DNA from: Candidatus Hydrogenedentales bacterium
GTDB lineage: Bacteria; Hydrogenedentota; Hydrogenedentia; Hydrogenedentales; JAEUWI01
Assembly (NCBI GenBank): GCA_942492815.1
Contig: OW818658.1
Location: 3,862,059 to 3,926,058, forward strand
Length of the DNA: 64,000 bases
Reading direction: 5' to 3'
How positions within the stretch are numbered: position 1 is the first letter of the stretch; the number at the start of each line of letters is the position of its first letter. Positions 1 through 64,000 of the stretch are shown here, piece by piece. A program made the translations under genes and the position numbers. Under the pieces are notes generated by a model. That model ran no database searches, had not been told where the DNA came from, and saw only the letters and a list, made by a program, of their open reading frames with translations.

Positions 1-2
1 GA

Positions 3-413
3 AATCGCTACTGGTACCGTCACCTGCACCGGCTGGTGCCGGAAGTGGAGACCCTGGCGCTGCGCGCGCGAAAGTCCCAGGGAGAAATTGCTCTGTCTCA
101 CGGGACTACCCGATTGATCGAGGCTATCGACGCCAAGGCCGATGAACTGAGTGTGCTTCGGGCCACGCGCGCCCTGGCAGCGAGGGCCACAGCGGTCAAG
201 CGCGACATTGAAGCGCAGATGAACAGCGTGGTGCTGCTGGTGGAATACGGGGATCACGAGGACCCCGCCGACGCCCTTGATCGCGCCCTGCGCCAGCACT
301 TGCCGGCGCTGTTCGGTATCGAAAAGGCCGTGGAAGATATCGTCGGCGACGATCTTCTACCTCTCGTGCGCCGTGTGCTGCCGGTGGGCTCCGAGATTAT
401 GCCCCTCATCTGA
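3..413 (+). CDS. hypothetical protein, probable C-terminal fragment of a gene starting upstream of the window
   Basis: Reading frame is open from position 3 through the stop at 411-413; the listed ORF 36..413 is only its first ATG. No recognisable motifs. It overlaps nothing on the + strand and is convergent with the DUF4280 gene. Confidence 0.3.
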   Translation, partial: NRYWYRHLHRLVPEVETLALRARKSQGEIALSHGTTRLIEAIDAKADELSVLRATRALAARATAVKRDIEAQMNSVVLLVEYGDHEDPADALDRALRQHLPALFGIEKAVEDIVGDDLLPLVRRVLPVGSEIMPLI

Positions 414-433
414 ACATTGCCACCGGACAACCT

Positions 434-823
434 TCAGGCGATGGTTTCTTTCTTCACGCCGGGATCTACGATTGAGATGCTGCCGCCGAAGGCACACGTG
501 CACTTGCTGGTGTTGTTCAGCGCGGGCAATTTGCCCACCGTAACCGTGCCGCTGCCGGGTGCCCAGGGGGCGGGAATCACAGGAACGCACGGCATGGGCG
601 TGAGCACCCCCAAGGCGGCGGCGGTCGCCGAAGCCACCGTGGGATTGGAGGGGGTAATGCAGTTCCCGAAACCGGTGATGTTCTTCATCGGCACGAAATC
701 CATGATGTTCGCCGCGGGAACGCCCTCCATGGTAACCATGCTGGCGGGAGGTACGATCAAGCTGCACGGGGCGGTACCCATGGTGCAAAGCAGTTTCGCG
801 CCGTTTACGACGGGCATGGCCAT
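434..823 (-). CDS. DUF4280 (PAAR-like) domain protein, likely T6SS spike-tip protein
   Basis: Translation MPVVNGAKLLCTMGTAPCSLIVPPASMVTMEGVPAANIMDFVPMKNITGFGNCITPSNP..LTPMPCVPVIPAPWAPGSGTV...SKCTCAFGGSISI matches the DUF4280 hallmark (VxxGAxLxCxxGTAPxxL ... NIxxFGxC ... PC.P...PW.PGS ... SKC.C..GG.I.I). The overlapping + ORF 417..911 has no features and is judged a shadow. Confidence 0.7.
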   Translation of the reverse strand: MAMPVVNGAKLLCTMGTAPCSLIVPPASMVTMEGVPAANIMDFVPMKNITGFGNCITPSNPTVASATAAALGVLTPMPCVPVIPAPWAPGSGTVTVGKLPALNNTSKCTCAFGGSISIVDPGVKKETIA

Positions 824-1136
824 GGCGGGTATCTCCTGTGGGTTTCTGGACTCGAAAAATTATACGAAAGCCTTGCCCGCAGTACAAGGCGCCGTCACGC
901 GGCGTGGATGAAGGCCTCGATATCGGCGTCGGGTACGTTTGGCCCCTGATTGAAGTGGGCAAGCCTGGGGCGTCTCCTGATGCGAACATGACACTGTATC
1001 TCATCCTCCTGCCAATGCCTGAGGTGCGGGAGTGACCGGTCCGCAATTTGACGCTCTTCTTTTGCAATGGTCTTCATGTTCCAGTAGCATTGGGCGGTAT
1101 CAGGCCCGGCCGTTTTGCAGATGGAGTATTGGTCTC

Positions 1137-2264
1137 ATGCGTGATGACATACCCGGAAGGCCGATTCGCTTCGTCATGCTCGGCGGATTTCTTGGTGCGG
1201 GAAAGACCACGGCGCTGCTACGCCTGGCCCAACACTATGCGCGCCTGAACCTGCGCGTGGGAATCATTACCAACGATCAGGCCGAGGGCCTTGTGGATAC
1301 CCTGACCTTTCGTGCGGCCGGGCTCACCACGGAGGAGATCCCATCGGGCTGCTTTTGCTGCCACTTCGAGAAGCTGCTGGAGGCTTCCGGGCGCCTGGCC
1401 GATGGACTGCATCCGGATGTGATTCTGGCGGAGCCCGTGGGGAGCTGTACGGATCTGGTCAATGCGGTCATCACGCCACTGCGCAAGCTCTACACGGATC
1501 GCTTCTCGGTCGCGCCTTACGCCGTGGTACTGGACCCCGAGCGCGCTCTGGAGGCACTGACAGGTCGGGGCGCCCGCGGCTTTTCGAGTAAAGTCACCTA
1601 CATCTACAAGATGCAGCAGAACGAGGCCGACATCATCGCCGTAAACAAAGTGGACCGAATCACGCCGGTGGAACTGGATACGGTGATGCGCCTGGTGCGC
1701 CAGAATTTTCCGAACGCCGCCCATCTGGCCGTCTCGGCGCGGACGGGCGAAGGGTTCGACGAGCTCACGGAATTGATCGATGGCCATGGCGCTTCCGGGC
1801 GGCATCCGGCGACCGTAGACTATGCGATTTACACTGAGGGCGAAGCGGCGCTGGGCTGGCTGAATGCGCGGGTGAATTTGTCCGGGGATGTGGCGTGGGA
1901 CGGCGACGCGGCCCTGGAATTGCTGGCGAGGCGGGTTCACGAGTCTCTGGTGGCCGCGGGTGCGGAGGTTGCGCATTTCAAGATGCGGCTGCTCGATGGC
2001 GCGCGGGAAGCGGGTATTCATGCCACCAGCAATCTGCGCGGCTGTGAAGTGGTCCGTCGGCTGGATGGGTCACTCGTTGACGGAAACCTGGTGGTGAATC
2101 TGCGGGCGGAAGCGGGCCCCGATACAATCGAGCAGATTTTCCTGGAGGCGATTGATGCTGTTGCCGCCGAACGCGGGTTGACGCATGAGGTGGTATCCCT
2201 GGAGGCCTTCGCGCCGAGCCCGCCCGTCCCGCCACCACCGAGTCGGAACACCGTGCGGGTATAG
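1137..2264 (+). CDS. COG0523 / CobW-family G3E GTPase (putative zinc metallochaperone)
   Basis: Walker A GFLGAGKTT, conserved GCFCC metal-binding motif (CxCC), downstream NKVD G4-like motif (the NKxD nucleotide-specificity motif), and a C-terminal CobW_C-like domain. Start chosen at MRDDIPGRPIRFVMLGG (internal ATG of ORF 1032..2264). Confidence 0.8.
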   Translation: MRDDIPGRPIRFVMLGGFLGAGKTTALLRLAQHYARLNLRVGIITNDQAEGLVDTLTFRAAGLTTEEIPSGCFCCHFEKLLEASGRLADGLHPDVILAEPVGSCTDLVNAVITPLRKLYTDRFSVAPYAVVLDPERALEALTGRGARGFSSKVTYIYKMQQNEADIIAVNKVDRITPVELDTVMRLVRQNFPNAAHLAVSARTGEGFDELTELIDGHGASGRHPATVDYAIYTEGEAALGWLNARVNLSGDVAWDGDAALELLARRVHESLVAAGAEVAHFKMRLLDGAREAGIHATSNLRGCEVVRRLDGSLVDGNLVVNLRAEAGPDTIEQIFLEAIDAVAAERGLTHEVVSLEAFAPSPPVPPPPSRNTVRV

Positions 2265-2309
2265 GGGCGCATTGGCGTGTGCTTCGAGGGGAGTTCGAAG
2301 TTGTTCTTA

Positions 2310-2366
2310 TCCGTGCCAATCCGTGTCATCCGTGGTCTACATTTGTTTTGTTTCTGACCACGGATG
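2310..2366. repeat. palindromic REP/MITE-like hairpin repeat, family 1 (CCGTG x3 - GGTC - loop - GACCACGGATG), partial right arm
   Basis: atccgtgccaatccgtgtcatccgtggtc...gaccacggatgg. The left arm is nearly identical to the left arm at 29471-29497. Confidence 0.5.
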
Positions 2367-2607
2367 GCTTGGTGCAGCCTCAGGCCGCAACCAAATGTTT
2401 CACCACGAAGGCCACGAAGAGCACGAAGAAGAAAGAGGGAAGGAAGCGTTCCGCAACTATGATTCCCCCCCTGCAGTCCAAGCAAGACCTGATTGAACTC
2501 GCACCCCAATTGTCTTTGCGACTTCGAGCGTTTGCGTGGAAGCCATCAGGAAGAATGCATACCAAGGGAGACTAAACGACCGCCGAAGTCCCTGCAACGC
2601 AGCAAAC

Positions 2608-2680
2608 TCTTTTCTCTTCGTGTTCTTCGTGCCTTCGTGGTCAAAAAAAGAGTATTGACCACGGAGGACACTGAGGCACG
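2608..2680. repeat. family 1 hairpin repeat, TTCGTG variant
   Basis: tcttcgtgttcttcgtgccttcgtggtcaa-aaaaagagta-ttgaccacggaggacactgaggcacggag. Also part of a larger inverted repeat with 2395-2440 (caccacgaaggccacgaagagcacgaagaagaaagag versus ctcttttctcttcgtgttcttcgtgccttcgtggtc). Confidence 0.5.
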
Positions 2681-2842
2681 GAGAATTGAATGGGGGATTG
2701 ATGCCCAAACCCAAAGATACCCTTCCATTACGACCGGCGTCCTCGCAACTCATTTTTTCTCCGCGCCTCCGTGGTCCAAATCGTTGGCCGCAACCAAAAG
2801 AGCTGAACCGCAAATTTACGCAGATTCTCGCAAATTAATGAA

Positions 2843-4179
2843 GGTTCCTCACAAGAATTTGTGCAGTAAAAAAGTTGAGATGCATGTCCTTCCCCCTGTA
2901 TTTCCAATGGTGTCAAAGCCTTGGAATAGACGGAGGACAGGACATGCAGTTGAAGAGTATCATTCGTTCGACTCTTGGAGTCAAACATCACATGGTCAAG
3001 GACGTGCGGGGTGACACGGGAGGCATCGATGTTTTCATGGAGCTTCGCTCGAAGCGCCGAGTTCCATGCGGCACTTGCGGGACGCTTGGCCGAGTGCGAG
3101 ATCGGCTGGCTGTACGCCATTGGCGGCACGTTCCGCTTTGGGGCATTGACGTGACACTTTCGTATGCGCCCGCTCGTGTCGATTGCGCGTGTTGCGGCAA
3201 GATTCGCGTGGAGGCTATTCCGTGGAGCCGAGGCAAGTGCCGGCTTTCGACGGGCCTGATCTGGCTGCTGGCCACATGGTGCAAGCTGCTTCCGTGGGAT
3301 CAGGTGGCACGGCTCTATGGCGTTCATTGGAACACGGTGGCGACCGCGGTCCGCGAGGCGGTAAGTTATGGACTCGCCCATCGCAAACTGGGTTCGGTGC
3401 TCTACATCGGCATCGACGAAATATCGCGCCGGAAGGGCCATGTCTACGTGACCAACGTCTATGACCTCGAAGAGAAACGGCTGCTCTGGTCGGGCGAGGG
3501 CCGCAGCAAGGAAACCCTTGAAGCCTTCTTCAAGGAGCACGGAGAAGCCCTTAAACAAAGCGTAAAAGCGGTTTGTTGCGACATGTGGACCCCCTACATA
3601 GACACGGTCAAGGCCCATCTTCCCGAGGCCACTCTGGTCTTCGACAAATTCCACATTGTCCAGCACCTGCTCAAAGCCGTCGACGAGGTTCGGCGCGACG
3701 AAGCGCGCGAACTGAAGAAAAGCAACCCGGAACTGCTCAAGCGGACCCGGTTCATTTGGTTGAGAAACCCGGAGAACCTCACGGACAAGCAACGGGCGCG
3801 CCTGGGGCATCTGGAAAAGCTCAATCTGCGATGCAACCGAGCCTATTTGCTCAAAGAAAGCTTTCGCGAGTTCTGGAACTACGAGCGCAAAGGCTGGGCC
3901 AGGAAGTACCTGAAAAAGTGGTTCTGGTGGGCGACCCATTCGAGGCTCCAACCCCTGCGCGATTTCGCCTGGATGCTGCGCAGACACGAAGACGGAATCC
4001 TAAACTACTTCGACGAACGAATCAGCAACGGGGCTGTAGAAGGCATGAACAACAAAGCAAAAGTCGTCAGCCATCGATGCTACGGATTCAGAACCGTGAA
4101 AACCTACATCACTGCGCTATACCATTGCCTCGGGAAGCTCCCAGAGCCTGAAACTATGCACAGATTCTTGTGAGGAGCC
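2843..4179 (+). mobile_element. ISL3-family insertion sequence (1337 bp) with 23-bp imperfect terminal inverted repeats and 8-bp target site duplication TTAATGAA
   Basis: Left inverted repeat ggttcctcacaagaatttgtgca (2843-2865). Right inverted repeat tgcacagattcttgtgaggagcc (4157-4179), which is the reverse complement with 2 mismatches. Direct repeats ttaatgaa at 2835-2842 and 4180-4187. A single transposase ORF fills the element. An uninterrupted paralog of the flanking sequence at 13.70-13.80 kb reconstructs the empty site. Confidence 0.8.
2944..4173 (+). CDS. ISL3-family transposase (zf-ISL3 N-terminus plus DDE_Tnp_ISL3)
   Basis: The N-terminus MQLKSIIRSTLGVKHHMVKDV is typical of ISL3 transposases. 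Cys-rich zinc-finger region (CGTCGT...CACCG), then a long DDE region (IGIDEISRRKGHVYVTNVYDLE...). The stop falls inside the right inverted repeat, as is common for ISL3. Confidence 0.85.
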   Translation: MQLKSIIRSTLGVKHHMVKDVRGDTGGIDVFMELRSKRRVPCGTCGTLGRVRDRLAVRHWRHVPLWGIDVTLSYAPARVDCACCGKIRVEAIPWSRGKCRLSTGLIWLLATWCKLLPWDQVARLYGVHWNTVATAVREAVSYGLAHRKLGSVLYIGIDEISRRKGHVYVTNVYDLEEKRLLWSGEGRSKETLEAFFKEHGEALKQSVKAVCCDMWTPYIDTVKAHLPEATLVFDKFHIVQHLLKAVDEVRRDEARELKKSNPELLKRTRFIWLRNPENLTDKQRARLGHLEKLNLRCNRAYLLKESFREFWNYERKGWARKYLKKWFWWATHSRLQPLRDFAWMLRRHEDGILNYFDERISNGAVEGMNNKAKVVSHRCYGFRTVKTYITALYHCLGKLPEPETMHRFL

Positions 4180-4286
4180 TTAATGAAGAAGAAAATGAAA
4201 GAGATTTGAACCGCGAATAGACGCGAATATTCAGTTATCTTTTGCCTCTACGAATGGGGCCTTCCTGTAGTGTATTAAACATGTTC

Positions 4287-4363
4287 GTTTCCGTGAATTT
4301 CCGTGCCCTTCCTTGGTCAACAGCGGAGGATTGACCACAGAAGAGCACGGATGGACACGGATG
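4287..4363. repeat. family 1 hairpin repeat
   Basis: ttccgtgaatttccgtgcccttccttggtcaa-cagcggagga-ttgaccacagaagagcacggatggacacggatg: triple CCGTG left arm and triple CACGG right arm. Confidence 0.5.
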
Positions 4364-4512
4364 AGTGTATGGGAACTTCGATGAGGTTCACGTCCCGCTT
4401 CCAGTATCCACTGGGACATGCCGCCGCGTTGCCGTGTGCTTCGTTGGACCAGGTGGCGGCGGGGCTTGAGGTCTGCCGCTTAGTGTTGGGGGCCCGTGCG
4501 GCGGTACGTCCC

Positions 4513-6153
4513 TCAGCCGCCCTGGAGCGTCGTGCGGAATTGCTTTCGCTGGCCATCGCGATAGACGCTGAGTACAACGGTTTCGAAGGGATTGGTTTCG
4601 ATCAGATGATCGAGATCCTGACTGTTGAGCACGTCGGCCCCATCGAACTTGTAGATGAAGTCTCCCTGCTGAAGCCCGCTCTGCTGGGCGGGAGCGTCCT
4701 TGTAGCAGGAGAGGATGACGGCCCCGTACTGTTCCGGCCAGCCCTTGGCCGCACGCAGTGCGGCTTCCGTGGGATCGCCCTCCAACTGGGCGACGTGGGA
4801 AGGGTCGTCGTGATAGATACCGAGATAGCCCTCGGGCGCGCGATCACCGCCCTGCTTACGGAAGGTGACGGGGAACCATTCGTCGGTGGGGACGCCGTTT
4901 ACCTTGGGGCGGGCGTGACGCCAGCGACGCCGGCCCTGGGCGTCGCGACCGTCGAGGGTGAGTTCATAGTCCTCGTAGGCGAATTTGGAGTCCTTGTCCG
5001 CATGGAAGGTGGGAATGATACTCCCCTTCTTCCGCGAGAACATCTGGAGTGCGGAGAGGGTGTAGCGCCGCGAGAACTTCAGCGTGAAGTCGTGGACCGA
5101 GGCATCGACGATTTCCAGTTCCTTCTCGCCGGAATACACGCGCAGGGTCCACTTGCCGTCGGTATTCATGAGTTCGAAGCCGAGTTCGCCGTCCTCGCCA
5201 TAAATGAACTGGCGGTACTCTCCGGCGAGTTTGATGGCCCGATCTTCATCGCCCTGGCGGGCATGAGCATTCTTGTAGTAATAGAGGGCGATTTCGTTTT
5301 TGGGGTCGAGGTAGAGGGCCTGGAGCATGGTGTAGAGGCAGCGGGTGTACTGGGCGGATTCGTACTGCTTCTCGCCCTGATGAAGGAGAAGCTCGAGACC
5401 CCGCTTCTGGTAGTCCTCCTTGCGGATGTTTTCCGTGGCGCGGGTTTTCAGCAGGGCCATGTTGTCCTGTCGCGCGGTCTCGCGCTCGGATTCCGCTTTC
5501 TCCCGCCAGCCCTCGGACTGCATTTCCCGAATGGTGCGCAGCCCGATATCGGTCATTTCACCGCGCTGGATGTCTACCATGATGTGGGTGGTCTGGTTGG
5601 GCTGGATGCTGATGATTTCCTTGTGCTCTACGCCCATGGCGGAGAAGGTGGCCAGGTAGCGGCCGGCGCGCACGCCGTTGGTGGTCCACCGGTCCTGAGT
5701 CTTGACGATTTCCTCATCATTGCCGGTGAGCCCCACGCCGAAGAGCGTTACGAGGCACTCGACGGGAATGGTCTGGATTACCAGACTGCCCGTGCCGCGG
5801 GCGATCTCCTCGTTCTCATCGGACTCGGGTTCCAGCGCCGCTTCCATCTTGCCCGCTTCGAAGCGGTAGACCTGATCGGCTTCCAGGAGAAAGGTGTCGC
5901 TGTTCTGCGGCTGATAGGTGTCTTTTTCGATCCGCACCACGTGGGGGCCGACGGGCACCTGGCGCAGGAAAAGGCCGTTCACATCGGACACGCCGACGAA
6001 CTTGTTGTCGAGAAAGACCTTGATGTCGGCTTCGCAACGGACCTCAATATGGCCGAAGCGCTCCTGGGCACGGGCTGCGGCCGCCGGCACGATGATGCCG
6101 ATCAAGAGGATCAGGGCCCCTAACACGGGCTTATATCTGTCGAAGGGCATCAT
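4513..6153 (-). CDS. secreted protein with two PEGA domains, a TPR-like middle region and a C-terminal PDZ domain
   Basis: N-terminal signal peptide MMPFDRYKPVLGALILLIGIIVPAAAARA. PEGA-like blocks (GHIEVRCEADIKVFLDNKFVG...VRIEKDTY, and GSLVIQTIPVECLVTLFGVGL...AGRYLATFSAMG). C-terminal PDZ-like segment (GAVILSCYKDAPAQQSGLQQGDFIYKFDGADVLNSQDL). Starts 32 bp downstream of the PKD lipoprotein gene stop, so it is likely co-transcribed. Confidence 0.65.
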   Translation of the reverse strand: MMPFDRYKPVLGALILLIGIIVPAAAARAQERFGHIEVRCEADIKVFLDNKFVGVSDVNGLFLRQVPVGPHVVRIEKDTYQPQNSDTFLLEADQVYRFEAGKMEAALEPESDENEEIARGTGSLVIQTIPVECLVTLFGVGLTGNDEEIVKTQDRWTTNGVRAGRYLATFSAMGVEHKEIISIQPNQTTHIMVDIQRGEMTDIGLRTIREMQSEGWREKAESERETARQDNMALLKTRATENIRKEDYQKRGLELLLHQGEKQYESAQYTRCLYTMLQALYLDPKNEIALYYYKNAHARQGDEDRAIKLAGEYRQFIYGEDGELGFELMNTDGKWTLRVYSGEKELEIVDASVHDFTLKFSRRYTLSALQMFSRKKGSIIPTFHADKDSKFAYEDYELTLDGRDAQGRRRWRHARPKVNGVPTDEWFPVTFRKQGGDRAPEGYLGIYHDDPSHVAQLEGDPTEAALRAAKGWPEQYGAVILSCYKDAPAQQSGLQQGDFIYKFDGADVLNSQDLDHLIETNPFETVVLSVYRDGQRKQFRTTLQGG

Positions 6154-6184
6154 CTATCGCCTGCTGAGGTTTGGTGGGCGTGAA

Positions 6185-9100
6185 TCATGGCACGCTGAGG
6201 TCCGGGTTGAGACGTAGCAGGTAGTCACGCCCTTCGGTCTCGCTGATATCATCGACCGTGAGAACCAAGCTTCCATCGGGACTCTCGTCGATGTCGACGG
6301 CCTCGTCGTCATGGGGGCCGCCATGCCAGGTTAAGATCTCGTTCTCGCCGAGCGCGTCCGTGGTGAGCACAAGCGCGTCGAAGCCTCCGTGGGAGCCTGG
6401 GGAACTGCTGGCGCCCGCAAGGGCCAGGCCGTTGCCGCGCAGCTCGACCACGGCATTGGCCCGGTCATCGCCTGTTCCGCCGAATTCGCGAGCCCACAGA
6501 AGTTCGCCGACGCCATCGACCTTAAGCAGCAGGGCACTGGAATCCGGTCCATCGCCCACGCTGGACTCGCCGACAATGACATAGCCGCCGTCGCGAGTCG
6601 CCGCCAGGCCAAGACCCTGCTGATCACCTGCACCGCCAAAATAGCGGGGCCAGCCCGGTAGCGCCTTTGCCTCCGCGTCCGTCGCGACCAGGATGACGTC
6701 GAGCCCGTTCTCACCGCCCGTGTCGGCGGTACCCACGAGCATGTAGCCACCGGGGACCGGGATCCAGGCATGGCCGGTATCGCTCTCGCGACCGTCGAAC
6801 CAGGCCGTCAGGGGGTTGATACCGACGTTGATGGTGATGGCGGAACTGCGGGCCGAGCCCAGTTCCGTGGCAATTTGGAGGGTCACGTCGTAGGTGCCCG
6901 GTGCTTCATAGGTGTGGCTCCCTGTGCTGTCCGAGGTACCATCATCGTAATTCCAGGTTCTTCCAACGAGAGACAGCGTTCCCATCGCCGTTGTGTCGGT
7001 GAAGGACACCTTGAGCGGTGCGGTCCCTTCCGATTGATCGACGGTGAAGGTCGGTGCGGGCGGCACTTCCACCAAGCGCTCGACGGTACCGGACAGGGGA
7101 CCCAGTGATGTCAAGAGATCGAGGCCGACGTCATAGGCCCCAGGCGTATCATAGGCGTGTACAGGACTATCTTCCGCGCTCGCTTCCGAACCATCGCCGA
7201 AATTCCAGACGCGCCCGAGAACGGTCGCCTCGCCAACGTCGGTTGCATCCACAAAACTCACGGCGCCGTTTTCGTCACTCTTCCCGTCAACTACACTGGC
7301 CACGATTTTGATGATGGGCGTGGCGACGATGGCATCCTGATCGACGAAGGTCCGGTTGCCCTGGGCCGTCGTCACGGTCAGGCTCACGTCGAAGCTGCCA
7401 CCCGTAGTGTAAGTGTGAAAAGGATTCTGGTCGGTGGAGGCCGCCGTGCCGTCGCCAAAGTCCCAGGAGTAACCCGTGATGGTGAGGGAACCCGGATCGG
7501 TCGCATCGGTAAACTGGACAGAAAGCGGCGCGGCGCCGCTGCTGACATCGGTGGTGAACGCCACCACGGGTGCGACCTGAATATAATCCGCGACGGTGGT
7601 GGTCACGACGCCCTGACTCGTAGTCAGCGTCAGTGTGACATCGTAGTTTCCGGGATCGGTATAGGCATGAATCGGGCTCGCCGCTTCGCTGGTGGTGCCA
7701 TCGCCGAAATCCCAGAGTCGGCCTGTAATGGTGAGTCCGCCGAGATCGGTAAGATTCGTGAACGCGGTCGTCAGGGGCGGCGGTCCCGAGGTGAGATTCG
7801 CCGAGAAGGCCGGAATCGGGCGCACCACGATCAGGTTGGACTGTGTTGCCGTCTGCGACCCCGCCGCGGTCGTCACGGTCAGGGTAACGGTGTAAGTACC
7901 CGGCTCCGTGTAGGTGTGAGAGGGATTGGCGGTCTGGCTCGTGGTTCCGTCGCCGAAGTTCCACAGGACGCCGATGGCGTCGAGGGAGCCCAACTCGGTC
8001 TCATCCGTAAAGTTGACTTGAAGGGTGCCGTCGCCCTGAACGACATTGGCGCTGAAGGCTGGCTGGGGGCGAACGATGATGAGGCCCGCCTTTGTCCGCG
8101 CATCGGTCTGGCCATCCAGGCTGGTCTGCAGCGTAAGGGTCACATCGTAGATGCCGGGTTCGCTGTAGATATGGACGGGACTGGCCTCGGTGCTGGCCGC
8201 GCTGCCGTCGCCAAAGTTCCACGAACGGGAGGTAACATTCAACGAGCCGACCGGAGTCGTGTCGACAAACGAAACGGACAGGCTTCCCGCGCCGGTGGTG
8301 GGCGACGCGGTGAAATTGACCGCGGGGCGGACCGTCAGGTAGGCGGATTTGGTTTCGGTATCACTGCCAACACTGGAGGAGGCCGTAAGAGACACTGTGT
8401 AGATGCCGGGGGTTGCGTAGACCTTGCTCGGGTTCTGCAGACCGCTTGTGGTGCCGTCGCCGAAGTCCCACTGCCAACCGGTAAGCGCCTCACTTCCGCT
8501 GGTGCTCTCGTCCGCAAAGAGCACGGTCAAGGGGGCGGAGCCGGTGGTGACGTTCGATGTGAAGTCTGTCGACGGCAACTGACGCACCGTGATATGGTTG
8601 GCCCTGGTGATGGTGCCGGTACCGGCGGCGGAGGTGACGGTGAGCTTTACGGTATACACGCCGGGCTGGTTGTAGGTCTTGGAGGGATTTTGCTGGGAGC
8701 TGCTCGTCCCATCGCCGAAGTCCCAGGCCCAGGTGGTTATCTCAGAGGAGCCGGGCGTGGACTGATCGGCGAAGACCACGGTCAAGGGGGCGGCACCGCT
8801 CGTAGGCGTTGCTGTGAAGGCGGCCACGGGCTTCTGCTCTACGGTGATGTAGTTTACCTGTGTCGCGGTATCGCTACCCACCGCCGTGGACACACCGAGA
8901 GTCACCGTGTAGCGTCCGGGCCGTGTGTACGAGTGGAAGGGGTTGCGATCCACGCTGGTGCTTCCGTCGCCGAAGTCCCACTGCCAACTGGTGATCGGAG
9001 CGGAGCCGGGATCGCTCAGGTCGGTGAATTGCACGGTCAGGGGCGCCTCGCCATTACGCGGCGTGGCGCTGAAAGCGGCGTCGGGCGATTGTTGGGCCGT

Positions 9101-10189
9101 GATAAAACCGGCCTTGGTCAGTGTGTGAGATTTTCCGGAGGAAGTGGTCACGGTGAGGGAGACGTCGTAGACGCCGTCGCTGGCGTAGCGGTGACTGGGG
9201 CTGGGCAGGGTGCTGCTCGTGCTGTCGCCAAAGTCCCAGAGCCATTCGGTGATGACGTCGGAACCGCCGGACGAGAGGTCGGTGAAATTGACGTTCAACG
9301 GTGCGGGCCCGGAGGTCGGGGAAGCGCTGAAATTCGCCTTGGGGAGTTCCTCGACCTCGATAAAGTTCAACTGGGAGGCGATGGGGCTCTGGCCCACGGC
9401 GGTGGTGACGGAAAGAGACACAGTATAGGCGCCGGCAGCCGTGTAGGTGTGCTGGGGGTTCTGGCGGGTATCGGAGGTGCCATCGCCAAAATCCCAGAAC
9501 CACTGGGTGATGGGCGAGGAGCCCGGATCGGAGGTATCGGTGAACTGCACGGCCAGGGGCGAGGCTCCCGCGCGTGGCGAGGCCGTAAAGGAGGCGGTGG
9601 CCCGTTCCTGCACGTTGATCAAATTGGCTTTGGTTTCCGTGTTGTCGCCGATTGCGGTGGTGACCTTGAGTTTCACGGTGTAGGTGCCGGGGTCTTCGTA
9701 GATGTGAACGGGGTTAACATCTTCACTGGTATTGCCGTCTCCGAAGTCCCACTCGTAGAGCGTAATCGGTGCGGCGCCCGCGATGGAGGCGTCGGTAAAG
9801 GTGACTTGGAGGGGGCCTTCGCCCGCCTGGGGCGAGGCGGTGAAATCGGCGTCGGGCAGTTTTCGAACGGTGATATAGTCGATCTTGGTCTCGGTATCGT
9901 TGCCGAGGCGGCTCGTGACCGTGAGAGTAACGCGGTAGACTCCGGGCGCGCTGTAGACGTGGCTTGGATTCTGGGCGGTGCTGCTGAGTCCGTCGCCGAA
10001 ATCCCAGAGCCAGTTGGTGAGGTCGGTGGAACCGGGCTGGGACTGATCGACGAAGAGAACCGTAAGGGGTGCGTTACCTTCGGTCGGGGTCGCCGTGAAC
10101 GCGGATTCGGGGCTCTCGAAGAGCGGACAGCCCATCAGCGTCACGGACAGGGCCAGACAAATAACCCCGGCTACCAGTTTCTCACGCAT
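6185..10189 (-). CDS. large surface lipoprotein with about 14 tandem PKD domains and a C-terminal SBBP-type beta-propeller
   Basis: Lipoprotein signal MREKLVAGVICLALSVTLMGC. Repeated PKD signature WDFGDG(T/S)xS...NPxHxY...PGxYxVxLTVT about every 90 aa. C-terminal FGGxGDDxAxAV...DGGxVxxG repeats typical of SBBP beta-propeller blades. Confidence 0.8.
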   Translation of the reverse strand: MREKLVAGVICLALSVTLMGCPLFESPESAFTATPTEGNAPLTVLFVDQSQPGSTDLTNWLWDFGDGLSSTAQNPSHVYSAPGVYRVTLTVTSRLGNDTETKIDYITVRKLPDADFTASPQAGEGPLQVTFTDASIAGAAPITLYEWDFGDGNTSEDVNPVHIYEDPGTYTVKLKVTTAIGDNTETKANLINVQERATASFTASPRAGASPLAVQFTDTSDPGSSPITQWFWDFGDGTSDTRQNPQHTYTAAGAYTVSLSVTTAVGQSPIASQLNFIEVEELPKANFSASPTSGPAPLNVNFTDLSSGGSDVITEWLWDFGDSTSSTLPSPSHRYASDGVYDVSLTVTTSSGKSHTLTKAGFITAQQSPDAAFSATPRNGEAPLTVQFTDLSDPGSAPITSWQWDFGDGSTSVDRNPFHSYTRPGRYTVTLGVSTAVGSDTATQVNYITVEQKPVAAFTATPTSGAAPLTVVFADQSTPGSSEITTWAWDFGDGTSSSQQNPSKTYNQPGVYTVKLTVTSAAGTGTITRANHITVRQLPSTDFTSNVTTGSAPLTVLFADESTSGSEALTGWQWDFGDGTTSGLQNPSKVYATPGIYTVSLTASSSVGSDTETKSAYLTVRPAVNFTASPTTGAGSLSVSFVDTTPVGSLNVTSRSWNFGDGSAASTEASPVHIYSEPGIYDVTLTLQTSLDGQTDARTKAGLIIVRPQPAFSANVVQGDGTLQVNFTDETELGSLDAIGVLWNFGDGTTSQTANPSHTYTEPGTYTVTLTVTTAAGSQTATQSNLIVVRPIPAFSANLTSGPPPLTTAFTNLTDLGGLTITGRLWDFGDGTTSEAASPIHAYTDPGNYDVTLTLTTSQGVVTTTVADYIQVAPVVAFTTDVSSGAAPLSVQFTDATDPGSLTITGYSWDFGDGTAASTDQNPFHTYTTGGSFDVSLTVTTAQGNRTFVDQDAIVATPIIKIVASVVDGKSDENGAVSFVDATDVGEATVLGRVWNFGDGSEASAEDSPVHAYDTPGAYDVGLDLLTSLGPLSGTVERLVEVPPAPTFTVDQSEGTAPLKVSFTDTTAMGTLSLVGRTWNYDDGTSDSTGSHTYEAPGTYDVTLQIATELGSARSSAITINVGINPLTAWFDGRESDTGHAWIPVPGGYMLVGTADTGGENGLDVILVATDAEAKALPGWPRYFGGAGDQQGLGLAATRDGGYVIVGESSVGDGPDSSALLLKVDGVGELLWAREFGGTGDDRANAVVELRGNGLALAGASSSPGSHGGFDALVLTTDALGENEILTWHGGPHDDEAVDIDESPDGSLVLTVDDISETEGRDYLLRLNPDLSVP

Positions 10190-10613
10190 TACCTTCCCTT
10201 TCGGAATTCAGGGCCCGGCCTGTGGCCCTCAGTCGTTGTACTGCAACGTGTTTCACTCGCCTGGCCCGGCCGTTCGCACACCCGCTCTCGCATCGGGTAC
10301 GGGACCGCGCGCCCATGGGAATCGGCTGCTGAATTGGCCCGCCGTGGGGGCCGGGGCGCACCGGCTCAGGGGAACCTTATCTTGTCACCAGCATGCTTGT
10401 CAACCGCAATCCTGCGGGTGGTTTACGCGGTGAATCGCGCGACTTTATCACCGGCGAAGTCTTTGCAATTCAACAGGCAACCCTGTATCTTAATCCATGG
10501 TTTGAACGGTTCGGGAAGCAAGCTGGGCGGGTGTTGCCAGCGACGATCTCAACCCTTCACCCCGGGCGCGGCGGCATGCGCGCACTTTCGATGCAGGGAC
10601 CCAGGAATACAGA

Positions 10614-11630
10614 ATGGTGCGTACAATTCGAAGAGCCGGTTGCGGGCTGTTGATTGCCCTTTGCTGCTGTCAGTGTGGCCGGGCTCCAGAGCCCGGTAAG
10701 ACAGCAGCCACCCTGCCTGAGGACGCACCCGCCGCAGCAGCACACACCGAACCCATTCTCCCCATTCCCGCGCCCCCCGATGTCGCGCCGGAGAAGCTGG
10801 AGCTGGGCAAGCAGCTTTTCCACGAGACGGCGCTTTCGGGCGCGTCGCGCAAGGTGAGTTGCGCCACGTGCCATGATCTGGAAAAGGGCGGCACGACGGG
10901 CAAGCCGCCCGCCGTGACCGGCGAGGCCGAGCCTTATGATATCCCTACGGTATTTAACGCCGCCCACCAGTTTGCTCATTTCTGGAATGGCCGCGCCCAA
11001 AGCCTGGAAGCGGTGATACAGGCGTCGATTCGGGCGGAGAATGTCATGGACGGATCGTGGGACGAGATCATTCCTGCGCTCGCGGAAAACCCGGACTACG
11101 TCGCCCGCTTTGAGCGAGTTTACCCGGAAGCTGGCCTTACGGAGTCGTCCGTTGAGGACGCCCTGACGAGTTACGTGCGCAGTCTGTCCACACCCAATTC
11201 CGCCTTTGACCGCTGGCTCGCGGGGGGCGAATTGACTGAGGAAGCCCGAGAAGGCTATGAACGCTTCAAGGAACTGGGGTGCGTCCGGTGCCATCAGGGC
11301 GCCGGGGTCGGCGGCAATCTCTTTGCGTCGTTCGGCTCGTATCTTGCAGCCCGGGAGCGCGTCAGCAACAGCGATCTCGGCCGATTCAATGTGACGAATG
11401 ACGAATCCCACCGCTATCAGTTTAAAGTTCCCGGTCTCCGCAATGTCGTGCTGACGGCACCCTATTTTCATGACGGTTCCGCCGCAAAATTGGAGGATGC
11501 GGTCCGCGCGATGGCCCAACATCAACTCGGGAAGACTCTTTCCGATGAAGAGGTGCGGTCGCTCGTTTCATTTCTGGAAACGTTGACCGGAAGCGCGCTC
11601 CTCGGTGCGACTGGGGGGACCCAGCCATGA
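10614..11630 (+). CDS. di-heme cytochrome c peroxidase (CCP/MauG family)
   Basis: Two heme-binding CxxCH motifs (CATCH and CVRCH) and the conserved PGLRNVVLTAPYFHDGS block. N-terminal signal/lipoprotein-like sequence. Confidence 0.85.
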   Translation: MVRTIRRAGCGLLIALCCCQCGRAPEPGKTAATLPEDAPAAAAHTEPILPIPAPPDVAPEKLELGKQLFHETALSGASRKVSCATCHDLEKGGTTGKPPAVTGEAEPYDIPTVFNAAHQFAHFWNGRAQSLEAVIQASIRAENVMDGSWDEIIPALAENPDYVARFERVYPEAGLTESSVEDALTSYVRSLSTPNSAFDRWLAGGELTEEAREGYERFKELGCVRCHQGAGVGGNLFASFGSYLAARERVSNSDLGRFNVTNDESHRYQFKVPGLRNVVLTAPYFHDGSAAKLEDAVRAMAQHQLGKTLSDEEVRSLVSFLETLTGSALLGATGGTQP

Positions 11631-12943
11631 AACGTCGACTCAGTCTTTATTACGGCGCGCTCCTCGTACTCCTGGGACTGACGCTGGGGGTCGTGGGCTT
11701 TGGCCTGGCGACCACGGCCCGGCCCTCGGGCCACGCCTACGAACAGGCTCTCCTCGATTTTGTCGATGCCGAACGAATCATGGACGCTGAACTGAGAAAG
11801 CTTGAGATTGGCGCGGGGAATCACTTCGACGGGCTCAAGGAAGCGGTACTCGCGGTGCGACGGGCGGAAGTGCCGTTGAGCACGATCCCCCGCTATCTCA
11901 GTTCCGCGGCCGCCTTCAACGAAGCCCGGCTGCAACTTGCCGTCATGGTTAACGAGCGGCTTGCACTGGTGGAGGAATTCAAGACCGGCCTCTCCGCCCT
12001 GCAGGTCAGTCTGGACGCGCTTCCAGAGAAGATCGAGGCGGCGCAACAGGAGCGTGTCGATGCGGGAAACTCCGGCGATATGCTGCTGGCGCGCGCGGCG
12101 GGGAATCTGGCGCGGCTGGTCAGTCACCCCGGTGACACAGTGGACGCTCAGCTTTCCAGCGAACTTTCCGCCCTCGCGGCGGAAGCGGGCGAGGAAGTGA
12201 ACGCGTCGTTCAAGCCCGGTCTGGCGGCCTTCGTGAAGCAGGGCGAAACGATTCGCGCGCGAAATAAAGCCCTGGATGAAATACTTGTCAAGCTGGCGGC
12301 GGCGCCCCTCTCCGGACATGCGGTCGATCTGGTCGAACTTTACGAGGCGGTCGAACTCAAGCACCGACAGCGCACGGCCTATATCCTGGGCGGTGTAACG
12401 GTCGTGCTGGTGCTGGGCCTGGCGGCCCTCTTCTTTGCCGGGCTGCGTCGCGCTCAGGTGCGGTTGGACAGTGCTCTGGCGGATCAGGCCGCTCTAAAGA
12501 GCGCGCTCAAAGAGGCGAAGGCACAGTCTGAAACGGTCAAGCGTGGTGAACGAGAACAATCGGCGCTGCTGGCGGAAGAACGGCATAACGCCCTTGTCCT
12601 CCATGCGTTTGACCTGATGGCCATTCTCTCGCGCCAGGAAAATTACATCCACGTGTCCCCCGCCTGTGAGGCCTTTTTCGGGCTGACCGATAAGGAGATG
12701 ATCGGCAAGAGCGTTTACGAGGGCATCCATGCCGACGATATCATCAAAGTTCAGGATTATCTGGCCCGCGCACAACGCGAGCTTCCCACAGAGCAGACGA
12801 TCCAGTACCGCGTGATGGACGCCTTCGGCAAGTGGCACCTCGTGGAGACCTTTGCTTCGAACCAGGCGAGTAATCCGGCGGTCCGGGGCATGGTGCTCAA
12901 CACGCGGCGTCTGGGCATGGCGCCCGATTCGAAGGCGCGGTGA
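11627..12943 (+). CDS. membrane sensor protein: two transmembrane helices flanking a periplasmic domain, then a cytoplasmic PAS domain; no kinase or other output domain
   Basis: TM1 LSLYYGALLVLLGLTLGVVGF and TM2 AYILGGVTVVLVLGLAALFFAGL. C-terminal PAS-like region (LHAFDLMAILSRQENYIHVSPACEAFFGLTDKEMIGKSVYEGIHADD...). Its ATG overlaps the CCP stop (ATGA), implying translational coupling. Confidence 0.65.
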   Translation: MKRRLSLYYGALLVLLGLTLGVVGFGLATTARPSGHAYEQALLDFVDAERIMDAELRKLEIGAGNHFDGLKEAVLAVRRAEVPLSTIPRYLSSAAAFNEARLQLAVMVNERLALVEEFKTGLSALQVSLDALPEKIEAAQQERVDAGNSGDMLLARAAGNLARLVSHPGDTVDAQLSSELSALAAEAGEEVNASFKPGLAAFVKQGETIRARNKALDEILVKLAAAPLSGHAVDLVELYEAVELKHRQRTAYILGGVTVVLVLGLAALFFAGLRRAQVRLDSALADQAALKSALKEAKAQSETVKRGEREQSALLAEERHNALVLHAFDLMAILSRQENYIHVSPACEAFFGLTDKEMIGKSVYEGIHADDIIKVQDYLARAQRELPTEQTIQYRVMDAFGKWHLVETFASNQASNPAVRGMVLNTRRLGMAPDSKAR

Positions 12944-12974
12944 TGGTGCGCGACGCAATGAGGAAGGTTTTGAC

Positions 12975-13643
12975 ATGAGTAATTCGGGCGATCCGTCCAA
13001 GCCCGTGGGCACGGGCAGCTATGTGGTCAAAGAAGACGACTGCATGTCGTCCATCGCCGAGGCCACGGGCCATTTCTGGCAGACCATCTGGGATGATCCG
13101 GCCAATGCAACGCTGAAGGAGATCAGGAAGGATCCGAACGTGCTGCTGCCCGGCGACAAGGTGACGGTCAAGCCGATCACGAAGAAGACGGTATCGAAGG
13201 CGACGAACGCGAGTTACCGCTTCCGCCGGAAGGGCGTCCCCGCCAAGCTGCATCTGCGACTCTTGAAGTATGGCGAGCCCCGGGCGAACGAGTCGTACCG
13301 TGTGGATATCGACGGCAAGCTCTCGAAGGGCGTGACCGACGGCCAGGGCTACGTGGACCTCTACATTCCGTGCAACGCGAAGAAGGGAAAGCTCTGGGTG
13401 GGCCCCCCCGAAGACGAGAAGATGTACACGCTCCAGCTCGGCCACACCCTGCCCGTGGCGACCGTCAAGGGTGTCAAGCAGCGCCTCCGAAATATTGGCA
13501 TGTATGGCGGGCTCATCGACGACGAACTAACCCTGGCCTACAAGGATGCCGTGCGCGCATTTCAGAAAGAAAACGCGCTCCCGGAAACGGGCGAGACCGA
13601 CGAAGCGACGCGCCAAAAACTGGTTGAAGTCCACCGTTCTTAA
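12975..13643 (+). CDS. LysM-like (phage tail protein X-like) N-terminal domain plus C-terminal peptidoglycan-binding (PG_binding_1-like) domain protein
   Basis: N-terminus YVVKEDDCMSSIAEATGHFWQTIWDDPANATLKEIRKDPNVLLPGDKVTV is a LysM/gpX-like fold. C-terminus LRNIGMYGGLIDDELTLAYKDAVRAFQKENALPETGETDEATRQKL matches the peptidoglycan-binding helical repeat. Shine-Dalgarno aggaagg lies 8 nt upstream of the ATG at 12975. Confidence 0.7.
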   Translation: MSNSGDPSKPVGTGSYVVKEDDCMSSIAEATGHFWQTIWDDPANATLKEIRKDPNVLLPGDKVTVKPITKKTVSKATNASYRFRRKGVPAKLHLRLLKYGEPRANESYRVDIDGKLSKGVTDGQGYVDLYIPCNAKKGKLWVGPPEDEKMYTLQLGHTLPVATVKGVKQRLRNIGMYGGLIDDELTLAYKDAVRAFQKENALPETGETDEATRQKLVEVHRS

Positions 13644-13654
13644 CGAATTTTTAA

Positions 13655-13800
13655 CCACGAATGGACTTAGCGCAGCCGCTGGCCGCAACCGAAAGAGTTG
13701 AACCGCAAATTTACGCAAATTCTCGCAAATTGAATGGGAAGAGAACGAAAGAGATTTGGACCGCGAATGAACGCGAATGGACGCGAATATCCTGTTACTC
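13655..13800. repeat. small repetitive element, intact paralog of the sequence interrupted by the ISL3 insertion at 2.8/4.2 kb
   Basis: ggccgcaaccgaaagagttgaaccgcaaatttacgcaaattctcgcaaattgaatgggaagagaacgaaagagatttggaccgcgaatgaacgcgaat aligns to 2790-2842 plus 4180-4225 once one TSD copy and the IS are removed. Confidence 0.5.
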
Positions 13801-13859
13801 TGGACGAACACGCATGGGCCATCCTTCAGCGTATTGAACGCGTTCGCTTCGTAAATTGC

Positions 13860-14110
13860 TTCATGGCATGTGGTTATAAGCATATTGGAAAAATAAACTT
13901 GCCAAAAGACTAGATACTGACGGATAGTAGTACGAAACTACATAAATAAACAAATCGGTATTTACCTTATGATATCGGCTACTTCGTAAGCCCGCAGCTT
14001 GGATTTCAAGAAACAAGAAGGGGGGTAGACTTCAAAGAGCTCAAAGCGCTCCAACGTGGACTTATTATCGTTCTATTTGAGTCCTTTGAGGTTAAATGTT
14101 TTTCTTGTTT
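13860..14110. other. AT-rich island (far below the local GC content) in the intergenic region upstream of the amidohydrolase-fold gene
   Basis: Sequence such as tggttataagcatattggaaaaataaacttgccaaaagactagatactgacggatagtagtacgaaactacataaataaacaaatcgg is strikingly AT-rich in a ~65% GC context. Likely promoter/regulatory or foreign-origin DNA. Confidence 0.5.
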
Positions 14111-14241
14111 TCCTATTCGTGTGAATTCGTATCCATTCGTGGTCTGTTCTTTTGTTGTAGCCAACATGCACCGTAACTTTCCCGAAAGTGCCGAAAAAGT
14201 ATCCTCAAACCAGATGAACCAAAAAGGCAGAGAGACTCACG

Positions 14242-16380
14242 ATGGATAGCGGCCCCAACAGCCCGAACACCGACACCGGAACGCCCCCGTCAACACTCGA
14301 GGAAGCCGAGGAACTCGTCAATTTGACGGTTCCCGAAGATCCCGAAGAGCTTTTTGAAGAGATACTCGTCGATGGAACGCTGGACATCGATACTGTCCGG
14401 CGCGATGACAGTACCGTCGATCCGACCGGCGAGGGCACAACCCAATCCGTGGCGCGGGCGACGAGCGACGGAAGCAAGACGGCGTCCACGTTGGACGAGC
14501 CGTTGCCGAAGCTCCCTGTTGTGGATATCCACTGCCACATTCACGGCGTGAGTCTTTCCAAGACGAAGTCGGCCTTGAAGGACTTCAAGCAGCACGGCCT
14601 GTTTCACGGCAACGATCTGAAGACGCCGAAAAAACGCGAAGCATTCCAGAAATCGCTGAACGAGTATTACGAGAAGAAGGAAGAAAAATACAAGTCGCGG
14701 CTCAATCCGGCGCTGCAACTGGGGCACTGGAATTTCCTCGACGACCCGTGGGTCGCCAAGAAGATCATCACCAGCACGCAGAGCTTTCAGGACGCCACGG
14801 AGCGGCAGGACATCGGCAACCCGATTATCATCACGCCGATGTTGCTGGATTTCGGCTACACGCCCCTGGGCACCTCGGTCGCCAGCAAGGCGGCCAAGGT
14901 CAAGGGCTCGGGCGACAGCATGAACGAGACGAAGGCGCGCCAGGAGGAACTGGCGGATACGGGGATCTATTACTTCTCCAAATCGGCAAAGACGCAGCGC
15001 GACCACCGTTTCTTCACGCGGGACGATTCCATGTTCCGCCATCAGGTCGAGATTCTCCATATGATGGCGACGCTCTGGCCCGGCCAGATCATGCCCTTCT
15101 GCCCCTATGACCCGCGGCGGCCCAATTGTCTTGACGTGGTGAAGGCGGCCATGGATACGCAGGCCTATGTGGGCGTTAAGCTCTATGCTCGCTGCGGGTG
15201 GATGCCCGCGAACAACGCGGCGCTTCACGGCACGGCGGTCGGCAAGATCCTTGATGATCGGCTGGATGAGTTATACGCCTACGTGACGGCCAACGACATT
15301 CCGATTCTTAACCACACAAGCCCAACGGGGCATCCGCCGGAGGGTGCCCTGGTATTCCCCTGGCGCATGACGGCGGAGGCCACCGCCGATGATCGCGCGC
15401 CCGCGTCATCCGCCGCGCCTTCGAGTTATCCCCCGAGCAACTGGACCCAGCCGGATATGTTCGTAAAGGGCCGATCAAAGAAAGAGCGGTCCCTGGAGAA
15501 GATGAACTTTGAGCTGACGGGCTTTGGCTATTACTGCCTCTACGATCAGTTGACCACCTCGCCCTATAGTTGGGAGCCCGTACTGAAGAAATATCCCAAG
15601 CTCCGTCTCTGCTTCGCCCACTTCGGTTCCAAGCTGGGCGCCTATGTCCGCTACAACTTGAAGACCGGCGCCGCCGTGGCGGATTGCGACCTGCTGCTGC
15701 AAAAGAACCCCATGATATCCGGGGCCACAGGAGATCGCAGTTTCAAAGATTATTTCATGATGGGCGCAATCCGGAATCGCTACGACAAGAAAATAAAAGA
15801 CGACTTTGCGCAGGAGTCGGCGGAGAAATTGCTCGCGCCCGCGACGGAGTGGGACGACTGGCTGAACAAGTGGGCCGCGGCCTATCCCGATGATTGGAGC
15901 ACGCGGATCACGAAGCTGGTCACGGACTACGAGAATGTGTATACCGACATCTCGTTTATCACGGGGAACAGCTCGTCATTCAACGATATCGTGGGGCCGA
16001 TCTTTCAGGATGCGCTCGAACAGCGGAAGGGCGCGGGCAGACTCTTTGACAAGTGTATGATCGGCACGGACTGGTACATGACGGAAATGGCAAGCCTCAG
16101 TCCCGGCGGCTTCTGGCGGCTGGTGGAGAAGGCCTGCAAGATGGACAAAGCAACCTTCAGCCAGCTTCCCGAGCCGGAACGCGTCAAGCGCGCCAAGGTA
16201 TGGGATCTGTGGGCGACGAAGAATGCCCTCCGGTACTTGAACGTGAAGCCCCGTCTCGGCGGCACCGGCATGGACAAGCTGGTGAATGCCTACGGCTGCA
16301 CGGTTGACAAATTACCCCCCTGGTGGAAGACGCTGGAGAAATTCTACGACAAGCCCGAGAAGATCGAGCCGCCGAAGTGA
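14242..16380 (+). CDS. amidohydrolase-2 (TIM-barrel metal-dependent hydrolase) superfamily protein with about 100-aa acidic disordered N-terminal extension
   Basis: N-terminal metal ligands VVDIHCHIHG (HxH), later LNHTSP, CFAHFG (H-x-G) and MIGTDWYM (Asp of the GxDxP block). Acidic low-complexity N-terminus (EEAEELVNLTVPEDPEELFEEILVDG...). No signal peptide. Convergent with the T6SS operon. Confidence 0.7.
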   Translation: MDSGPNSPNTDTGTPPSTLEEAEELVNLTVPEDPEELFEEILVDGTLDIDTVRRDDSTVDPTGEGTTQSVARATSDGSKTASTLDEPLPKLPVVDIHCHIHGVSLSKTKSALKDFKQHGLFHGNDLKTPKKREAFQKSLNEYYEKKEEKYKSRLNPALQLGHWNFLDDPWVAKKIITSTQSFQDATERQDIGNPIIITPMLLDFGYTPLGTSVASKAAKVKGSGDSMNETKARQEELADTGIYYFSKSAKTQRDHRFFTRDDSMFRHQVEILHMMATLWPGQIMPFCPYDPRRPNCLDVVKAAMDTQAYVGVKLYARCGWMPANNAALHGTAVGKILDDRLDELYAYVTANDIPILNHTSPTGHPPEGALVFPWRMTAEATADDRAPASSAAPSSYPPSNWTQPDMFVKGRSKKERSLEKMNFELTGFGYYCLYDQLTTSPYSWEPVLKKYPKLRLCFAHFGSKLGAYVRYNLKTGAAVADCDLLLQKNPMISGATGDRSFKDYFMMGAIRNRYDKKIKDDFAQESAEKLLAPATEWDDWLNKWAAAYPDDWSTRITKLVTDYENVYTDISFITGNSSSFNDIVGPIFQDALEQRKGAGRLFDKCMIGTDWYMTEMASLSPGGFWRLVEKACKMDKATFSQLPEPERVKRAKVWDLWATKNALRYLNVKPRLGGTGMDKLVNAYGCTVDKLPPWWKTLEKFYDKPEKIEPPK

Positions 16381-16547
16381 CAAGGGACGGGACCGTCTTG
16401 GATGGGTGGTGCCTCAGGATGGTGAACGAGGCCACGGGACCTTTACGATCACTCCGGCATAGAAAACACACTACGCGTTCGGGACCGTCCCGCGTTTAAA
16501 AAGCGTGGGACAGTCCTGTATTCAGGCCCCCTCCATACGTAGCTTAC

Positions 16548-16720
16548 ACCCTTGGTTTCTGGTGGCACTTCCTTATTCAGAATACGCTTTGTCGGACAGT
16601 CCCATTGAAATGCGTGGGACAGTCCTATGCTCAGACCCTCATCATCCGTGGATTGCCCCCCTTATTTCTGATGGCCCTTGTTATTCAGCGTATACGTTGT
16701 CGGACAGTCCCATCGGTTAT
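16548..16720. repeat. imperfect tandem duplication (about 115-bp unit) plus dispersed GGGACAGTCC motifs between convergent genes
   Basis: ttattcagaatacgctttgtcggacagtcccat and ttattcagcgtatacgttgtcggacagtcccat about 115 bp apart. gcgtgggacagtcct occurs at 16502 and 16611. gggaccgtc at 16386 and 16481. Confidence 0.5.
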
Positions 16721-17055
16721 ATTCTCGGTGTCGTCTGGACGGTGGATTGGGCCGTGATCTGACCGAGATCAGCGAGGGACTCGACGGGTTTCCAGGGGTC
16801 TTCCGTGTGCGTGGTGGCGCGCTGGTCGCGGACGTGGAGCTTGCCCGCGTCGTCCACCATGAAGAGTAAATCTTCGATTCGGATGGTCTTGTCGGCGCCG
16901 CAGAGGCCAATGGAGGCCGCCTCGAAGGTGTCCAGTTCCTCGTCCTTCACACCGAATCGCTCGTGAAGTATCTGGCGCGTCGTGCGGATTTTCTCCGCCA
17001 GGATTTCCTCCTGACGGGCCTCAAAGGCCTCCCTGGCCCGCTGTCTTAGGCCCAT
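16717..17055 (-). CDS. hypothetical protein (112 aa), last gene of the T6SS minus-strand operon
   Basis: ATG at 17055-17053 with Shine-Dalgarno AAAGGAATC 8 nt upstream. Protein MGLRQRAREAFEARQEEILAEKIRTTRQILHERFGVKDEELDTFEAASIGLCGADK... has no recognised domain. The longer ORF 16717..17304 is an in-frame upstream extension without support. Confidence 0.4.
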   Translation of the reverse strand: MGLRQRAREAFEARQEEILAEKIRTTRQILHERFGVKDEELDTFEAASIGLCGADKTIRIEDLLFMVDDAGKLHVRDQRATTHTEDPWKPVESLADLGQITAQSTVQTTPRI

Positions 17056-17080
17056 GGCGATGATTCCTTTCTGAGCAGAT

Positions 17081-18226
17081 TTATGGCTTGAGCGTGGTTG
17101 TGCTTTGGGGACGGCCAAAGAGGGGCGGCGCGGAAACACCGGGCTCAACCTCTCGGGGCGCGCGCCGGGCGGGCCCGTAGTCGCGATGGAAAGGTTCCGA
17201 AGCCACGTTTGGATTCCCGATCTGATCGGTGGCGACCCCGGCTGGAATGGACAGGGTAACGGGGCCCCGGTCCTGGCGCATGTCGATGATGAAGGTCTTG
17301 CCATCCGGCTCTGCGGAGAAATTGATCATCTTCCCATAGGCCACGGCGACATCGCCCCGCTCGAATCCCTGCACGGGCTCGCTGAACTCCGCGCGCACGC
17401 GAATGAGGCGGGCATTGCTTGCGCCGGGTGTCTCGAAGGAAGTGAGGGCGACTTCGGGGCCCGCGCTGTCCACCACAATCGAAAAGGCGGGCGAGGCTTC
17501 GTTGCCATTGCCGACGGCGTCGTACGCCACGTCTTCCGGGATCTGGAAAGCGATGGTGCCGTCCTGTGCGGGGGTAACGGAGAAGAGATAGATGGCGTCA
17601 CCATCGGCGCCCGCCTTGCGCTTGAGCTCGGCGTTTTCCATGGAAAGACTTTCGTCCTTCAACCCGAAGACGGGCTCGGAGAAGCCGAGCGCGATTTCCA
17701 TGGTGGCGTTGTTAACCACGCCAGCGGCCTCGCTGTGGACGAGACAGGTCGGGCGGGAACCATCGAAGACGACAACGCCGTCTTCGGCTGTGGAGGGGAC
17801 ATTGAGATTACCAAAGAGGTCGGCGCACAGGCCATCGGGAACGCTGACCTCGATGGCGCCGTCGTGCTCGGCGGAGAGGATGGCGACGCGATAGGTGTCG
17901 CGTGCGCCCTCGACGGTGTAGCGCAGCCCGGAGGCTGTGCCCGACATCACAATACCCGGCGCATTGGCCCCGGTGGGAAAATCCACCACGGGCTCGTCGA
18001 TCTTGATGTCGAAGTAGATGGGAAACTGATTAGTCGGATCGGGTTGGTCCGGAGCCTGCCGCACAACAATCTTCGGGCGGTCGTACTGGTTCAGAATCGC
18101 CGGGTTAGAGAGACGTCGATCATCCTTCTTTCGTTCCGAGCGCGTCTCGACGACGGTTACCGGTCCGGTCGGCCCCGGCTTACTCGTCGCTCCTGCGGGG
18201 GATCCAGGCCCGGATCGGTTTTTTTT
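17081..18226 (-). CDS. Ig-like repeat protein encoded in the -1 frame of tssM; probable C-terminal extension of TssM via frameshift/slippage at a poly-A(10) run (or homopolymer sequencing error)
   Basis: Frame is open from the TAA at 18227-18229 (inside the A10 run 18219-18228) down to the stop at 17081. It contains only a GTG (18064) with no ATG and a weak Shine-Dalgarno. Protein has three repeats of an Ig-like motif (VSVPDGLCADLFGNLNVPS / IAFQIPEDVAYDAVGNGNEAS / LSIPAGVATDQIGNPNVAS). Confidence 0.4.
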   Translation of the reverse strand, partial: KKNRSGPGSPAGATSKPGPTGPVTVVETRSERKKDDRRLSNPAILNQYDRPKIVVRQAPDQPDPTNQFPIYFDIKIDEPVVDFPTGANAPGIVMSGTASGLRYTVEGARDTYRVAILSAEHDGAIEVSVPDGLCADLFGNLNVPSTAEDGVVVFDGSRPTCLVHSEAAGVVNNATMEIALGFSEPVFGLKDESLSMENAELKRKAGADGDAIYLFSVTPAQDGTIAFQIPEDVAYDAVGNGNEASPAFSIVVDSAGPEVALTSFETPGASNARLIRVRAEFSEPVQGFERGDVAVAYGKMINFSAEPDGKTFIIDMRQDRGPVTLSIPAGVATDQIGNPNVASEPFHRDYGPARRAPREVEPGVSAPPLFGRPQSTTTLKP

Positions 18227-21200
18227 TTAATCTTCTTGCCGCCATAGCCCGGTCCCGTGCTCTCGGTGTAGGGTTCGGCGACCGCATCGCGACTCGCGGC
18301 CGGGGCCGAGGGCGCACCGATAATCGGAGGCTCGGGCGCGGCACCGTTCACGGGTTCGCGGGGCGTGGTAAAGGTCACTTCGGTGGTATAGAGCGGCCGC
18401 TCCGGTGCGGGCACGATCGCAGGCGGGCGCTTGATGGGCTCGGTGCGTACCGCGGGCATGGCGGGCTGCGGCGCGGGGGCCGGCGCGACGGGGGCCGGGG
18501 CAGGCGCGGGGAGCGCCTGCGGGAGGGGGCGCGTCATGACGGGCTGGGACTGGGGTGCCGGCGCGATTTCGCCGGGAAGGGTGTAGTCTGGTGCGGTGAC
18601 CTCGACGGCGGGCGCGTGGGCAATGTCCTGTTCGGGTTGCGGCGCGGCAGGCATTTCAGCCGGTACGGCTTCGGTCACCTCTCCCCCGCGAACCGGAGTG
18701 CTTGGGTTGTCCAGGGTAAACACGCGGGGCGATTCGGCCGCAGGCTTGTAGCTGTAGGCACCGTTGGGCATGGGAGCCGATCCGGTGGAGGACGGTGCGG
18801 CGATTGGCGCAGATTCAGGCGCGGGCAACGGCGTCACTTCCGGTGCCGGGGCCGGCGCAGGCGTGGACGGATCACCCGACCCCGTAATGAGGACTTCCTT
18901 GATCTTGTCGCTGATCTGAACGGATGTGGCGTTGGTCTGTACGGGTTCAGGGATCTCCGCTTCGCGAACCAAGGGCAGCAGGGGTGCTTCGGGATTGACG
19001 AATTGTCCACCTTCGGCGTCTTCGGGGTAGGACTCGCCCAGGGAGCGAGGCATGCGGCGAAGGCTGGGCCAATTGTAGGCCGAAGGCCAGCCCTTGAGAT
19101 CGGGGATCGGCTTGTTGAACTTGAAACCGAGCCAGTAGTAATACTCGCTGTCTTTGTGCTCGGCATTGTCCACCACGCGGAAGGGCACGGCGCAGGTCAT
19201 TTTGTCCTCAAGGACCACGGAATCACCCATGTGGAGGACGACGATGGGCAGCCAATCCATCTCCAGCCCCCCCACGCCGCTCGGGCGGGCGAAGCTGTTC
19301 ACACCGGGATTAAGATCCTCGGAGGTGTAGTAGAAGTGGAGGGCGAGCTTGTTGGACACGGGGGCCAGCGGATAGGTCTTGGCCGCCTCGCCCACCACGT
19401 AGGTCGTGGGTTCGGTGTTGAAGGCTTCGCCGTTGACGCGCATGTAGCGGTAGACCCAGGGGGCCGCGCCATAGACCTTGCTGGTGGGCATGGGCTCGGG
19501 GAAGCGCGGCGGGCGCTTCTCCTGCATTTCGCGCGGCAGAATCACCAGCTCGCAGGTCAGAGGCGTGTCGCCGCCGATAAAATCCATCACGGCCACGATT
19601 TGGTCGAACCATTCGCGCTCATACTCCGTGCGAATGACCTTGTCGCCCTGGAGGCGATCAATTTCCTTGTCCACGTCGGGCCAGCCGGTTCGCTCACCCG
19701 TCATCAGGGATTCTGCCTTTTCAGGCTTGGGCTGCTGCTTGATATGGCGCACGAGTTCCACGGCTTCGTCGAATTGCTCCGGCGTCAGGGGCGGCGTGGC
19801 GGTGTCGTTGATAAGGGGGAAGCCCCGATAGCGTGTGGCCAGATTGACGAGGTAGTAGCGGGACAGGTGCTCGCCCTCGTCGGCCAACAGACGAACGGCC
19901 TGGGTACAGAGGCTGCTCCAGAAGGCGAAGTTGGCCTTGTTCACACTGTTGTCGAGGAGCGAGAGGTAACCGCTCTTGAAGGCGTCCGCCTTCATGACAA
20001 GAAGATTGTTCACCACGTCGCGGTCGATCTTCTCGATGGCCTTCCATGCGTTGAGAATACGAAGGCACTCCGCGTCGAAGTCCTCACCCAGGCCCTTGAG
20101 CTTGAGGGTGAGGTCGAGGTGGGCGTCGGTCTGGCCCGGGTGGGTGTCGGGCACAATATCCACAGCATAAAGCGCGGTCTCGTAGAGCATGCGCAGCTTA
20201 TGGTTGACGTTGTACACCTCCAGATTGTTCAGCTCGGCGTGAAATTCCTTCCACGTGGCGTACTGGACCATTTCGGTGTTCTGGTCCACCATGCGCGACC
20301 AGTAGTTCACATACTCGGTGATGTAGTTGGTGAAGACCTGGTTCTTCTCCTTGAAACTGCGCTGGAGCCGGTCGATATCGGGCAGGGCGTCTTTGCCGAG
20401 CTTTTCCTGGCCGAGAATCTCCTTCATGTGGGACCAAAGCGTCAGAAGGTCGTAGACCACTTCGGTGTTGAAGCCGTCGTCGAACTGCTGCATTTCGCCG
20501 GTGGGCGTGAGGGGGATTTCGGGCTTCTCCAACCACTGGGCCTCGACGCGTGAGGCCACAAGACGGGCGAAGTCGGAGGTGTTGACCGGGAGCGCTTCCA
20601 CAATCTCGGCTACGACTTTGAAGCGCTGCTGGCGGTAGATCAGGGCCAGCATAGCCTCGGCCGCCTCACGACCGCTGTTAAAGCTGTCGGAGTTCGTGTC
20701 GAAATCGGCGATGTTGCGCACACTCTCGTCGAAGGCCTTCTGGAGCTCTTCGAGATCGAGGAGGTAGTCGAAGGGATCGTAAACATCCTCGCCCACCACA
20801 TAGTCCGACTCCTGAAGGAAGCCATAGACGTGGTTGCGCAACTGGTAGCCGCGCATGTCCTGGAAATCTGTCTTGGCGAGAAATTCGCGGTCGGCGCGGA
20901 GCGCGTCGAAGTCGGCGAGAAACTTTTCGGCCGACTGGGCCACGAGGGCATCGGTCGAGGTCTTGTCCGCGGCGAGGCGGTTCTTCACGTCTTGAATGTG
21001 CAGGCCCGTTTCGTCCTCTTTGATGGGCACGACCTTGTCGAGCTCCTGCGTGAGGATTCGATAGTCCTGATTTACCTTGTCTTGAACTTTTTCTCGTTCG
21101 TCCTCGCAGAGCTTTTTTATATCAACTTCGCGATCGGTGAAGAGGCGAGCGATGACGTCATCCAGCGCTTTGCGCTTCACGGTGAGCTTTTCCACGTCTT

Positions 21201-23451
21201 CTCGCCATGATGCGAGGATGACATCGATCTCGTGAACACTGTTGGGGCTTCCACCTTCCTGGGCGTTCTTCCAGAGGAGGGATTCCGCGTCACGGAAATC
21301 GGTCAAGGCCGTGAGCAACGCGCGAAGGTCGGCAAAGGCCGCGCCTTCGGAGACGTAGGTGTCAATGTGCTTCTTGAACTGGGCCGTACCGCTGTCGACC
21401 GCCTCATGGAGCCGCTCTTTTGCGCCCGCCTCAAAGAAAATTCTCGGCGGCCAAGCCTGGGATGTGGGCGGGTCGTAGAGGTCTTTGACGTATTCATTGT
21501 AGAACTTGTCGTGCTCCGCGTACTGGGCTTTATCCTCGACAGCATAGGCCAGGAAATTGTTCAGCTCGACCTTGCGCCCCTGAGAGCCGAGGTCGGGGGC
21601 GAAGCCGTCCTCCGTCATGGCCTCGATGCGCAATAGTTGGCCAAGGGCCAGGGTGGCTTCGTCGCGCCAGACGGGCTCGTCCTTGATGATGCGATCCTGT
21701 GCCGCTACGGCGAGGGGCGCCACGTAGCGATACTCGAAGATGCTGCGGTAGGCATCGAGCATGTCGGTGCGGAGGCGGCGATTGACGAGATCGAAGGGCT
21801 TGAAAACCCAGGGCGTGTTGACTTCCTGAACCCAGTGGGTTTCCATGACCTCGGGCAACTTGGCCATGAGAACGCCGGAAGCGTACTCCTCGGGCAGCTT
21901 GAGTCCCGCCAGGTCCACATTGAGGTCGCCATTGTACTCATAGTCCACGCCGCTGCCGGGGGTGACGATTGCGTCGCTCTTGGCCAGCCAGGCGTTGACC
22001 ACGTTCCAGTTTTGGCGCATCTGTTCCATGTCATTGCGCCACTGGTTGGACTCCCACATCATGTAGGCAAAGAGGCACATGAGGAGGCCGAGGCAGATCA
22101 GTACGAGGCGGGCCCGGGAGCGCTTGCGCTGGTAGCGCGGATCCTGTTTCCACGTAACCAGCCCGCCCTCGCAGAAGACCTTGTCGTTCAGCATTTCCTT
22201 GAGAAAATAGCTGTCTTCGGTGTGGCGCGTTTCGGCGGCGGGCAATTCCGACAGGGGCTTCGACAGGGCTCTGGCCAGCGAGGGATCAAGCTCGGTGTCG
22301 CGCTGGATGGCCGAGGTGTAGTAGGCGCCGCGGAGGAAAAAGGTCGCGCAGTACCAGGAGTCCGGTTCGAAAATACGTTCGAGATAGGTGCCAAGCCGAC
22401 GGGCGGTCTGCTGAAAACTCCGGGGAAACTCGTAGAGGTGGTTCACCTGTACGCGGCGCTTGTAGGCCAGGCTCTTGGACTCGATGGAATATTGGAGCAG
22501 GGAATCGCGACGGTGCCGGAGGCGGTTGAACACGCCTTCCATATCGTTCCGAAACTTGTCCGGGCCGAAGGGTGTTTCCAGGGTATCGGGATTGGACCAG
22601 CCGAAGATCTGATCGCGGTTGCCACCTTCTTTCAGGTCGGAGAAGTACTCCAGAAAGCCGCAGAGGCGATCGCTCTTGGTAACCATGACGAAGACGGGCA
22701 CCTGGGTACCCAGGGCGCGATGAACGTTTTCAAAATGCTCCACGAGGCGCGCGGACTTGGTATTCACGTCCTCGTCGGAATCGGCCAGCAACGTTTCGGC
22801 GGAGATGGCGAGGATGATGCCGTTGAGCGGGCTCGCGGGACGAAAATCGGCGATGTGCTTGAGTAGGAGCTTCCACGCACGAGCCTCGGAGGCACCGCCC
22901 CGCCCAAAAAAGTGAGCGCCGGGCAGATCAAGGAGCACGGCCTTGTTGGTGATCCACCAGTCGAGGATCTGGGTGCCGCCCACGCCCTGGGTGGTGTCGG
23001 TGAGGCCTGCGGGGAAGCCGATGCCGCTGCGGCGGATGGCCTCGGACTTGCCGCAGCCTTTCTCCCCCACCACCAGATAGAGGGGCAGCTTGTAGGGATC
23101 TTTGCGGAAGCTGGCGAGATCGGCCACGCCCTTGTCGAACTTGCGGGCAAGCTCACGGCGGAATTCGTCGTCGGAGATGGAAGGGACTTCTTCTTCCGGC
23201 ATCGCTCCGTCGGTCGGGACTTCGGCGGCGGCTTTCTTCGCCCGCCAGCGCCGCCAGTTCTTCACACAAAAGTAGATGAGGCTGGCGATTGCAGCGATAA
23301 TGGCCAAAATCAAGAGGGGCTTGCGAAGCGGCTCTGGAAACCACGAGAATGCATCCGTGACCAATCCGAAAATCGCCATTACCGGGATGATCAGATATTG
23401 CCAATCCCCGATCTCTTCCATGAAGCCGTATACTTTGCTAATCGGATTCAC
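18157..23451 (-). CDS. tssM: type VI secretion system membrane subunit TssM (IcmF family)
   Basis: Two N-terminal transmembrane helices, cytoplasmic P-loop NTPase (VVGEKGCGKSE Walker A, VLLDLPG Walker B), third transmembrane helix (RLVLICLGLLMCLFAYMMW), long periplasmic IcmF-related domain, Pro/Ala-rich C-terminal region. Immediately downstream of tssL. Confidence 0.9.
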   Translation of the reverse strand: MNPISKVYGFMEEIGDWQYLIIPVMAIFGLVTDAFSWFPEPLRKPLLILAIIAAIASLIYFCVKNWRRWRAKKAAAEVPTDGAMPEEEVPSISDDEFRRELARKFDKGVADLASFRKDPYKLPLYLVVGEKGCGKSEAIRRSGIGFPAGLTDTTQGVGGTQILDWWITNKAVLLDLPGAHFFGRGGASEARAWKLLLKHIADFRPASPLNGIILAISAETLLADSDEDVNTKSARLVEHFENVHRALGTQVPVFVMVTKSDRLCGFLEYFSDLKEGGNRDQIFGWSNPDTLETPFGPDKFRNDMEGVFNRLRHRRDSLLQYSIESKSLAYKRRVQVNHLYEFPRSFQQTARRLGTYLERIFEPDSWYCATFFLRGAYYTSAIQRDTELDPSLARALSKPLSELPAAETRHTEDSYFLKEMLNDKVFCEGGLVTWKQDPRYQRKRSRARLVLICLGLLMCLFAYMMWESNQWRNDMEQMRQNWNVVNAWLAKSDAIVTPGSGVDYEYNGDLNVDLAGLKLPEEYASGVLMAKLPEVMETHWVQEVNTPWVFKPFDLVNRRLRTDMLDAYRSIFEYRYVAPLAVAAQDRIIKDEPVWRDEATLALGQLLRIEAMTEDGFAPDLGSQGRKVELNNFLAYAVEDKAQYAEHDKFYNEYVKDLYDPPTSQAWPPRIFFEAGAKERLHEAVDSGTAQFKKHIDTYVSEGAAFADLRALLTALTDFRDAESLLWKNAQEGGSPNSVHEIDVILASWREDVEKLTVKRKALDDVIARLFTDREVDIKKLCEDEREKVQDKVNQDYRILTQELDKVVPIKEDETGLHIQDVKNRLAADKTSTDALVAQSAEKFLADFDALRADREFLAKTDFQDMRGYQLRNHVYGFLQESDYVVGEDVYDPFDYLLDLEELQKAFDESVRNIADFDTNSDSFNSGREAAEAMLALIYRQQRFKVVAEIVEALPVNTSDFARLVASRVEAQWLEKPEIPLTPTGEMQQFDDGFNTEVVYDLLTLWSHMKEILGQEKLGKDALPDIDRLQRSFKEKNQVFTNYITEYVNYWSRMVDQNTEMVQYATWKEFHAELNNLEVYNVNHKLRMLYETALYAVDIVPDTHPGQTDAHLDLTLKLKGLGEDFDAECLRILNAWKAIEKIDRDVVNNLLVMKADAFKSGYLSLLDNSVNKANFAFWSSLCTQAVRLLADEGEHLSRYYLVNLATRYRGFPLINDTATPPLTPEQFDEAVELVRHIKQQPKPEKAESLMTGERTGWPDVDKEIDRLQGDKVIRTEYEREWFDQIVAVMDFIGGDTPLTCELVILPREMQEKRPPRFPEPMPTSKVYGAAPWVYRYMRVNGEAFNTEPTTYVVGEAAKTYPLAPVSNKLALHFYYTSEDLNPGVNSFARPSGVGGLEMDWLPIVVLHMGDSVVLEDKMTCAVPFRVVDNAEHKDSEYYYWLGFKFNKPIPDLKGWPSAYNWPSLRRMPRSLGESYPEDAEGGQFVNPEAPLLPLVREAEIPEPVQTNATSVQISDKIKEVLITGSGDPSTPAPAPAPEVTPLPAPESAPIAAPSSTGSAPMPNGAYSYKPAAESPRVFTLDNPSTPVRGGEVTEAVPAEMPAAPQPEQDIAHAPAVEVTAPDYTLPGEIAPAPQSQPVMTRPLPQALPAPAPAPVAPAPAPQPAMPAVRTEPIKRPPAIVPAPERPLYTTEVTFTTPREPVNGAAPEPPIIGAPSAPAASRDAVAEPYTESTGPGYGGKKIKKKTDPGLDPPQERRVSRGRPDR

Positions 23452-23457
23452 GCGCGG

Positions 23458-24183
23458 TTACTCCTGCACTACCGCGGTGGCGGGTTTGAGCATCTTGGCG
23501 GACTCGCCATCGGCGAACTCGGTAATGCTGTCCAGGGTGCGACGCAATTCTCCGGAGCTGGAGTAGTAAAGGTAAACGTTGGTCCCCAGGACGGCCAGAA
23601 TCGCCGCGATGAGGGCCCAGCGCACGTGCTTGTAGCGCTTCAAGGGGCGTGTGGCCAGGGGCTGTTCGTCGATGTGCTCGTAGGCCGTGGGGGTCAACTG
23701 CGCGGAGAGCTCGAAGCGATCGCCGAAGGCCTTCGCGTCCATGTCGCTGTGCAACTGGCGGATGTATTTCCAGTCGTCGCTGTAGCAGCCGGTAAAGCCG
23801 AGGCGGAGGCATTCGCGGAACACGGTGAGCTGCTGGAGGGCGACCTCCGTGTTCTGCGCCAGGGTCTGCTCCAGCAGATCGAAAAACTGCTCGTCACCGG
23901 CGAGTTCCTGTTCGTCGAAGGCCAGCTCCACCCATTCCTGTGCGATGTTCAGGTCGCTTTCCTTGATCATGAAATCGACATAAAAAATGAGAATCAGATT
24001 GATGGTGCGGTCGTACTGGTAGGCCAGTGAAGGGTGGGCCTCCGCCTTGATGCGGATGTCGGCGAAGATGCCGATGATCTCGCGCCGCACCTGCTCGACG
24101 TCAAACTCCGTCTTGTGCTCCGCCGCGCGGGTAAGGCAACCCACGTAGAGGAAAAGGGGCTCGGTCAGTTGCACCAGGTTCAT
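23458..24183 (-). CDS. tssL: type VI secretion system protein TssL (DotU family), C-terminal single transmembrane anchor
   Basis: DotU-like cytoplasmic domain (MNLVQLTEPLFLYVGCL...IIGIFADIRIKAE...) and one C-terminal transmembrane helix VRWALIAAILAVLGTNVYLYY. Position between tssK and tssM. Confidence 0.8.
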   Translation of the reverse strand: MNLVQLTEPLFLYVGCLTRAAEHKTEFDVEQVRREIIGIFADIRIKAEAHPSLAYQYDRTINLILIFYVDFMIKESDLNIAQEWVELAFDEQELAGDEQFFDLLEQTLAQNTEVALQQLTVFRECLRLGFTGCYSDDWKYIRQLHSDMDAKAFGDRFELSAQLTPTAYEHIDEQPLATRPLKRYKHVRWALIAAILAVLGTNVYLYYSSSGELRRTLDSITEFADGESAKMLKPATAVVQE

Positions 24184-24186
24184 GGC

Positions 24187-25563
24187 CTACTCCCCCACGT
24201 CGCTGTAGGTGGTGTAGAGGGTGAACTTGTAGTCCACGGGCTCCGACACGGTGAAGCGAATGGCCATGGTGTTTTCCACGATGATGCGGCGCCAGAGGGC
24301 GCGGTTGTCTTCGGGGTCGATACGGAAATAGTGGAGGCCGGGCTTCGCGGGGAGATCCAGGGGCACTTCGCGCTCTTCGCGCAGGGTCAGGCCGCGCACG
24401 CGCTGGTGAATGTTGCTCTTGGCCATGGCCTTGAAGCGGTCCTGTGCCTCGACGAGCTTGACGAGGGTCCGGGGATCCTCCTCGGTCTCCACCGCGAGAA
24501 AGCAGACGGAAGCTTCGGTGAGATTGACGACGGTAAGCTCGGCGACGTAGATTTCATCTTCCTCGCGGAATTCGACCCGGCGGAATTTCTGGTTGGCGAT
24601 GAGGGCGAGCAACTCGCGGATCTTGTCGCTCAACTCGCGGAACACGACAGCGGGCCGGTCGTGGTCGTAGGCGGCCACTTCCATGGCGTCGTAGCCCGGC
24701 ACGAGGGTGGCCAGTTCGCCGAGCAGGTCGCGCAACTCCAGATACATGTCAAAGGGTGTGATGCCGGGTGCCTTGATGAGGGTGGACAGGCGGCCGCTGA
24801 ACTTGTTGAGGGTCTGGAGGAAGAAAATGTGCTCAGACTGAAACTTCGACTCGCGGGAGGTCTCGCCCCGGGTACCGCCCCGGGAGACGCGGGTCACGAG
24901 ATCGCGACGGTTGGCATCGACCTGGTTCGAGAGATCGCGAACGATGGCCATCAGCGGTGCGTAGCCATGGAGCAGTAGACACGGTGGAATAAAAAGGGGA
25001 TCGAGACTCGGCAGGCCCGCGCTATCGGCGGTGGACCTGGTGATCCGCACGAGGGGGAGCACTTCCAGGCCGCCGATGTCGTCGGTGCTGAGGAGCAGGC
25101 GCGCATTGATGCGGCGCACGAGCATGGGGTGGGAATGGACCCCGGTATTCTCGTCGGGCCGCTCGATTTCATTGAGTTTGTAGATGCGGCGGCTCTTCCA
25201 GCCCTCGTTGCCCTCGGCGGTAACGACGTTTGCGCCGTTGGGGTCCCAGAGCGGAACGCCTATCATGACGGTGACGGATTCCGCGCCCGAGTCAAAGACA
25301 TTCTGCAGGTTGAGCGGGGGCACATCCGCGCTGGAGGGATAGTCGACCTCCGTTCCGCTGGGCATGACCACGCGGAGCTGCTTGAACTGGACGAGTAGAT
25401 TGCGGAGGGCGTCCTCGGAGAGTTCGGATTCGATGACGCCGTAGGGATAGGTAAAGCGCAGACGCCGCTCGGAGCGGATCTGGGTGATGATGTTCTGTTG
25501 CATCTGCTGCAGGTGATGGGGCTGGAGGAAGAGCCCTTCATGCCAATGGATATGCTGCGTCAT
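24187..25563 (-). CDS. tssK: type VI secretion system baseplate subunit TssK
   Basis: Canonical N-terminus MTQHIHWHEGLFLQPHHLQQ (TssK/VasE signature). Size 458 aa. Synteny with tssJ-like and tssL. Confidence 0.9.
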   Translation of the reverse strand: MTQHIHWHEGLFLQPHHLQQMQQNIITQIRSERRLRFTYPYGVIESELSEDALRNLLVQFKQLRVVMPSGTEVDYPSSADVPPLNLQNVFDSGAESVTVMIGVPLWDPNGANVVTAEGNEGWKSRRIYKLNEIERPDENTGVHSHPMLVRRINARLLLSTDDIGGLEVLPLVRITRSTADSAGLPSLDPLFIPPCLLLHGYAPLMAIVRDLSNQVDANRRDLVTRVSRGGTRGETSRESKFQSEHIFFLQTLNKFSGRLSTLIKAPGITPFDMYLELRDLLGELATLVPGYDAMEVAAYDHDRPAVVFRELSDKIRELLALIANQKFRRVEFREEDEIYVAELTVVNLTEASVCFLAVETEEDPRTLVKLVEAQDRFKAMAKSNIHQRVRGLTLREEREVPLDLPAKPGLHYFRIDPEDNRALWRRIIVENTMAIRFTVSEPVDYKFTLYTTYSDVGE

Positions 25564-25642
25564 CGTGGTCTTTCTCTATCCAGGAGCGGGTCGCCTTCGG
25601 GGGCGATCCGCCGGTCATCTCGCATGCCTTCCGCGCACGAAC

Positions 25643-26284
25643 TCATTGCCGCCGCTGGGTGGTTTCGCAAACCAGTCCGCTGGGTTGAATCACTACGCTC
25701 AGGGTCTTGGTACGGGGCGTGAAAAATCCATTGGGCCACGCGGTCCTGTCCAGAGGCAGGGCGAGCACCGAGCGGGTCTGCACCAGCTCCGGGCTTTCTC
25801 CCGGCTTTCGAGGCAGGTTGGCGATTACATACACGGTCCGAGCGCCCTTCCGTTTCCAGTCGTCCCACTGCTTGCTTCGGCGGGACAGCTTCTTGGGCGC
25901 GGAATCCTGATTGGTGAATCGGGAACTGAAGGCGCCGACGCCCTGGCGATAGGGGTTGTTCGTATCGAAGTACTCGCCGACCTTCATGGTTTTCATGATG
26001 CCGTCTTCGGATGCGTTCGCGGCGAAGACATCCACATCGATGGAGGGAAGTTCGCCGGTCTTTTCGTTGCGGAAGGTGTCCACGTCCATGGTCAGTTTCA
26101 CGTTGAAGGCGTCGCGCTTCTTCGAGGCGCAACCGGGCATGCCGGCCAGGACGACCAGCACGGCGAGCGACAACAGCGCGCGAGAAAGGCCCGCGCCCAG
26201 TCGGGCAAACGCGGCCCCACCGGCCCGTGTATTCGCAGCTAGAGCCCAACGATACAACACGTTCTCCTTCGCATTATTCTGCAC
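25643..26284 (-). CDS. tssJ: lipoprotein, probable T6SS TssJ-like subunit
   Basis: Lipobox LAGMPGCAS preceded by a hydrophobic h-region. Small beta-rich mature domain. Located directly upstream of tssK-tssL-tssM, as tssJ usually is. The true start is probably internal to the listed ORF, because the N-terminal 30 aa precede the signal h-region. Confidence 0.5.
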   Translation of the reverse strand: MQNNAKENVLYRWALAANTRAGGAAFARLGAGLSRALLSLAVLVVLAGMPGCASKKRDAFNVKLTMDVDTFRNEKTGELPSIDVDVFAANASEDGIMKTMKVGEYFDTNNPYRQGVGAFSSRFTNQDSAPKKLSRRSKQWDDWKRKGARTVYVIANLPRKPGESPELVQTRSVLALPLDRTAWPNGFFTPRTKTLSVVIQPSGLVCETTQRRQ

Positions 26285-26459
26285 GATCTGCGTCCGTCCG
26301 GGCGCCTGTCACCGACGCCGACACCGGACCCCGCCCACACCTCAGGGGAAACGGGACCCAAGCCCGTTTCAGCCCGTTACCCAAGCCCTTGAACCATCCC
26401 CATGGTACACATCCGGCGATAGGCCATGTCAAGGCAATTCTCCAACTTTCGCACCATTC

Positions 26460-27011
26460 TCAGCCCGGCTGAACCTCTTCCCAGGCGGACTGATCCAGGG
26501 AGGGAAAGGTGATCTGGCAATTCCCCGCCATGAGTCCCGTGAGGCGGGCTTTTCCCTTGGAATCGGTGGTGCCTTTGTCGACGGTCTTCCCGTCGGGCAG
26601 CACGATCTCATAGGGCATGCCCGCGATGGGGCTGTCATCCATACCGACCAGTTCGATCTCGATCCAATCGGTCTTTTTCTGCACCGCCTTCTCCTGCACG
26701 ATGGCGGCCTGCTCCAGTTGGGCCTCTTCTTCGGCGGCCTCCTCGGAGATCTCCTGATCCGCCTGCTGGCGGGCCTGCTCCTGGCGCTGCTCCTGCTGGG
26801 CCGCCTGACCGGCGGCGGCCTCCTGCTCTTCGGCAGTGGGCGGCTTGTAGGGCGTGACCTTCTGGGTACCGTACTTCCCGGTCTGGCTCTGGATCTGCTC
26901 CGCCTTGATCTCCTGGATTTTTCCCGGATCAGCCTCGTCCGCGGGTTCGGGGGCCACGGCGTCGGCCGGGGCCACCGCGCTGCCGGCGGTACCGTCTTTA
27001 GGTGTGGGCAT
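26460..27011 (-). CDS. hypothetical protein: acidic/Gln-rich low-complexity N-terminus and small C-terminal beta domain, encoded immediately downstream of vgrG
   Basis: MPTPKDGTAGS...EQEAAAGQAAQQEQRQEQARQQADQE... then WIEIELVGMDDSPIAGMPYEIVLPDGKTVDKGTTDSKGKARLTGLMAGNCQITFP. No match to known VgrG adaptor families (DUF4123/DUF1795/DUF2169) that I can recognise. Confidence 0.45.
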   Translation of the reverse strand: MPTPKDGTAGSAVAPADAVAPEPADEADPGKIQEIKAEQIQSQTGKYGTQKVTPYKPPTAEEQEAAAGQAAQQEQRQEQARQQADQEISEEAAEEEAQLEQAAIVQEKAVQKKTDWIEIELVGMDDSPIAGMPYEIVLPDGKTVDKGTTDSKGKARLTGLMAGNCQITFPSLDQSAWEEVQPG

Positions 27012-27089
27012 GGTGTCTTAACTCCCTTTGGCGCAGGCGATGCCCGCAGCCCGAATACTACTTTTTGTTCTGGCCGACTTCGAAGGTCA

Positions 27090-27161
27090 CAGGGACGGCA
27101 GAGACTTCAGGGACAGCAGGTTTATCGGTGCCTGCCGTCTCTGATGTCTCTGCGGCCCCTG
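27090..27161. repeat. hairpin repeat family 2 (CAGGGACGGCAGAGAC core), imperfect copy between vgrG stop and orf183 start
   Basis: cagggacggcagagacttcagggacagcag (27090-27119) is nearly identical to 33161-33190, and is followed by the partly complementary gtctctgcggcccctg. Confidence 0.45.
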
Positions 27162-27199
27162 CGCGCGAAGGAACTCCACTTCAAACCAACTCGAAGACA

Positions 27200-29302
27200 T
27201 TAGTTTATCGCAACCATACCGCCCTTGAGGGTCAGGCTGCCATCGCCGCTTACGGTCGTGGAGGCGCCCTTGAGCTCGGAGGTTGCGGGACTCTCCAGCG
27301 CGAGGCCGCCGGTGCCCTTGAAGGAACCTTTGCCCGTGGCCGTCACTTCGGTGTTTCCTCCGGACTCGATGGTGATATCGCCATCGGCCTTCAGTTCGAT
27401 CTTGCCGGTGGTGCCGATGGTGATGCCGCTGGATTCAATGGCGATATAAGAATCCCCCACTTTGATGGTGACGTTGGTGGCGGCTTCGATAACGATATTG
27501 TCGCCCTTGAGGTAATAGTCCGCCGTTACTTCGATGGACTGTTTGGCCTTGTACACCTGGATGACATCGCCTTCGACGGTGTGACTGTGGGTGCCGGTGA
27601 CTTTGAGCGCTTCCTTGCCCTTGATGGTCAGGTTGTGGTCTCGGGTAATGGTCTCAATGTGATCCCGGCCCACGGTCTCGTGCTTGTCGTTATCCACCTT
27701 TTCCTTGCGATCGTTGATCACCTGCAGATGGTGATCATTGCCGATCCAGGTGAAGGAATCGTTCAGAATTCTCTTGTCGAAATTCTTCTGGCCATGAACG
27801 AAGATCTGCTCGCTGTCTTTTTTGTCTTCAAAGCGGATCTCATTGAAGCCCTCGCCCCCTTTGCTGGAGCTGCTTTTCATGACCGACATGGTCATATTGG
27901 TCGGCAGGGCATAGGGTGGTTTGTTTTCCTCGTTGTACAGCGCTCCGACAACGATCGGGCGGTCGGGGTCCCCTTCGAGGAACTCCACCACGACCTCCTG
28001 ACCCATGCGGGGCAGGACGACGGCACCCCAGTTTTTCCCCGCCCACGATTGGGCGAGGCGGATAAAGCAGGAGCTGTCGGCGTCGGACTTTCCGTAGCGG
28101 TCCCAGTGAAACTGGACTTTGATGCGACCATACTCGTCCGTGTAGATTTCCTCGCCACTGGGGCCCACGACAATGGCGGTCTGAGGCCCGTGGACGAAGG
28201 GCCTGGGAGTCAGGCTCTGGCTCCGGAACTGGGACGTTTTCCGGATGGCCGTGAAGCTGCACTTGAAGGGATCCAGCTTCTGGCCCTCGATGGGCGTGGA
28301 GGTGTAATCCTCCCCCACCACGTTAATGGTCGTGGAAGTAATGATATAGTCCGTGTTCTGTGATGCCAGCGGATAGTCCGCCATGGCATAGAGCGCGCCG
28401 CAGGCCGTGCCGCGAATCACGCATTCCCCCCGGAAGGTCTGGTAGTCCGCCTGAAACTCTTCGATTCGGTTTTTCGCGTACTTGGTGCCGTCCGCCGCGA
28501 CCGTGAACTGCCCTGGATAGTCGAAGCGCTCCAGATTGGCCTTGGCGTTTGGCCGCGCAATTTCCGACTGGGCTTTGAGGGGACTCTTGGGCGTCTTGAG
28601 ATTGAAGTCCGCATAGGCGAAGCGGCCGCTTTCGAACTGGCCCATTTCGATCCAGTAGAAGATGCTGTTCTGCTCGATGGAGCCCTTGTCCTTGAGCACG
28701 AACTTCATGGTCTCGTAGCCGGGAATGGCCTCGTGGAGGCTGGACGCGTTGATCAGCACAAGGGTGTGGACACCGTCCGCGTGCTTGAAATAGTAATAGA
28801 TGCCTTCCTGCTCCATGAGCCGGCTGATGAAGTCGAAGTAGGACTCACGGTACATGACGCAGAATTCGCGCTTGGGATACGTGACACTGCCCAGCTTGTA
28901 TTCAACGTCAGAGATGCCCTGTTCACCGAGGATCTCCTTGATGATGGCGACGGCATCTTTATTTTGAAAGATGCGGCAATCCCGGGTGCGCGTCAGGAAC
29001 CAGAGAGAAGGGACGATGGTGGCCTGGTAGTAGGTCAGATCTTCGACTTCCTGGGTTCGCGCGAAGCGATTAATGACGCCATTGATAAATCGCGCGCCCG
29101 AGTCCGAATAGTTCATCCGGACAGTCACATTCTGGCCAATGATCTGATCGAAGGTGATGTTGGGGTCTTCGCTGCACAGCTCGACTTCGTATTGGAAAAT
29201 GCGACCCAACTCCTCCACACCGGCCATGCGGCGGAAGAGCAGTTTATCTTTTCCCAGCGGCGTGGCGATGCTGGCCCATCGGGTGTCTTGTGTTCTAGGC
29301 AT
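27200..29302 (-). CDS. vgrG: type VI secretion system spike protein VgrG (TssI), no C-terminal effector extension
   Basis: 700 aa. N-terminal gp27-like region (LLFRRMAGVEELGRIFQYEVELCSED), gp5-like OB/beta-helix repeats (HETVGRDHIETITRDHNLTIKGKEALKVTGTHSHTVEGD...), canonical C-terminal end KGGMVAIN. Confidence 0.9.
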   Translation of the reverse strand: MPRTQDTRWASIATPLGKDKLLFRRMAGVEELGRIFQYEVELCSEDPNITFDQIIGQNVTVRMNYSDSGARFINGVINRFARTQEVEDLTYYQATIVPSLWFLTRTRDCRIFQNKDAVAIIKEILGEQGISDVEYKLGSVTYPKREFCVMYRESYFDFISRLMEQEGIYYYFKHADGVHTLVLINASSLHEAIPGYETMKFVLKDKGSIEQNSIFYWIEMGQFESGRFAYADFNLKTPKSPLKAQSEIARPNAKANLERFDYPGQFTVAADGTKYAKNRIEEFQADYQTFRGECVIRGTACGALYAMADYPLASQNTDYIITSTTINVVGEDYTSTPIEGQKLDPFKCSFTAIRKTSQFRSQSLTPRPFVHGPQTAIVVGPSGEEIYTDEYGRIKVQFHWDRYGKSDADSSCFIRLAQSWAGKNWGAVVLPRMGQEVVVEFLEGDPDRPIVVGALYNEENKPPYALPTNMTMSVMKSSSSKGGEGFNEIRFEDKKDSEQIFVHGQKNFDKRILNDSFTWIGNDHHLQVINDRKEKVDNDKHETVGRDHIETITRDHNLTIKGKEALKVTGTHSHTVEGDVIQVYKAKQSIEVTADYYLKGDNIVIEAATNVTIKVGDSYIAIESSGITIGTTGKIELKADGDITIESGGNTEVTATGKGSFKGTGGLALESPATSELKGASTTVSGDGSLTLKGGMVAIN

Positions 29303-29467
29303 ATGCTAAGCACCTGTTTTCGATTCGGAGCGACATTCAAAGTATTGGGCACTGGGATAAAATAAACCACGTATGAACATCAACCCGCAAGAATAGAGAC
29401 TTCTCATCTCGGCAATCGAAGCGAGCATTCGATACGACAAGGTAGTAACCACCCATCAAATACTTTT

Positions 29468-29544
29468 CATCCGTGGGTATCCGTGTAATCCGTGGTCAAG
29501 CATCCTTTTTTTTGACCACGGATTACACGGAAAGGCACGGATGA
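29468..29544. repeat. family 1 hairpin repeat, near-perfect 20-bp stem, in the 384-bp gap between tssG and vgrG
   Basis: catccgtgggtatccgtgtaatccgtggtcaa-gcatccttttttt-ttgaccacggattacacggaaaggcacggatg: arms 29480-29499 and 29513-29532 are perfectly complementary, and the outer catccgtg/cacggatg also pair. Confidence 0.6.
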
Positions 29545-29685
29545 AAGGGGTCTGTGCACGGTCCGAAATTCAGAAGGTAGCTTGACTCCATTCCTGTTCG
29601 TTTCAACGTCTCAGTCGTGTTTCGTGGTTCAATTTTCTCCTGCGGCCAACGGCCACGCTATGTAGTTCATGGTACGTTTGCCGAC

Positions 29686-30747
29686 TTAGCCCTGCGACCC
29701 CGAGGTCTGGCGGAACCACGACACGAGGGTCATTCGATCCATCCGCAAGTCCGCGGGATCGTGATCAAATTCATAATCCTTGCCCTTCAGCCAGGTGGTC
29801 CAGCCCAATTGGCCCTGACTCCCGAGGCAGACCTGGGGTACTTCCTCGCGGCGCAGGACAAGGCAGACGTCCCATTCCAGCTCTTCGCCCACGTAGTTGC
29901 GAACCCAGTCGATTAGGTGCTCCAGGCGATCGCCCGAAGGCAGCATGCTGAGATAGCGCTGCCAGTCCATGGCCCCGAGGCGGATACAAAATTTCTGCTG
30001 CCGGTCCCAGAAGCGCTTGCCGATAATGAGATTCTGACCGATTTTGCCAGTGAGGCGCGTCTCGCCCAGTCGGCATCGGCAATCTTCGGGAACGTCGATC
30101 CACTGGCCGATAAACTCTTCGACCTCTGCGGGGGTACCGAAATACTCGCCGAGTATTGCGCAGAGGCCTTCCGCGTTGCGCGTCTGCATGGCCAGCCACG
30201 AAGAATAGTAGCGCTTCGCATCGTCGCGGATGGAATCGCGCTCCTGAAAGACGGGCGCGCCGATACCCACCAGGCTCGATACATACTTTGAGAAGGAGCC
30301 ATGGCGGGTGCGCTCGTAGGACGCGGTCATCTGACATTCGGCCCAGCTCCGGTGAAAGAGGGCGATGATGCGACTCTGCAACGCGTCCAGGAACTCGGGA
30401 TGGGCCCGGTCCTTGTCATGGAGGAGGCGCTCGTAGATCGATTCCGTGAAATTGAGCGGCATGGGGCCGGTGGGCCCAAGCAGGCCAAGGAAATTGACCT
30501 TCATGCGCGGGGGCGCGCCGCCCTCGCCCGGATCGAATGAATCGATGGACCCCGCCTCGAAAGTCAGACCGATATGCTGGCTGAAGCGCACGACATCATC
30601 GTGCAGGTGGTGCGCATAGCCCACGCGCGCCTTGCCCGGCTGCTCGCTCTCCAGCCGGCGGATGGCCTGGAAAAAATTGGCCGAACCGGGCTTCTTCGCG
30701 AGACGGTTCTTTATACCAGCTTCCGCTGTCCCATTCTCGCTTTCCAC
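29686..30747 (-). CDS. tssG: type VI secretion system baseplate subunit TssG
   Basis: N-terminal FFQAIRRLE motif characteristic of TssG. About 350 aa. Overlaps the tssF stop by 37 nt (translational coupling). Confidence 0.85.
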   Translation of the reverse strand: MESENGTAEAGIKNRLAKKPGSANFFQAIRRLESEQPGKARVGYAHHLHDDVVRFSQHIGLTFEAGSIDSFDPGEGGAPPRMKVNFLGLLGPTGPMPLNFTESIYERLLHDKDRAHPEFLDALQSRIIALFHRSWAECQMTASYERTRHGSFSKYVSSLVGIGAPVFQERDSIRDDAKRYYSSWLAMQTRNAEGLCAILGEYFGTPAEVEEFIGQWIDVPEDCRCRLGETRLTGKIGQNLIIGKRFWDRQQKFCIRLGAMDWQRYLSMLPSGDRLEHLIDWVRNYVGEELEWDVCLVLRREEVPQVCLGSQGQLGWTTWLKGKDYEFDHDPADLRMDRMTLVSWFRQTSGSQG

Positions 30748-32591
30748 CGTTTAAGCTCTCCTTGTTCCGGCGTTTGAATCACGGTTTCCGTGAAGGAATT
30801 CAACGATACATGCTTGGCGAAGAAGCGTTCGAGCACCGCGCCCAGCAGGAAGGTGCCCGCGCCCTCCACCGATTCCTCCTCCATCGTCACCTGGATCTCC
30901 AAGCCCCGGGCGAAGGCGATCTGGCCCGGTCCCTCGACGCGACGCGTAATCGGCACGCTCCGGACCTGGCGCAGGCTGTTGATCTGCTTGCGGATGCCCG
31001 GGTCCGAGACCGAGCCGTAAAGCCCAAGCAATTCGCGCAGGGCGGAGGCGGCATCGCCCTCTTCCGTGTCCATCAGGGACAGGTAATTGAGGGAAAGGTG
31101 ATTGATAATGCGCCAGGTGAAGGCCCCTTCGGCCAGGGAAGCTCGGGGTGTGGTGGGGCCGGCCACGACGCGAATACCTTCGACGGGCGCGTGGGCATCC
31201 AGGGTAAAGTCGGAGTTCAACACGCCTGTCTGCATGAGCAGCGGCAGGTCCCGGTTGGTACACAGGGTTTCCAGGGCGAGCTGGCGGATGTCCGGGCTGT
31301 AGGGAGCGGCATTTGCATCGACCAGGGAGACATAGACCTCGCTTCCCGAGTAGCCCGAGCGGGTCCCGTGGTTGAGCTCGCGCTCGCTCAGACGGCGTGG
31401 CATTCGTTGGGTCGAAAAGTAGGCGCGACTCTCGGAGTCATAGCCCTTGGCGGAATAGAAGGGCTCGAAAATCTGGCGGTCCCCCATCTGGGTGCCGTAG
31501 CCCGTGATGCGGTTGACCTGGTAGATCTCGAAATCCAGGGGACGTGTACGATCACCCACGATGTGGAACCGCGATACTGTGTCGGAAACGTCAACGCGGT
31601 CGGGCTCCAGCGGAAACAGATTGATGGCCGGGGCGCAATTGAGCACGAAATTATTTGCCGCCACTTCATTCTCCAGCCGGGGATCGCCCTGCTTGAGGAG
31701 GATGAAGATGTCGAGCTCCGTCGTGACGGCGCTGCCGATGTATTTGTTCAGCCCGCCGATCTCAAAAAACATGTAGCGCTGGGGAAAGGCGAAGTACTCG
31801 TGGAGCAGGCGGTAGCCCTGAAAGGAGCGGGAGCCGTAGGGCAGGAGATGTTCATCGTCCCCGAAGCCCACCTGGCGAATCCGCTCGGCCGAGAGGGTGC
31901 GCTGCCAGGCCGGTGCGCTGCCCGTGGGCCGCATGACCACGCCCACGCCATGGGAGAATATCGCTTCGTAGAGCCGGGCCCCCACATCGCCGCCGCCGCG
32001 GATGAACAGGGTAAGCTTGTTCAGATCGATGTCGCTGAACAGCAACCCGCCCATGGTCTTCAGCCGGAGGCGGATACCGGCGCTCACATCGCGCCGATCG
32101 GGGAGGCCGAGGGAGCTGATTTCCCGGGTGTAGTACTCCGCCTCGGTCAACACGATGGGCCACAGGGTTACGTCGTGGCCCGTGCGGTACTGGCAAGAAT
32201 AGTCGTCGCCGATACCGCCACCGCTGCGGATGACGGAATCGCGCGGAATGGTTACCCCTTCGGCCAGCGAAGGCTCGGCAAAATCGGGCTGAAACTGGAC
32301 CACGGTCATAGAGGGGGTGGGGCAAAGATAGTGGGGATAGACCGTCTCCACCAGGCTCTGGGTGAAGTTGGGAAACTCGTCATCCAGCTTCATGCGCACG
32401 CGGGCGGTGAGAAAGGCCACACCTTCGAGAAGCCGCTCGACATAGGGGTCGGCGCACTCGAAGGAATCGAGACCGAGGCGGCCCGCCACCTTCGGGTTCT
32501 CCCGGGCGAAGACCTCGCCCATTTCCCGCAGGTACTGTAATTCTTCGTTGTAATAGTCCAGGCGGCGGCGGCTGTTGGAGATTCTATCCAT
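30711..32591 (-). CDS. tssF: type VI secretion system baseplate subunit TssF
   Basis: N-terminus LDYYNEELQYLREMGEVFARENPKVAGRLGL...DPYVERLLEGVAFLTARV is the TssF signature. 626 aa. Overlaps the tssE stop by 8 nt. Confidence 0.9.
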   Translation of the reverse strand: MDRISNSRRRLDYYNEELQYLREMGEVFARENPKVAGRLGLDSFECADPYVERLLEGVAFLTARVRMKLDDEFPNFTQSLVETVYPHYLCPTPSMTVVQFQPDFAEPSLAEGVTIPRDSVIRSGGGIGDDYSCQYRTGHDVTLWPIVLTEAEYYTREISSLGLPDRRDVSAGIRLRLKTMGGLLFSDIDLNKLTLFIRGGGDVGARLYEAIFSHGVGVVMRPTGSAPAWQRTLSAERIRQVGFGDDEHLLPYGSRSFQGYRLLHEYFAFPQRYMFFEIGGLNKYIGSAVTTELDIFILLKQGDPRLENEVAANNFVLNCAPAINLFPLEPDRVDVSDTVSRFHIVGDRTRPLDFEIYQVNRITGYGTQMGDRQIFEPFYSAKGYDSESRAYFSTQRMPRRLSERELNHGTRSGYSGSEVYVSLVDANAAPYSPDIRQLALETLCTNRDLPLLMQTGVLNSDFTLDAHAPVEGIRVVAGPTTPRASLAEGAFTWRIINHLSLNYLSLMDTEEGDAASALRELLGLYGSVSDPGIRKQINSLRQVRSVPITRRVEGPGQIAFARGLEIQVTMEEESVEGAGTFLLGAVLERFFAKHVSLNSFTETVIQTPEQGELKRWKARMGQRKLV

Positions 32592-33111
32592 TGCGCCATT
32601 CCTTTACGATCACGCTGGCCTTGTGCATGTCGACGCTGGTGAGAATGTAAACATTTTCGGAATAGGGCTTGGCCCAGAGCTCCGCGTTAATTTCGATATC
32701 CAGGTTGCGCATGGCGGTGTCGCTGGCGGATTCCACCGGGGAGACGCGCACGCGCAGTGTTTCTCTGTTGACCCGAGGTTCGAATCGCGTGATGGCCTCT
32801 CGAATGGCCTGCTCGACCATTTGGGGCTTCATGGCTACGTCGGCCATGCCGAGGAGGTTGGGCATGCCGTAGTTCAACACGGAACGCTGCACTTCGGGAT
32901 GTTCCGCGTACTCGGCCAGCTCCGGCTGAAGCCCGTAGGAGAGCAGTCGCATAAGATCCCGCTGGAAGCCGGCCCGGTATTCCTGAAAACTCATGGCTTG
33001 CGGGCGGGGGGCCTCCAGCCGCCGGTCCGGCTCTTGGTCGGTCAGGCGGTCCATCAGCGATGGCAGGTAGCGGACATACAACGGGATGACCTCGCAATCG
33101 GATACGGACAT
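32584..33111 (-). CDS. tssE: type VI secretion system baseplate subunit TssE (gp25-like)
   Basis: 175 aa with the SLMDRLTD motif and gp25/lysozyme-like size. Position between hcp and tssF. Confidence 0.8.
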   Translation of the reverse strand: MSVSDCEVIPLYVRYLPSLMDRLTDQEPDRRLEAPRPQAMSFQEYRAGFQRDLMRLLSYGLQPELAEYAEHPEVQRSVLNYGMPNLLGMADVAMKPQMVEQAIREAITRFEPRVNRETLRVRVSPVESASDTAMRNLDIEINAELWAKPYSENVYILTSVDMHKASVIVKEWRNG

Positions 33112-33160
33112 GGCCCGCGACCCGGCTTCTCTCGACAGTTAAAGGGTGCTTCGCGATTCT

Positions 33161-33233
33161 CAGGGACGGCAGAGACGCCAGGGACAGCAGGTGGATATCA
33201 TTTCTGCTGTCCCTGAAGTCTCTGCCGTCCCTG
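33161..33233. repeat. hairpin repeat family 2: 30-bp inverted repeat (2 mismatches) with 13-nt loop, in the 241-bp gap downstream of hcp and upstream of tssE
   Basis: cagggacggcagagacgccagggacagcag-gtggatatcattt-ctgctgtccctgaagtctctgccgtccctg. No U-tract follows on the transcript strand, so it is not a canonical intrinsic terminator. Confidence 0.6.
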
Positions 33234-33352
33234 TAACCGCGAGCGAGGCACTGGTTCGTTTGGAAAATCTGGCCTTTGGTGGAATTGCAACGCGGCCGGG
33301 CTTGCCCCACGGCAAGCCCGGTCGCGGTCATTCATGTTCAAATCGCCGTGAA

Positions 33353-33844
33353 TCAGGTCTGGCGGTTGGTCAGGCGGTTCCAGGTCGAGCTGAAGGTATC
33401 GCCCATCTTGCCGTCCGGCTTCACCATGGTGTATTCCCACTTGATGGTGGTGAAGGCGAGGGAGCCTTCTTCGGTGGGCAGTTCACCGTCGCTGCCGGTC
33501 GTGTTGATGCTGGCAACGATGCTGTTGGTCAGCGTGATCCGGAAGTAGACTTCGGCCTTTTCCGTGGGGCGGACGGCTTCGATCACGATCGTGGGAATCA
33601 CTTTGGCCGTCAGGCAGTACTGGAAAAGCTGGACGCTGGAGCGGTCCATGGCTTTGTTGAAGCTCATGACTTCCAGCGTTGCGCCGCCGGTGGTGAAACC
33701 GCCGGCCGCGGAGGGCGTGCCGCCGCCTTCAATGTCGTGGGCCATTTCCTGGCCAAATTCGGTGATTTCCAGCCATCCCTTGTGGCTTTCGTCTTCGGAT
33801 TCACCCGTGATCCCGTCAATCTTCATGAAGAATGCGTTTGCCAT
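33353..33844 (-). CDS. hcp: type VI secretion system tube protein Hcp (TssD)
   Basis: MANAFFMKIDGITGESEDESHKGWLEI... is the classic Hcp1 N-terminus. 163 aa. Flanked by long intergenic gaps (154 bp upstream, 241 bp downstream), consistent with its own expression control. Confidence 0.9.
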   Translation of the reverse strand: MANAFFMKIDGITGESEDESHKGWLEITEFGQEMAHDIEGGGTPSAAGGFTTGGATLEVMSFNKAMDRSSVQLFQYCLTAKVIPTIVIEAVRPTEKAEVYFRITLTNSIVASINTTGSDGELPTEEGSLAFTTIKWEYTMVKPDGKMGDTFSSTWNRLTNRQT

Positions 33845-33998
33845 GCCGTATAGCTCCTTGTTTGATTAGGTTGCGCGCGGTATTGCCACCCCGACGTAAC
33901 ACGTTTAACTTTAAGTACAGTACCCATTTGAAATCCGGTGCGGACCGCCGCGATGGCGGCCCGCTCCGGCACGAAACATTTCAACGAACTTCTGGCGC

Positions 33999-35468
33999 TC
34001 AGCCCTTTTCCGTGGGGAGCTTGGAAACCAGCCGGAGCGATGCCGACAGGCCTTCCAACTGGTAGTGGGGGCGCAGGTAGAACACGGCCGAATAATAGCC
34101 CGGGTTGCCTTCCACATCCGCCACCACGACTTCGGCGGCGGCCAGCGGGCGGCGAGCCTTGGCTTCATTCGACGCATTCGCGGGATCGGGCTCGACGTAC
34201 TGGCGGATCCAGTTGTTCAGCCAGGTCTCCATGTCGGAGCGCTCGGCGAAGGATCCCACCTTGTCGCGCACGATGCACTTGAGATAGTGGGCGAAGCGGC
34301 AGGTCGAGAACAGGTAGGGCAGGCGCGCGCTGAGGTTCGCGTTGGCCGTCGCATCCGGATCATCATATTCCTGAGGCTTCTGCAGCGACTGGGCACCGAT
34401 AAACACGGCGTAGTCGGTATTCTTAAAGTAAGACAGGGGCATCAGGCCGCACTTGGCCAGCTCGGCCTCGCGACGGTCGGTGATGGCGATCTCGGTCGGG
34501 CAGGTCATGTCCACGCCGCCATCGTCCGTCGGGAAGGTGTAGCAGGGCAGTCCCTCGACGGAACCGCCGCTTTCCACGCCCCGGATCTGGGAACACCAGC
34601 CGTAGAGCTTGAAGGAGCGGGTGATGTTCGCGCCCATGGCGTAGGCGGCGTTCGCCCAGGTGAAATTCGCCTGGTCGTTGTTGACCACTTCTTCAAAGTC
34701 GAAATCGTCGACGGGGTTGGTCTGGGCACCGTAGGGCAGGCGGGACAGGAAGCGCGGCAGGGTCAAACCCAGGTAGCGCGCATCTTCCGACTCGCGGAGG
34801 GAGCGCCAGGGGGCGTACTCCGGCGAGGTGAAGAGCTTGTTGATATCACTCGGATTGGCCAGCTCCTGCCAGCTATCCATGTTCATCAACTTGGGCGAGG
34901 CGGCGGCGATAAAGGGTGTGTGCGCCGCGGCCGCGACCTGGGACAGGCCCTGGAGAATTTCGACATCCGGGGCGCTGTGGTCGAATTCATAGTCGCCCAC
35001 GATACAGCCAAAGGGCTCGCCGCCCGGGGTGCCGTACTCTTCTTCGTACATCTTCTTGAAGAGGGGGCTCTGTTCCCACGCGGTGCCCTTGAATTTCTTC
35101 AACACCTTCGCTATCTCTTTTTTGGAGATGTTCAGCACGCGAATTTTCAGTTGCTCGTCGGTCTCGGTATTGGCAACCATGTACTGGAGGCCGCGCCATG
35201 AACCTTCAAGCCGCTGGAAGTCCTCGTGGTGGATGATCTGGTTCACCTGAGCGGAGAGCTTGTCGTCCAGACTCTTGATGATGAACTTAATGGTCGCCGT
35301 GGGATCCGCGGGATCGACCTCACCCTCCTTGAGGGCCTGGCGGGCCAGGGTGTTGATGGATTTCTGGATGGTCTCGCGGGCGGCCGAGGATTTCGGCTTG
35401 AATTGCGAGTCGATCAGGCTGTCGATCTGGGTTACTTCCAATGCGCCTTCGTCAAGTGCTTCGGCCAT
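33999..35468 (-). CDS. tssC: type VI secretion system contractile sheath large subunit TssC (VipB)
   Basis: 489 aa. Conserved TssC blocks (PFGCIVGDYEFDHSAPDVEILQGLSQVAAAAHTPFIAAASP ... PRFLSRLPYG ... YLRPHYQLEG). Starts 2 nt after the tssB stop. Confidence 0.9.
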   Translation of the reverse strand: MAEALDEGALEVTQIDSLIDSQFKPKSSAARETIQKSINTLARQALKEGEVDPADPTATIKFIIKSLDDKLSAQVNQIIHHEDFQRLEGSWRGLQYMVANTETDEQLKIRVLNISKKEIAKVLKKFKGTAWEQSPLFKKMYEEEYGTPGGEPFGCIVGDYEFDHSAPDVEILQGLSQVAAAAHTPFIAAASPKLMNMDSWQELANPSDINKLFTSPEYAPWRSLRESEDARYLGLTLPRFLSRLPYGAQTNPVDDFDFEEVVNNDQANFTWANAAYAMGANITRSFKLYGWCSQIRGVESGGSVEGLPCYTFPTDDGGVDMTCPTEIAITDRREAELAKCGLMPLSYFKNTDYAVFIGAQSLQKPQEYDDPDATANANLSARLPYLFSTCRFAHYLKCIVRDKVGSFAERSDMETWLNNWIRQYVEPDPANASNEAKARRPLAAAEVVVADVEGNPGYYSAVFYLRPHYQLEGLSASLRLVSKLPTEKG

Positions 35469-35470
35469 GA

Positions 35471-35959
35471 TTATTCACCTCCGCCCAGGGCTTCAAGTGC
35501 GGCCTTGTCACCCAGGATCTTGCCCAGCAGGTTTTCCGCGCCACTCTTTCCGTCCATGTAGGAAAGGAGGTTGGAAAGGTCCCGGCGGGCGGTTAACAGC
35601 TCGTTCAGCTCTTCCACGTTTTCGGCTACTTTGCCTGGGGAAAAGTCATCCATCGATTCAAAGGTCATTTCGACGCTCAGGTTGCCTTCGCCCGACAGGG
35701 TATTGGGCACTTTAAACGCCACGCGCGGCTTCATCGCTTTGAGGCGGGTATTGAAATTCTCGGCGTCGATCTCCAGCAGATCGCGATCACTCACGGGCGG
35801 AAGGGCTTCGGCCGGGTTTCCCGAGAGGTCCGCCATCACGCCCATGACAAAGGGCAGGTTAATCTTCTTCTCGGCCCCGTACAGTTCAACATCGTACTCG
35901 ATCTGAACCCGGGGGGCTTTGTTACGAGCAATAAATTTTTGACCACTCTGTTTTGCCAT
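35471..35959 (-). CDS. tssB: type VI secretion system contractile sheath small subunit TssB (VipA)
   Basis: MAKQSGQKFIARNKAPRVQIEYDVELYGAEKKINLPFVMGVMADLSG is the TssB signature. Start taken at the internal ATG (MAKQ...), because the upstream 17 codons of ORF 35471..36010 look like a spurious extension. Confidence 0.85.
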   Translation of the reverse strand: MAKQSGQKFIARNKAPRVQIEYDVELYGAEKKINLPFVMGVMADLSGNPAEALPPVSDRDLLEIDAENFNTRLKAMKPRVAFKVPNTLSGEGNLSVEMTFESMDDFSPGKVAENVEELNELLTARRDLSNLLSYMDGKSGAENLLGKILGDKAALEALGGGE

Positions 35960-36058
35960 GGTGCTCCTCGCCCTTTCTCTGTACAGCGACTCCGGTGCCC
36001 GCGCGGGCAACGGCCCCGCTGCCGTTAAGATTCTCTACACCCGGACTCGCCGGTTCCC

Positions 36059-37174
36059 TTAATTGTCATCCTCCGATGAGCCTCCCCCGGCGTTCATGGA
36101 ACCCGAGAGCGACGTGCCGGTGATGGTCTGGATATCCGAAAGCGCGCCGGGCGACAAGTCGGAAATAATGTCGAAAAAATTCGCCGTAACCAGGCGCTCG
36201 GCCCGCTTCATGATGAGCGGTACGGGGCTGGACGGTTCATTCTTGTTGTAGTACTTGTAGATGAGGTCGAAAGCCTTGAGTACGTCCTGCCGGGTATTGA
36301 TGCCGGCCGAACCCATGTCGCCGCGTTTTGCGGCCGCTTCACCACCACCACCACCGCCCGCCTCCTCGCCATCACCGGTGTCATCTGATTCTTCGGTGGC
36401 GCTTGCATCGGAAAAATAGCCGCGCCGGTCAAGCTCATTGTGGACCGGCTTCTTCATATCCTGCAACATACCGGCCAGGTTCGCAAAGGTGGGCGGCGTG
36501 CTCTCCGTCAACTTCTCTCGAAGTGCGCCCTTGATGCCATCCAGCGTGGCCAGCGACTCGGTCAGCGCGCCGTACATGGCCTCCAAATCGGCCAGGGGCG
36601 TGTCTTCAAAGGCCCCGAGAATCAGGGCCATCTTGGGCGCATCGCTCGATTCGTCACTACCTGCGGCCAGCGCGGCCTGAATATCGCGAAGGGAAAAGCG
36701 GCCTAACTGGCGAGAACTGGTCAGGGGCGTTTCCCGGAGGCGTTGCAGGAACTTCATCGTGTCGCCGGCCGTGCTGAGGGGGGCGCTCATGTCGTTCAGG
36801 ATATTCTCCCGCTCCATCCAGCCGTCCGGGTCGCCCATGCTCTCGTCGGGGTCCAGCGATGGGTACATGCTGTCCCAGTATCGCTCAATCATGCCCCGGG
36901 TCAACAGCAGGCCATCACGAAACCCGGTCACACCCTGCCGCTTCATGGCGGCAAGGCTCAGAAACAGGGCGGTTCGAAGGTGCTTGCAGGATTTGAAGTG
37001 CTCCAGCGCTTTTTCATTCAGATCGAGCCAATTGGGCTCCACGGCGTCGATTTCGGCACCGGCGATGACCCCCACCCCTTGTTCCTTGACGATCTCCTCC
37101 AGCGCAAAGAGGGAACCTTCCTCTCCACATGGATTATCACCGGGAATGGGCTCTAATAACTGGTCTAAATCCAT
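36059..37174 (-). CDS. tssA: type VI secretion system protein TssA (ImpA N-terminal domain family, short form)
   Basis: ImpA_N-like start MDLDQLLEPIPGDNPCGEEGSLFALEEIVKEQ. About 371 aa with an acidic/Gly-rich linker (DDTGDGEEAGGGGGGEAAAKRGD). First gene of the minus-strand operon. The listed ORF extends 79 codons further upstream without support, and the start could alternatively be the ATG 11 codons upstream (MCVLL...). Confidence 0.75.
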   Translation of the reverse strand: MDLDQLLEPIPGDNPCGEEGSLFALEEIVKEQGVGVIAGAEIDAVEPNWLDLNEKALEHFKSCKHLRTALFLSLAAMKRQGVTGFRDGLLLTRGMIERYWDSMYPSLDPDESMGDPDGWMERENILNDMSAPLSTAGDTMKFLQRLRETPLTSSRQLGRFSLRDIQAALAAGSDESSDAPKMALILGAFEDTPLADLEAMYGALTESLATLDGIKGALREKLTESTPPTFANLAGMLQDMKKPVHNELDRRGYFSDASATEESDDTGDGEEAGGGGGGEAAAKRGDMGSAGINTRQDVLKAFDLIYKYYNKNEPSSPVPLIMKRAERLVTANFFDIISDLSPGALSDIQTITGTSLSGSMNAGGGSSEDDN

Positions 37175-37612
37175 CAGCGCTCCTGCAGGGCTCAACAAGA
37201 CACACATGCGGCGCACAAATGGGGGATCCCTCGCTGCATGTAGTCGGTAAACAGTTGACCACGTGATTAAACCTGAAAAGTACAGGCAAGTCAAGATCGA
37301 TTTTGACCGGCCGGTGCGCCTGCCAGAATCCCCAACGCACCACGTGTCACAAGGGTAGACAAGGCCTGATCGCGTGGGTATCATAGTGATTGTGGCGGCG
37401 AAATGGAGCATGATCGGCGCGCCTCCTTCCTGTATAGTGGTCGGCAGAGGATCGTGCGGTCGCGAGATGCCTGGACCTTTGGCGCAACAGAGGTCTAAGG
37501 CTGCTCTATGCTCCTTTCCAAGGCGGGATGGTCAGGCTGTGGCCATCGCGGAGTTGGCGTCCACACACCCGGGTTACCCTACCCTGTTCGCAACGTGTAG
37601 CTGGAGTTTCAA
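37175..37612. promoter_or_regulatory. divergent intergenic region between tssA (minus) and the giant EF-hand/cadherin gene (plus); expected to hold promoters for both
   Basis: 438 bp, non-coding in all frames with convincing support. GGAG Shine-Dalgarno 11 nt upstream of the ATG at 37613. No promoter elements could be assigned confidently by eye. Confidence 0.4.
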
Positions 37613-40600
37613 ATGATTCTATTGCCCGGTGGGCGGCGGCTGTTCGATCCGCGCCTGGTTTCCAGTTTGCTCCTGGGGTTTGGCTCCTGCCTGGGGGCCT
37701 TGCCCGCATGGGCCGCATCCCCCTCGCCCGGCGGCGATATCACGGCCACGGCTCCCGGTGGAGGCGCGACGTCGATCACCGAAGACGACACCGCGCCCGG
37801 CGCCGCGAACGTTCGCTTTACTCCCACGACACTTAGCGACGCCGACATGGGCGAAACGCCCGACTCCATCCGGCTGGTATCCATCTCCGGCGGCACGATT
37901 GCCCAGGGGGATGGCACGGCCATCACCGTAAGCACTTCCGGCACAGTATTGGCCCTGACCGCCGGCGATCTCGACGCGCGCTTCACGCCAGACCCCGACC
38001 GCGATACGGCGGCGACCATCCAGTACCGCGTGGTGGACGAGGGCGGCGGCGCGGACTCCACATCCTCCACCATAACCATTGATATTTCCCCAGCAGACGA
38101 CGACGCTCCGGATGCCGGTGGGGCCGTGACCGCGACGAACACGAGCGGTGGCGCGATCAGTATCAGCGAAGACGCGGCGGCACCCGGCGCGGCCAACATC
38201 CGGGTCACGCCTACGACCTTGAATGACCCGGATACGGTGGATGATCCGCCGACAGCCATTCGGCTTCTGGCATTCACCGGCGGTACCGTGGCCCAATCGA
38301 ACGGCTCAGCCATCACCCTGGGCGCCGGTGGCACGGCCCTTACGCTGACTTCGGGCCGGGTCGACCTGCGATTTACGCCCACGGCCAACCGCGACACGGC
38401 GGTAACTATCCCGTATGTCGTGGTGGACCCTTCGGGTGTGAACGATTCGTCGTCGTCCAACATTACCGTTAATATTACGGCAAGCGCGGACCCGCCGAGC
38501 GCTGGGGGCAACGTCACCGCCACGGCACCCGGCGGCGGCGCAACGTCGATCACGGAAGACGACTCGGCCCCCGGCGCAGCCAACATCCGCGTTACCCCCA
38601 CGCCCCTGAGCGATCCGGACAATGGCCAGACGCCCGCATCCGTCCGCTTGATCAGCGTCGCTGGCGGAACCGTAACCCAGAGCGGCGGGGCGGGTATTAC
38701 GCTGGGGGCCTCCGGCACGGTTCTCGCCTTGTCTGCGGGAAATCTGGATCTCCGCTTCACCCCGACGGCCGATCGCGATACGGCGGCCACCATCAGCTAT
38801 GTCGTGGTCGATCCAGGCGGCATCAGCGATTCCGCGCAGTCCACCATAACCGTCAATATCACCCCCGACGCTGACGCGCCCTCCGCAGGTGGCAATATAA
38901 CCGCGACCGCACCCGGCGGCGGCGCGATCAGTATTACCGAAGACGCCGCCGCACCCGGTGCGGCCAATATCCGCGTAACGCCGACGACTTTGACCGATGT
39001 TGACGCCGGAGAGACGCCCGATTCCATTCGCCTGCTGGCCTTCACGGGCGGCACGGTTGCTCAGGGCGATGGTTCTGCCATCGTGCTCGGCGCTTCGGGG
39101 ACGATTCTCGCTCTCACGAGCGGCAACCTGGATCTCCGCTTTACCCCTGCGGCGAACCGCGATACCGCCGTAACGATTCCCTACGTCGTCGTGGATCCCG
39201 GCGGCGTGACCGATTCGAGCCCGTCCAACATCACCGTAAACATTACGGCGGTGAATGACGCGCCCACGGCCTCGAATGGCACGCTGGCCTCCATCGCGGA
39301 GGACGCAACAAATCCGGCGGGCGCAACGGTAAGCGCCTTGTTCGGCGGATCCTTCAGTGACGTGGAAGGCACCTTCGCAGGTATCGCCGTCACCGCGAAT
39401 CCACAACTCGCGTCGGAAGGGGTCTGGGAGTATTCGCCCCCCGCAAGCCCCGGCAATACCTGGTTCCCCATCGGAGCGGTCACCGACACCGCTTCCGCGC
39501 CCAACGCCCTGGTCCTGGGCACCACCACGATGCTGCGTTTCGTACCCACGACCGACTTCGGCGGCACGGTGACCTCCATCAGCGTTCGGGTCCTCGACAA
39601 CACCTACGCCGGCCTTTTCTCCTCGCGCACGGGAGGCACACAGAACCGGGTCACGCTCAACACGGCGACCAACGGCACACCCACAGCCATAAGCGGCGCG
39701 ACCAACACGATTTCCCACACGGTGATCTCCGACAACGACACGCCGTCGTCCGCGCAGAACAATCTACTGACGCTGAATCAGGGTGACGCGGCGACGATCT
39801 CGAGCGCCCTGCTGTCCTACACCGACACCGACGACGTTGCGGCCAATTTGACGTACACGGTGGTCGCGGGACCAACCAATGGTGCGCTGAACCTCGGCGC
39901 CTCGTTTACCCAGGCTGCCATCAACGCCAATTCGCTGACCTACACCCACAATGGTACGGTGACGCAGTCCGACAGCTTCACCTTTAACGTCAAAGATGAC
40001 GAGAACGCCACGACGGCCAACGCGACGTTCAACATCACAGTAAACCTTACCCCGACGGTAACGACACCGATTGCGGATGTGCTGGTCAACGAAAGCGCCC
40101 CCAACTCAGTCATCAGCCTGCTCTCCAGTTTCGACGACGCAGAAGACGGCGCGGGCGGACTGACGTACTCGGTCCAAAGCACGACAGGCTCTATTTTCAA
40201 TGGAACTCCGTCCATAGCCGGGAGCAATCTCACCGTTGCCTACCCCGCGAACACGCCGGGTATCGGCACCATTACGATCCGTGCGACGGACAGTGGCGGC
40301 GATTCCATCGAGGACACCTTTCAGGTCACCGTCAATGATCGGCCCGCCGCCGCTGCGGACAGCGGCAACACCAACGAGGGCACGGCAGTTACCATCGATG
40401 TCCTGCTGAACGACGGCGACACGGATGGCACCCTGACCCCGGCCAGCGTCACCGTGACCAGCGCGCCCGCCAATGGCTCCACGTCGGTCAACACGAGCAA
40501 CGGCCGGATCACCTATACGCCTTCCGGGAACTTCAACGGCACGAATACGTTTCAATACACGGTGAACGACAACCGGGCCGCAACGTCGAACGCCGCCACG

Positions 40601-43600
40601 GTCACGGTAACCGTAAATGCGGTAAACGATGGCCCCATCCTGACCGTCCCCGGAACCACGCAGGATGTCGCCGAGGGGGCCTCTCTCGTATTCAGTACGG
40701 CGAACGGCAACCCGATTACCGTGGCCGACGTGGACGCCGACGAAACCGCCATGCCGACGGGGGGGGTGAATGTTACCCTCGCGGCGACCAAGGGCACCTT
40801 CACCCTCGCCTCGACGGCGGGGCTGGTCAATCTCACAGGCAACAGCTCGGCCAGCGTGAGCTTCGACGCCACCATCGCCAACGCCAGTCTGGCGCTGAAC
40901 GGCTTGACGTATACCCCGACGGCCCTGCTGAACGGCGCGGAAACGCTCACGGTGACCGTAAGCGACAAAGGCAATACCGGCGCGGGCGGTGTGCTCACCG
41001 ACAGCGATACCATCGACGTGAGCATCGCATCCACCAACAATCCGCCCGTAATCACGGTGCCGGGCGGGCAATCGGTCAACGAAGACGCGACCACCGGAAT
41101 TTCGGGCATCAGCATCGCCGACCCCGACGCCGGCGGCGGCTCCCTGACTGTGACGCTGGGCGTCGCCCAGGGCCGCATCGCGGTGAACACTGCCGCATCG
41201 GGCGGGGTGACCGCGGGCAACATTACCGGCAATAATTCGGCCTCGGTAACCCTCGCGGGCACCTTGACGCAATTGAACAATACCCTGCCGACCCTCACCT
41301 TCACCACGGCATCCAACCTGGTCACGACTCAGACGCTCACCATCGGCGCCAATGACAACGGCAACTCCGGCGGCGCGGCGGAAACAGACTCGGAAACGGT
41401 CACGCTAACGATCACGCCGCAGAACGACAACCCGTCCTTCAGCAATTTCCCCGGCGCGCAATCGGTAAATGAAGACACCAACCTCGTGTTCAACGCGGCC
41501 AATGGCAATCGCATCACGGCGGCCGATGTGGACGTCCAGGAGAATAACCCCGGCGGCACCCTCCGGGCATCCCTGAGTGTGGGCAGTGGCACGCTCACGC
41601 TGGGCGGCACGACCGGCCTGACCTCCGTCACGGGCAACGGCACGGCTACGGTTGTCGTGGTCGGCTCCTTGACCAACGTGAACAATGCACTGAACGGCCT
41701 CACCTATCGCGGTACCCAGCATTACAATGGACCGGACACCCTGAGCGCCACGCTTAACGACCTCGGTAATACCGGTACCGGTGGCGGCGGCGATATCGCA
41801 CAGAGTGTTTCCCTAACCGTGAACGCCATCAACGACCCGCCCGAGCTCACCGTGCCCGGCGCGCAGACGGCCGACGAGAACGTCAACTTTCCTTTCAGCG
41901 CGACAGACGGCAATGCGATCGTTATTGATGACCCGGACGCCGACGAGGCTCCCGGAGAACTGGTGGCCAGCCTTTCCGTACTCCAAGGAACGCTCACCCT
42001 CGCCAACGGTGCCGGCCTGCTTGCCAGCAGCGGCAGTGGCACGGCGACACTGAACATGACCGGCACGCTGGCGGCGCTGGAAGCGGCGCTGGACGGCCTG
42101 GTCTACCGGGGCAACCTGAACTTCAACGGCGGCGATACCCTCTCCATCTCAGTGGACGATCAGGGAAATTCAGGCAGCGGCGGCGCGGGAACGGACAGCG
42201 CGGCGGTGGAAATCACCGTGGACGCGGTCAACAATGCGCCCCAACTGGTCCTTCCCGGCGCACAGACCATTGATGAAGACGCCACGGCTTCCATCACCGG
42301 CATCTCGGTAAGTGACGTGGACGCGGCTGCGGGCACGCTGGTTGTTTCTCTGGGCGTGGGCGCGGGCCGACTCCAGGTGGACGGCACGATAGCGGGCGGC
42401 GTTCAGGCCCTGGCCATAGGCAACAACAACACCAATTCGGTTACCTTGACGGGAACGCTGGGACAATTGAACACCACCCTCCCCTCACTGCGCTTTACTT
42501 CGGCCTTGAACAACCGCACGAACCAGACCCTCACCGTTAGTGTGAACGATCAAGGCAATACGGGACAGGGCGGCAGCCAGATCGCAACGGGCACCGTGGC
42601 CCTGAACATCTCAGCGCTGAATGACGACCCAAGCCTCAGCCTGCCCGGCACCCAGACCATCAACGAAGAGACCAGCCTGACCTTCGGCATCGCCAATGGG
42701 AACGCACTGAGCGTTTCCGATCCCGATGTGGCCGAAACACCGGGCCAACTCCGCGTGACCCTGGCCGTCGCCCGGGGCCGATTGAGTCTGGCGACTACCA
42801 GCGGGATCGCGCTGGTCAACGGCACGGGCACCAATGACACCTCCGTCACCTTCACCGGTGTCGCCACGGCATTGAACACCGCGCTGAACGGATTTTCCTA
42901 TCAACCCGATGCCAACGTTAATACGGAGTCCGGCGCGGCGGAATCTTTGTCCGTCACGGTGAACGATCAGGGCTTTACCGGCAATGGCGGTGGTGGAAAC
43001 ATCACGGGTGCCGTTCCCATCACGATCCTGGCCGTCAATGATGCCCCGGAACTTGCGGTGCCAGGCGCCCGAACGGTGAATGAAGATATCGACCTTGTTT
43101 TCGCGGGCAGTATTTCCGCCAGCGACGTTGATGTGGATGAAGCCACGGATGGCACGCTGGAAATATCGCTCGCGGTAACGAAGGGTACGTTGACCCTTTC
43201 CGGCACGGCCGGTCTTACCATCGACGCCCCGGCAACGGGCACGGCGGACATGACCATCACCTTCCGGGGCTCGCTGAGCGATGTAAACGCCGCCTTGAAC
43301 GGGTTGCGCTATCGCGGAAACGCCGACGTCAATGGCAGCGACACCCTCAGCCTGTCTGTCAGCGACCTCGGCAACACCGGGATCGGCGGTGACCTGGACG
43401 ACTCGGCTACGGTCGCCATCACCGTTACCCCGATCAATGACGCGCCAGTAGCGAGTAACGCTGCCCTCACACCGGTCGAGCCCCTGCGCAATGAGAATCT
43501 GAACGCAGCCTATACCTATACCGACGTGGACACCGATACCGAATCGGGCACCATCATCCGCTGGTTCCGCAATGATGTACTCCAGCCTGCCTTCAACAAC

Positions 43601-46600
43601 CTAACCGAAGTTCCCGGGGCCTCCACGGTCGAGGGCGAAGTCTGGTATTTCCAGGTGACGCCCGGCGATGGCACCATCACCGGTGCGGTCGTGCAGTCCA
43701 ACAGCGTCACGATTCGCCCTGTCGCGGACCTCCAGCTCTTCATCACACGCGAACCCAATGTCGTGGTGCCCGGCGAGGGCGTGGCCTACACCTTCCAGGT
43801 GCGCAATCTGGGCCCAAGCCCGGTGGCCGCCGCCGAAGTCTCCACCGTGCTGCCCGCAGCGCTCCAGAATGCAACCTGGACCTGCGACGCATGCGGCACC
43901 AGCGGCACCGGCGCCATCAATGAGACGGTCGACCTCGCTTCCGGCGAAACGGTCGAGTATCTGCTCGCGGCCGATATCGATGCCGCCGCCACGGGCGCAC
44001 TGGTGGTGTCCGGCTCGGTGCTCGCCCCCGCGCTGGTCTTTGAAACGGACAACTCGAGCAACAGCCGCACCAACAGCGCGACCCTGGTGCCGGAGGCGAC
44101 ACTCAATGTAACCATGACCGCGGATCGCGAGACGGCGCAGCCCGGCGATACGGTGGCGTACACCGTCACAGCCACAAACGGCGGCCCGTCGGACGCGCGC
44201 GGCGTCTTCTTCAGCGATGCGCCTGATCCCAACTCTTCACTCATTGCCGGAAGCGTCACCACGACGCTGGGCTCCGTGGTGAGCAGCGGAATCGGCGGCG
44301 TCGTCGTCAATGTGGGCGCCTTGCCCCTGGGCGACTCTGTGACCATCCGGTACGCCGTTTCCGTGAATGCCCCCTTCCCAGCGGAAGGCCGCGAGCAGAT
44401 CTGCACCCGCGGACTCTTCTCCGGCGAGCCCAACAACCCCGATGTGAATTTCCCCGATACGACACCTGACCAGGAGGTCTGCACCGCCGTAACCGCGGTG
44501 ATTGAACTGGGTGCAAGCAACACCGACACGCTGACCTTCGATGCGAACGCCGACGGCGTGGTCAATCCGGGCGACACGATTCGCTACACCGTTGACATTT
44601 CAAACCTCGGAAACGGCGGCGCGAACAATGTCACCTATACGCAGCCAGCCATCACCAATGGAAGCCTTATCGAGGACTCCGTCACGGCTTCGACGCCGGG
44701 GTCCGTCGTGGTTATCGACGCGGGGGCGCTCACGGTCAATCTTGGAAGCATCCAGGGTGACGGGAGCCCCGGAAGTACCGCCCGGATCACCTTTGACCTT
44801 GCTGTCGCGAACCCGCTTCCGCCGGGAACTGCGTTTCTTGTGAATCAGGGTTCCCTGGACTTTGAAGAGCGCCCGTCCGAGACCGCTCCCGTGCTTACGG
44901 ATGATCCAGGCGCCGTGGTGATCGAAGGATCGGACATCATCCAGGTGGATGGCGACGGCAACATCGTGCGCCCGGCACCGACCGTTACACCTGTTTTTGC
45001 GGCGCCCGCCCTTGTGGTGCGTCAGGGTGACGACATCACGCGCGCCGAAGAAAAGCAGCCCGGCGATGTGATCCAGTATTCGGTATCCATCGAGAATCGC
45101 GGTGATCTCGGGGCCCTCAATTTGTCCTACCGGGTACCCTTCCGCGACAGCGAGATTTCCGAACTGGAACTCGAGCAGGTCGACGGCGGCAATCCCCTCA
45201 GCGACGTGGCCGCCGCGCTTCTGGGCAATTTTGCCGTCCTGGACGTGGATGAAAGCGCCGGCCTCTCCAGCGCGGAGTTGAACGGCTCGCTCTTCGCACT
45301 GACCGAGCAACAGTTCAACGAACTCGACACGGGTGACGCGCGGGTCACTCTCGATGAAGACTCCATTCTGGTCAATGGAACGGCCCGTACAAACGAAGGC
45401 GGAGTATCGGAGCTGCTCCTCAATCTTGGTTCGCTGAATGGGCGCAATCCGGTGTTCACCAACGGCCCCACCATCACCATCACATTCGCCGTCGATATCA
45501 ACCCTGTTTTGCGCGCCGGCACAAACGTCATTCGCTATCAGGGCGTCGCGGACGGAGAAAACCACGCACCGGTTGTCTCTGATGACCCGGAAACCATCAA
45601 CACCGCGGCTGACGCGACTCAGACCAGCGTCCGGGCCGTTCCGTCACTCGCCGTCGTACCCGAGATTCTCACCATCGACTTCGGCGACCAGGACATTGAC
45701 GACGGCCCGACGGCCACCCGTACCGTGGAAATCACCAACACCGCAACGGCAACCGCCAACCTGAGCCTGGGCTTTGTGGGCCTTGAGGGTGCCTCCCTGA
45801 GTGACTTCACCATTGTCAGCGACACGGACGAAGACACGCTCGCTCCCGGACAGACCCGGTTGATCGCGCTCGCGTTTGACCCGCGTTCGATCGGCGGCAA
45901 ACGGGCGAGCCTGCGTGTGGAATCAGACGACCCCGATGATGCCGCCGTCGACGTGAACCTCTCCGGGCGCGCACTGGACAGCGACATCCGCGTGACCCCG
46001 AGCACGCTCGATTTCGGGAAACGCAACCTACTCGCGGGGCCCAGTAGTCCACAGTCCGTCAGCATTATCAACGACGGCCTCGGCGACCTGACGCTGGACA
46101 GCGTGAGCCTTGCCTGCGGACCCGACATCTTCCCCGTCATGACCCAGGCTCGCTTCGATGAGCTGGATATCAATGGCGACGGCGCGTTGAGCCGGGGCGT
46201 GGGACTCCGCCGCGAACTGGAAGACGCCATCGACCTCTTCGATCTCGCGGAAGAGATCATCAGCCGCTTCAGCGCGCTCGACGTCGATACATCCCTGGAC
46301 ATTAGTCCCGAAGAGATGGACCTCCAGTTCCCCTTCCTGACCGACCCGCGCTTTGAAGCCCTGGACGGCGACTCCTCAGGCGAGCTTGAATCCGCCGAGC
46401 TGGCCGCCGCCGTACGGCTGGCCGGTTTCGCCGAGAGCCTCCTGAACAGCTTTGACGACTTCGACACCAGCCTCCCCGCAGGCCTTGACTTCACTGAAGC
46501 GCAGAGCATACTTCCCGACCTCACTGAGCTGGAGTTCCTGGATCTCGATGGCGATGGCGATGGTGTTCTCAGCCGGACCGAGCTCGAAGAGCGCTTGAAG

Positions 46601-49600
46601 CTCGCCCTCCTCGCTACGCAACTCCAGGTGGACTTCACGGGACTGGACGCCAATCGCGACGAGGCCCTGACTATCGACGAGATCAGCGCCTTCGTGCCGC
46701 TTCTAACCCCCGGCCGCTTCGCCGCCATTGATGAAGACGGTGATGAAGAACTTACGGAGCAGGAACTCGGCGCGGTGGAATCTGTGCTCGCTGTTTCCCT
46801 CCTCACCCAGTTCACGACGCTGGACACGGATGGAAGCGATGGGCTGACCTCGGAGGAAATTAACGCGACCTGCGCCTTCGAGATCCTTTCCGACTCCGGC
46901 GAAGACACGCTGGAAACGGCACAGTCCCGCCTGGTCCGTATTGTATTCGACCCTTCGACCGAGGGCGCGAAAGTCGGCACCCTGCGCGTCGAGGCCAACC
47001 AGCAGGGACAGGGCACACCCATCGTATCCAAAGTCAGTCTCTTTGGCATCGGCAATCGTACCCCGCGGATCGTGGGGCAGAATCCCGTCGCCACAACCGA
47101 AGACACGCCCGTGACGATTATCCTGGATAACCTGGTGGTCGATGCGCCCCTCCTGGACTTCCCGGACGAGATTACGCTGGCATTCCAGCCCCTCCCGGCC
47201 GATGCCAACTACACCCGCGAAGGCACATCAATTATCCCAAACAAGGACTTCAACGGCGTCCTCTTCGTGCCCGTAACGGTGCGCGACGGAAACATCGACA
47301 GCAACGTGTGGAATCTCCGCGTGGACGTTTCCAAAGTAAACGACCCTCCGACCGGCGTGTCCCTGGATGCCAACACGATCCTGGAGAATCAGGTGCTGGA
47401 CACCGTGATTGGTCGCTTCTCCACGGCGGACCCCGATCTGGGTGACCTGCACCTCTACAGCCTCGTTCCCGACGATCCGTCCACGGACGACGATGACTTC
47501 GTGGACAACGAGTTCTTCGGCATCGTGGCCAATCAGCTCGTGAGCCGCGTCGTGTTCGACTTCGAAACTCGGAGCGGGTACACCATCCTCATCCAGAGCC
47601 GGGATCCTCAGGGCCAGACCTTTGAGCGGGCCTTCGGAGTCACGATCGTGGATCAGCCCGACGACGAGGACAATGCGGTGGCTGCCGAGGTTCTCCTCGA
47701 CAACTTTGACAGCATCGACGCGAATCAGGATGGCATACTCGAGTTCGACGAAGCCCTGATTCTTCTCCCCGGCTTCACCCGCGAGCGCTTCGATTCGCTG
47801 AACTTGGAAGTCGAGGTCTCCCTCACTGAAATTCAGGGGGGCATCGGATACACCGCCTCGGCGCAGACCCTCTTCGACAATTTCGACCTGGCCGATGGCG
47901 ATGGCGATGGTCTGCTCACGCTGGCCGAAGCCCGGACCCGCGTGCCCGGCCTTACCGAGGAGGCGTTCGACTACATGGACCTCGATTCGGCCATGCCCCT
48001 GACGCCGTCGGAGCTCCAGACGGCAATTCTGATCTTCGGCGATCTGGATTTCATCCGCGAGAACTTCGAGACGCTCGACGCGGATGGCAGCGGGAGTCTT
48101 ACGCTGGACGAACTGCCCGATTCGCTCTCGGCACTGACGAGGGCAACCTTCGAAGCACTGGACCTGAACCCCGGCCTCTCGCCCCGGGAACTGGAGTCCC
48201 AGGTCGTATGCGTTATCCGCGAAGACGGTGTTCGCTTGATCCAGCCCACCGGCGACCTCCTGGCCCCGCCCGGCGTTCAGGCGCTCGATGTGACCTTCAA
48301 CGCCGAAGCGGACGTTAACATTCAGGGTGCCTGCAGTGCCGACGATATCGAGTTCAGCTTTGACATCGGTGCGGAGAGTATCCTGATCACGGATCTCGCC
48401 GAGTACTTCCTGCAGAACTTCGACGCCCTGGATGCCGACTTCAACGGTGTCCTGGCGGAGTCGGAAGTAGCTTCCAGCCGCATTGGCCTCACCAGCGGCC
48501 GCTTCGTTACGCTCGATTTCGATGGCAACAGCCAGCTCTCCGTTGAGGAGCTGGAGGCGGCAGTCATCCTCTCGGATATCGCCTCTGCCCTTCTGGTCGA
48601 CTTTGCGGCGCTCAATACCGATAACAGCACGGGACTTTCCATTGCCGAGACTCAGGCCACGGCGCTCGACATCGATCAGCTCCGCTACAACTTGCTCGAC
48701 CTCAATCGCAACAGCGTGCTTACCCGCGAGGAGCTTTCGGCGGAAGAGGACCTCCCCGGCTTGCTGCTGGAAAACTTCCAGTCCCTGGATACAGATAGCA
48801 GCGAAACCCTTGACTTGGCCGAAGTTCGCGATCTCCTTCCGGGCCTCTCCGAGGTTCGTTTCGACAACCTCGACGGTGATCGCAACGGTGGACTCGCGCC
48901 GGAAGAGCTACAGGTTGCCGATGATTTCGGTCGGGGCTCAGCGCCTGCCAACCGGAACGGGCAAACCGCGGAATTCAACAAGCAGATTCGCGGCGACACG
49001 CCGGCGGTCTTCACGCTTCCGGTGGACACGGCCTACCGCGTCCGCGTGACGGCCACCCTCACAAGCACCGGCCAGACGGTCCAGTCCGACGACGTTACCT
49101 TCGAGATCCGCAACGGCTCGGACGGGGACGACAACGGTTACCTCGACTTCCCCTTCGAAGAGCTCTTCAACGACGGATCGCGCTGGGAGCGCACGGTCAC
49201 CAGCGTGGGCTGCGAGCGCACCGTGCTGCTCCACGCGTGGCACGGGGCCAACATCCCTGGCCGCGATATTGAGGCCGCATTGGTAAACCCGGCCAATCCG
49301 CAGCAAAGCATCCAACTAACCGTGCCACACGGTCTGGCGGCGGACGGCGAGGAAGCTATTCTCATTGCCGCCATCGCGTGCAGTCCTGAGGCACTCTTTA
49401 CGCGCCAGCAGGCCGACGAAATCGAGGCGTTACCGGAGGACGAGGTAAGCGGCACGCCGTGGATCGCCCTGGAGGTGATCGTCCGTGAAATCGGCGCTGC
49501 CGAGTTTGCCCCGGTGAGCGTGGCCCGGCTGGATGCGCGGCCCGTGACCATTTCCCTCAACCAGCTCGACTTCTCTCCGGAAGATCAGGCGACCTTCTTC

Positions 49601-50212
49601 GTCAACGGGGTGTCGGTTCTCTCGGACGAGATCACCGGCCTCTCGGTCGTACCGGGCGGCGGTTCCTGGACCTCCTCCAACACGGACGAAGCGGTATCGG
49701 ACTTCGGCACCCTCACAGCCACCGTCTCACGGCTGGGCACGCTGGTGGCGCTGGAGTCGCTGAAGCCCCCTATCTTCTCCAGCACCCCCGACATCGACGA
49801 AACCATCAGCCTGGGCGAGGTCCGGGTCAATGAATCTGTGGAGAAGCTCATCACCATTACCAACGACGGTGGCGAGCGCCTGATAGGCACGGCGGAGCTT
49901 CGCGATGCCACGGGCGTGTTCGCTCTGGTCGGCGAAGCGAGCTACAACCTCGGCCACGGCGAGACCCACCAGTTTCTCATACGCTTTTCGCCCCGGGACG
50001 ACACGGCCTACGCCGCCGCCATTACATTTTCCGGCGACCCCGGTGGCCTCCTGACGGCGGCGCTGTCGGGTACGGGCACGCCCGCCAAGGGACTGGGTTG
50101 CGGCCCGGTGGATCGCCCCGGCGAGTGGCCTTGGGGGAATACGCTGGTCGTGGCCCTGACTTTCGCCGGATTGTTGCTCGGGCAACGGCGGTCTTCGAAG
50201 CGTGCCGGGTAA
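37613..50212 (+). CDS. giant (4199 aa) secreted surface protein: N-terminal signal (RR-x-F, Tat-like), 5 near-identical ~127-aa tandem repeats, about 9 cadherin/VCBS-like ~97-aa repeats (VNDAP/VNDGP spacing), a DUF11-like region, an array of more than 20 EF-hand/dockerin-like Ca-binding loops, and a C-terminal hydrophobic helix plus basic tail (sorting-signal-like)
   Basis: Single uninterrupted ORF. Repeats PSAGGN(V/I)TATAPGGGA(T/I)SITEDD(S/A)APGAANIRVTPT... (37.7-39.2 kb). ...TVNAVNDGP/...TPQNDNP/...VNAINDPP periodicity (39.2-43.5 kb). DUF11-like ATLNVTMTADRETAQPGDTVAYTVTATNGGPSDA. EF loops such as DINGDGALS, DLDGDGDGVLSRTELEE, DANQDGILEFDE, DADGSGSLTLDE. C-terminus GEWPWGNTLVVALTFAGLLLGQRRSSKRAG. 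Confidence 0.85.
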   Translation: MILLPGGRRLFDPRLVSSLLLGFGSCLGALPAWAASPSPGGDITATAPGGGATSITEDDTAPGAANVRFTPTTLSDADMGETPDSIRLVSISGGTIAQGDGTAITVSTSGTVLALTAGDLDARFTPDPDRDTAATIQYRVVDEGGGADSTSSTITIDISPADDDAPDAGGAVTATNTSGGAISISEDAAAPGAANIRVTPTTLNDPDTVDDPPTAIRLLAFTGGTVAQSNGSAITLGAGGTALTLTSGRVDLRFTPTANRDTAVTIPYVVVDPSGVNDSSSSNITVNITASADPPSAGGNVTATAPGGGATSITEDDSAPGAANIRVTPTPLSDPDNGQTPASVRLISVAGGTVTQSGGAGITLGASGTVLALSAGNLDLRFTPTADRDTAATISYVVVDPGGISDSAQSTITVNITPDADAPSAGGNITATAPGGGAISITEDAAAPGAANIRVTPTTLTDVDAGETPDSIRLLAFTGGTVAQGDGSAIVLGASGTILALTSGNLDLRFTPAANRDTAVTIPYVVVDPGGVTDSSPSNITVNITAVNDAPTASNGTLASIAEDATNPAGATVSALFGGSFSDVEGTFAGIAVTANPQLASEGVWEYSPPASPGNTWFPIGAVTDTASAPNALVLGTTTMLRFVPTTDFGGTVTSISVRVLDNTYAGLFSSRTGGTQNRVTLNTATNGTPTAISGATNTISHTVISDNDTPSSAQNNLLTLNQGDAATISSALLSYTDTDDVAANLTYTVVAGPTNGALNLGASFTQAAINANSLTYTHNGTVTQSDSFTFNVKDDENATTANATFNITVNLTPTVTTPIADVLVNESAPNSVISLLSSFDDAEDGAGGLTYSVQSTTGSIFNGTPSIAGSNLTVAYPANTPGIGTITIRATDSGGDSIEDTFQVTVNDRPAAAADSGNTNEGTAVTIDVLLNDGDTDGTLTPASVTVTSAPANGSTSVNTSNGRITYTPSGNFNGTNTFQYTVNDNRAATSNAATVTVTVNAVNDGPILTVPGTTQDVAEGASLVFSTANGNPITVADVDADETAMPTGGVNVTLAATKGTFTLASTAGLVNLTGNSSASVSFDATIANASLALNGLTYTPTALLNGAETLTVTVSDKGNTGAGGVLTDSDTIDVSIASTNNPPVITVPGGQSVNEDATTGISGISIADPDAGGGSLTVTLGVAQGRIAVNTAASGGVTAGNITGNNSASVTLAGTLTQLNNTLPTLTFTTASNLVTTQTLTIGANDNGNSGGAAETDSETVTLTITPQNDNPSFSNFPGAQSVNEDTNLVFNAANGNRITAADVDVQENNPGGTLRASLSVGSGTLTLGGTTGLTSVTGNGTATVVVVGSLTNVNNALNGLTYRGTQHYNGPDTLSATLNDLGNTGTGGGGDIAQSVSLTVNAINDPPELTVPGAQTADENVNFPFSATDGNAIVIDDPDADEAPGELVASLSVLQGTLTLANGAGLLASSGSGTATLNMTGTLAALEAALDGLVYRGNLNFNGGDTLSISVDDQGNSGSGGAGTDSAAVEITVDAVNNAPQLVLPGAQTIDEDATASITGISVSDVDAAAGTLVVSLGVGAGRLQVDGTIAGGVQALAIGNNNTNSVTLTGTLGQLNTTLPSLRFTSALNNRTNQTLTVSVNDQGNTGQGGSQIATGTVALNISALNDDPSLSLPGTQTINEETSLTFGIANGNALSVSDPDVAETPGQLRVTLAVARGRLSLATTSGIALVNGTGTNDTSVTFTGVATALNTALNGFSYQPDANVNTESGAAESLSVTVNDQGFTGNGGGGNITGAVPITILAVNDAPELAVPGARTVNEDIDLVFAGSISASDVDVDEATDGTLEISLAVTKGTLTLSGTAGLTIDAPATGTADMTITFRGSLSDVNAALNGLRYRGNADVNGSDTLSLSVSDLGNTGIGGDLDDSATVAITVTPINDAPVASNAALTPVEPLRNENLNAAYTYTDVDTDTESGTIIRWFRNDVLQPAFNNLTEVPGASTVEGEVWYFQVTPGDGTITGAVVQSNSVTIRPVADLQLFITREPNVVVPGEGVAYTFQVRNLGPSPVAAAEVSTVLPAALQNATWTCDACGTSGTGAINETVDLASGETVEYLLAADIDAAATGALVVSGSVLAPALVFETDNSSNSRTNSATLVPEATLNVTMTADRETAQPGDTVAYTVTATNGGPSDARGVFFSDAPDPNSSLIAGSVTTTLGSVVSSGIGGVVVNVGALPLGDSVTIRYAVSVNAPFPAEGREQICTRGLFSGEPNNPDVNFPDTTPDQEVCTAVTAVIELGASNTDTLTFDANADGVVNPGDTIRYTVDISNLGNGGANNVTYTQPAITNGSLIEDSVTASTPGSVVVIDAGALTVNLGSIQGDGSPGSTARITFDLAVANPLPPGTAFLVNQGSLDFEERPSETAPVLTDDPGAVVIEGSDIIQVDGDGNIVRPAPTVTPVFAAPALVVRQGDDITRAEEKQPGDVIQYSVSIENRGDLGALNLSYRVPFRDSEISELELEQVDGGNPLSDVAAALLGNFAVLDVDESAGLSSAELNGSLFALTEQQFNELDTGDARVTLDEDSILVNGTARTNEGGVSELLLNLGSLNGRNPVFTNGPTITITFAVDINPVLRAGTNVIRYQGVADGENHAPVVSDDPETINTAADATQTSVRAVPSLAVVPEILTIDFGDQDIDDGPTATRTVEITNTATATANLSLGFVGLEGASLSDFTIVSDTDEDTLAPGQTRLIALAFDPRSIGGKRASLRVESDDPDDAAVDVNLSGRALDSDIRVTPSTLDFGKRNLLAGPSSPQSVSIINDGLGDLTLDSVSLACGPDIFPVMTQARFDELDINGDGALSRGVGLRRELEDAIDLFDLAEEIISRFSALDVDTSLDISPEEMDLQFPFLTDPRFEALDGDSSGELESAELAAAVRLAGFAESLLNSFDDFDTSLPAGLDFTEAQSILPDLTELEFLDLDGDGDGVLSRTELEERLKLALLATQLQVDFTGLDANRDEALTIDEISAFVPLLTPGRFAAIDEDGDEELTEQELGAVESVLAVSLLTQFTTLDTDGSDGLTSEEINATCAFEILSDSGEDTLETAQSRLVRIVFDPSTEGAKVGTLRVEANQQGQGTPIVSKVSLFGIGNRTPRIVGQNPVATTEDTPVTIILDNLVVDAPLLDFPDEITLAFQPLPADANYTREGTSIIPNKDFNGVLFVPVTVRDGNIDSNVWNLRVDVSKVNDPPTGVSLDANTILENQVLDTVIGRFSTADPDLGDLHLYSLVPDDPSTDDDDFVDNEFFGIVANQLVSRVVFDFETRSGYTILIQSRDPQGQTFERAFGVTIVDQPDDEDNAVAAEVLLDNFDSIDANQDGILEFDEALILLPGFTRERFDSLNLEVEVSLTEIQGGIGYTASAQTLFDNFDLADGDGDGLLTLAEARTRVPGLTEEAFDYMDLDSAMPLTPSELQTAILIFGDLDFIRENFETLDADGSGSLTLDELPDSLSALTRATFEALDLNPGLSPRELESQVVCVIREDGVRLIQPTGDLLAPPGVQALDVTFNAEADVNIQGACSADDIEFSFDIGAESILITDLAEYFLQNFDALDADFNGVLAESEVASSRIGLTSGRFVTLDFDGNSQLSVEELEAAVILSDIASALLVDFAALNTDNSTGLSIAETQATALDIDQLRYNLLDLNRNSVLTREELSAEEDLPGLLLENFQSLDTDSSETLDLAEVRDLLPGLSEVRFDNLDGDRNGGLAPEELQVADDFGRGSAPANRNGQTAEFNKQIRGDTPAVFTLPVDTAYRVRVTATLTSTGQTVQSDDVTFEIRNGSDGDDNGYLDFPFEELFNDGSRWERTVTSVGCERTVLLHAWHGANIPGRDIEAALVNPANPQQSIQLTVPHGLAADGEEAILIAAIACSPEALFTRQQADEIEALPEDEVSGTPWIALEVIVREIGAAEFAPVSVARLDARPVTISLNQLDFSPEDQATFFVNGVSVLSDEITGLSVVPGGGSWTSSNTDEAVSDFGTLTATVSRLGTLVALESLKPPIFSSTPDIDETISLGEVRVNESVEKLITITNDGGERLIGTAELRDATGVFALVGEASYNLGHGETHQFLIRFSPRDDTAYAAAITFSGDPGGLLTAALSGTGTPAKGLGCGPVDRPGEWPWGNTLVVALTFAGLLLGQRRSSKRAG

Positions 50213-50443
50213 CTTCGGAACGGAATACGGGCCCGGACCTCGCCGGTGATCGGTTTGCGCCGCGCACTATAGTATGATAGAGTCGTTCAGAAGATTGTGC
50301 CCGTGTTGGCCGACATGCGCCAGCGGGCGGGCCGGGTGCGCCATGAAGGGCGCATCGGGCGGTTTGGGAGAATGTGGTGCGCGGTGTCCGGCGGCCTCGG
50401 GTCGTTTATTCGGGCCACGGACCTGACATTGAAGGACTCGGCA

Positions 50444-51601
50444 ATGGACTTACGCGTCATCCAGAAAAAGCCCGCCCGCTTCGGAATCGGACTCATGTCG
50501 GGCAGTTCGTGCGATGGTGTCGATGCCGCGCTGGTGCGCATCAAAGGCACGGGCAAGAGCCTGGTGATGAAGCTCATTGCGCACAAGACCTTCCCCTACC
50601 CCGGCTCCTTCAAGAACCGCCTTCTGGACGAGCATCTGTCCGCACGGGATCTCTGCGTGCTCGATTTCGAGCTGGGAGAGCGCCTCGCGGAGGCGGCCCA
50701 GGAACTCATCGCCGAAGCGCCTGAAGATGAAGTATCCGTGGACTTCATCGCCTCCCACGGACACACCGTGGCCCACATCCCCCCCCGCGCCAACGAAAAG
50801 TACGGCACCCTGCAGATCGGCCAGTCCGCTATCATCGCGGAACGCACGGGGCTGCCGGTCATCTCTGATTTTCGCCCGCGCGACATGGCGGCCGGCGGCC
50901 AGGGTGCCCCGCTGGTCCCCTATGCCGACTGGCTCCTCTTCCACAAGCTCAACCGTCCCGTATCGTGCCTCAACATCGGCGGCATCGCCAATTTCACGTG
51001 CGTAACTCCTGATTTCCGCAATGTGCTCGCCTTCGACTCGGGGCCCGGCAACATGGCTATCGACGGCGCCGTGCGCATTCTCACGCGCGGCCTCCAGGAA
51101 ATGGACGAAGACGGGGAGATGGCGTCGAAGGGCATGATCATCGATGAGTTTCTGAACTACTTGCTGGATCACCCCTTCTTTGCCAAGGTACCGCCCAAGA
51201 GCACGGGCCGTGAGGAATTCGGGGTGAACGTCTACCTGCGGGATGCCCTGGCCAGCCGCTCGGAGCACACGCCAGAAGATCTCGTTGCCACGATTACCGA
51301 GGCTGTGTCGCGGAGCATTATCCAGGCCTATGACCGCTTCATCAAGCCGGAGAATCCCGCCGAGCACATCATCGTCGGCGGTGGCGGCGCCCACAACAAG
51401 ACGCTACTGAAGAAACTGAAGGATGGCTTCCGCGACTGCCAGGTCTTCACCAGCGATCAGTACGGCATCCCGACGGACGCGCGCGAAGCCATCGCCTTTG
51501 CGATCCTGGGCAACGAGTGCATCATGGGAACCCCCGCCAACGTGCCCCATGCCACCGGCGCCGAAAAGCGTGTCGTGCTCGGGAAGATTACGCCGGCGTA
51601 A
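50444..51601 (+). CDS. anmK: anhydro-N-acetylmuramic acid kinase
   Basis: N-terminal GIGLMSGSSCDGVDAALV signature of AnmK, plus the remaining conserved blocks. Shine-Dalgarno gaaggac upstream of the ATG at 50444. The listed ORF 50297 start is an unsupported upstream extension. Confidence 0.85.
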   Translation: MDLRVIQKKPARFGIGLMSGSSCDGVDAALVRIKGTGKSLVMKLIAHKTFPYPGSFKNRLLDEHLSARDLCVLDFELGERLAEAAQELIAEAPEDEVSVDFIASHGHTVAHIPPRANEKYGTLQIGQSAIIAERTGLPVISDFRPRDMAAGGQGAPLVPYADWLLFHKLNRPVSCLNIGGIANFTCVTPDFRNVLAFDSGPGNMAIDGAVRILTRGLQEMDEDGEMASKGMIIDEFLNYLLDHPFFAKVPPKSTGREEFGVNVYLRDALASRSEHTPEDLVATITEAVSRSIIQAYDRFIKPENPAEHIIVGGGGAHNKTLLKKLKDGFRDCQVFTSDQYGIPTDAREAIAFAILGNECIMGTPANVPHATGAEKRVVLGKITPA

Positions 51602-51639
51602 GGGGAAGCGCGAACACGTTGCTCAAAGGGGATCGGGCG

Positions 51640-52410
51640 ATGGGCGAGAAACCGTACAATCCGTCGTCTTCAGGACCAGGAGGTCTCCGACCAAGCGGCG
51701 GCTACCGCGAACTGCGGAGCTTTCAGGTCGTCACAATAGTCTACGATGCGACAGTTCTGTTCTGCGAGCGATTTGTTGACCGGCGCTCCCGCACCGTGGA
51801 CCAGATGGTCCAAGCGGCTCGCAGCGTGAGACAGAATATAGCGGAGGGCAGCCGGGCGTCAGCCACTTCGAGCCAGACTGAACTCCATTTGGTGAATGTT
51901 GCCCGATCCAGCCTGGATGAGTTGCTGCTTGACTACGAAGATTTCTTGAGACAACGGAGACTTGCCGCTTGGACCAAGCATAGCCCGGAGGCTATGCGGG
52001 TGCGCGCAATCGGGCGGGACTACAAACACAACCCCTCCGAAGCGGTTGACCCGAATGATCCCGCTACGCAGTTTGGCCCCTATGCGCCGTACATTTGTTC
52101 CGACGACCCTGCGGTGGCGGCGAACACACTGATATGCCTGATCCACCAGGCCAATTACCTGCTGAATCGGCAAATCGCTGGACTGGAAGCTCAATTCATC
52201 AAAGAGGGCGGCTATAGCGAACGTCTCGCGGTCGCAAGAATCGCCTATCGCGCCCAGGCGTCAGGGACTGCGCGCGGTCCGGCGTGCCCGCAATGCGATC
52301 GGCCCATGGCACTGCGCACCGCCCGGAAGGGCCCGAATGCGGGCAGGCAATTCTGGGGGTGCTCGGGCTATCCCGAATGCAAGGGGACGCGCCCACTGGA
52401 CGTGCCGTGA
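51640..52410 (+). CDS. four-helix-bundle protein (23S rRNA intervening-sequence-protein-like, TIGR02436 type) fused to a C-terminal topoisomerase-type C4 zinc finger
   Basis: VRQNIAEGSRASATSSQTELHLVNVARSSLDELL matches the NIAEG...GSxxEL core of four-helix-bundle proteins. C-terminus CPQCDRPMALRTARKGPNAGRQFWGCSGYPECKGTR is a zf-C4_Topoisom-like module. Confidence 0.65.
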   Translation: MGEKPYNPSSSGPGGLRPSGGYRELRSFQVVTIVYDATVLFCERFVDRRSRTVDQMVQAARSVRQNIAEGSRASATSSQTELHLVNVARSSLDELLLDYEDFLRQRRLAAWTKHSPEAMRVRAIGRDYKHNPSEAVDPNDPATQFGPYAPYICSDDPAVAANTLICLIHQANYLLNRQIAGLEAQFIKEGGYSERLAVARIAYRAQASGTARGPACPQCDRPMALRTARKGPNAGRQFWGCSGYPECKGTRPLDVP

Positions 52411-52710
52411 CGTCAAGCGGCCACTGGAGATTCGCCGGGGCTTTCCCTTGGGCTATCGGACGGATCGGTCGGATCGGACCGATCGGATGAGCGAGGCGGC
52501 CTTGGCAAATTGAATAGCCCGCCGAATGATTAAGGGATTCCTCGCCCAAGCCTCCCCTCACACTTCCGGCGCACGTGTGCAAAGGCAAGCAAGCCCCCAG
52601 ACCTCCGATACGCCCGATCCGACCGATCTGTCCGATCTCCCCCTCGCGCAGCTTGAGTTCCCCGATCCTGCGGCGTATCATTTGGCGGCCCCACTCAGGA
52701 GACCCTCGCC

Positions 52711-53844
52711 ATGGGAAAGAAAAAGTACCCCACCCCGCAAGCCCCCGCCTCTGCCCGCGTCCTTTCGGTCGATGCCCTGCGCGGCTTCGACATGTTCTGG
52801 ATTATCGGCGCGGATCACCTGGCCCGTTCTATCGGAAAGGACGCCGCCGAAGGTACCCTCGCCCATGGCATCGCCGCCCAGCTCAAGCACGTCTCGTGGG
52901 ATGGCTTCGTGTTCTACGATCTTATCTTCCCTCTGTTCGTATTCATGCTGGGGATGTCCACCGTCTTTTCCCTGCCCAAATATGTCGAGCAGAACGGCAA
53001 GCGCGCCGCCTACTTTCACATCCTGCGCCGCTTCGTTCTGCTTTTCCTGCTGGGTGCTTTTCGCGATGGAGGTATCGCGGATCTGGCGGGTGAGAGTCCT
53101 TTCAGTGGCGTGCTCCAGCGCATGGCCTGGTGTTATCTGGGCGCTTCGCTCATCTTCCTCAACGTTCGCACCAAGGGCATCGCGGCCATCTTCGTGTTCA
53201 TCCTGATTGCGTACTGGGCCTTGCTCACCTTCGTGCCCCATCCCGATCTTGGCGCCGAAGGCACCACCTTCAACCGCAAAGAGAATATCGTGGACTGGGT
53301 GGACTACAAATTCCTGCCCATGAAGGAAGAAGGGCAATACGCCGAGTCCGAAGGGCTACTGAGTACCTTCCCGGCGATCGCCACCGCTCTGCTGGGTATT
53401 TTCGCCGCGCTGCTGCTTCGTGAAAAGCGCCTGACCGACTGGCAGCGCGTAGGGGTCTATATTGGGGCGGGCGTGTTGATGGTGGCGCTGGGATACCTGT
53501 GGGGACTTCAGTTCCCCGTCATCAAGAAAATGTGGACCTCCAGCTTCGTGCTGGTTGCAGGCGGCTACAGTTGCATTCTGCTGGGCGTTTTTTACGCCAT
53601 TGTCGATGTCTGGAAGGCGCAGCGGTGGTGTGTGCCCCTGATCTGGATTGGCGCCAACCCCTTGATGATCTACATGTGCAGCGAGTTCATTGAGTTCGAA
53701 AAGATCGCCCCCCGCATCGCCGGTGGCCCCGTGGCCGCTATGTTCGGGGACTACGCCCCCCTCTTTGTGAACGCGGTTGCCATTGTCCTGGTCTTCGCCT
53801 TCGCCCGATTCCTCTACGTGCGAAAGATTTTCCTGCGCGTTTAA
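52711..53844 (+). CDS. integral membrane acyltransferase-family protein (DUF5009/DUF1624, heparan-alpha-glucosaminide N-acetyltransferase-like)
   Basis: N-terminal SVDALRGFDMFWIIG motif typical of this family. About 10 predicted transmembrane helices. Confidence 0.65.
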   Translation: MGKKKYPTPQAPASARVLSVDALRGFDMFWIIGADHLARSIGKDAAEGTLAHGIAAQLKHVSWDGFVFYDLIFPLFVFMLGMSTVFSLPKYVEQNGKRAAYFHILRRFVLLFLLGAFRDGGIADLAGESPFSGVLQRMAWCYLGASLIFLNVRTKGIAAIFVFILIAYWALLTFVPHPDLGAEGTTFNRKENIVDWVDYKFLPMKEEGQYAESEGLLSTFPAIATALLGIFAALLLREKRLTDWQRVGVYIGAGVLMVALGYLWGLQFPVIKKMWTSSFVLVAGGYSCILLGVFYAIVDVWKAQRWCVPLIWIGANPLMIYMCSEFIEFEKIAPRIAGGPVAAMFGDYAPLFVNAVAIVLVFAFARFLYVRKIFLRV

Positions 53845-53929
53845 GGTGAGTCCGCACCATTATGAACAACGCGGGAGTTCAGCCCATCAGGTACGCTGAA
53901 CTCCCGCGACTTTTCTGTCTGTTCCGGCC

Positions 53930-56512
53930 CTATCCCTCCAGGGACTCCACGTTGATAATCGCGGGACCATCCTTGTCGGTGTTGAGCAATTGCTCGGAAA
54001 CCGCGTCTTCGATGTTCTCGACAAACAAGGTGCGCAGAGGACGCGCGCCGAGGAGGGTGTCGAAGCCGTTTTCCACGAGGTAATCGCACACTTCCTTGGC
54101 CAGCGTGATGGAAACGACCACCTCCGTGCCTTCGGGATCTTTGCAGGTCACCGTGCGGACGCCGTCATCCCCCACCTTCACCTCAAACCACTTGTTGCAC
54201 TCGCTCCGCTCGGGCGGCAGAATTATTTTGCGCGCGAGGGCGACTCGCTCGCACAAATCGCGCATGAGCTTGTTCAGGATATTGGACTGCTCCGCCATGC
54301 CCAGCGCGCCGAAGACGAGGGGGCGTCCCATGCGACCGAAAAGTTCCGGGGGAAGGCCCGGCACGGCCAGCATGGCCTGCTTCACGATCTCTTCCGCTGA
54401 AGGTGCCTCCTCCGCATCGCCTTCCGCCTCGTCCAGCAGGCGGTTGGCCTCGCCCTGAAGAATGGCCAGGGTCTGGGGGGTCAGGTTCGGCGTGGTGGAG
54501 GCAATTTCCTGCAGGATAATCTTCACCACCTGATTCTGGACTTCCGCCGTGGCCTCGGGATTGGCCGCAAGCCAGCCCTTGATCCGGTGGCGCAGTTCAC
54601 CGAGCTGGGCCAGGATCGCCGCACCCACGTTGGTCGTGATGATGATCACCGTATTCTGGAAGTCGATATTGCGTCCCATGGAATCGGTCAGACGCGCCTC
54701 GTCAAACAACTGCAGGAAGATGCGCCAAATGTTCGGATGGGCCTTTTCGAACTCGTCAAGGAGCACCAGTGAATAAGGCTTGCGCCGCACGGCTTCGGTG
54801 AGCATGCCTCCCTCTTCCGCGCCCTGGTATCCGCGATCGGAACCGATGAGACGGTTGCGGGCCGTTTCCGTTCCGTACTCGGACAGGTCGATGCGGACCA
54901 GCGCGTCTTCGCTGCCATACCACTCGGCGGCGATGGCCTTGGCCAGCTCCGTCTTGCCCACACCCGAGGGTCCGGCAAAGAGAAAGACCGCCTGGGGCTG
55001 CTTGGGTGGCGTGAGGCCAACGAAGGCACGCTTCATGGTCTTCACCACCGCCTTGATGGGCTCGGGCTGACCGAAGACGCGGCGAGAAAGATTCTCGTTG
55101 AGCTTCAGCAGCTTCTGGCGCTGATCTTCCGACATGTTCTCGACGGGGATGTTGGTGCGCTCGGATACGGCCTGGGCCACGTGCGCCCCGGTCACCGGGG
55201 GCTGATAGCCGGGCTCGTGATCCGCCGTCACATGATTGAGGATCACCATGGCACCGGCTTCGTCCAGAATGCCCAGTTCGCGGGCGGGCGAGCGCACTTC
55301 ACCGATGTAGCGCCGCGCGAGGGTGTTCACGCGGTTCAAGGCTTCTTCGGTGTAGTCCACGGTATGGTGCTTGCCATAGACCGGCTTTACGCGGCGCAGG
55401 ATCTCGGCCACGTCCGCCGGACTCTGCTCGGGCACGATGACCGGACTGAAGCGACGGCGCAGGGCGCCGTCCTTTTCAATAGCGCGAAACTCGGAGAAGG
55501 TCGTTGCGCCGATGCACCACAGTTCGCCCCGCGCCAGGGCCGGCTTCATGAGATTGGCCGCGTCCATGCCGCCGCTCTCCCCGGTCTCGCCGAGGCCCAC
55601 CAACTGGTGAATTTCGTCGATGAAGAGAATGACGGAGCCTTTGGCGTTCTGCAGTTCGCGCAAGACCGCCGTGAGGCGCTGTTCGAACTCGCCGCGGTAT
55701 TTGGAGCCGGCCATGATAAGGCCCAGATCAAGGCTGATTATTTTCTTGCCCTTCAGGCGCTCCGGAACGCGATCCTTCACGATGTCCAGCGCGAGGCCCT
55801 CCACGATTTTGGTCTTGCCCACGCCGGGTTCGCCGAGGAGGATGGGGTTGTTGGCTTCCTTCTTCAGCAAAATGCTGGAGAGACGTCGCACTTCATCCGC
55901 GCGGCCGATGACTTCTTCCAGCCCGCCTGCGGCGGCCTTCGCCGTCAAGTCGTAGCCATAGGTCTTCAGGGCTTCGATGGAGGCGGCGGCGGCGGTCTCG
56001 CGGCTCACCGCGCCTGCGGGCACCTGGCGCTCGCCGTCGAGAATGGAGCTGGTGAGGCCGAAATCCGTCGCAATAAAGGAATCAATCGCATGGGTGCGAT
56101 AGTCGATGATGCCGGCCAGCAGATCTTCCCACTCGATCTGGTCCCGCGTCTTCATCTTGGCATTCAAGCCTTCGATGACGCGCTCCAGGCCGTGGCCCGC
56201 CTTGGCGGGTCGGTTTACGAGGAGTGTGCAAAGTTGGTTCAGCTCTTCGGAGTACTGGCCCTTGGCCACCTTCTGCTTGGGAAGGTTGCTGATGAACTGG
56301 TGGTTCAGCGCGACGCGAAACTCGCCGAAGGTGCGCCGTTCCTTGCCGTCATCGCCGTCGAATAACTTGCGTAGCGAGCTTTTCTCCCGATCCATGGCAT
56401 CGACCCAGAGCAGGTGTTGAAAATCGATGGGGCCCAGCCCCAGCGCCCGCGCCTTGTCGAATCGCTGCTCGCGGGTAAACCTGTCAAAACGATCTTCATC
56501 CAATGTGGGCAT
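53930..56512 (-). CDS. clpV: Clp/Hsp100-family double-AAA+ ATPase, probable T6SS ClpV (TssH), with atypical domain spacing
   Basis: Two Clp_N-like repeats at the N-terminus. AAA1 Walker [12 protein letters not shown]2 Walker A GPSGVGKT. No long ClpB-type middle domain between them. GARPLRT sensor motif displaced about 150 aa after AAA2 by an insertion. The only Clp-type ATPase near the T6SS genes. Confidence 0.8.
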
Positions 56513-57010
56513 GAATTAGAGCTCCCTGTGCGGTTACGTAGTACGGTTCCCAACCCTTCGCCAGCGACTAACTTCCTCAGTTTTCGCAGCGCGAGTCCAT
56601 AGACTAAGAAAACGACAGCGGAAATGCAACTACTATCTTTGGTTTTTCGGGTGGCGGGTGGGATCCGGCGCGCTTCGACGTGGTTTTATCTCGCCCCACA
56701 AGGGAAGCGTTTCCCACAGATGGACTCAGATGGACAAAGAGAAGCTGGAGCCGCCCGTTAGAGGCAGACAGGTGAGGTCTATTCAAATCAGGAAAGGGTC
56801 AGCCCATTGGTGAAGATCTCTTTTCGTTTTACCTATGCAGTTCCGTGAGGATCTGTGGGGAAATTTTAATCGAGGCGGTCAAAGGTTGCTTCCATTTCCT
56901 CCGCGGGAATGTTTCGCAGAAAACAGATTTCCGGCTCGCCAATCGTGTAAATTGTTGTACATTCGCGCTTCGGTAAAACACCTGAGCCAAACTATATTGG
57001 GAGCACTTCG

Positions 57011-58687
57011 ATGATTCAGATCTCAGCCACAGTTTGGGCCCACCCGCGCAACGCCATCATGGGAGTCGCGATCTTCGTTAGTGCGTTTTCAAGTCTGGCA
57101 GAGCTCCAGAATGTCAAGATCTCCGGTGACATTCGTATTCGTCCCAACTACTACTCGGACTTGTCTTTATCTTCTCCCCCATCCCCGACCCGCATCGATC
57201 TCCCCGATCCCGAGATCGCCGCGGCCTATGAAGCCGCCGCGACGCAAAACGTCCTCGCCGCCGTGAACCCCGATATCTTCCCGGGCTACTGGTCCGTCTG
57301 CGCCGATGGGATTGGCCATGGCCATGGCAACACCTTCCCCGCGCTGGACGGGCACCAGATGGCCGATGCGTTGCTCTATCTGGGGCAAGTGGAGACGGTG
57401 AAGCTGAATTGGGACTACGTGAAGACCTTCCAGCGGCCCGATGGGCAACTGCCCTTTGCCATCCTCCCCGCATCCGCAGGGAAGCCGATTGGCCCGCCGG
57501 AGGGTGGCATTTCGGTCGATCCCAATGGCGGTCTATACACCCACTGGGTGCCGGACAATCCCCTGCGTGCGCTGGGCTACACGACCTACATCCAGAATGC
57601 CGATGTGCTCTATCGCATGACGGGCGATCTGGCCTGGCTGAAGGAAAACCTTCCCTCGATCAATCTCGCGTCGGACTACTTCGCGGGCATGATCACGCCC
57701 GAGGGCGCGGTGGGCGGTGCGGGCTACTACGTGGAGCGACCCACACGCGTGGAGTATGATGGCGTGACCCAGGGCCATGCCGTAGACGCCTTTCGTCGTC
57801 TCGCGGATTTGAATGAGATCGTGGGTGACACCGAGGCCGCCAAACGCTACCGCACTCTCGCCGATCGCGTGGAGCAGCACTTTCAGACGAAATTCTGGGC
57901 GGGCGAGCACTTCGCGGAGTACATTCACCCGGGGCGCGGCCCCATCTCGAACCACGGCCTCACCGACACGGACTGGACCGCCCTCGCCATGAACGTGGCG
58001 ACTGAAGAGCAACGGGCGAAAGTGTGGCCCCAGCTCCAGCACGAGATGAAGTTCCGTTATGCGGGCATGCCCACGGGCATCGCGACGATGCCGGAGACCT
58101 ATGAAGCCTGGGAATTCAGCCACGACGACCGCATGGACCTCGCCGCCATGGGCCGCGTGTGGTACATCGAGTGCCACGCCCGCGCCAACATGGGCGACGC
58201 CGATGGCCTCGCCGACGCAATTCGTGCGGTGTGCAGGGTGGGCCGGGAAAATGGCTACTACTGGCGCGAACGCTACAACGCCGAGGGCGGCTTCGGCGTG
58301 GAAAAGTATTGTGAGTATCCCGCGAACCTGATCCGCGTGGTCCAGCGCTTTGTGATGGGCGTGGAGTATCGCCTTGATGGCTCGGTGGCGCTGGCACCCA
58401 ATGTGCCTTCGGACTATTGGAAGAAGGGCTTTGGGCAAAACTTAGCCTGGCGCGGGCGGGAACTTAGCTATCGCTTCACGGACACGTCTTTTTCAGCGAC
58501 CTACAAAGGCAACTCGGGACTCAGCATAAGTATTCGCTTCCCGGAAGCGTGGTCCAAAAAGACGCTCGAACTCAAGACAGACGGGCTCGCAGCTGTAATG
58601 AATAGTACAGGCAACTGGGCTGACGTCCAAGTGGTGGTTCCCGAGGGTGCCGAAGCAGGAAGCCTCGTCATTCACCCCTCGGAATAA
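57011..58687 (+). CDS. hypothetical protein, possibly an (alpha/alpha)6-barrel glycoside hydrolase-like enzyme
   Basis: 558-aa ORF with an N-terminal hydrophobic segment (possible signal from the internal ATG at MGVAIFVSAFSSLAEL). No motif recognised with confidence. Confidence 0.5.
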   Translation: MIQISATVWAHPRNAIMGVAIFVSAFSSLAELQNVKISGDIRIRPNYYSDLSLSSPPSPTRIDLPDPEIAAAYEAAATQNVLAAVNPDIFPGYWSVCADGIGHGHGNTFPALDGHQMADALLYLGQVETVKLNWDYVKTFQRPDGQLPFAILPASAGKPIGPPEGGISVDPNGGLYTHWVPDNPLRALGYTTYIQNADVLYRMTGDLAWLKENLPSINLASDYFAGMITPEGAVGGAGYYVERPTRVEYDGVTQGHAVDAFRRLADLNEIVGDTEAAKRYRTLADRVEQHFQTKFWAGEHFAEYIHPGRGPISNHGLTDTDWTALAMNVATEEQRAKVWPQLQHEMKFRYAGMPTGIATMPETYEAWEFSHDDRMDLAAMGRVWYIECHARANMGDADGLADAIRAVCRVGRENGYYWRERYNAEGGFGVEKYCEYPANLIRVVQRFVMGVEYRLDGSVALAPNVPSDYWKKGFGQNLAWRGRELSYRFTDTSFSATYKGNSGLSISIRFPEAWSKKTLELKTDGLAAVMNSTGNWADVQVVVPEGAEAGSLVIHPSE

Positions 58688-58744
58688 ATTCCAGTTTTCC
58701 ATGAGCCACAGGTCGAAGGGGTATCGTTGGCGTAGCGTGGCGTT

Positions 58745-58904
58745 CCGAAGGTGGGTTAAGCTTCCAGCTTGACACAAAGCGCATGTCGGTGGAAAGCGGC
58801 CCCAAGAATGTGTATATCGTTCGTAATCTATCCAACAAGACGCAGTGGTCCTTCGAACATCATCGTCGCTTTTGTGTCAAGCTGGAAGCTTAACCCACCT
58901 TCGG
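58745..58904. repeat. long near-perfect inverted repeat (about 37-bp arms, 86-bp spacer) in the intergenic region; candidate structured RNA or MITE
   Basis: ccgaaggtgggttaagcttccagcttgacacaaagcg (58745-58781) and cgcttttgtgtcaagctggaagcttaacccaccttcgg (58868-58904) are reverse complements apart from one extra T. Confidence 0.6.
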
Positions 58905-58971
58905 TTCACCTCCCTCTGTGTTGATGGTGTCCTGTTACGATTGAACTCTTTACTCCCACACGAGGTATTCC

Positions 58972-59775
58972 ATGCCCATTACCGCCGCCTGTCTCCAATA
59001 CGAAGTCGCCTTCGGTAACTGGTCCCTCAATGCCGCCACCATTCGCCGACTCCTGGCCGGTGCGCCCGAGTTCAATCTCCTTGTCCTGCCCGAGCTGGCC
59101 TTCTCGGGCTATGACTTCCGCGATCGCGACGAGCTCCACGCCCTCGCCGAGCACTTCCACGACGGGCCGACCGCCGACCTGCTGCGTGAGCTGGCACGCA
59201 AACGCAACGCCGTGATCGTTGCGGGCTATGCCGAGCGCGCTCCCGAGGGCTGCTACAACGCGGCTATGCTGGTCTGCCCCGATGGCTCGGCCCACAACTA
59301 CCGCAAGATCCACCTCTTCAATCGCGAGCAGGATGTCTTCCTGCCCGGCGACGCGCCGCCCTTCGTGGTGGACACGCCCGCGGGCCGCATTGGCATGATG
59401 ATCTGCTTCGACTGGTTCTTTCCCGAGACCGCGCGATCCCTGGCCCTGGCGGGCGCGCAGATCATCACCCACCCGAGCAATCTGGTGCTGCCGTGGTGCC
59501 AGCGCGCCATGTTCGCCCGCAGTCTGGAAAATGGTGTCTTCACCATCACCGCGAACCGCATCGGCACCGAAGCGCGCACCGACCGCAGCCTCACCTTCAC
59601 CGGCGCCAGCCAGATCCTGAACACCAAAGGCGAGACCCTCGCCAACGCCCCGACAGATCGCGAAGCGCTGGAAATCGCCACGCTCGATCCGACCCAGGCC
59701 GACAACAAGTCCATCGCGGGGCGCAATGATCTCTTCGGCGATCGGCGCGTCGAGTTTTACGATCGGCTCCACTGA
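58972..59775 (+). CDS. carbon-nitrogen hydrolase (nitrilase superfamily)
   Basis: Catalytic triad context: LPELAFSGY (Glu), YRKIHLF (Lys), MMICFDWFFPE (Cys). Confidence 0.8.
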   Translation: MPITAACLQYEVAFGNWSLNAATIRRLLAGAPEFNLLVLPELAFSGYDFRDRDELHALAEHFHDGPTADLLRELARKRNAVIVAGYAERAPEGCYNAAMLVCPDGSAHNYRKIHLFNREQDVFLPGDAPPFVVDTPAGRIGMMICFDWFFPETARSLALAGAQIITHPSNLVLPWCQRAMFARSLENGVFTITANRIGTEARTDRSLTFTGASQILNTKGETLANAPTDREALEIATLDPTQADNKSIAGRNDLFGDRRVEFYDRLH

Positions 59776-59961
59776 ACACAGCGCCATCCATCCTCTTTTC
59801 GAGCGTCGGCTGACGCAACAATCACGTCCCGCCAGACGCCTCGTTTCTATCGCGAATCCCTCTCCATTCGCGCCGAAAAACCCCGCCACTTGACAATGCG
59901 CTCTTTTAATTGCATAATTCAATCAAGCATTTGAATTGTTCAATTGATAAGGAGATCCAAG

Positions 59962-60597
59962 ATGAAAGACCGTGGACGGGGACATGAGACCCGACAGAAA
60001 ATTCTGGACGAGGCCTGCCGGGTGTTTGCCGAATCGGGCTATCGCGATGCCACGCACGCGGAAATTTGCCGCGCGGCCGGCGCCAACATCGCCTCTATTA
60101 ATTATCACTTTCAGTCGAAAGAAGCGCTTTACCGCGAGGTTTTCGAGCACCTGGAGCAGCGGGTCGAATCGGCGTGGCCGATTGATGGATCGCTACCGGT
60201 CTCCGCCCCTCCGGAACGTCGCCTGAAGGCCTTCATTGTCGCACTTCTCGGTCGCATCTATTCCGATGGTGTCGGTGGCCAACAGCACCGCATCCTCATG
60301 TCGGAACGCTTCTCGCCCACCGGCCTTCTGGACGATCTGCTGGAGGCAACCCTCGCGCGGCATCGCGCCCACATCACCAGCATCCTGCGCGAGTTGCTCG
60401 GCCCCGGTGCGACGGAGGAAACCGTGCTCTGGTGCGAGATGAGCCTCGTGGGGCAGTGCATGATCGGTCATGACGACGCCGACCCACGAGGACCTCGTTC
60501 ACTCTTCGGCATACACGCGGACAATCGTGAGCGCCTCGCGGAGCATCTATATCACTTCTCCCTCGGTGGTATCCGCGCCCTGAAGAAACGGGCTTGA
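59962..60597 (+). CDS. TetR-family transcriptional regulator
   Basis: N-terminal helix-turn-helix TRQKILDEACRVFAESGYRDATHAEICRAAGANIASINYHFQSKEALY. Shine-Dalgarno aaggaga 7 nt upstream of the ATG at 59962. Immediately upstream of the efflux operon. Confidence 0.75.
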   Translation: MKDRGRGHETRQKILDEACRVFAESGYRDATHAEICRAAGANIASINYHFQSKEALYREVFEHLEQRVESAWPIDGSLPVSAPPERRLKAFIVALLGRIYSDGVGGQQHRILMSERFSPTGLLDDLLEATLARHRAHITSILRELLGPGATEETVLWCEMSLVGQCMIGHDDADPRGPRSLFGIHADNRERLAEHLYHFSLGGIRALKKRA

Positions 60598-60686
60598 CAG
60601 CCCAGCCGTCCCTCCTGACTGTAACCATTCCCCCGCACGGCACACAATCTCCCCAAAGATCACTTCGCCGCATAAGGAGACGCAGT

Positions 60687-61978
60687 ATGACCTCCGAACA
60701 CACCCCCACCGAACAGAACATCGCCCAAACCCTGGCGCAGGACCGCAAACGGAGTCGCCGGAGAACGGTCCTGACGATCCTGTTTCTCGTCGCCGTCACC
60801 GGCACCATTGTCGCGCGATTCTACCTCGTCGCGTCCCGCGAACCTGCGGGCCCGAGCTACGTGACCGAGATGATCGCCCGGAGCAACCTGGAGATCACGG
60901 TTTCCGCCACGGGCACCCTGGAGCCGGTCAAGACGGTGGATGTTGGTGTGGAAGTGTCTGGAACCATCAGCAGCGTCGAAGTCGATTTCAATGACCACGT
61001 CGAAGTCGGACAGGTCCTCGCGCGCCTCGACACGGCCATCCTGGAGGCCCAGTCTCTCCAGTCGCAGGCCGCCCTGGAGGCCGCCGAGGCCAAGGTCGGC
61101 CAGGTCAAAGCCACCCTCGCCGAAGCGCAAAGCCAGATGAACCGGCTCGATGAATTGCGCAAATCCACCGAAGGCAAGCTGCCGGCCCAAACGGACTACG
61201 ACGCCCAGCGCGCGACCCTCCAGCGGGCCCTCGCCGACCAGCGCAGCGCCGTGGCCGCCGTCCATCAGGCCCAGGCCACCCTGGATGTGGACAAGTCCAA
61301 TCTGACCAAGGCCGTGATTGTGTCGCCCATCAATGGCATCGTGCTGGATCGCCTCGTGGAGCCTGGCCAGACGGTAGCCGCTCAGTTGCAGACCCCCGTG
61401 CTCTTCACCCTGGCCGAAGATCTCACCCAGATGGAGCTTCAGATCGACGTGGACGAGGCGGATGTCGGCAAGGTGCGCGAGGAACAGGAAGCGACCTTCA
61501 CCGTGGACGCCTACCCCGATCGCCAGTTTCCCGCGCGCACCACCCAGGTCCGATTCGCGCCGGAAACTTCGGATGGCGTCGTGACTTACAAAGCCGTGCT
61601 CGCGGTTGATAATACGGATATGACCCTTCGCCCGGGCATGACGGCGACCGCCGTTCTAACGGTGGATAGCCGGAGCGACGTGCTGCTTGTTTCCAACGCC
61701 GCGCTCCGCTTCAGCCCGCCTGCCGATGAGGAAAGCAACACCGCTGGCGGCGGCAGCATCCTGAGCCGCATCTTGCCCCGGCCGCCCGCAAGAACCGCTG
61801 TTCCCCGGGTCGACGCCAACGCAAATGCCCGGGAACAGAGCGTCTGGATCCTGCGGGAAGGGGCCCTGGAGGCGGTATCCATCACGAAAGGCATGACCGA
61901 CGGGAAGTTTACCGAAGTTACGGAAGGCACCCTGGAAGCGGGGATGGCCGTGGTCACCGATACGAAAGGAACCGCGTC

Positions 61979-61982
<4 letters not shown>
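60687..61982 (+). CDS. efflux transporter periplasmic adaptor subunit (HlyD/MacA family)
   Basis: N-terminal membrane anchor TVLTILFLVAVTGTIVARF, coiled-coil (LEAQSLQSQAALEAAEAKVGQVKATLAEAQSQMNRL), lipoyl and beta-barrel segments. Shine-Dalgarno aaggaga upstream of the ATG at 60687. Confidence 0.75.
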
Positions 61983-62696
<714 letters not shown>

Positions 62697-62707
<11 letters not shown>

Positions 62708-63902
62708 CGCCCTGCTCCTCGCCCTGCGCGAACTGCGCCGCAATGTCATGCGCTCCATCCTCACCATGCTGGGCATCATCATCGGTGTGGCCGCCGTGAT
62801 CATCCTGGTCACCCTGGGCGGCGGCGCAACCCGCCAGGTGACGGAACAAATTTCGAGTCTCGGCAGCAACCTGCTCATGGTCACACCAGGCAAGATGATG
62901 GGCCCCGGCCAGTCTTCCGGGGCCGCGCCCTTCAAGCTGGCCGACGCCGAAGCGCTGACGCGGGAACTCTCGATCCTCCGCACGGTATCGCCCGTCGCCA
63001 GCAGCGGCGCGACCGCCATTTACGGAAACGAGAACTGGTCCACTTCGGTCACCGGGGTAACCGGCCAGTATCTCGATACGCTCAACCGCTCCACGGCCGA
63101 AGGTCGCCCCTTCACCGACAGCGAGTTCCGCTCCGGCGGCGCCGTTTGCCTCATCGGCGATACGGTGCGCGAAAAGCTCTTTGGCGCGCGCAACCCTATT
63201 GGAGAAAAAATTCGTCTCGGCAAGATCTCCTGCGAGGTCGTCGGACTTCTTGCCGCCAAGGGCCAATCTTCCATGGGCACGGATCAGGACGACATCGTCC
63301 TCCTTCCGCTGAACACTTTTCAGCGCCGTTTCGCGGGCAACGACGACGTGTCCATAATCCAGGTTTCCGTCCTTGATGGCGTCTCCACCGACCGGGCCCG
63401 CCGCGACATCGGCTGGGTCATGCGAAACCGGCGACACCTCTCGACGATCGAAGAGGACGATTTCAACGTGATGGACATGAAGGAAATTTCCAACATGCTT
63501 TCCGGCACCACGCGCATGATGACCGCCATGCTCAGCGCCGTCGCGGCGGTCAGCCTCCTCGTCGGTGGCATCGGCATTATGAACATCATGCTCGTCTCGG
63601 TGACCGAGCGAACCCGCGAAATCGGCACGCGCCTCGCCATCGGCGCGCTGGAGCGCGAAGTGCTCCTGCAATTTCTCGTGGAGGCGGTCGTCCTGTCTTC
63701 CCTGGGCGGGGTCATCGGCATCGCCATCGCCCTGAGTTCGTCCTGGTTCCTGGCCGGTCTCCTCGCCATGCCCTTCGTCCTCAATCTCAAAATCGTTGCC
63801 ATCGGATTCGTTTTTTCCGTCGCCGTCGGCGTGGTCTTCGGCTACTTTCCGGCGCGCAAGGCCGCGCGCCTCGACCCGATTGACGCCCTGCGCCACGAAT
63901 AA
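62697..63902 (+). CDS. ABC transporter permease (FtsX/MacB-type, 4 transmembrane helices with large periplasmic loop)
   Basis: N-terminal transmembrane helix ILTMLGIIIGVAAVIILVTLG, long periplasmic domain, and three C-terminal transmembrane helices. Shine-Dalgarno ggaggg upstream of the ATG at 62697. Confidence 0.8.
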
Positions 63903-63915
63903 AGGAGTTTGCTCT

Positions 63916-64000
63916 ATGAAACCAAGCCTCCGAAATCACGCCGCCCTGCTGGCCATCGCAACGCTCATGATCGCGGGCTGTGTCGTCGGCCCCGACTATG
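63916..64000 (+). CDS. efflux outer-membrane factor lipoprotein (NodT family), N-terminal fragment
   Basis: MKPSLRNHAALLAIATLMIAGCVVGPDY: lipobox IAGC and the GPDY motif typical of NodT-family OMFs. Shine-Dalgarno aaaggag upstream. Truncated by the window end. Confidence 0.55.
   Translation, partial: MKPSLRNHAALLAIATLMIAGCVVGPDY

Follow-up and report, generated by a model that had tools for sequence, protein, structure and literature searches.

Candidatus Hydrogenedentales bacterium contig OW818658.1 carries a complete T6SS cluster, from tssA to tssM, in the 64,000-nucleotide stretch analysed here (the window). Two genes, A and B, are convergent with the 3' end of this cluster. Do they belong to the T6SS, and if so, in what role? 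An earlier note, made from the DNA letters alone, had placed them against the end of the operon, as is indeed the case, and proposed either a metal-dependent hydrolase toxin used as cargo or peptidoglycan remodelling for insertion of the apparatus. Comparative genomics and homology to the validated effector TsxE lend the first proposal good support. We consider it probable that A and B form a T6SS cargo cassette, consisting of a TsxE-superfamily metal-dependent amidohydrolase toxin (B) and a dedicated loading helper (A). Both open reading frames are present as first described, and their homologs and conserved synteny exclude chance reading frames; A and B are genuine genes (Table 1).

Table 1. 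Features of the A-B pair and the adjacent T6SS cluster, in window positions.
Feature	Position	Strand	Remarks
CCP and DAHL-PAS genes	10614..12943	+	Di-haem cytochrome c peroxidase (CCP) and DAHL-PAS sensor; upstream of A
Gene A	12975..13643	+	222-aa LysM-like / transthyretin-like / PG_binding_1 protein
A, N-terminal domain	13008..13178	+	LysM-like, aa ~12-68
A, middle domain	13206..13454	+	All-beta; transthyretin / CarboxypepD_reg-like sandwich, aa ~78-160
A, C-terminal domain	13464..13622	+	PG_binding_1, aa 164-216
Insertion	13649..14223	.	575 bp, non-coding, low GC (42.6%); splits the A-B pair
Inverted repeat	13654-13665 / 14132-14143		12 nt, perfect; internal bounds of the insertion
Gene B	14242..16380	+	712-aa TsxE-like amidohydrolase, proposed T6SS cargo toxin
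B, N-terminal tail	14242..14511	+	Acidic, disordered, aa 1-90
B, core	14512..16311	+	(beta/alpha)8 amidohydrolase with insertions
Repeats	16481..16713	.	REP-like palindromes (GGGACCGTCCC type) and two-copy ~108-nt tandem repeat; in the interval separating the stop codons of gene B and the 112-aa gene
112-aa gene	16717..17055	-	Conserved, without assigned function; last of the T6SS operon, convergent with B
Big_12 Ig-like protein	17081..18064	-	Downstream of tssM
T6SS core cluster	18157..37411	-	tssM, tssL, tssK, two genes without assigned function, vgrG, tssG, tssF, tssE, hcp, tssC, tssB, tssA
183-aa transthyretin-like protein	26460..27011	-	Stand-alone; directly after vgrG
vgrG	27200..29302	-	Phage_GPD, Phage_base_V, Gp5_trimer_C

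Protein A is composed of three domains. The C-terminal PG_binding_1 domain, as claimed before, is identified by its match to PF01471 (E 1e-9, 38.9 bits against a cutoff of 23), by its resemblance to the SleB N-domain (6tci; TM 0.75, rmsd 1.0), and by sequence matches to CtpB and SleB. The N-terminus matches Pfam LysM below threshold (E 0.22). The A-family profile matches a phage 'tail tube initiator / LysM protein' (9g8s_T, E 6e-4) and, more weakly, the LysM domains of MltD, LytE, and SafA (E 6e-4 to 0.9 over the LysM structures). We call the domain LysM-like because of these family-profile matches, its homology to the Pfam-positive LysM domain of the fusion protein P0183, and its predicted beta-alpha-alpha-alpha-beta unit; with profile matches this weak, the assignment is tentative. 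A phage gpX-like LysM fold had been suggested, of which the LysM likeness is tentatively kept and the gpX label is weakly supported: it depends on the one phage profile match, and fold searches with A did not return gpX. LysM baseplate proteins of contractile tails include P2 gpX, T4 gp53, and the eCIS LysM component. A shares with them a small LysM-type domain associated with a gpD/gp27-like hub (VgrG), but it is not a structural particle gene; it is multi-copy, paired with cargo, and has two further domains.

The middle domain of A, with six predicted strands, has fold matches to transthyretin-like and CarboxypepD_reg-like domains. Its HMM also matches transthyretin-like (TTR) proteins encoded after VgrG (L089_310 and L090_288), and in other phyla, homologs of the 183-aa transthyretin-like protein of the window are encoded between vgrG and an A-like gene. 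In enteroaggregative E. coli, C-terminal TTR extensions of VgrG bind cargo such as Tle1. The sandwiches in A and in the 183-aa protein are similar to these extensions but reside on separate, unfused proteins, for which cargo binding would be the corresponding role. Domain searches revealed no catalytic or hydrolase domain in A, and no match to DUF4123, DUF1795, or DUF2169 even at E up to 5. Neither A nor B has a hydrophobic signal-like segment, and A also lacks a transmembrane segment.

Protein B matches PF04909 Amidohydro_2 just over threshold (27.7 versus 26.4 bits), and its predicted model matches barrels of the ACMSD, IDCase, AibH, and LigI type (E about 1e-4, 9-13% identity). There was no significant sequence match in the PDB and no match in NCBIfam. 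The catalytic motif is intact: D95-x-H97-C98-H99, K313, H358, H460 (AHxG), and D610 (GTDW) are invariant across 20 homologs of B. From these residues and the model, a metal site is proposed that would be formed by H97/H99 (beta1), K313 (beta4), H358 (beta5), H460 (beta6), and D610 (beta8). The amidohydrolase-2 barrel with a metal site that the earlier note had described is thus upheld, as is the acidic, disordered N-terminus without a signal peptide. Residues 1-90 have a pI of 4.05, with 22 acidic and 5 basic residues, and residues 1-86 have a pLDDT below 50. The Hydrogenedentota orthologs share this tail, whereas it is not conserved in the more distant homologs that were aligned. In B itself neither LysM nor PAAR is present; A provides the LysM-like module in trans.

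The gap between A and B (13644-14241, 598 bp) has a GC content of 42.6%, compared with ~61% in its surroundings. It had been described as a repeat- and AT-rich 600-bp gap; length and low GC hold, whereas the repeats are modest (a 12-nt perfect inverted repeat and some 10-nt direct repeats) and the gap is the product of an insertion. The 575-bp insertion is missing from all relatives, in which the spacer is 23-26 nt, including the 97-98% identical L009 and L010. It is strain-specific and no native feature of the A-B pair, and it may have uncoupled B from transcription of A in the source strain. The left end of the insertion is found again in L093, an unrelated contig from a metagenome. At the position of the REP-like palindromes beyond B, one relative (L007) has a Y1 transposase gene.

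Every Hydrogenedentota relative examined, down to 65% identity, keeps A and B in synteny beside the T6SS cluster, which favours the cargo reading. The CCP and DAHL-PAS genes are equally syntenic in all these relatives; they lie on the same strand as A and B with tight spacing and are possibly co-transcribed with A. Several features of the window count against the cargo reading. The A-B pair is ~11 kb from vgrG, at the far end of the cluster and on the opposite strand, and no PAAR gene was found in the window. The orientation of the pair also looks shared with the peroxidase and DAHL-PAS sensor genes.

This arrangement, with four genes on one strand separated by tiny gaps, would suit a housekeeping or catabolic B of the decarboxylase, lactonase, or hydratase type, functionally part of the peroxidase/DAHL-PAS operon, with A an unrelated wall-associated protein and the T6SS position a coincidence. 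The best fold matches of B are in fact metabolic Amidohydro_2 enzymes (ACMSD, IDCase, and LigI-like). These matches are distant, however, and no housekeeping amidohydrolase with synteny outside the T6SS emerged as an ortholog of B. Outside Hydrogenedentota, B-like genes follow A-like genes together with vgrG or PAAR, and never occur with CCP or DAHL-PAS genes or in catabolic operons. A wall-associated A is disfavoured because A has no export signal and its own cell wall is out of reach. Together with the homology of B to a validated T6SS toxin family, described below, this makes a housekeeping B very improbable.

The A family spans many phyla, including Planctomycetota, Acidobacteriota, Thermodesulfobacteriota, and Hydrogenedentota, with 45-50% identity across phyla. 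Members are also seen in gammaproteobacterial MAGs (L017, L032, L035, and L076). A-family genes usually lie immediately downstream of vgrG, and several copies are often present. Outside Hydrogenedentota, 46 genome loci include 6 kb or more of upstream sequence. In 31 of them vgrG is present within 10 kb of the A-family gene, and in 33 any T6SS gene; the other 13 have no T6SS gene at this distance, which counts against the cargo reading. More than one copy of A is found in 23 of 72 non-Hydrogenedentota loci, with up to three per locus. Each copy precedes a different large gene at short distance on the same strand, as in the L002 array, VgrG-A-479aa-230aa-A-591aa-A-303aa-PAAR. The 81 proteins (at least 250 aa) encoded after A fall into 32 clusters and share no N-terminal motif. 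In vgrG loci, A is thus an independent gene between vgrG and diverse cargo genes, whereas in the window it is not adjacent to vgrG. A constant helper gene paired with changing cargo in this way is the hallmark of an adaptor or co-effector.

The same distribution bears on peptidoglycan remodelling. With its PG_binding_1 and LysM-like domains, and located next to the membrane-complex genes tssM and tssL, A could be a remodelling or anchoring accessory (like TagX, MltE, or TagL) that serves the T6SS apparatus at the wall of the producer, B being incidental. In other phyla, however, A follows vgrG and not membrane-complex genes, and a locus can hold as many as three copies, each preceding a different cargo gene, which fits effector loading rather than a structural role. 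Unlike TagX and MltE, A has binding-type domains only, with no hydrolase domain, signal peptide, or transmembrane segment. We give this explanation very little credence, and the proposal of remodelling for apparatus insertion is not sustained.

The second line of evidence for a cargo cassette comes from B. In 9 of 10 independent non-Hydrogenedentota contexts, the B-like gene follows an A-like gene, and vgrG or PAAR is present in seven of the ten (L005, L018, L023, L036, L088, L089, and L091). L091 carries a DUF4123 gene as well as an A-like gene, and the two may have non-redundant roles. Fusion proteins joining an A-type LysM domain to the amidohydrolase exist in Humisphaera (P0183/P0299) and Myxococcus hansupus (P0218), and the HMM of the LysM-like domain of A matches the N-termini of P0183, P0218, and other amidohydrolase fusions. 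In Nannocystis, PAAR is fused to the amidohydrolase.

B is also related to TsxE of Myxococcus, which combines LysM with amidohydrolase-2 and has been validated by experiment as a T6SS effector (PMC5801462). TsxE and TsxI (MXAN_5572/5571) are an effector-immunity pair of M. xanthus encoded downstream of the orphan vgrG2; TsxE is a T6SS-dependent toxin that kills sibling bacteria and causes cell rounding, and TsxI confers immunity (Troselj et al. 2018, PMC5801462). The P0218 locus, with the order vgrG - LysM-amidohydrolase - 393-aa gene, reproduces the published vgrG2-tsxE-tsxI layout (PMC5801462). B is homologous to the M. hansupus protein in BLASTP (6e-12 and 8e-8). Profiles of the B family and the TsxE family align by hhalign with 99.9% probability (E 1.1e-34, 331 columns), the latter built from Myxococcus, Corallococcus, and Nannocystis homologs and not containing MXAN_5572 itself. 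That family was recognised by three features that agree with the published description (PMC5801462): its LysM plus amidohydrolase-2 architecture, the vgrG-gene-393aa layout, and PAAR fusions in Nannocystis. The D-x-H-x-H, K, H, H, and D residues are invariant in both families. The two share an amidohydrolase-2 catalytic domain, combination with a LysM or LysM-like module, and linkage to vgrG or PAAR, but they differ in several respects. LysM is fused to the N-terminus of TsxE, whereas here the LysM-like domain is on a separate protein with transthyretin-like and PG_binding_1 domains. Identity to B is ~20% over the aligned columns, and B has large extra insertions and the acidic tail. The A-B pair lies at the tssM end of a main cluster in another phylum, and TsxE after an orphan vgrG.

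The other difference is immunity. An antibacterial T6SS toxin without an accompanying immunity gene is unusual, and this counts against the cargo reading. No TsxI-like ORF was detected in the window or in the comparison loci scanned for it, and no conserved same-strand gene downstream of B-like genes in 10 contexts, so the cognate immunity gene sought for B was not found; gene calling in these searches was crude, and divergent immunity genes could have been overlooked. The 112-aa gene, which lies on the opposite strand and was found in Hydrogenedentota loci only, is not a convincing candidate.

One answer would be that A itself, encoded upstream, neutralises B in the producer. A always adjoins its partner gene, and certain T6SS helpers stabilise or mask their own toxins. 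Immunity proteins co-vary with their toxins, however, whereas A stays 45-50% identical across phyla next to partners of 32 unrelated clusters. In Myxococcus and Humisphaera, moreover, the toxin and an A-type LysM form one fused protein, and the Myxococcus locus keeps a separate downstream gene at the published tsxI position (PMC5801462). An immunity role for A is thus highly unlikely. Another answer is that B is T6SS cargo for a target other than bacterial peptidoglycan, a substrate, eukaryotic or other, that the producer lacks; an immunity gene would then be unnecessary. The ten contexts without one, the very diverse small and polymeric substrates of this enzyme class, and the lineage-specific acidic tail of the Hydrogenedentota proteins fit such a target. 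Its homolog TsxE, on the other hand, kills sibling bacteria, rounds cells, and needs an immunity protein (PMC5801462), the helper modules are of wall-binding types, and the crude gene calls weaken the absence argument. We regard this variant as unlikely, though deserving of some weight.

Returning to the cargo cassette with A as helper, similar loading proteins have been described. Co-immunoprecipitation has shown that VgrG-effector binding depends on stand-alone LysM proteins (Wang et al. 2023, PMC10673891). The same study described independent LysM and PG_binding_1 genes of vgrG loci, such as that for Kalk_10460 of Ketobacter, a LysM protein tested by experiment, as helpers in effector loading; it reported the PG_binding_1 genes from some gammaproteobacteria only, and LysM mainly with lysozyme-like, NlpD, and NlpC/P60 toxins (PMC10673891). 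By domains and position, A resembles these small independent genes between vgrG and many toxins, whose domains are also fused to toxin N-termini. It differs as a fixed three-domain protein in several phyla with at least 32 cargo clusters. The earlier view that no described T6SS effector family fits either protein does not hold, since LysM plus amidohydrolase-2 is the architecture of TsxE (PMC5801462) and the helpers have their counterparts (PMC10673891). The DUF4123 (Tap/Tec), DUF1795 (Eag), and DUF2169 proteins are likewise small and conserved, encoded upstream of variable cargo in vgrG/PAAR islands, with the same proposed role of loading cargo on the spike. They have no sequence or domain relationship to A, and the wall-binding-type domains of A suggest possible co-secretion.

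We infer the physical bridging of VgrG and B by A, as well as secretion, toxicity, and substrate, from these comparisons. B would be carried non-covalently on the VgrG spike of the neighbouring T6SS. The LysM-like domain of A would dock on VgrG, presumably the one encoded in this cluster, by analogy with the stand-alone LysM proteins, and its transthyretin-like and/or PG_binding_1 domains would hold the cargo. Since A has no export signal, its PG-binding domain can reach peptidoglycan only if A rides the spike into the target periplasm, and A may therefore be a co-secreted helper rather than an adaptor that stays behind. B is probably directed at the peptidoglycan or cell envelope of nearby bacteria, as the rounding of TsxE-intoxicated cells and the wall-binding modules suggest. 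The A-B pair is most likely a further example of an already described kind of T6SS cargo and not a new system.

Genes A, for a protein with LysM-like, transthyretin-like and PG_binding_1 domains, and B, for an Amidohydro_2 protein, are both present as the earlier note described them and converge on a complete minus-strand T6SS cluster (table). A Hydrogenedentes MAG contains a 91% match to B. A second copy of A was not found in the window. Nor was a PAAR gene, as judged by a single PAAR query that a divergent PAAR could escape.

Coordinates of A, B, the T6SS cluster and neighbouring features in the window
Feature	Position	Strand	Remark
1334-aa protein	6185-10189	-	Many PKD repeats, lipoprotein-like N-terminus
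Di-haem cytochrome c peroxidase and DAHL-PAS sensor genes	10614-12943	+	Immediately 5' of A
Gene A, 222 aa	12975-13643	+	
Insertion	13649-14223		575 bp, 42.6% GC, non-coding; between A and B
Gene B, 712 aa	14242-16380	+	
REP-like palindromes and tandem repeat	16481-16713		In the spacer that separates the stop codons of B and the 112-aa gene
112-aa conserved gene	16717-17055		Between tssM and B, convergent with B
Big_12 protein	17081-18064		Between tssM and B
tssM	18157-23451	-	Then tssL, tssK, two unknown genes
229-aa gene	25560-26249	-	Between the transthyretin-like gene and tssK
183-aa transthyretin / CarboxypepD_reg-like protein	26460-27011	-	Stand-alone, directly after vgrG
vgrG	27200-29302	-	
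tssG, tssF, tssE, hcp, tssC, tssB	Beyond vgrG	-	T6SS cluster genes
tssA	End at 37411	-	Last in the listed T6SS cluster
4199-aa protein	37613-50212	+	Domains: cadherin-like, Big_9, DUF11, Ig-like, EF-hand; divergent from tssA
ClpV-like ATPase	53930-56512		

In the AlphaFold model of A (pLDDT 84.9), a small N-domain of beta-alpha-alpha-alpha-beta topology is followed by a sandwich of six strands and a C-domain of three helices. The C-domain fold matches the peptidoglycan-binding domains of SleB, SltB3 and CtpB, and Pfam places PG_binding_1 at residues 164-216 (E 1e-9). The middle domain matches transthyretin / CarboxypepD_reg-like sandwiches. The N-domain falls below the Pfam LysM threshold (E 0.22), and the family profile of A matches the LysM of 9g8s_T, a phage tail-tube-initiator protein (E 6e-4), with weaker matches to the LysM domains of MltD, LytE and SafA. 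Whole-chain fold searches gave no gpX match; per-domain matches were to PG_binding and Ig/transthyretin-like folds only. A has no hydrophobic N-terminal segment, so that A alone cannot reach the cell wall of the producer. The proposal that the pair remodels the wall for insertion of the apparatus was not supported.

B scores barely above the Pfam Amidohydro_2 threshold, has no NCBIfam match and gave only noise in a direct PDB sequence search. Its model, in which the core pLDDT is mostly >85 and residues 1-86 are disordered, matches barrels of the ACMSD, IDCase, AibH and LigI types at low identity. Eight residues are invariant in 20 homologs, namely D95, H97, C98 and H99 (strand 1), K313 (strand 4), H358 (strand 5), H460 (strand 6) and D610 (strand 8), and the metal site predicted from model and alignment is an intact one of the amidohydrolase type. 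Since the lysine is conserved, a binuclear centre is possible. Residues 1-90 are acidic (pI 4.05), a character kept in Hydrogenedentota orthologs and not in more distant aligned homologs. A family profile search covering 1.8 billion representatives gave approximately 36 full-length B clusters (E <1e-100) within a far larger, shorter superfamily. Three B-like proteins of ~900 aa (P0016, P0017 and P0019) carry, after the first barrel strand, a large insertion of beta-rich repeats (YC.E.ED.TGDD.I.I.VY) that is absent from B of the window. The N-terminal extensions of two other long B-like proteins (P0159, P0162) were rejected as A-like and are apolipoprotein-like helical regions.

An A-type LysM is fused N-terminally to several relatives of B, including P0183/P0299 of Humisphaera and P0218 of Myxococcus hansupus. 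The P0218 locus reads vgrG - P0218 - 393-aa gene, and the P0218 family comprises proteins from Myxococcus, Corallococcus and Pyxidicoccus as well as PAAR fusions from Nannocystis. Both locus and family match the published description of vgrG2-tsxE-tsxI in M. xanthus, where TsxE combines LysM and amidohydrolase-2 domains (Troselj et al. 2018, PMC5801462). T6SS-dependent killing of siblings requires TsxE, TsxI neutralises it, victims of TsxE round up, and Nannocystis has a PAAR-containing TsxE homolog (PMC5801462). Profiles of the B and TsxE families align with an hhalign probability of 99.9% (E 1.1e-34), and the invariant catalytic residues are common to both families. As for A, LysM and PG_binding_1 are among the domains listed from vgrG loci, either as genes of their own or fused to toxins, and binding of a downstream toxin to VgrG required a stand-alone LysM protein, as co-immunoprecipitation showed (Wang et al. 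2023, PMC10673891). Both proteins are thus of kinds found in the literature, and the earlier statement that neither corresponds to a described T6SS effector family was not borne out (PMC5801462, PMC10673891). Compared with TsxE, the window holds the LysM/amidohydrolase pair in split form and in a new phylum, Hydrogenedentota. A-B is assigned as a new member of a LysM-assisted, TsxE-like amidohydrolase effector type.

The proposed co-conservation held: A-B lies beside the T6SS cluster in all Hydrogenedentota relatives. Among 10 independent B-like contexts examined outside this phylum, an A-like gene is directly upstream of the B-like gene in nine, and vgrG or PAAR is in the locus in seven. Gene orders include VgrG-x-PAAR-A-B (L005), VgrG-A-B-PAAR (L036), TssF-TssG-ClpV-VgrG-x-A-B (L088) and PAAR-DUF4123-x-A-B (L091). 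In the tenth context (L089/L090, one locus), a transthyretin-like protein takes the place of A. In the window, the 183-aa transthyretin-like protein follows vgrG, and in other phyla its homologs are common in the stretch from vgrG to the A-like genes; this protein may be a second spike-associated cargo-binding module.

The A family shows the arrangement that typifies T6SS adaptors or co-effectors: a conserved helper before polymorphic cargo, beside a spike gene. More than 400 homologs of A, at 40-50% identity, are distributed over many phyla. A scan of genomes, with 280 confirmed relatives, yielded 78 loci, whose ORFs were searched with the T6SS proteins of the window. Upstream sequence of at least 6 kb was available in 46 loci from outside Hydrogenedentota; vgrG lies within 10 kb in 31 of them, and a T6SS gene of any kind in 33. 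Typically the order is VgrG-A-cargo, or the same with a small transthyretin-like protein between VgrG and A. Multiple copies of A are found in 23/72 non-Hydrogenedentota loci, as in the array VgrG-A-479aa-230aa-A-591aa-A-303aa-PAAR. Each copy is followed, usually within ~60 nt and in the same orientation, by a highly variable gene; the 81 encoded proteins of at least 250 aa form 32 clusters, across which no common N-terminal loading motif was found. A candidate toxin family to which the A helper points is the second-largest cargo cluster (13 proteins, 578-740 aa). Its N-terminus resembles MPADERI.V.F.RV.V..DADTFGSGE (L019, L026, L033, L045-L048, L057, L062, L069, L075, L086).

A cognate immunity gene for B was not found: there was no TsxI-like ORF in the window or the loci searched, and no conserved gene downstream of B among B-like loci. 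Apparent second genes after B-like genes, called by a simple ORF caller, were mostly antisense artefacts. The 112-aa convergent gene was rejected as an immunity gene, because in L007, where a transposase lies between it and B, it remains with the T6SS operon; furthermore, it occurs only in Hydrogenedentota and lacks an export signal. This gene belongs to the T6SS operon. The L007 relative, 91% identical, has a Y1 (IS200/RAYT-type) transposase gene at the position of the spacer between B and the 112-aa gene. In the window, this spacer holds REP-like palindromes (GGGACCGTCCC, GGGACAGTCC) and a two-copy tandem repeat of ~108 nt with copies 75-85% identical.

The spacing of A and B is peculiar to this strain. 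The A-B spacer is 23-26 nt in five relatives, in two of which A is 97-98% identical to that of the window, and no relative has the 575-bp insertion. Near both of its ends lies a 12-nt perfect inverted repeat (ACCACGAATGGA), accompanied by short CGCGAATG(A/G)A and CGCAAATT repeats, and its left end is found again in metagenome contig L093, behind an unrelated gene. Given the short spacers and this recurrence, the insertion is strain-specific and not part of the A-B module; it is probably a small mobile or repeated element. It may have separated B from the promoter of A. A promoter/terminator scan found sites no more often than in shuffled sequence and was uninformative on transcription of B after the insertion. 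An Rfam scan of 12500-18500 gave no match at E up to 1.

Several neighbouring genes were also recorded. The peroxidase gene, the DAHL-PAS gene and A share a strand and either overlap or lie ~30 nt apart, and the pair upstream of A is syntenic across all Hydrogenedentota relatives; no output domain was detected in the sensor. A-B may be co-transcribed with these genes or regulated by them. The 1334-aa PKD protein and an adjoining PDZ / CarboxypepD_reg protein keep their synteny in relatives. The 229-aa gene has no Pfam match and is conserved in the Hydrogenedentota relative L001. The 4199-aa protein beside the T6SS cluster is a giant adhesin-type protein.

Linkage of A and B to vgrG/PAAR and homology to the TsxE family support the reading of B as T6SS cargo, and comparative data on gene neighbourhoods support the A-B-T6SS linkage. 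Most probably, B is a toxin that the neighbouring T6SS carries as cargo, and A is the helper loading it on VgrG. The LysM-like domain of A would bind VgrG, and the sandwich and/or the PG_binding_1 domain would bind the cargo or the target wall. However, A-B is not adjacent to vgrG in this genome and looks co-oriented with the peroxidase and DAHL-PAS genes, which speaks against a neat fit, as do the failure to find a PAAR gene in the window or an immunity gene with B-like genes, and the insertion between A and B. The analogy with TsxE suggests that B's target is the cell wall, because TsxE rounds victims up and the modules are wall-binding. A broader reading is possible but less likely than not. 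It takes the A family as a major, so far uncharted effector-loading platform of T6SSs outside Proteobacteria (Planctomycetota, Acidobacteriota, Thermodesulfobacteriota, Hydrogenedentota and others), which would enter the target along with its cargo and tether it to the peptidoglycan there. The family would then mark dozens of uncharacterised toxin families, among them B-type amidohydrolases that work without a linked immunity gene since the producer lacks their substrate or keeps it protected.

A class of T6SS toxin that a single genetic study described in Myxococcus now reaches an uncultured phylum and several others. One amidohydrolase appears, from gene and domain arrangements, to use three modes of loading: a fused LysM, a fused PAAR and a LysM-type helper encoded separately. 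As a guide to unknown toxins in non-proteobacterial T6SS loci, the A family is useful and under-described. In practice, A-like genes in such genomes serve as a marker that leads to many unannotated candidate toxins, the yield here being the 32 clusters in 81 examples.

What the first reader, a model, noticed from the sequence alone, without database searches (positions are those of the whole stretch)
16717..37174. Complete single-strand T6SS structural operon with clpV detached 16.5 kb away
Thirteen consecutive minus-strand genes with tight or overlapping junctions: tssA, tssB, tssC, hcp, tssE, tssF, tssG, vgrG, orf183, tssJ-like, tssK, tssL, tssM, then the Ig-like ORF and orf112. They encode every core component except the ATPase. 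The only ClpV candidate (53930-56512) is monocistronic and separated from tssA by the 12.6-kb adhesin gene, anmK and two other genes. No fha/ppkA/pppA/tagF regulators and no PAAR gene lie within the cluster. The only PAAR-like gene is the orphan DUF4280 at 434-823. The physical uncoupling of the sheath-recycling ATPase, and its unusual domain spacing (no middle domain between AAA1 and AAA2, about 150-aa insertion before the GARPL sensor), suggest a divergent T6SS variant.
Basis: partly seen in the sequence, partly recalled or inferred. Interest (0 to 1): 0.55.

Follow-up and report, generated by a model that had tools for sequence, protein, structure and literature searches.

The report
T6SS cluster with unlinked, non-canonical Clp ATPase
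This is a real but divergent type VI secretion gene cluster from an uncultured Hydrogenedentota bacterium that has lost the usual sheath-recycling ATPase gene, and the nearby Clp ATPase is not a standard ClpV but belongs to a separate Clp lineage that may have taken over that job.

Summary
The gene calls are confirmed. Window 16717-37174 (minus strand) encodes TssA, B, C, Hcp, E, F, G, VgrG, K, L and M by Pfam/NCBIfam. It also holds four conserved accessory genes. The cluster is not fully canonical. TssM is 1764 aa, and only its N-terminal and C-terminal domains are recognisable. The 'TssJ' is a lipoprotein of an unannotated family. Three intergenic gaps carry very stable hairpins.

The organism is a Candidatus Hydrogenedentota MAG. 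The same gene order recurs in at least two other lineages.

The Clp ATPase (53930-56512) is not a canonical TssH. It scores below every NCBIfam cutoff and lacks the M-domain that all six TssH references have. It keeps a ClpB-type KYR pore loop, lacks a ClpP-binding loop, and has 55-aa and 35-aa insertions in D2. Its N-domain is a generic Clp_N fold.

Three observations link it to the T6SS. It co-occurs with this T6SS in three lineages. It lies 4.9 kb from tssA in one relative. Its Planctomycetota relatives sit inside conserved clusters that contain spike genes.

A sister T6SS (L103) carries a canonical TssH just upstream of vgrG, where this cluster has none. Best reading: canonical tssH was lost and a different Hsp100 lineage probably substitutes. 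This is inferred, not shown.

The parts
36059..37174 (-). tssA (371 aa from the ATG at 37174; the longest ORF runs to 37411)
   Evidence: ImpA_N 62 bits. TIGR03363 155 bits over the full profile, cutoff 160.85. Start choice. Orthologues are called at 369 aa in L001-L003.
35471..36010 (-). tssB (small sheath subunit)
   Evidence: T6SS_VipA, 186 bits.
33999..35468 (-). tssC (large sheath subunit). Its N-terminus keeps an SLIDSQF helix motif.
   Evidence: VipB 442 bits and VipB_2 150 bits. N-terminal motif compared with Vibrio SLLDEIM and Burkholderia SLLDELI.
33353..33844 (-). hcp (tube)
   Evidence: T6SS_HCP, 109 bits.
32584..33111 (-). tssE
   Evidence: GPW_gp25 55 bits. TIGR03357 62 bits, above the 53.2 cutoff.
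30711..32591 (-). tssF
   Evidence: T6SS_TssF, 741 bits.
29686..30747 (-). tssG
   Evidence: T6SS_TssG, 329 bits.
29303..29685 (-). tssG|vgrG gap. This is where tssH lies upstream of vgrG in Ralstonia, Burkholderia T6SS-5 and L103. Here it holds only a hairpin with 35-nt arms (29465-29546).
   Evidence: reference gene orders; gap sequence; hairpin -54.7 kcal/mol, z -9.9.
27200..29302 (-). vgrG (spike, no effector domain)
   Evidence: Phage_GPD 298 bits, Phage_base_V, Gp5_trimer_C.
26460..27011 (-). orf183: conserved small protein after vgrG, with an acidic N-terminus and a prealbumin/TTR-like C-terminal domain
   Evidence: Weak SpaA/CarboxypepD_reg hits. Conserved in L084 and L099. C-terminus 62% identical to the post-VgrG gene of L103.
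25643..26284 (-). Lipoprotein in the TssJ position (TssJ analogue; homology unproven)
   Evidence: Invariant lipobox Cys52. The family has about 250 representatives. None of the 115 members scanned hits Pfam T6SS-SciN. No match in the PDB or to reference TssJ beyond the signal peptide. It lies immediately upstream of tssK here and in L084, L099 and L103.
24187..25563 (-). tssK
   Evidence: T6SS_VasE, 238 bits.
23458..24183 (-). tssL (DotU, one C-terminal TM, no PG-binding domain)
   Evidence: DotU 54 bits. TM at 187-208.
18157..23451 (-). Divergent tssM, 1764 aa. Three TMs, Walker A NTPase domain, about 750 aa of unmatched helical periplasmic region, an IcmF_C-like domain, and a P/A-rich tail of about 290 aa.
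   Evidence: IcmF-related_N 161 bits. TIGR03348 246 bits, N-terminal part only. TMs. hhalign of residues ~1213-1440 to the canonical TssM C-terminal domain: probability 93.4%, E 2.6e-7. AF2 model pLDDT 80 with no PDB match.
17081..18064 (-). Big_12 Ig-like protein, a conserved gene after tssM
   Evidence: Big_12 66 bits. Conserved in L084 and L099. An Ig-like gene also follows tssM in Burkholderia T6SS-5.
16717..17055 (-). orf112, a conserved small gene ending the cluster
   Evidence: Orthologues of 113 aa in L084 and L099, 64-70% identical. No family hit.
12852..13643 (+).
   Evidence: PG_binding_1. 72-73% identical in L084/L099, and 47% identical to the gene beside vgrG in L103.
53930..56512 (-). 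Non-canonical Clp/Hsp100 ATPase (860 aa), the candidate sheath-recycling unfoldase
   Evidence: details in the report.
434..823 (-). DUF4280 (PAAR-like) orphan gene, a possible spike tip
   Evidence: DUF4280 108 bits.

Best explanation
Shown: the region is an intact contractile type VI secretion cluster of the T6SS-i kind, in a Candidatus Hydrogenedentota genome. It has sheath (TssB/C), tube (Hcp), spike (VgrG), baseplate (TssE/F/G/K), TssA and an inner-membrane anchor (TssL plus a very long TssM). Lineage-specific accessories are a lipoprotein in the TssJ slot, a small TTR-like protein after VgrG, an Ig-like protein, orf112 and a LysM/PG-binding protein. The cluster has no canonical tssH. A sister system (L103) has one directly upstream of vgrG.

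Inferred: the ancestor of the Hydrogenedentota system lost tssH. Contracted sheaths are instead disassembled by the Clp ATPase at 53930-56512. This protein is a two-ring, M-domain-less, ClpP-independent Hsp100 of a separate lineage. It would thread TssC through its KYR pore loops after its Clp_N domain, or an unknown adaptor, docks on the exposed TssC N-terminal helix. Because it acts in trans as a soluble hexamer, it needs no linkage to the operon. In this phylum its position varies: 4.9 kb from tssA, 16.5 kb from tssA, or on another contig.
For: Conservation and synteny across lineages come; TssC is 100% identical in L001-L003, and TssK and TssF are 85-87% identical in L084/L099.

For loss of tssH:
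- L103 shares VgrG (37%), orf183 C-terminus (62%), PG-binding protein (47%), TssJ-like (27%), TssK (45%), TssL (34%) and full-length TssM (27%). It has a Clp 65% identical to alphaproteobacterial TssH next to vgrG.
- tssG-tssH-vgrG order occurs in the Ralstonia and Burkholderia references; tssG-tssH is also seen in Parasedimentitalea.

For the Clp as the T6SS partner:
- In L004 (Clp 66%, TssC 76%) it lies 4.9 kb from tssA, with only mobile-element genes between. A degenerate copy of its promoter and 5' end lies about 400 bp from tssA.
- The same MAG, GCA_030432675.1, carries both the T6SS (L099) and the Clp (L006).
- Clp divergence tracks the T6SS core: 87% vs 85-86%, and 66% vs 76%.
- The nearest outgroup Clps (47-55%) are embedded in four Planctomycetota-type clusters that carry VgrG-like spike and/or CIS_spike_tip genes in three of the four loci.
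- It has no IGF/IGL/VGF ClpP loop. [quoted passage not shown]
- It forms its own 100%-supported clade outside ClpB/ClpC/ClpA/ClpK, and is sister to TssH in NJ (94%).
- TssC retains the N-terminal SL[LI]D motif helix that ClpV targets (PMC10433429).
Against: - There is no direct functional evidence.
- In the window and in L006-L009/L108 the Clp sits among glycan-metabolism genes, with no T6SS gene within 10 kb.
- It shares no upstream motif with the T6SS promoters, and no sigma-54 site was found.
- The N-domain resembles ClpB-N and ClpC-N at least as well as ClpV-N. That AF2 model is low-confidence (pLDDT 65.5).
- Only 2 shared-derived sites link it to TssH.
- I could not test whether these genomes also carry a standard ClpB, or whether T6SS-less Hydrogenedentota also carry this Clp.
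- The Planctomycetota clusters could not be shown to encode a sheath or tube.
- Some T6SSs work without any ClpV (PMC5363822).
Confidence: 0.5

Rival explanations
1. The Clp is a general stress or disaggregation chaperone unrelated to secretion, or only moonlighting as Francisella ClpB does. On this view the T6SS runs without a dedicated recycler, like the clpV-less group 1.2 clusters.
For: - The best NCBIfam score is to ClpB (593 bits), and it has a ClpB-type KYR pore loop.
- The N-domain is a generic Clp_N fold.
- The gene lies among metabolic genes in two lineages.
- It shares no promoter motif with the T6SS.
- Precedents exist: PMC5481754 (Francisella ClpB) and PMC5363822 (group 1.2 T6SS without clpV).
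Against: - It lacks the M-domain, which ClpB needs to cooperate with DnaK (established knowledge).
- It is adjacent to tssA in L004, with a gene remnant abutting tssA.
- Its closest outgroup relatives are integral to spike-containing clusters.
- Close relatives were found only in Hydrogenedentota and in Planctomycetota-type clusters, a small and patchy clade that does not look like a universal housekeeping family.
Confidence: 0.33
2. One reading: this is a true ClpV (TssH family member) that insertion of the adhesin block merely displaced from the operon.
For: - The NJ tree places its clade sister to TssH with 94% bootstrap.
- It shares the GPSGVGKT Walker A variant with TssH.
- It lies in the same chromosomal neighbourhood as the T6SS.
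Against: - It scores 525 bits against TIGR03345, whose cutoff is 885.
- It has no M-domain, while all six TssH references do. Its D1 pore loop differs and its D2 has extra insertions.
- Only 2 synapomorphy-like sites link it to TssH.
- The sister T6SS lineage carries a genuine TssH that is only ~45% identical over a 204-aa conserved D2 segment (best HSP) to this Clp.
- It is detached in other lineages too. Relative to L004 its orientation is inverted, so a simple insertion does not explain the layout.
Confidence: 0.12
3. The cluster is a decaying, non-functional remnant, and the loss of tssH is part of that decay.
For: - There is no in-cluster ATPase, PAAR or evident effector.
- REP-like hairpins have invaded three intergenic gaps.
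- An ISL3 transposase gene lies nearby.
Against: - All ORFs are intact.
- Gene order and sequences are conserved across at least three lineages and several metagenomes. TssC is 100% identical in L001-L003, while the neighbouring adhesin is only 92% identical.
Confidence: 0.05

Closest known systems
Canonical T6SS-i clusters, e.g. Burkholderia T6SS-5 and Vibrio T6SS (reference loci L102, L101)
   Same: The core set is the same: TssA, B, C, Hcp, E, F, G, VgrG, K, L, M. The gene order B-C-hcp-E-F-G-(H)-vgrG-...-J-K-L-M-Ig-like matches Burkholderia T6SS-5 apart from tssH. TssC is 40-42% identical.
   Different: There is no tssH in the cluster. TssM is about 600 aa longer, has an unmatched helical periplasmic region and carries a P/A-rich tail. 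The TssJ-slot lipoprotein is not T6SS-SciN. There is no PAAR, FHA, PpkA or TagF. The host is an uncultured non-proteobacterial phylum.
ClpV/TssH (TIGR03345)
   Same: Two AAA+ rings with intact Walker motifs, a Clp_N-type N-domain and no ClpP-binding loop. It is genomically associated with a T6SS in some relatives, and is the NJ sister clade of TssH.
   Different: It scores below the family cutoff. It has no M-domain, a KYR rather than S[IV]K D1 pore loop, and 55-aa and 35-aa D2 insertions. Its N-domain is not ClpV-specific. It is usually not inside the T6SS cluster.
Francisella T6SS-ii using unlinked housekeeping ClpB (PMC5481754), and clpV-less group 1.2 T6SS of Pseudomonas putida (PMC5363822)
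   Same: The T6SS cluster has no clpV. Any recycling ATPase must be encoded elsewhere or dispensed with.
   Different: Here the unlinked ATPase is not ClpB. It has no M-domain, belongs to a small lineage-restricted clade, and is physically linked to the T6SS in one relative and to spike clusters in Planctomycetota.
TssM-like proteins that match only PF14331, annotated 'IcmF/TssM N-terminal domain-containing protein' in Verrucomicrobiota and Planctomycetota
   Same: The TssM N-terminal domain is recognised, while PF06761 and PF06744 are not. These proteins are encoded next to TssK and TssL.
   Different: The Hydrogenedentota proteins are the longest (about 1750 aa), with a P/A-rich tail. The window protein's C-terminal domain is still detectably IcmF_C-like by profile-profile comparison.

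Membership tests
Type VI secretion system (T6SS-i core gene set) | Contractile sheath TssB and TssC | tested here: met
   PF05591 186 bits; PF05943 442 bits and PF18945 150 bits.
Type VI secretion system (T6SS-i core gene set) | Hcp tube and VgrG spike | tested here: met
   PF05638 109 bits; PF05954 298 bits plus PF04717 and PF22178.
Type VI secretion system (T6SS-i core gene set) | Baseplate TssE, F, G, K | tested here: met
   TIGR03357 above cutoff; PF05947 741 bits; PF06996 329 bits; PF05936 238 bits.
Type VI secretion system (T6SS-i core gene set) | TssA (ImpA_N) | tested here: met
   PF06812 62 bits, above the 26.9 cutoff. TIGR03363 covers the full profile at 155 bits, cutoff 160.85.
Type VI secretion system (T6SS-i core gene set) | Membrane complex TssL and TssM | tested here: met
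   DotU 54 bits, above the 27 cutoff. TssM N-terminal domain 161 bits. C-terminal domain by hhalign at 93% probability. The equivalog cutoff is not reached (246 vs 388 bits).
Type VI secretion system (T6SS-i core gene set) | Outer-membrane lipoprotein TssJ (T6SS-SciN) | tested here: inconclusive
   There is a conserved lipoprotein in the right position with a conserved lipobox. No sequence or profile homology to TssJ was found. The fold was not predicted.
Type VI secretion system (T6SS-i core gene set) | ClpV/TssH encoded in the cluster | tested here: not met
   No Clp gene lies in 16717-37411. The only Clp locus in the window is at 53930-56512.
ClpV / TssH (TIGR03345) | Scores above the curated equivalog cutoff | tested here: not met
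   524.6 bits against a cutoff of 884.95. ClpB scores higher, at 592.9.
ClpV / TssH (TIGR03345) | Domain plan N-D1-M-D2, as in the six reference TssH proteins | tested here: not met
   The alignment shows a ClpA-like D1-D2 junction with no M region, plus extra insertions at 646-700 and 762-796.
ClpV / TssH (TIGR03345) | Monophyly with TssH to the exclusion of ClpB/A/C | tested here: inconclusive
   NJ gives a sister clade with 94% bootstrap. Only 2 shared-derived sites support it, against 10-12 private changes per branch. No ML tree was possible.
ClpV / TssH (TIGR03345) | N-domain with the ClpV-specific groove that binds the TssC N-terminal helix | tested here: inconclusive
   The N-domain profile hits ClpB-N and ClpC-N only. 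The AF2 model (pLDDT 65.5) matches ClpB-N best, with ClpV1-N (4hh5) at rank 15. The model is too uncertain to judge groove residues.
ClpV / TssH (TIGR03345) | No ClpP-docking IGF/IGL/VGF loop (stand-alone unfoldase) | tested here: met
   The alignment with ClpA and a ClpC-like protein shows no such tripeptide at the loop position.
ClpV / TssH (TIGR03345) | Disassembles contracted TssB/C sheaths | not testable with these tools
   This requires biochemistry or live imaging.
ClpB (TIGR03346) | Equivalog cutoff and coiled-coil M-domain | tested here: not met
   592.9 bits against a cutoff of 1232, matched in 3 separate stretches. The M-domain is absent.
ClpA / ClpC (ClpP partners) | ClpP-binding loop; equivalog cutoff | tested here: not met
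   ClpA scores 538 bits against a cutoff of 993. There is no IGL/VGF loop and no UVR motif.

The most novel reading that the evidence does not exclude
This would be a non-orthologous replacement of ClpV. A previously undescribed Hsp100 lineage has no M-domain, carries two D2 insertions and is ClpP-independent. In Planctomycetota it is a built-in component of an uncharacterised gene cluster containing spike genes. In Hydrogenedentota the same lineage would have been recruited as the trans-acting sheath recycler of a T6SS that lost canonical tssH. That would imply that recycling ATPases for contractile systems were recruited from the Clp family at least twice.
Probability: 0.35. Interest if true: 0.65.

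Novelty: new variant of a known kind. Interest (0 to 1): 0.5.

Why it matters
[quoted passage not shown] Known exceptions either lack a recycler or borrow housekeeping ClpB.

A lineage that lost canonical TssH but keeps a distinct, lineage-restricted Clp loosely linked to the cluster would be a third solution. It would also give a sequence handle on a new Clp subfamily tied to contractile or spike systems.

The cluster documents a T6SS in Hydrogenedentota. A full-text search found no paper that mentions this phylum together with T6SS.

The cluster also shows a membrane complex that departs from the EAEC TssJLM model, with a very long TssM and a non-SciN lipoprotein. That is relevant to how T6SSs adapt to different cell envelopes.

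Tried and rejected
- Foldseek of the TssM periplasmic model against the PDB gave no significant match.
- Profile-profile and PHROG searches could not identify sheath, tube or baseplate genes in the Planctomycetota Clp clusters. Their description as contractile-injection-like rests only on the VgrG-like spike and the CIS_spike_tip gene.
- I looked for sigma-54 sites or shared k-mers between the clp and T6SS upstream regions and found none.
- The sigma-70 and terminator scans were at chance level.
- I looked for a tssH remnant in the tssG|vgrG gap. tblastn with TssH, ClpB and ClpA queries hit only the 53930-56512 locus. The gap holds a hairpin element.
- I tried to link the TARA T6SS contig to a Clp through P0002 and P0003, but they come from other samples.
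- The metagenome scan added only two relevant loci.
- I considered that this system is a close relative of Burkholderia T6SS-5 because the gene order is similar. I rejected this, because its proteins are about equally distant from T6SS-5 and from Vibrio.

Full report
**Observation**

ORF listing and profile searches confirm a run of minus-strand genes from 37174/37411 down to 16717. In order they are:
- tssA (ImpA_N; TIGR03363 155 bits over the full profile)
- tssB (186 bits)
- tssC (442 + 150 bits)
- hcp (109 bits)
- tssE (TIGR03357, above cutoff)
- tssF (741 bits)
- tssG (329 bits)
- vgrG (298 bits; no effector domain)
- orf183
- a 213-aa ORF in the TssJ slot
- tssK (238 bits)
- tssL (DotU, 54 bits)
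- a 1764-aa tssM-like gene
- a Big_12 Ig-like ORF
- orf112

No FHA, kinase, phosphatase, TagF or PAAR domain occurs in any cluster ORF. tblastn with PAAR queries finds none in the window. DUF4280 at 434-823 is confirmed. The intervening genes are a 4199-aa protein with cadherin/Big_9/DUF11 domains, AnmK, a Zn-ribbon protein and a DUF5009-like membrane protein.

Junctions are not uniformly tight. They range from -37 to +383 bp. The hcp|tssE, tssG|vgrG and vgrG|orf183 gaps contain very stable hairpins. Two were folded: -73.4 and -54.7 kcal/mol, z -13.4 and -9.9. The third is a related copy.

**Source and conservation**

Exact-protein look-ups and the genome scan identify the organism as a Candidatus Hydrogenedentota/Hydrogenedentales MAG.

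The same gene order, accessory genes included, recurs in a TARA contig (L084) and in MAG GCA_030432675.1 (L099). That order is orf183, the lipoprotein, Big_12 and orf112, followed by the flanking amidohydrolase-like, LysM/PG_binding_1, DAHL-PAS and cytochrome c peroxidase genes. Core protein identities there are 62-95%. This is a conserved, selected system, not a chance ORF run or a decaying remnant.

**Divergent membrane complex**

TssM has three TM segments and a Walker A motif. Pfam and NCBIfam recognise only its N-terminal domain.

Its homologues form a family that carries PF14331 alone:
- Hydrogenedentota proteins of about 1750 aa.
- Verrucomicrobiota and Planctomycetota proteins of 1100-1500 aa, annotated 'IcmF/TssM N-terminal domain-containing'.

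A profile-profile comparison of the periplasmic parts aligns window residues ~1213-1440 with the canonical C-terminal (IcmF_C) domain at 93.4% probability, E 2.6e-7. So this is a genuine TssM. The ~750-aa helical middle is not matched.

An AlphaFold model (pLDDT 80.4; a long helical region followed by a C-terminal beta domain) has no significant Foldseek match in the PDB. A P/A-rich tail of about 290 aa follows.

The ORF in the TssJ slot has an invariant lipobox cysteine. It belongs to a family of about 250 representative clusters. None of the 115 members scanned matches T6SS-SciN. Profile searches against the PDB and against reference TssJ proteins match only the signal peptide. 'Complete core set' is therefore unproven for TssJ.

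**The Clp ATPase**

The 860-aa protein scores 593 bits against ClpB, 538 against ClpA and 525 against TssH. All are far below the curated cutoffs.

I aligned it with six annotated TssH proteins and with ClpB, ClpA, ClpK, ClpL and ClpC-like references taken from annotated plasmids. The alignment shows:
- There is no M-domain. All six TssH references have one of ClpB-like length.
- The D1 pore loop is ClpB-type KYR, where TssH has S[IV]K.
- There is no IGF/IGL/VGF ClpP loop.
- Both rings have intact Walker A and B motifs.
- There are three private insertions, at 101-115, 646-700 and 762-796.

An NJ tree (695 columns, 200 bootstraps) gives a 100%-supported clade of Hydrogenedentota plus Planctomycetota Clps. 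That clade is sister to TssH at 94%. However, only 2 sites are shared-derived between the two clades, against 10-12 private changes on each stem. Long-branch attraction cannot be excluded.

The N-domain profile weakly hits ClpB-N and ClpC-N and no ClpV-N entry. A low-confidence AF2 model (pLDDT 65.5) has the generic Clp_N fold. ClpB-N ranks near the top and EAEC ClpV1-N ranks 15th.

The protein is therefore not a member of TssH, ClpB, ClpA or ClpC as these families are defined. It represents a separate Hsp100 lineage.

**Is it the T6SS's ATPase?**

Evidence from gene context:
1. In L004 (Clp 66%, TssC 76%) the Clp is 4.9 kb from tssA and divergently oriented. Only an integrase and an IS91 transposase gene lie between. 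A degenerate copy of the clp upstream region and 5' part lies about 400 bp from tssA. This points to a former direct tssA|clp junction.
2. MAG GCA_030432675.1 carries both the T6SS (L099) and the Clp (L006, 87%), on different contigs.
3. Clp divergence parallels that of the T6SS core proteins.
4. The nearest outgroup Clps (47-55%) lie inside conserved co-directional clusters in four Planctomycetota-type loci (L005, L085, L086, L109). Three of the four loci carry a VgrG-like spike gene and/or a CIS_spike_tip gene. The other genes of these clusters match nothing.
5. TssC keeps an N-terminal SLIDSQF motif comparable to Vibrio SLLDEIM and Burkholderia SLLDELI. This is the helix that ClpV targets according to PMC10433429.

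Evidence against:
- In the window, and in L006-L009/L108, the Clp lies among glycan-metabolism genes.
- It shares no promoter motif with the T6SS.
- I could not determine whether these genomes also carry a standard ClpB.

**Loss of canonical tssH**

L103 is a metagenome contig whose T6SS belongs to the same lineage. Identities to the window are TssK 45%, VgrG 37%, TssL 34%, TssM 27% over the full length, the lipoprotein 27%, the orf183 C-terminus 62% and the LysM/PG_binding_1 protein 47%.

L103 carries a Clp 65% identical to alphaproteobacterial TssH, directly upstream of vgrG. tssG-tssH-vgrG is also the order in the Ralstonia and Burkholderia T6SS-5 references; in Parasedimentitalea tssG-tssH is seen. 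Apart from tssH, the Burkholderia T6SS-5 order matches the window, including an Ig-like gene after tssM.

In the window the tssG|vgrG gap holds only a hairpin element. In L084 and L099 that gap is 82 bp. The parsimonious reading is that the Hydrogenedentota system lost tssH.

**Mechanism proposed**

Shown: the parts list of a contractile T6SS anchored by TssL and a long TssM, with a lineage-specific lipoprotein.

Inferred: after firing, the contracted TssB/C sheath is unfolded by hexamers of the unlinked Clp. Recognition would go through its Clp_N domain or through an unidentified adaptor. Because the enzyme acts in trans, it needs no linkage to the operon, which fits its variable position in the genome. 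I give this about 50%.

Rivals:
- A housekeeping or moonlighting chaperone, with the T6SS lacking a dedicated recycler (about 33%). Precedents are Francisella ClpB (PMC5481754) and the clpV-less group 1.2 clusters (PMC5363822).
- A decaying cluster (about 5%).

**Comparison and novelty**

The cluster is a T6SS-i-type system in an uncultured phylum. The full-text library holds no paper that mentions that phylum together with T6SS.

It differs from known clusters in three ways: a TssM with only its end domains recognisable, a non-SciN lipoprotein, and no tssH. The Clp is a new Hsp100 subfamily rather than a ClpV.

I rate this a new variant of a known kind, of moderate interest. Interest would rise if the non-orthologous replacement of ClpV were demonstrated.

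Noticed in passing
window 29465-29546, 33161-33233, 27090-27161; related arms at 2321-2339 and 2655-2673: Two kinds of very stable hairpin element (30-35-nt arms) occupy three intergenic gaps of the T6SS operon. The two that were folded give -54.7 and -73.4 kcal/mol (z -9.9 and -13.4). Arms related to one of them flank a ~330-bp stretch beside the ISL3 transposase gene. They look like REP or MITE elements and could act as attenuators or mRNA stabilisers.
   Followed up: partly
L005:10001-19278, L085:10001-20476, L086:10001-20054, L109:6695-12172: Planctomycetota-type loci share a conserved cluster. The related Clp ATPase comes first, followed by proteins of 187-266, 393-558, 145-174 and 157-192 aa. 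Three of the four loci also carry a VgrG-like spike and/or a CIS_spike_tip protein. Apart from the spike genes, nothing matches Pfam, PHROGs or T6SS profiles. This may be an undescribed spike-bearing or contractile system with its own Clp.
   Followed up: partly
L084:9725-9994 and L099:9725-9994: An 89-aa ORF between tssL and tssM duplicates the N-terminal two-TM hairpin of TssM. It is absent from the window, where tssL and tssM are 6 bp apart.
   Followed up: partly
window 12852-13643 (+) and 14242-16380 (+): A LysM + PG_binding_1 protein and a 712-aa amidohydrolase-like protein flank the T6SS in every Hydrogenedentota locus seen. The PG-binding protein also sits beside vgrG in L103 (47% identity). 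It may be a cell-wall-anchoring or wall-remodelling accessory, or an effector.
   Followed up: partly
L004:5522-5951 versus L004:9861-10649: A degenerate partial duplicate (84-93% identity) of the clp upstream region and 5' coding part abuts tssA. The intact clp lies 4 kb away, beyond an integrase and an IS91 transposase gene. This is evidence of recent rearrangement at the tssA|clp junction.
   Followed up: yes
window 4513-6153 (-) and L004:12585-14168: A PDZ-domain protein (546 aa, N-terminal TM) lies next to the PKD-repeat protein in the window. A 36%-identical homologue lies immediately after the Clp gene in L004. It is unclear whether this is a functional link or a paralogue.
   Followed up: no
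window 18157-19040 (TssM residues ~1470-1764): A proline/alanine-rich, low-complexity C-terminal tail of about 290 aa follows the IcmF_C-like domain of TssM. Canonical TssM proteins end shortly after that domain. It may span or anchor in the outer envelope.
   Followed up: no
window 2875-4173 (+): An ISL3-family transposase gene (DDE_Tnp_ISL3, 294 bits) lies between the DUF4280/CobW genes and the PDZ/PKD genes. It marks a likely rearrangement point at the left edge of the conserved T6SS neighbourhood.
   Followed up: no

Follow-up and report, generated by a model that had tools for sequence, protein, structure and literature searches.

Does tssM in this Hydrogenedentota genome encode a single protein, or does a run of adenines near its 3' end give access to a second, longer product? 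In the 64-kb stretch of DNA analysed here (the window), the coding strand reads ...GGC AAG AAG ATT AAA AAA AAA ACC GAT..., and the A10 run inside the 3' end of tssM is separated by 59 nt from the stop of the gene; 20 sense codons follow the run before TAA at 18157-18159. In the -1 frame, a TAA at 18227-18229 consists of a T and the first two A of the run, and from 18226 the frame is open down to a stop at 17081-17083 (381 sense codons). An earlier note on this DNA had described the run, its position, the stop that follows it and a -1 frame open from inside the run to 17081, all in agreement with the sequence. It had also called the homopolymer exceptional in DNA of 65% GC. The GC content is 61% for the window and 62–71% locally, and the rarity is confirmed: the run is the sole A/T run of at least 9 nt in the window, where the only other A8 (29506-29513) is intergenic, and the sole run of at least 8 nt in each of loci L001-L013 (loci up to 17 kb). 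On comparative sequence evidence, we consider it likely that the A9–10 run is a conserved, selected recoding site, where a frameshift gives a TssM-Ig fusion beside the 1764-aa TssM.

The tssM product is a divergent TssM, because the canonical periplasmic domains and TssJ were not found. The gene lies beside tssL and tssK in a T6SS cluster (tssA, B, C, hcp, E, F, G, vgrG, K and L are all found in the window), whose gene order is the same in related loci. Its product has the N-terminal transmembrane hairpin, the IcmF-related_N domain (Pfam PF14331, E = 3e-47) and the third transmembrane segment of a TssM. Three segments are predicted from hydropathy (residues 19-38, 41-66 and 445-468), and a Walker A motif, GEKGCGKS, was read by eye in the translation. 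The match to TIGR03348 is confined to N-terminal residues 41-487, with a score under the TIGR03348 cutoff. The periplasmic region is non-canonical: beyond PF14331 there is no Pfam match in TssM, and the canonical IcmF and IcmF_C domains (PF06761, PF06744) were not found; in a protein search, both were borne by Proteobacterial matches and not by this Hydrogenedentota clade. PF06744 (IcmF_C) of canonical TssM binds TssJ, and TssJ was not detected among the scanned neighbour genes. From about residue 1441, the protein carries a Pro/Ala-rich extension of ~320 aa (21% Pro, 14% Ala). In the distant TssM homologues L017 and L018, the protein stops near residue 1445, and there is no Pro-rich extension, no run and no Ig gene; the Pro-rich linker and the Ig gene thus occur together. 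A gene of 112-113 aa follows the Ig gene wherever a related locus reaches that far.

The -1 frame encodes a folded Ig-like module. Its product matches Big_12 (PF19078) with E = 7.7e-18 and 65.1 bits against a cutoff of 27, and its AF2 model contains three Ig-like beta-sandwiches with pLDDT around 90; both the profile, above the gathering threshold, and the fold assign the module to Big_12. Foldseek matches of the model are tandem-Ig proteins, e.g., titin, filamin and invasin. The three Ig-like repeats with a DxxGNxNxxS motif in the earlier note thus recur as three D..GN.N..S motifs, a Big_12 match and three modelled domains (Table 1). The linker peptide reads, for example, SGPGSPAGATSKPGPTGPVTVVETR. 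In the A-P-P-L motif of the disordered tail, A366 and P367 are invariant and P368 and L369 are at least 90% conserved in the ortholog alignment. A hydrophobic N-terminus or signal peptide was found in 0 of 20 orthologous Ig proteins.

Table 1. Features of the tssM locus, in window coordinates.
Feature	Position	Strand	Description and evidence
112-aa ORF	16717..17055	-	Immediately downstream of the Ig ORF; own ATG and Shine-Dalgarno; conserved gene order
-1-frame ORF, Ig-like extension	17081..18226	-	381 codons plus stop
Disordered C-terminal tail and stop codon	17081..17176	-	A-P-P-L motif; alignment and AF2
Ig-like domain 3, residues 256-350	17177..17461	-	Motif TDQIGNPNVAS; Pfam and AF2
Ig-like domain 2, residues 156-255	17462..17761	-	Big_12; motif YDAVGNGNEAS; Pfam and AF2
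Ig-like domain 1, residues 52-155	17762..18073	-	Motif ADLFGNLNVPS; AF2 pLDDT >90; tandem Ig matches
GTG, first ATG/GTG/TTG in the -1 frame	18062..18064	-	Residue V55; in the first beta-strand (I53-Q57) of Ig domain 1
N-terminal motif DRRLSNPAILNQYDRP of the Ig module	18074..18121	-	Ortholog alignment; upstream of the first canonical start
Linker, residues 1-35 of the -1 ORF	18122..18226	-	Would be translated only after a frameshift; predicted disordered, pLDDT 33-35
0-frame tail of the short TssM isoform	18157..18218	-	TDPGLDPPQERRVSRGRPDR, then TAA; overlaps the -1-frame linker
A10 slippery run	18219..18228	-	Proposed site of RNA polymerase slippage or a -1 ribosomal shift; conserved T at 18229
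tssM	18157..23451	-	0-frame product of 1764 aa
tssL	23458-24183	-	Pfam DotU; directly upstream of tssM
tssK	24187-25563	-	Pfam T6SS_VasE; upstream of tssM with tssL

The arrangement of run, stop and Ig ORF is conserved among related loci. We compared 16 orthologous loci drawn from independent assemblies in NCBI, JGI, ENA and Logan. The loci come from metagenome assemblies of uncultivated Hydrogenedentota and represent, with the window, 14 lineages. Across these lineages, Ig proteins are as little as about 50% identical, and the median nucleotide identity just upstream is 0.59. Nonetheless, the window and all 16 related loci carry A9 or A10 at the homologous site. In each of the 16, tssM keeps its stop, at a position conserved within each clade and 44-63 nt from the run. 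These observations bear on one reading in the earlier note, namely a sequencing indel, with a true A11 and a contiguous TssM of ~2123 aa. Homopolymers are error-prone on some platforms, and the run is exactly where the -1 frame becomes open; however, the out-of-frame arrangement recurs in 16 independently assembled loci of different projects, which also conserve the 0-frame tail, with a coding signature, and its stop. We therefore reject an assembly or sequencing indel, whose probability is close to negligible. The orthologous tssM genes were also inspected for a contiguous Ig-like tail, as the earlier note had proposed, and none was found; nor did two protein searches return a hard-wired, in-frame TssM-Big_12 fusion, which would have been independent support for a functional fusion.

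The run is conserved at the nucleotide level. Its A9 core is the longest invariant block (9 nt) in the 507-column, 14-lineage alignment, the next longest being 3 nt. Every lineage uses AAA for all three Lys codons of the run, although AAA accounts for only 26% of the Lys codons of these tssM genes. A T always precedes the run, as part of seven different codons, against 12.5% third-position T overall. In L006, the run has moved by 1 nt against the codon phase and has kept its length of 10. The nucleotides are thus conserved against codon bias and regardless of codon phase, and at A10 in the window and A9 or A10 in the 16 loci the run has the length of a slippage site (an A/T run of about 8-9 nt or more). 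Runs of more than seven A are recognised transcriptional realignment sites, with efficiencies of 10%, 40% and 63% for 7, 9 and 11 A (PMC3711429). Judged from these alignments, an entire clade of uncultivated Hydrogenedentota has kept the poly-A site.

Such a run could also act at the DNA level, as phase variation in which the homopolymer changes from A10 to A11 at replication and turns the fusion on or off in subpopulations. DNA polymerase also slips on poly-A tracts, and phase variation typically affects surface structures and T6SS (PMC3711429). A phase-variable locus would show frame-switching polymorphism in run length, but only A9 and A10 occur, both with the same frame relation, and A9 and A10 lineages differ by a frame-preserving substitution, not by an indel. 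The in-frame (ON) state was seen in 0 of 16 loci, 0 of 20 Ig-protein clusters and 0 of 8 TssM clusters, counts from consensus assemblies that could mask minority variants. Phase variation is consequently a very improbable explanation.

The second line of evidence for recoding is the constant frame relation between the run and the Ig module. Every lineage has its Ig ORF in the -1 frame, and the N-terminal motif lies 116, 119, 122 or 125 nt from the run, distances that all leave a remainder of 2 when divided by 3. Between the run and the motif, the -1 frame holds no stop in 510 codons from 14 lineages, against about 10 expected and 24 in the +1 frame; the Poisson probability is about 5e-5 with lineages treated as independent, and such probabilities are optimistic as the lineages are phylogenetically related. 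From the run to the tssM stop, the fraction of synonymous differences is 0.34-0.38 in frame 0 and 0.16-0.19 in the other two frames; amino-acid-level constraint is seen in frame 0 only, and the -1 frame is merely open, which would be compatible with a disordered linker and is not positive evidence of translation. The 0-frame TssM ends in a short basic tail. The pattern changes past the stop. Over the following ~50 nt in the seven clade-A lineages that lack a start, the synonymous fraction is 0.40 in the -1 frame against 0.07 and 0.17, with differences by codon position of 81/119/203. The 18-nt 'spacer' upstream of the ATG in clade B has this periodicity too (10/11/34). By these measures, the DNA that directly follows the tssM stop evolves as -1-frame coding sequence.

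This coding sequence has no conserved initiation signal of its own. Upstream of the N-terminal motif, ATG, GTG and TTG are all missing in 8 of 14 lineages (the window, L001, L006, L007, L011, L012, L014 and L015); in L014, no start is called until 216 nt past the tssM stop. A scripted scan found no ATG, GTG or TTG in the window linker, and CTG, ATT, ATC and ATA were also absent by eye. The earlier note had reported a -1 frame lacking ATG and a weak GTG with a Shine-Dalgarno sequence. An N-terminal ATG is indeed missing, but internal ATGs are present; the GTG exists at 18062-18064, but no Shine-Dalgarno was found there, and a GGAG-like one precedes most T6SS genes of the window. This GTG is unlikely to be the true start because it lacks a Shine-Dalgarno and lies inside beta-strand A of Ig domain 1, and it is not conserved in orthologues. 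In the remaining 6 of 14 lineages, translation could begin before the motif. Four of them, all of clade B, have an ATG or GTG whose position, 17 nt past the tssM stop, is conserved; L009 (a TAATG overlap) and L010 (GTG) have non-conserved candidates. No Shine-Dalgarno was seen by eye before the three clade-B ATG starts that were read. Independent or coupled initiation may contribute in these six.

Two independent genes would be an alternative, with TssM ending at the 0-frame stop and the Ig protein made by coupling, reinitiation or a non-canonical start. The A-run would then be kept for some other purpose, e.g., to pause translation at poly-Lys or as a signal in the mRNA, and the Ig protein would either assist the T6SS in the cytoplasm or be secreted as cargo. 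All gene callers annotate the Ig ORF as a separate protein of 304-451 aa, a T6SS cargo can do without a signal peptide, selection acts on the 0-frame tail, and the clade-B starts and the L009 overlap could serve such a gene. However, a canonical start upstream of the motif is missing in most lineages, -1-frame coding evolution extends upstream of any start, and the available GTGs cut the first beta-strand and have no Shine-Dalgarno. Two genes also leave unexplained the invariant -1 relation, the always-open -1 frame and the fixation of AAA, not AAG, everywhere. The earlier note had counted against an extension the finding of orthologues with a stop at the same place and a well-initiated downstream gene; the stop is there, but an ATG or GTG 17 nt further on is confined to 4 of 14 lineages. 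We consider two independent genes improbable. By comparison, the proposal in the earlier note that a subpopulation of TssM is extended by slippage gains strong comparative support from the run, the frame relation, the open -1 frame, the start-less coding sequence and the missing signal peptide.

RNA polymerase slippage is probably the mechanism of the shift, a preference that follows from the failure to find a conserved stimulatory RNA structure. The RNAalifold consensus around the run is -1.57 kcal/mol with no covariation, single-sequence folding gives z = -0.29, there is no Rfam match, and no conserved upstream Shine-Dalgarno-like stimulator was seen by eye. This lack of conserved structure fits length-dependent transcriptional slippage. 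Alternatively, the ribosome would make the fusion, by -1 programmed frameshifting (PRF) on A_AAA_AAA or by sliding on the Lys poly-A; this concerns the mechanism only, as the protein product is the same. An in-phase A_AAA_AAA heptamer, of the X_XXY_YYZ type, is present in every lineage, A9 ones included. Both A_AAA_AAA and A_AAA_AAG count among the established motifs for PRF (PMC3711429), and E. coli ribosomes slide on iterated AAA codons (PMC4363877). The window has a weak 5-bp hairpin starting 2 nt past the run, but it is not conserved in other lineages, and no conserved downstream hairpin or pseudoknot was found. Moreover, selection acts on 9-10 A, more than the seven required by a PRF heptamer, and the L006 run keeps its length despite the shift in codon phase. 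A ribosomal route is thus the less likely of the two, though more credible than two independent genes.

Under recoding by slippage, most transcripts and ribosomes would keep frame 0 and yield the 1764-aa TssM, and a fraction would shift into the -1 frame at the run, most likely through the addition of one A to the mRNA (A10 to A11) or the loss of two. The shifted product would have ~2123 aa, not the 2130 aa of the earlier note, reading ...GGKKIKKK and then NRSGPGSP...; it would continue through a disordered linker of ~35 residues, the DRRLSNPAILNQYDRP motif, three Big_12 Ig-like domains and a tail with APPL. In canonical TssM, the region past the third transmembrane segment is periplasmic. We infer the same for the C-terminus of this TssM, so the Ig domains, which lack a signal peptide, would reach the periplasm through the fusion, carried on the end of the ~320-aa Pro-rich linker. 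How often slippage occurs would then determine the proportions of short and long subunits in the T6SS membrane complex. The Ig tail may span the envelope or contact the outer membrane or peptidoglycan in a system without a detected TssJ.

Fusions of this general kind are known from several systems. The phage tail assembly chaperone G/GT and IS3/IS911 orfA-orfB are made by -1 ribosomal frameshifting on heptamers, usually with stimulatory structures. As proposed for TssM-Ig, a minority product extends into an overlapping -1 second ORF without an efficient start, at a fixed short:long ratio, but the proteins are unrelated to TssM-Ig. Transcriptional slippage in the Shigella flexneri T3SS genes mxiE, mxiA, spa13 and spa33 was reportedly described by Penno et al. 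in 2005 and 2006 (cited in PMC3711429). There too, slippage on A/T runs fuses overlapping ORFs of secretion-system genes, although the secretion system and the proteins are different. No conservation of the Shigella sites outside close relatives is known. In dnaX, Thermus thermophilus uses transcriptional slippage on A9, A10-type genes are also known, and E. coli uses -1 PRF on A_AAA_AAG (PMC3711429). Like tssM here, dnaX has a nucleotide-conserved A9-10 in a GC-rich gene, and it gives two products at a set ratio in a multi-subunit machine (PMC3711429), as tssM would. Unlike TssM, which would become longer and gain folded domains, the shifted dnaX product (gamma) is shorter, and no conserved counterpart of the Shine-Dalgarno and hairpin stimulators of E. 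coli dnaX was found at the tssM run. The heptamers of dnaX and IS911, named in the earlier note as the closest precedents, are therefore less apt than transcriptional slippage, as no conserved stimulatory structure is found.

The closest known systems are other tssM genes, and the view of the earlier note that a regulated TssM extension would be novel is overstated. An A11 run in Citrobacter rodentium tssM1 causes 20-25% transcriptional frameshifting and gives two length variants, both of which are needed, as is their ratio (Gueguen, Wills, Atkins & Cascales 2014, PMC4256274). Poly-A transcriptional frameshifting also occurs in Yersinia pseudotuberculosis tssM3, and such sites are described as 'not common' in tssM (PMC4256274). 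Both cases share with ours the TssM family, a poly-A run shortly before the stop (28 nt there, 44-63 nt here) and two TssM length variants with a common N-terminus, here predicted from sequence. The known sites belong to Enterobacterales, and the position of the run in Hydrogenedentota is not homologous to theirs. In Citrobacter and Yersinia, a +1-frame shift brings back the canonical C-terminal domain, which binds TssJ, in a gene described as 'prematurely interrupted' (PMC4256274). By contrast, in Hydrogenedentota, a -1-frame shift (+1 A or -2 A) would add a Big_12 module after a Pro-rich linker to a TssM without the canonical C-terminal domain, at a site that is conserved across a deep clade. 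If correct, the recoding that has to date been demonstrated in tssM of Citrobacter and Yersinia only would have a deeply conserved variant in Hydrogenedentota.

The 3' end of tssM in the window, which reads ...GGC AAG AAG ATT AAA AAA AAA ACC GAT..., is followed in the -1 frame by an open reading frame encoding a Big_12 (PF19078) Ig-like protein according to Pfam (coordinates of all features are collected in the table). In the AF2 model of this Ig ORF (21 sequences), ~36 disordered residues lead through a short conserved motif to three beta-sandwich domains (pLDDT about 90), after which the chain ends in a disordered tail; the model's Foldseek matches are generic tandem-Ig proteins only. The earlier note had described an A10 run leading into an open -1 frame with an Ig-like ORF; the sequence, Pfam and the AF2 model bear this observation out, and its numerical details needed small corrections (e.g., the GC content of the window is 61%, not 65%). 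No other A/T homopolymer in the 64-kb window reaches 9 nt. Apart from it, the window has a single run of eight A, located between vgrG and tssG. The first ATG, GTG or TTG of the -1 frame, a GTG, is the codon of V55, at the centre of the AF2 model's first beta-strand (I53-Q57), and lacks a Shine-Dalgarno sequence, while most T6SS genes of the window have a GGAG-like one. Upstream of any start codon, the -1 frame encodes the peptides SGPGSPAGATSKPGPTGPVTVVETR and LSNPAILNQYDRPK, and the predicted frame junction reads ...GYGGKKIKKKNR.

Features of the tssM-Ig locus and its surroundings in the window
Feature	Position	Strand	Remark
Flanking gene set	6185-10189	-	
Flanking gene set, continued	10614-13643	+	
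Flanking gene set, continued	14242-16380	+	
ORF after Ig gene	16717-17055	-	112-113 aa; own Shine-Dalgarno and ATG; no family match
Ig ORF stop	17081-17083	-	-1 frame open for 381 codons down to here
Disordered C-terminal tail	17081-17176	-	A-P-P-L motif
First start codon of the -1 frame (GTG)	18062-18064	-	no Shine-Dalgarno sequence
tssM stop (TAA)	18157-18159	-	20 codons beyond the A10 run
tssM	18157-23451	-	1764 aa
Hairpin plus T10	18201-18228	+	weak hairpin; the T10 is the A10 run read on the other strand
A10 run	18219-18228	-	within tssM, near the 3' end
Base 5' of the run	18229	-	T
Second A-run (A8)	29506-29513	-	vgrG-tssG intergenic region
ORF divergent from tssA	37613-50212	+	4199 aa
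T6SS cluster		-	order: tssA, tssB, tssC, hcp, tssE, tssF, tssG, vgrG, two small ORFs, tssK, tssL, tssM, Ig ORF, 112-aa ORF

The arrangement is conserved in all related loci. Protein searches returned 20 clusters of close Ig ORF homologues, each annotated as a separate protein (304-451 aa), and 8 clusters of close TssM homologues (1427-1762 aa); a hard-wired TssM-Ig fusion was found in neither search, as the Ig matches did not exceed 667 aa and PF19078 occurred on no TssM match. The comparison set comprises 16 orthologous loci (L001-L016), whose sources are JGI, ENA and Logan assemblies and MAGs deposited at NCBI under the label Candidatus Hydrogenedentota or Hydrogenedentales. Most were reached through contigs encoding the proteins; a metagenome contig scan contributed at least one locus, a near-duplicate of L002. 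After removal of near-duplicates, these loci and the window represent 14 lineages. The closest locus (L001, JBIJDL010000238.1, a Candidatus Hydrogenedentales MAG) shares 97% Ig identity with the window. It stems from a Lake Mendota sample, L006 from SRR27901409 and L014 from JGI 3300050210. Every lineage has exactly one long A-run at the homologous position of tssM (A10 in 10, A9 in 4), a tssM stop that lies 44-63 nt beyond the run and keeps its position within either of two clades, an Ig ORF in the -1 frame, and a -1 frame that stays open all the way from run to Ig gene. Gene calls in every public assembly give the Ig gene an arbitrary start that cuts it short, which flags a systematic annotation error.

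The run is conserved far beyond its surroundings. In an alignment of the 14 lineages (507 columns), lineage pairs have a median identity of 0.59 just upstream of the run, and the longest invariant block is the A9 core, with a runner-up of 3 nt. All three Lys codons of the run are AAA in every lineage, and AAA makes up 26% of the Lys codons in these tssM genes. The run of L006 is shifted by 1 nt against the reading frame with its length still 10, and A9 and A10 lineages differ by substitution with no indel; therefore, sequence comparison indicates that selection targets the homopolymer as nucleotides, for which length matters and codon phase does not. The base immediately 5' of the run is T in 14/14 lineages, where it occurs in seven different codons (ATT, AGT, GCT, GTT, CGT, GAT and, with T at the second position, GTA in L006), and third-position T has an overall frequency of 12.5% in these genes. 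This T creates a TAA in the -1 frame of 13 lineages (in the window, from the T and the first two A of the run) and in the +1 frame of L006. The invariant T looks like a part of the signal.

The -1 frame is constrained as coding sequence upstream of any usable start. A conserved peptide, DRRLSNPAILNQYDRP, the N-terminal motif of the Ig module, lies upstream of the GTG of the window in the orthologue alignment, and no ATG, GTG or TTG precedes it in 8 of the 14 lineages, the window included. By eye, the window has no CTG, ATT, ATC or ATA between run and motif, and the first ATT and CTG of its -1 frame fall inside the motif; in L014, the first callable Ig start lies 216 nt beyond the tssM stop. 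Over the ~50 nt past the tssM stop in the seven start-less clade-A lineages, the synonymous fraction is 0.40 in the -1 frame versus 0.07 and 0.17, and substitutions by -1-frame codon position number 81/119/203, mostly at the third. The 18-nt "spacer" of clade B, from the tssM stop to the ATG position, has the same periodicity (10/11/34). The run-to-motif distance is 116, 119, 122 or 125 nt, which means that indels come only in whole triplets. This interval contains no stop in 510 -1-frame codons; at the stop density that the -1 frame has within tssM, ~10 would be expected, and the +1 frame has 24. Translation of this conserved start-less stretch could come about only by entry into the -1 frame farther upstream, with the run as the obvious entry point. 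Independent initiation of the Ig protein, or its coupling to tssM translation, may contribute in six lineages, which have a candidate start upstream of the motif; in L009 (Ig identity to the window 84%), the tssM stop overlaps a -1-frame ATG (TAATG, 2116-2120) in the classical translational-coupling layout. This overlap is missing from the window and most relatives, and initiation of this kind cannot account for the start-less lineages, the conservation of frame or the fixed AAA codons.

The 0-frame tail of TssM is itself under selection. Between the run and the tssM stop, the synonymous fraction in frame 0 is 0.34-0.38 versus 0.16-0.19, a coding signature, and the -1 frame shows no amino-acid constraint there, its linker being disordered in the AF2 model (pLDDT about 33). 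This pattern fits a predicted short isoform with a selected basic tail and a long isoform with a disordered linker. The earlier note had also considered a sequencing indel that split a really contiguous TssM; a single 2123-aa protein is excluded by the 0-frame signature and by recurrence of the same arrangement in 16 independent assemblies. DNA-level phase variation was rejected, as no frame-switching length polymorphism was seen. A plus-strand terminator (hairpin GATCCAGGCCCGGATC followed by T10) was likewise rejected as the reason for run conservation: the hairpin is not conserved, as many hits are predicted in shuffled sequence, and the site is 1.8 kb within the convergent operon. This hairpin is probably incidental.

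Taken together, we consider it probable that a trans-frame TssM-Ig fusion is made. Addition of one A, or removal of two, in the mRNA would yield ...GGKKIKKK-NRSGPGSP... and a total of ~2123 aa, and a -1 ribosomal slip on A_AAA_AAA would yield the same product. The long TssM would have a mass of about 230 kDa and the short one about 190 kDa. We favour transcriptional slippage over ribosomal shifting as the predicted route because 9-10 A are conserved though 7 suffice for a programmed ribosomal frameshift, because the L006 run keeps its length and not its codon phase, because conserved flanking structure is absent (RNA structure and covariation analysis and Rfam found no conserved RNA stimulator around the run), and because RNA polymerase is known to slip on runs of more than 7 A, at an efficiency that depends on run length (PMC3711429), the A11 of C. 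rodentium tssM1 being one such site. Ribosomal frameshifting, or sliding of the kind described for iterated AAA codons in E. coli (PMC4363877), is a less likely but possible route. With its invariant 5' T as an unexplained signal component, the run offers a clean natural test case of transcriptional versus translational slippage.

The T6SS around this locus has a divergent TssM. Pfam and the neighbour scan identified a complete T6SS-i-like cluster on the minus strand, with a ClpB/ClpA/ClpV-family AAA+ ATPase farther off (best match ClpB, under every curated cutoff); we found no literature on a T6SS in Hydrogenedentes. TssM has three hydrophobic segments at canonical positions, its Pfam and NCBIfam matches are confined to the N-terminal IcmF-related_N region, and the canonical periplasmic domains PF06761 and PF06744 were not detected. 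Pfam and NCBIfam revealed no TssJ among the neighbouring ORFs, a scan that does not prove its absence. The missing IcmF/IcmF_C domains and the undetected TssJ lipoprotein suggest a membrane complex, and with it a T6SS architecture, without TssJ in an uncultivated phylum. The last ~324 residues of TssM form a Pro/Ala-rich extension; distant homologues end at about residue 1445, without extension, A-run or downstream Ig gene, so that Pro-rich spacer, run and Ig gene co-occur phylogenetically. N-terminal-only TssM homologues also occur in MAGs labelled Verrucomicrobia and Planctomycetota.

Several neighbouring genes recur. The small ORF after the Ig gene is present in the window and at every locus reaching far enough (L006-L012, L014). 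A 183-aa protein is likewise a conserved neighbour. The flanking set comprises a 13-repeat PKD protein (1334 aa), a CCP_MauG di-haem peroxidase, a DAHL/PAS sensor, a PG_binding_1 protein and a 712-aa Amidohydro_2-like protein; most of it is present again in L006, L008 and L012 (the PKD protein confirmed in L006 alone) and part of it in L007 and L010-L011, while the downstream genes of L014 differ. A PG_binding_1 protein also adjoins the distant T6SS of L017. Beside the cluster, the ORF divergent from tssA carries cadherin-like, Big_9, DUF11, EF-hand and ASH/HYDIN-type Ig domains and, judged by these domains, is a giant Ca-binding adhesin-like protein.

Fusion to TssM would give the Ig domains a route out of the cytoplasm. 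None of the 20 Ig orthologues has a signal peptide or hydrophobic segment, and by analogy to canonical TssM we infer that the region after TM3 is periplasmic. The fusion would carry the Ig domains into the periplasm at the tip of a ~320-aa Pro-rich spacer, meaning that a domain without an export signal could get there by attachment to a membrane protein. In a system with no detectable TssJ, a long isoform present in substoichiometric amounts could span the envelope or make contact with the outer membrane or peptidoglycan, with the conserved APPL motif at its C-terminus as a possible contact peptide. All Ig orthologues (P0001-P0020) have the disordered tail with this motif, in which A366 and P367 never vary and P368 and L369 are conserved to 90% or more; the motif may be a short linear interaction motif. 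Seven loci (L002-L004, L007, L008, L011, L015; Ig genes of 414-451 aa) have a fourth Ig-like domain before the tail, so the length of the extension varies by whole-domain steps. We tentatively propose, as a possibility we hold to be rather unlikely as a whole, that RNA polymerase slippage at the conserved T-A(9-10) sets the stoichiometry of two TssM isoforms in this Hydrogenedentota clade, the long minority form, with its Pro-rich spacer, three to four Ig-like domains and APPL tail, being an outer-membrane/peptidoglycan connector that replaces TssJ. If so, recoding would be an ancient, obligatory part of T6SS assembly and not the "rescue" of a broken gene. Retention of the run across lineages at ~50% protein identity argues that the two predicted length variants are themselves the selected trait.

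The closest known system is the transcriptional frameshifting at poly-A tracts in tssM of C. rodentium and Y. pseudotuberculosis. In C. rodentium, the A11 of tssM1 supports 20-25% frameshifting and both isoforms are required; the authors presented this as the rescue of an interrupted gene and judged such sites uncommon (PMC4256274). The gene family, the type of signal and the two-isoform outcome, predicted in Hydrogenedentota, are common to both systems, whereas the Hydrogenedentota case lies in another phylum and at another position and frame. The module gained also differs, an Ig-like ORF here and the canonical C-terminal domain in C. rodentium and Y. pseudotuberculosis. The main difference is that the Hydrogenedentota site has been kept across a deep clade; it would add a third example of tssM recoding at a poly-A run, with by far the deepest conservation of the three.
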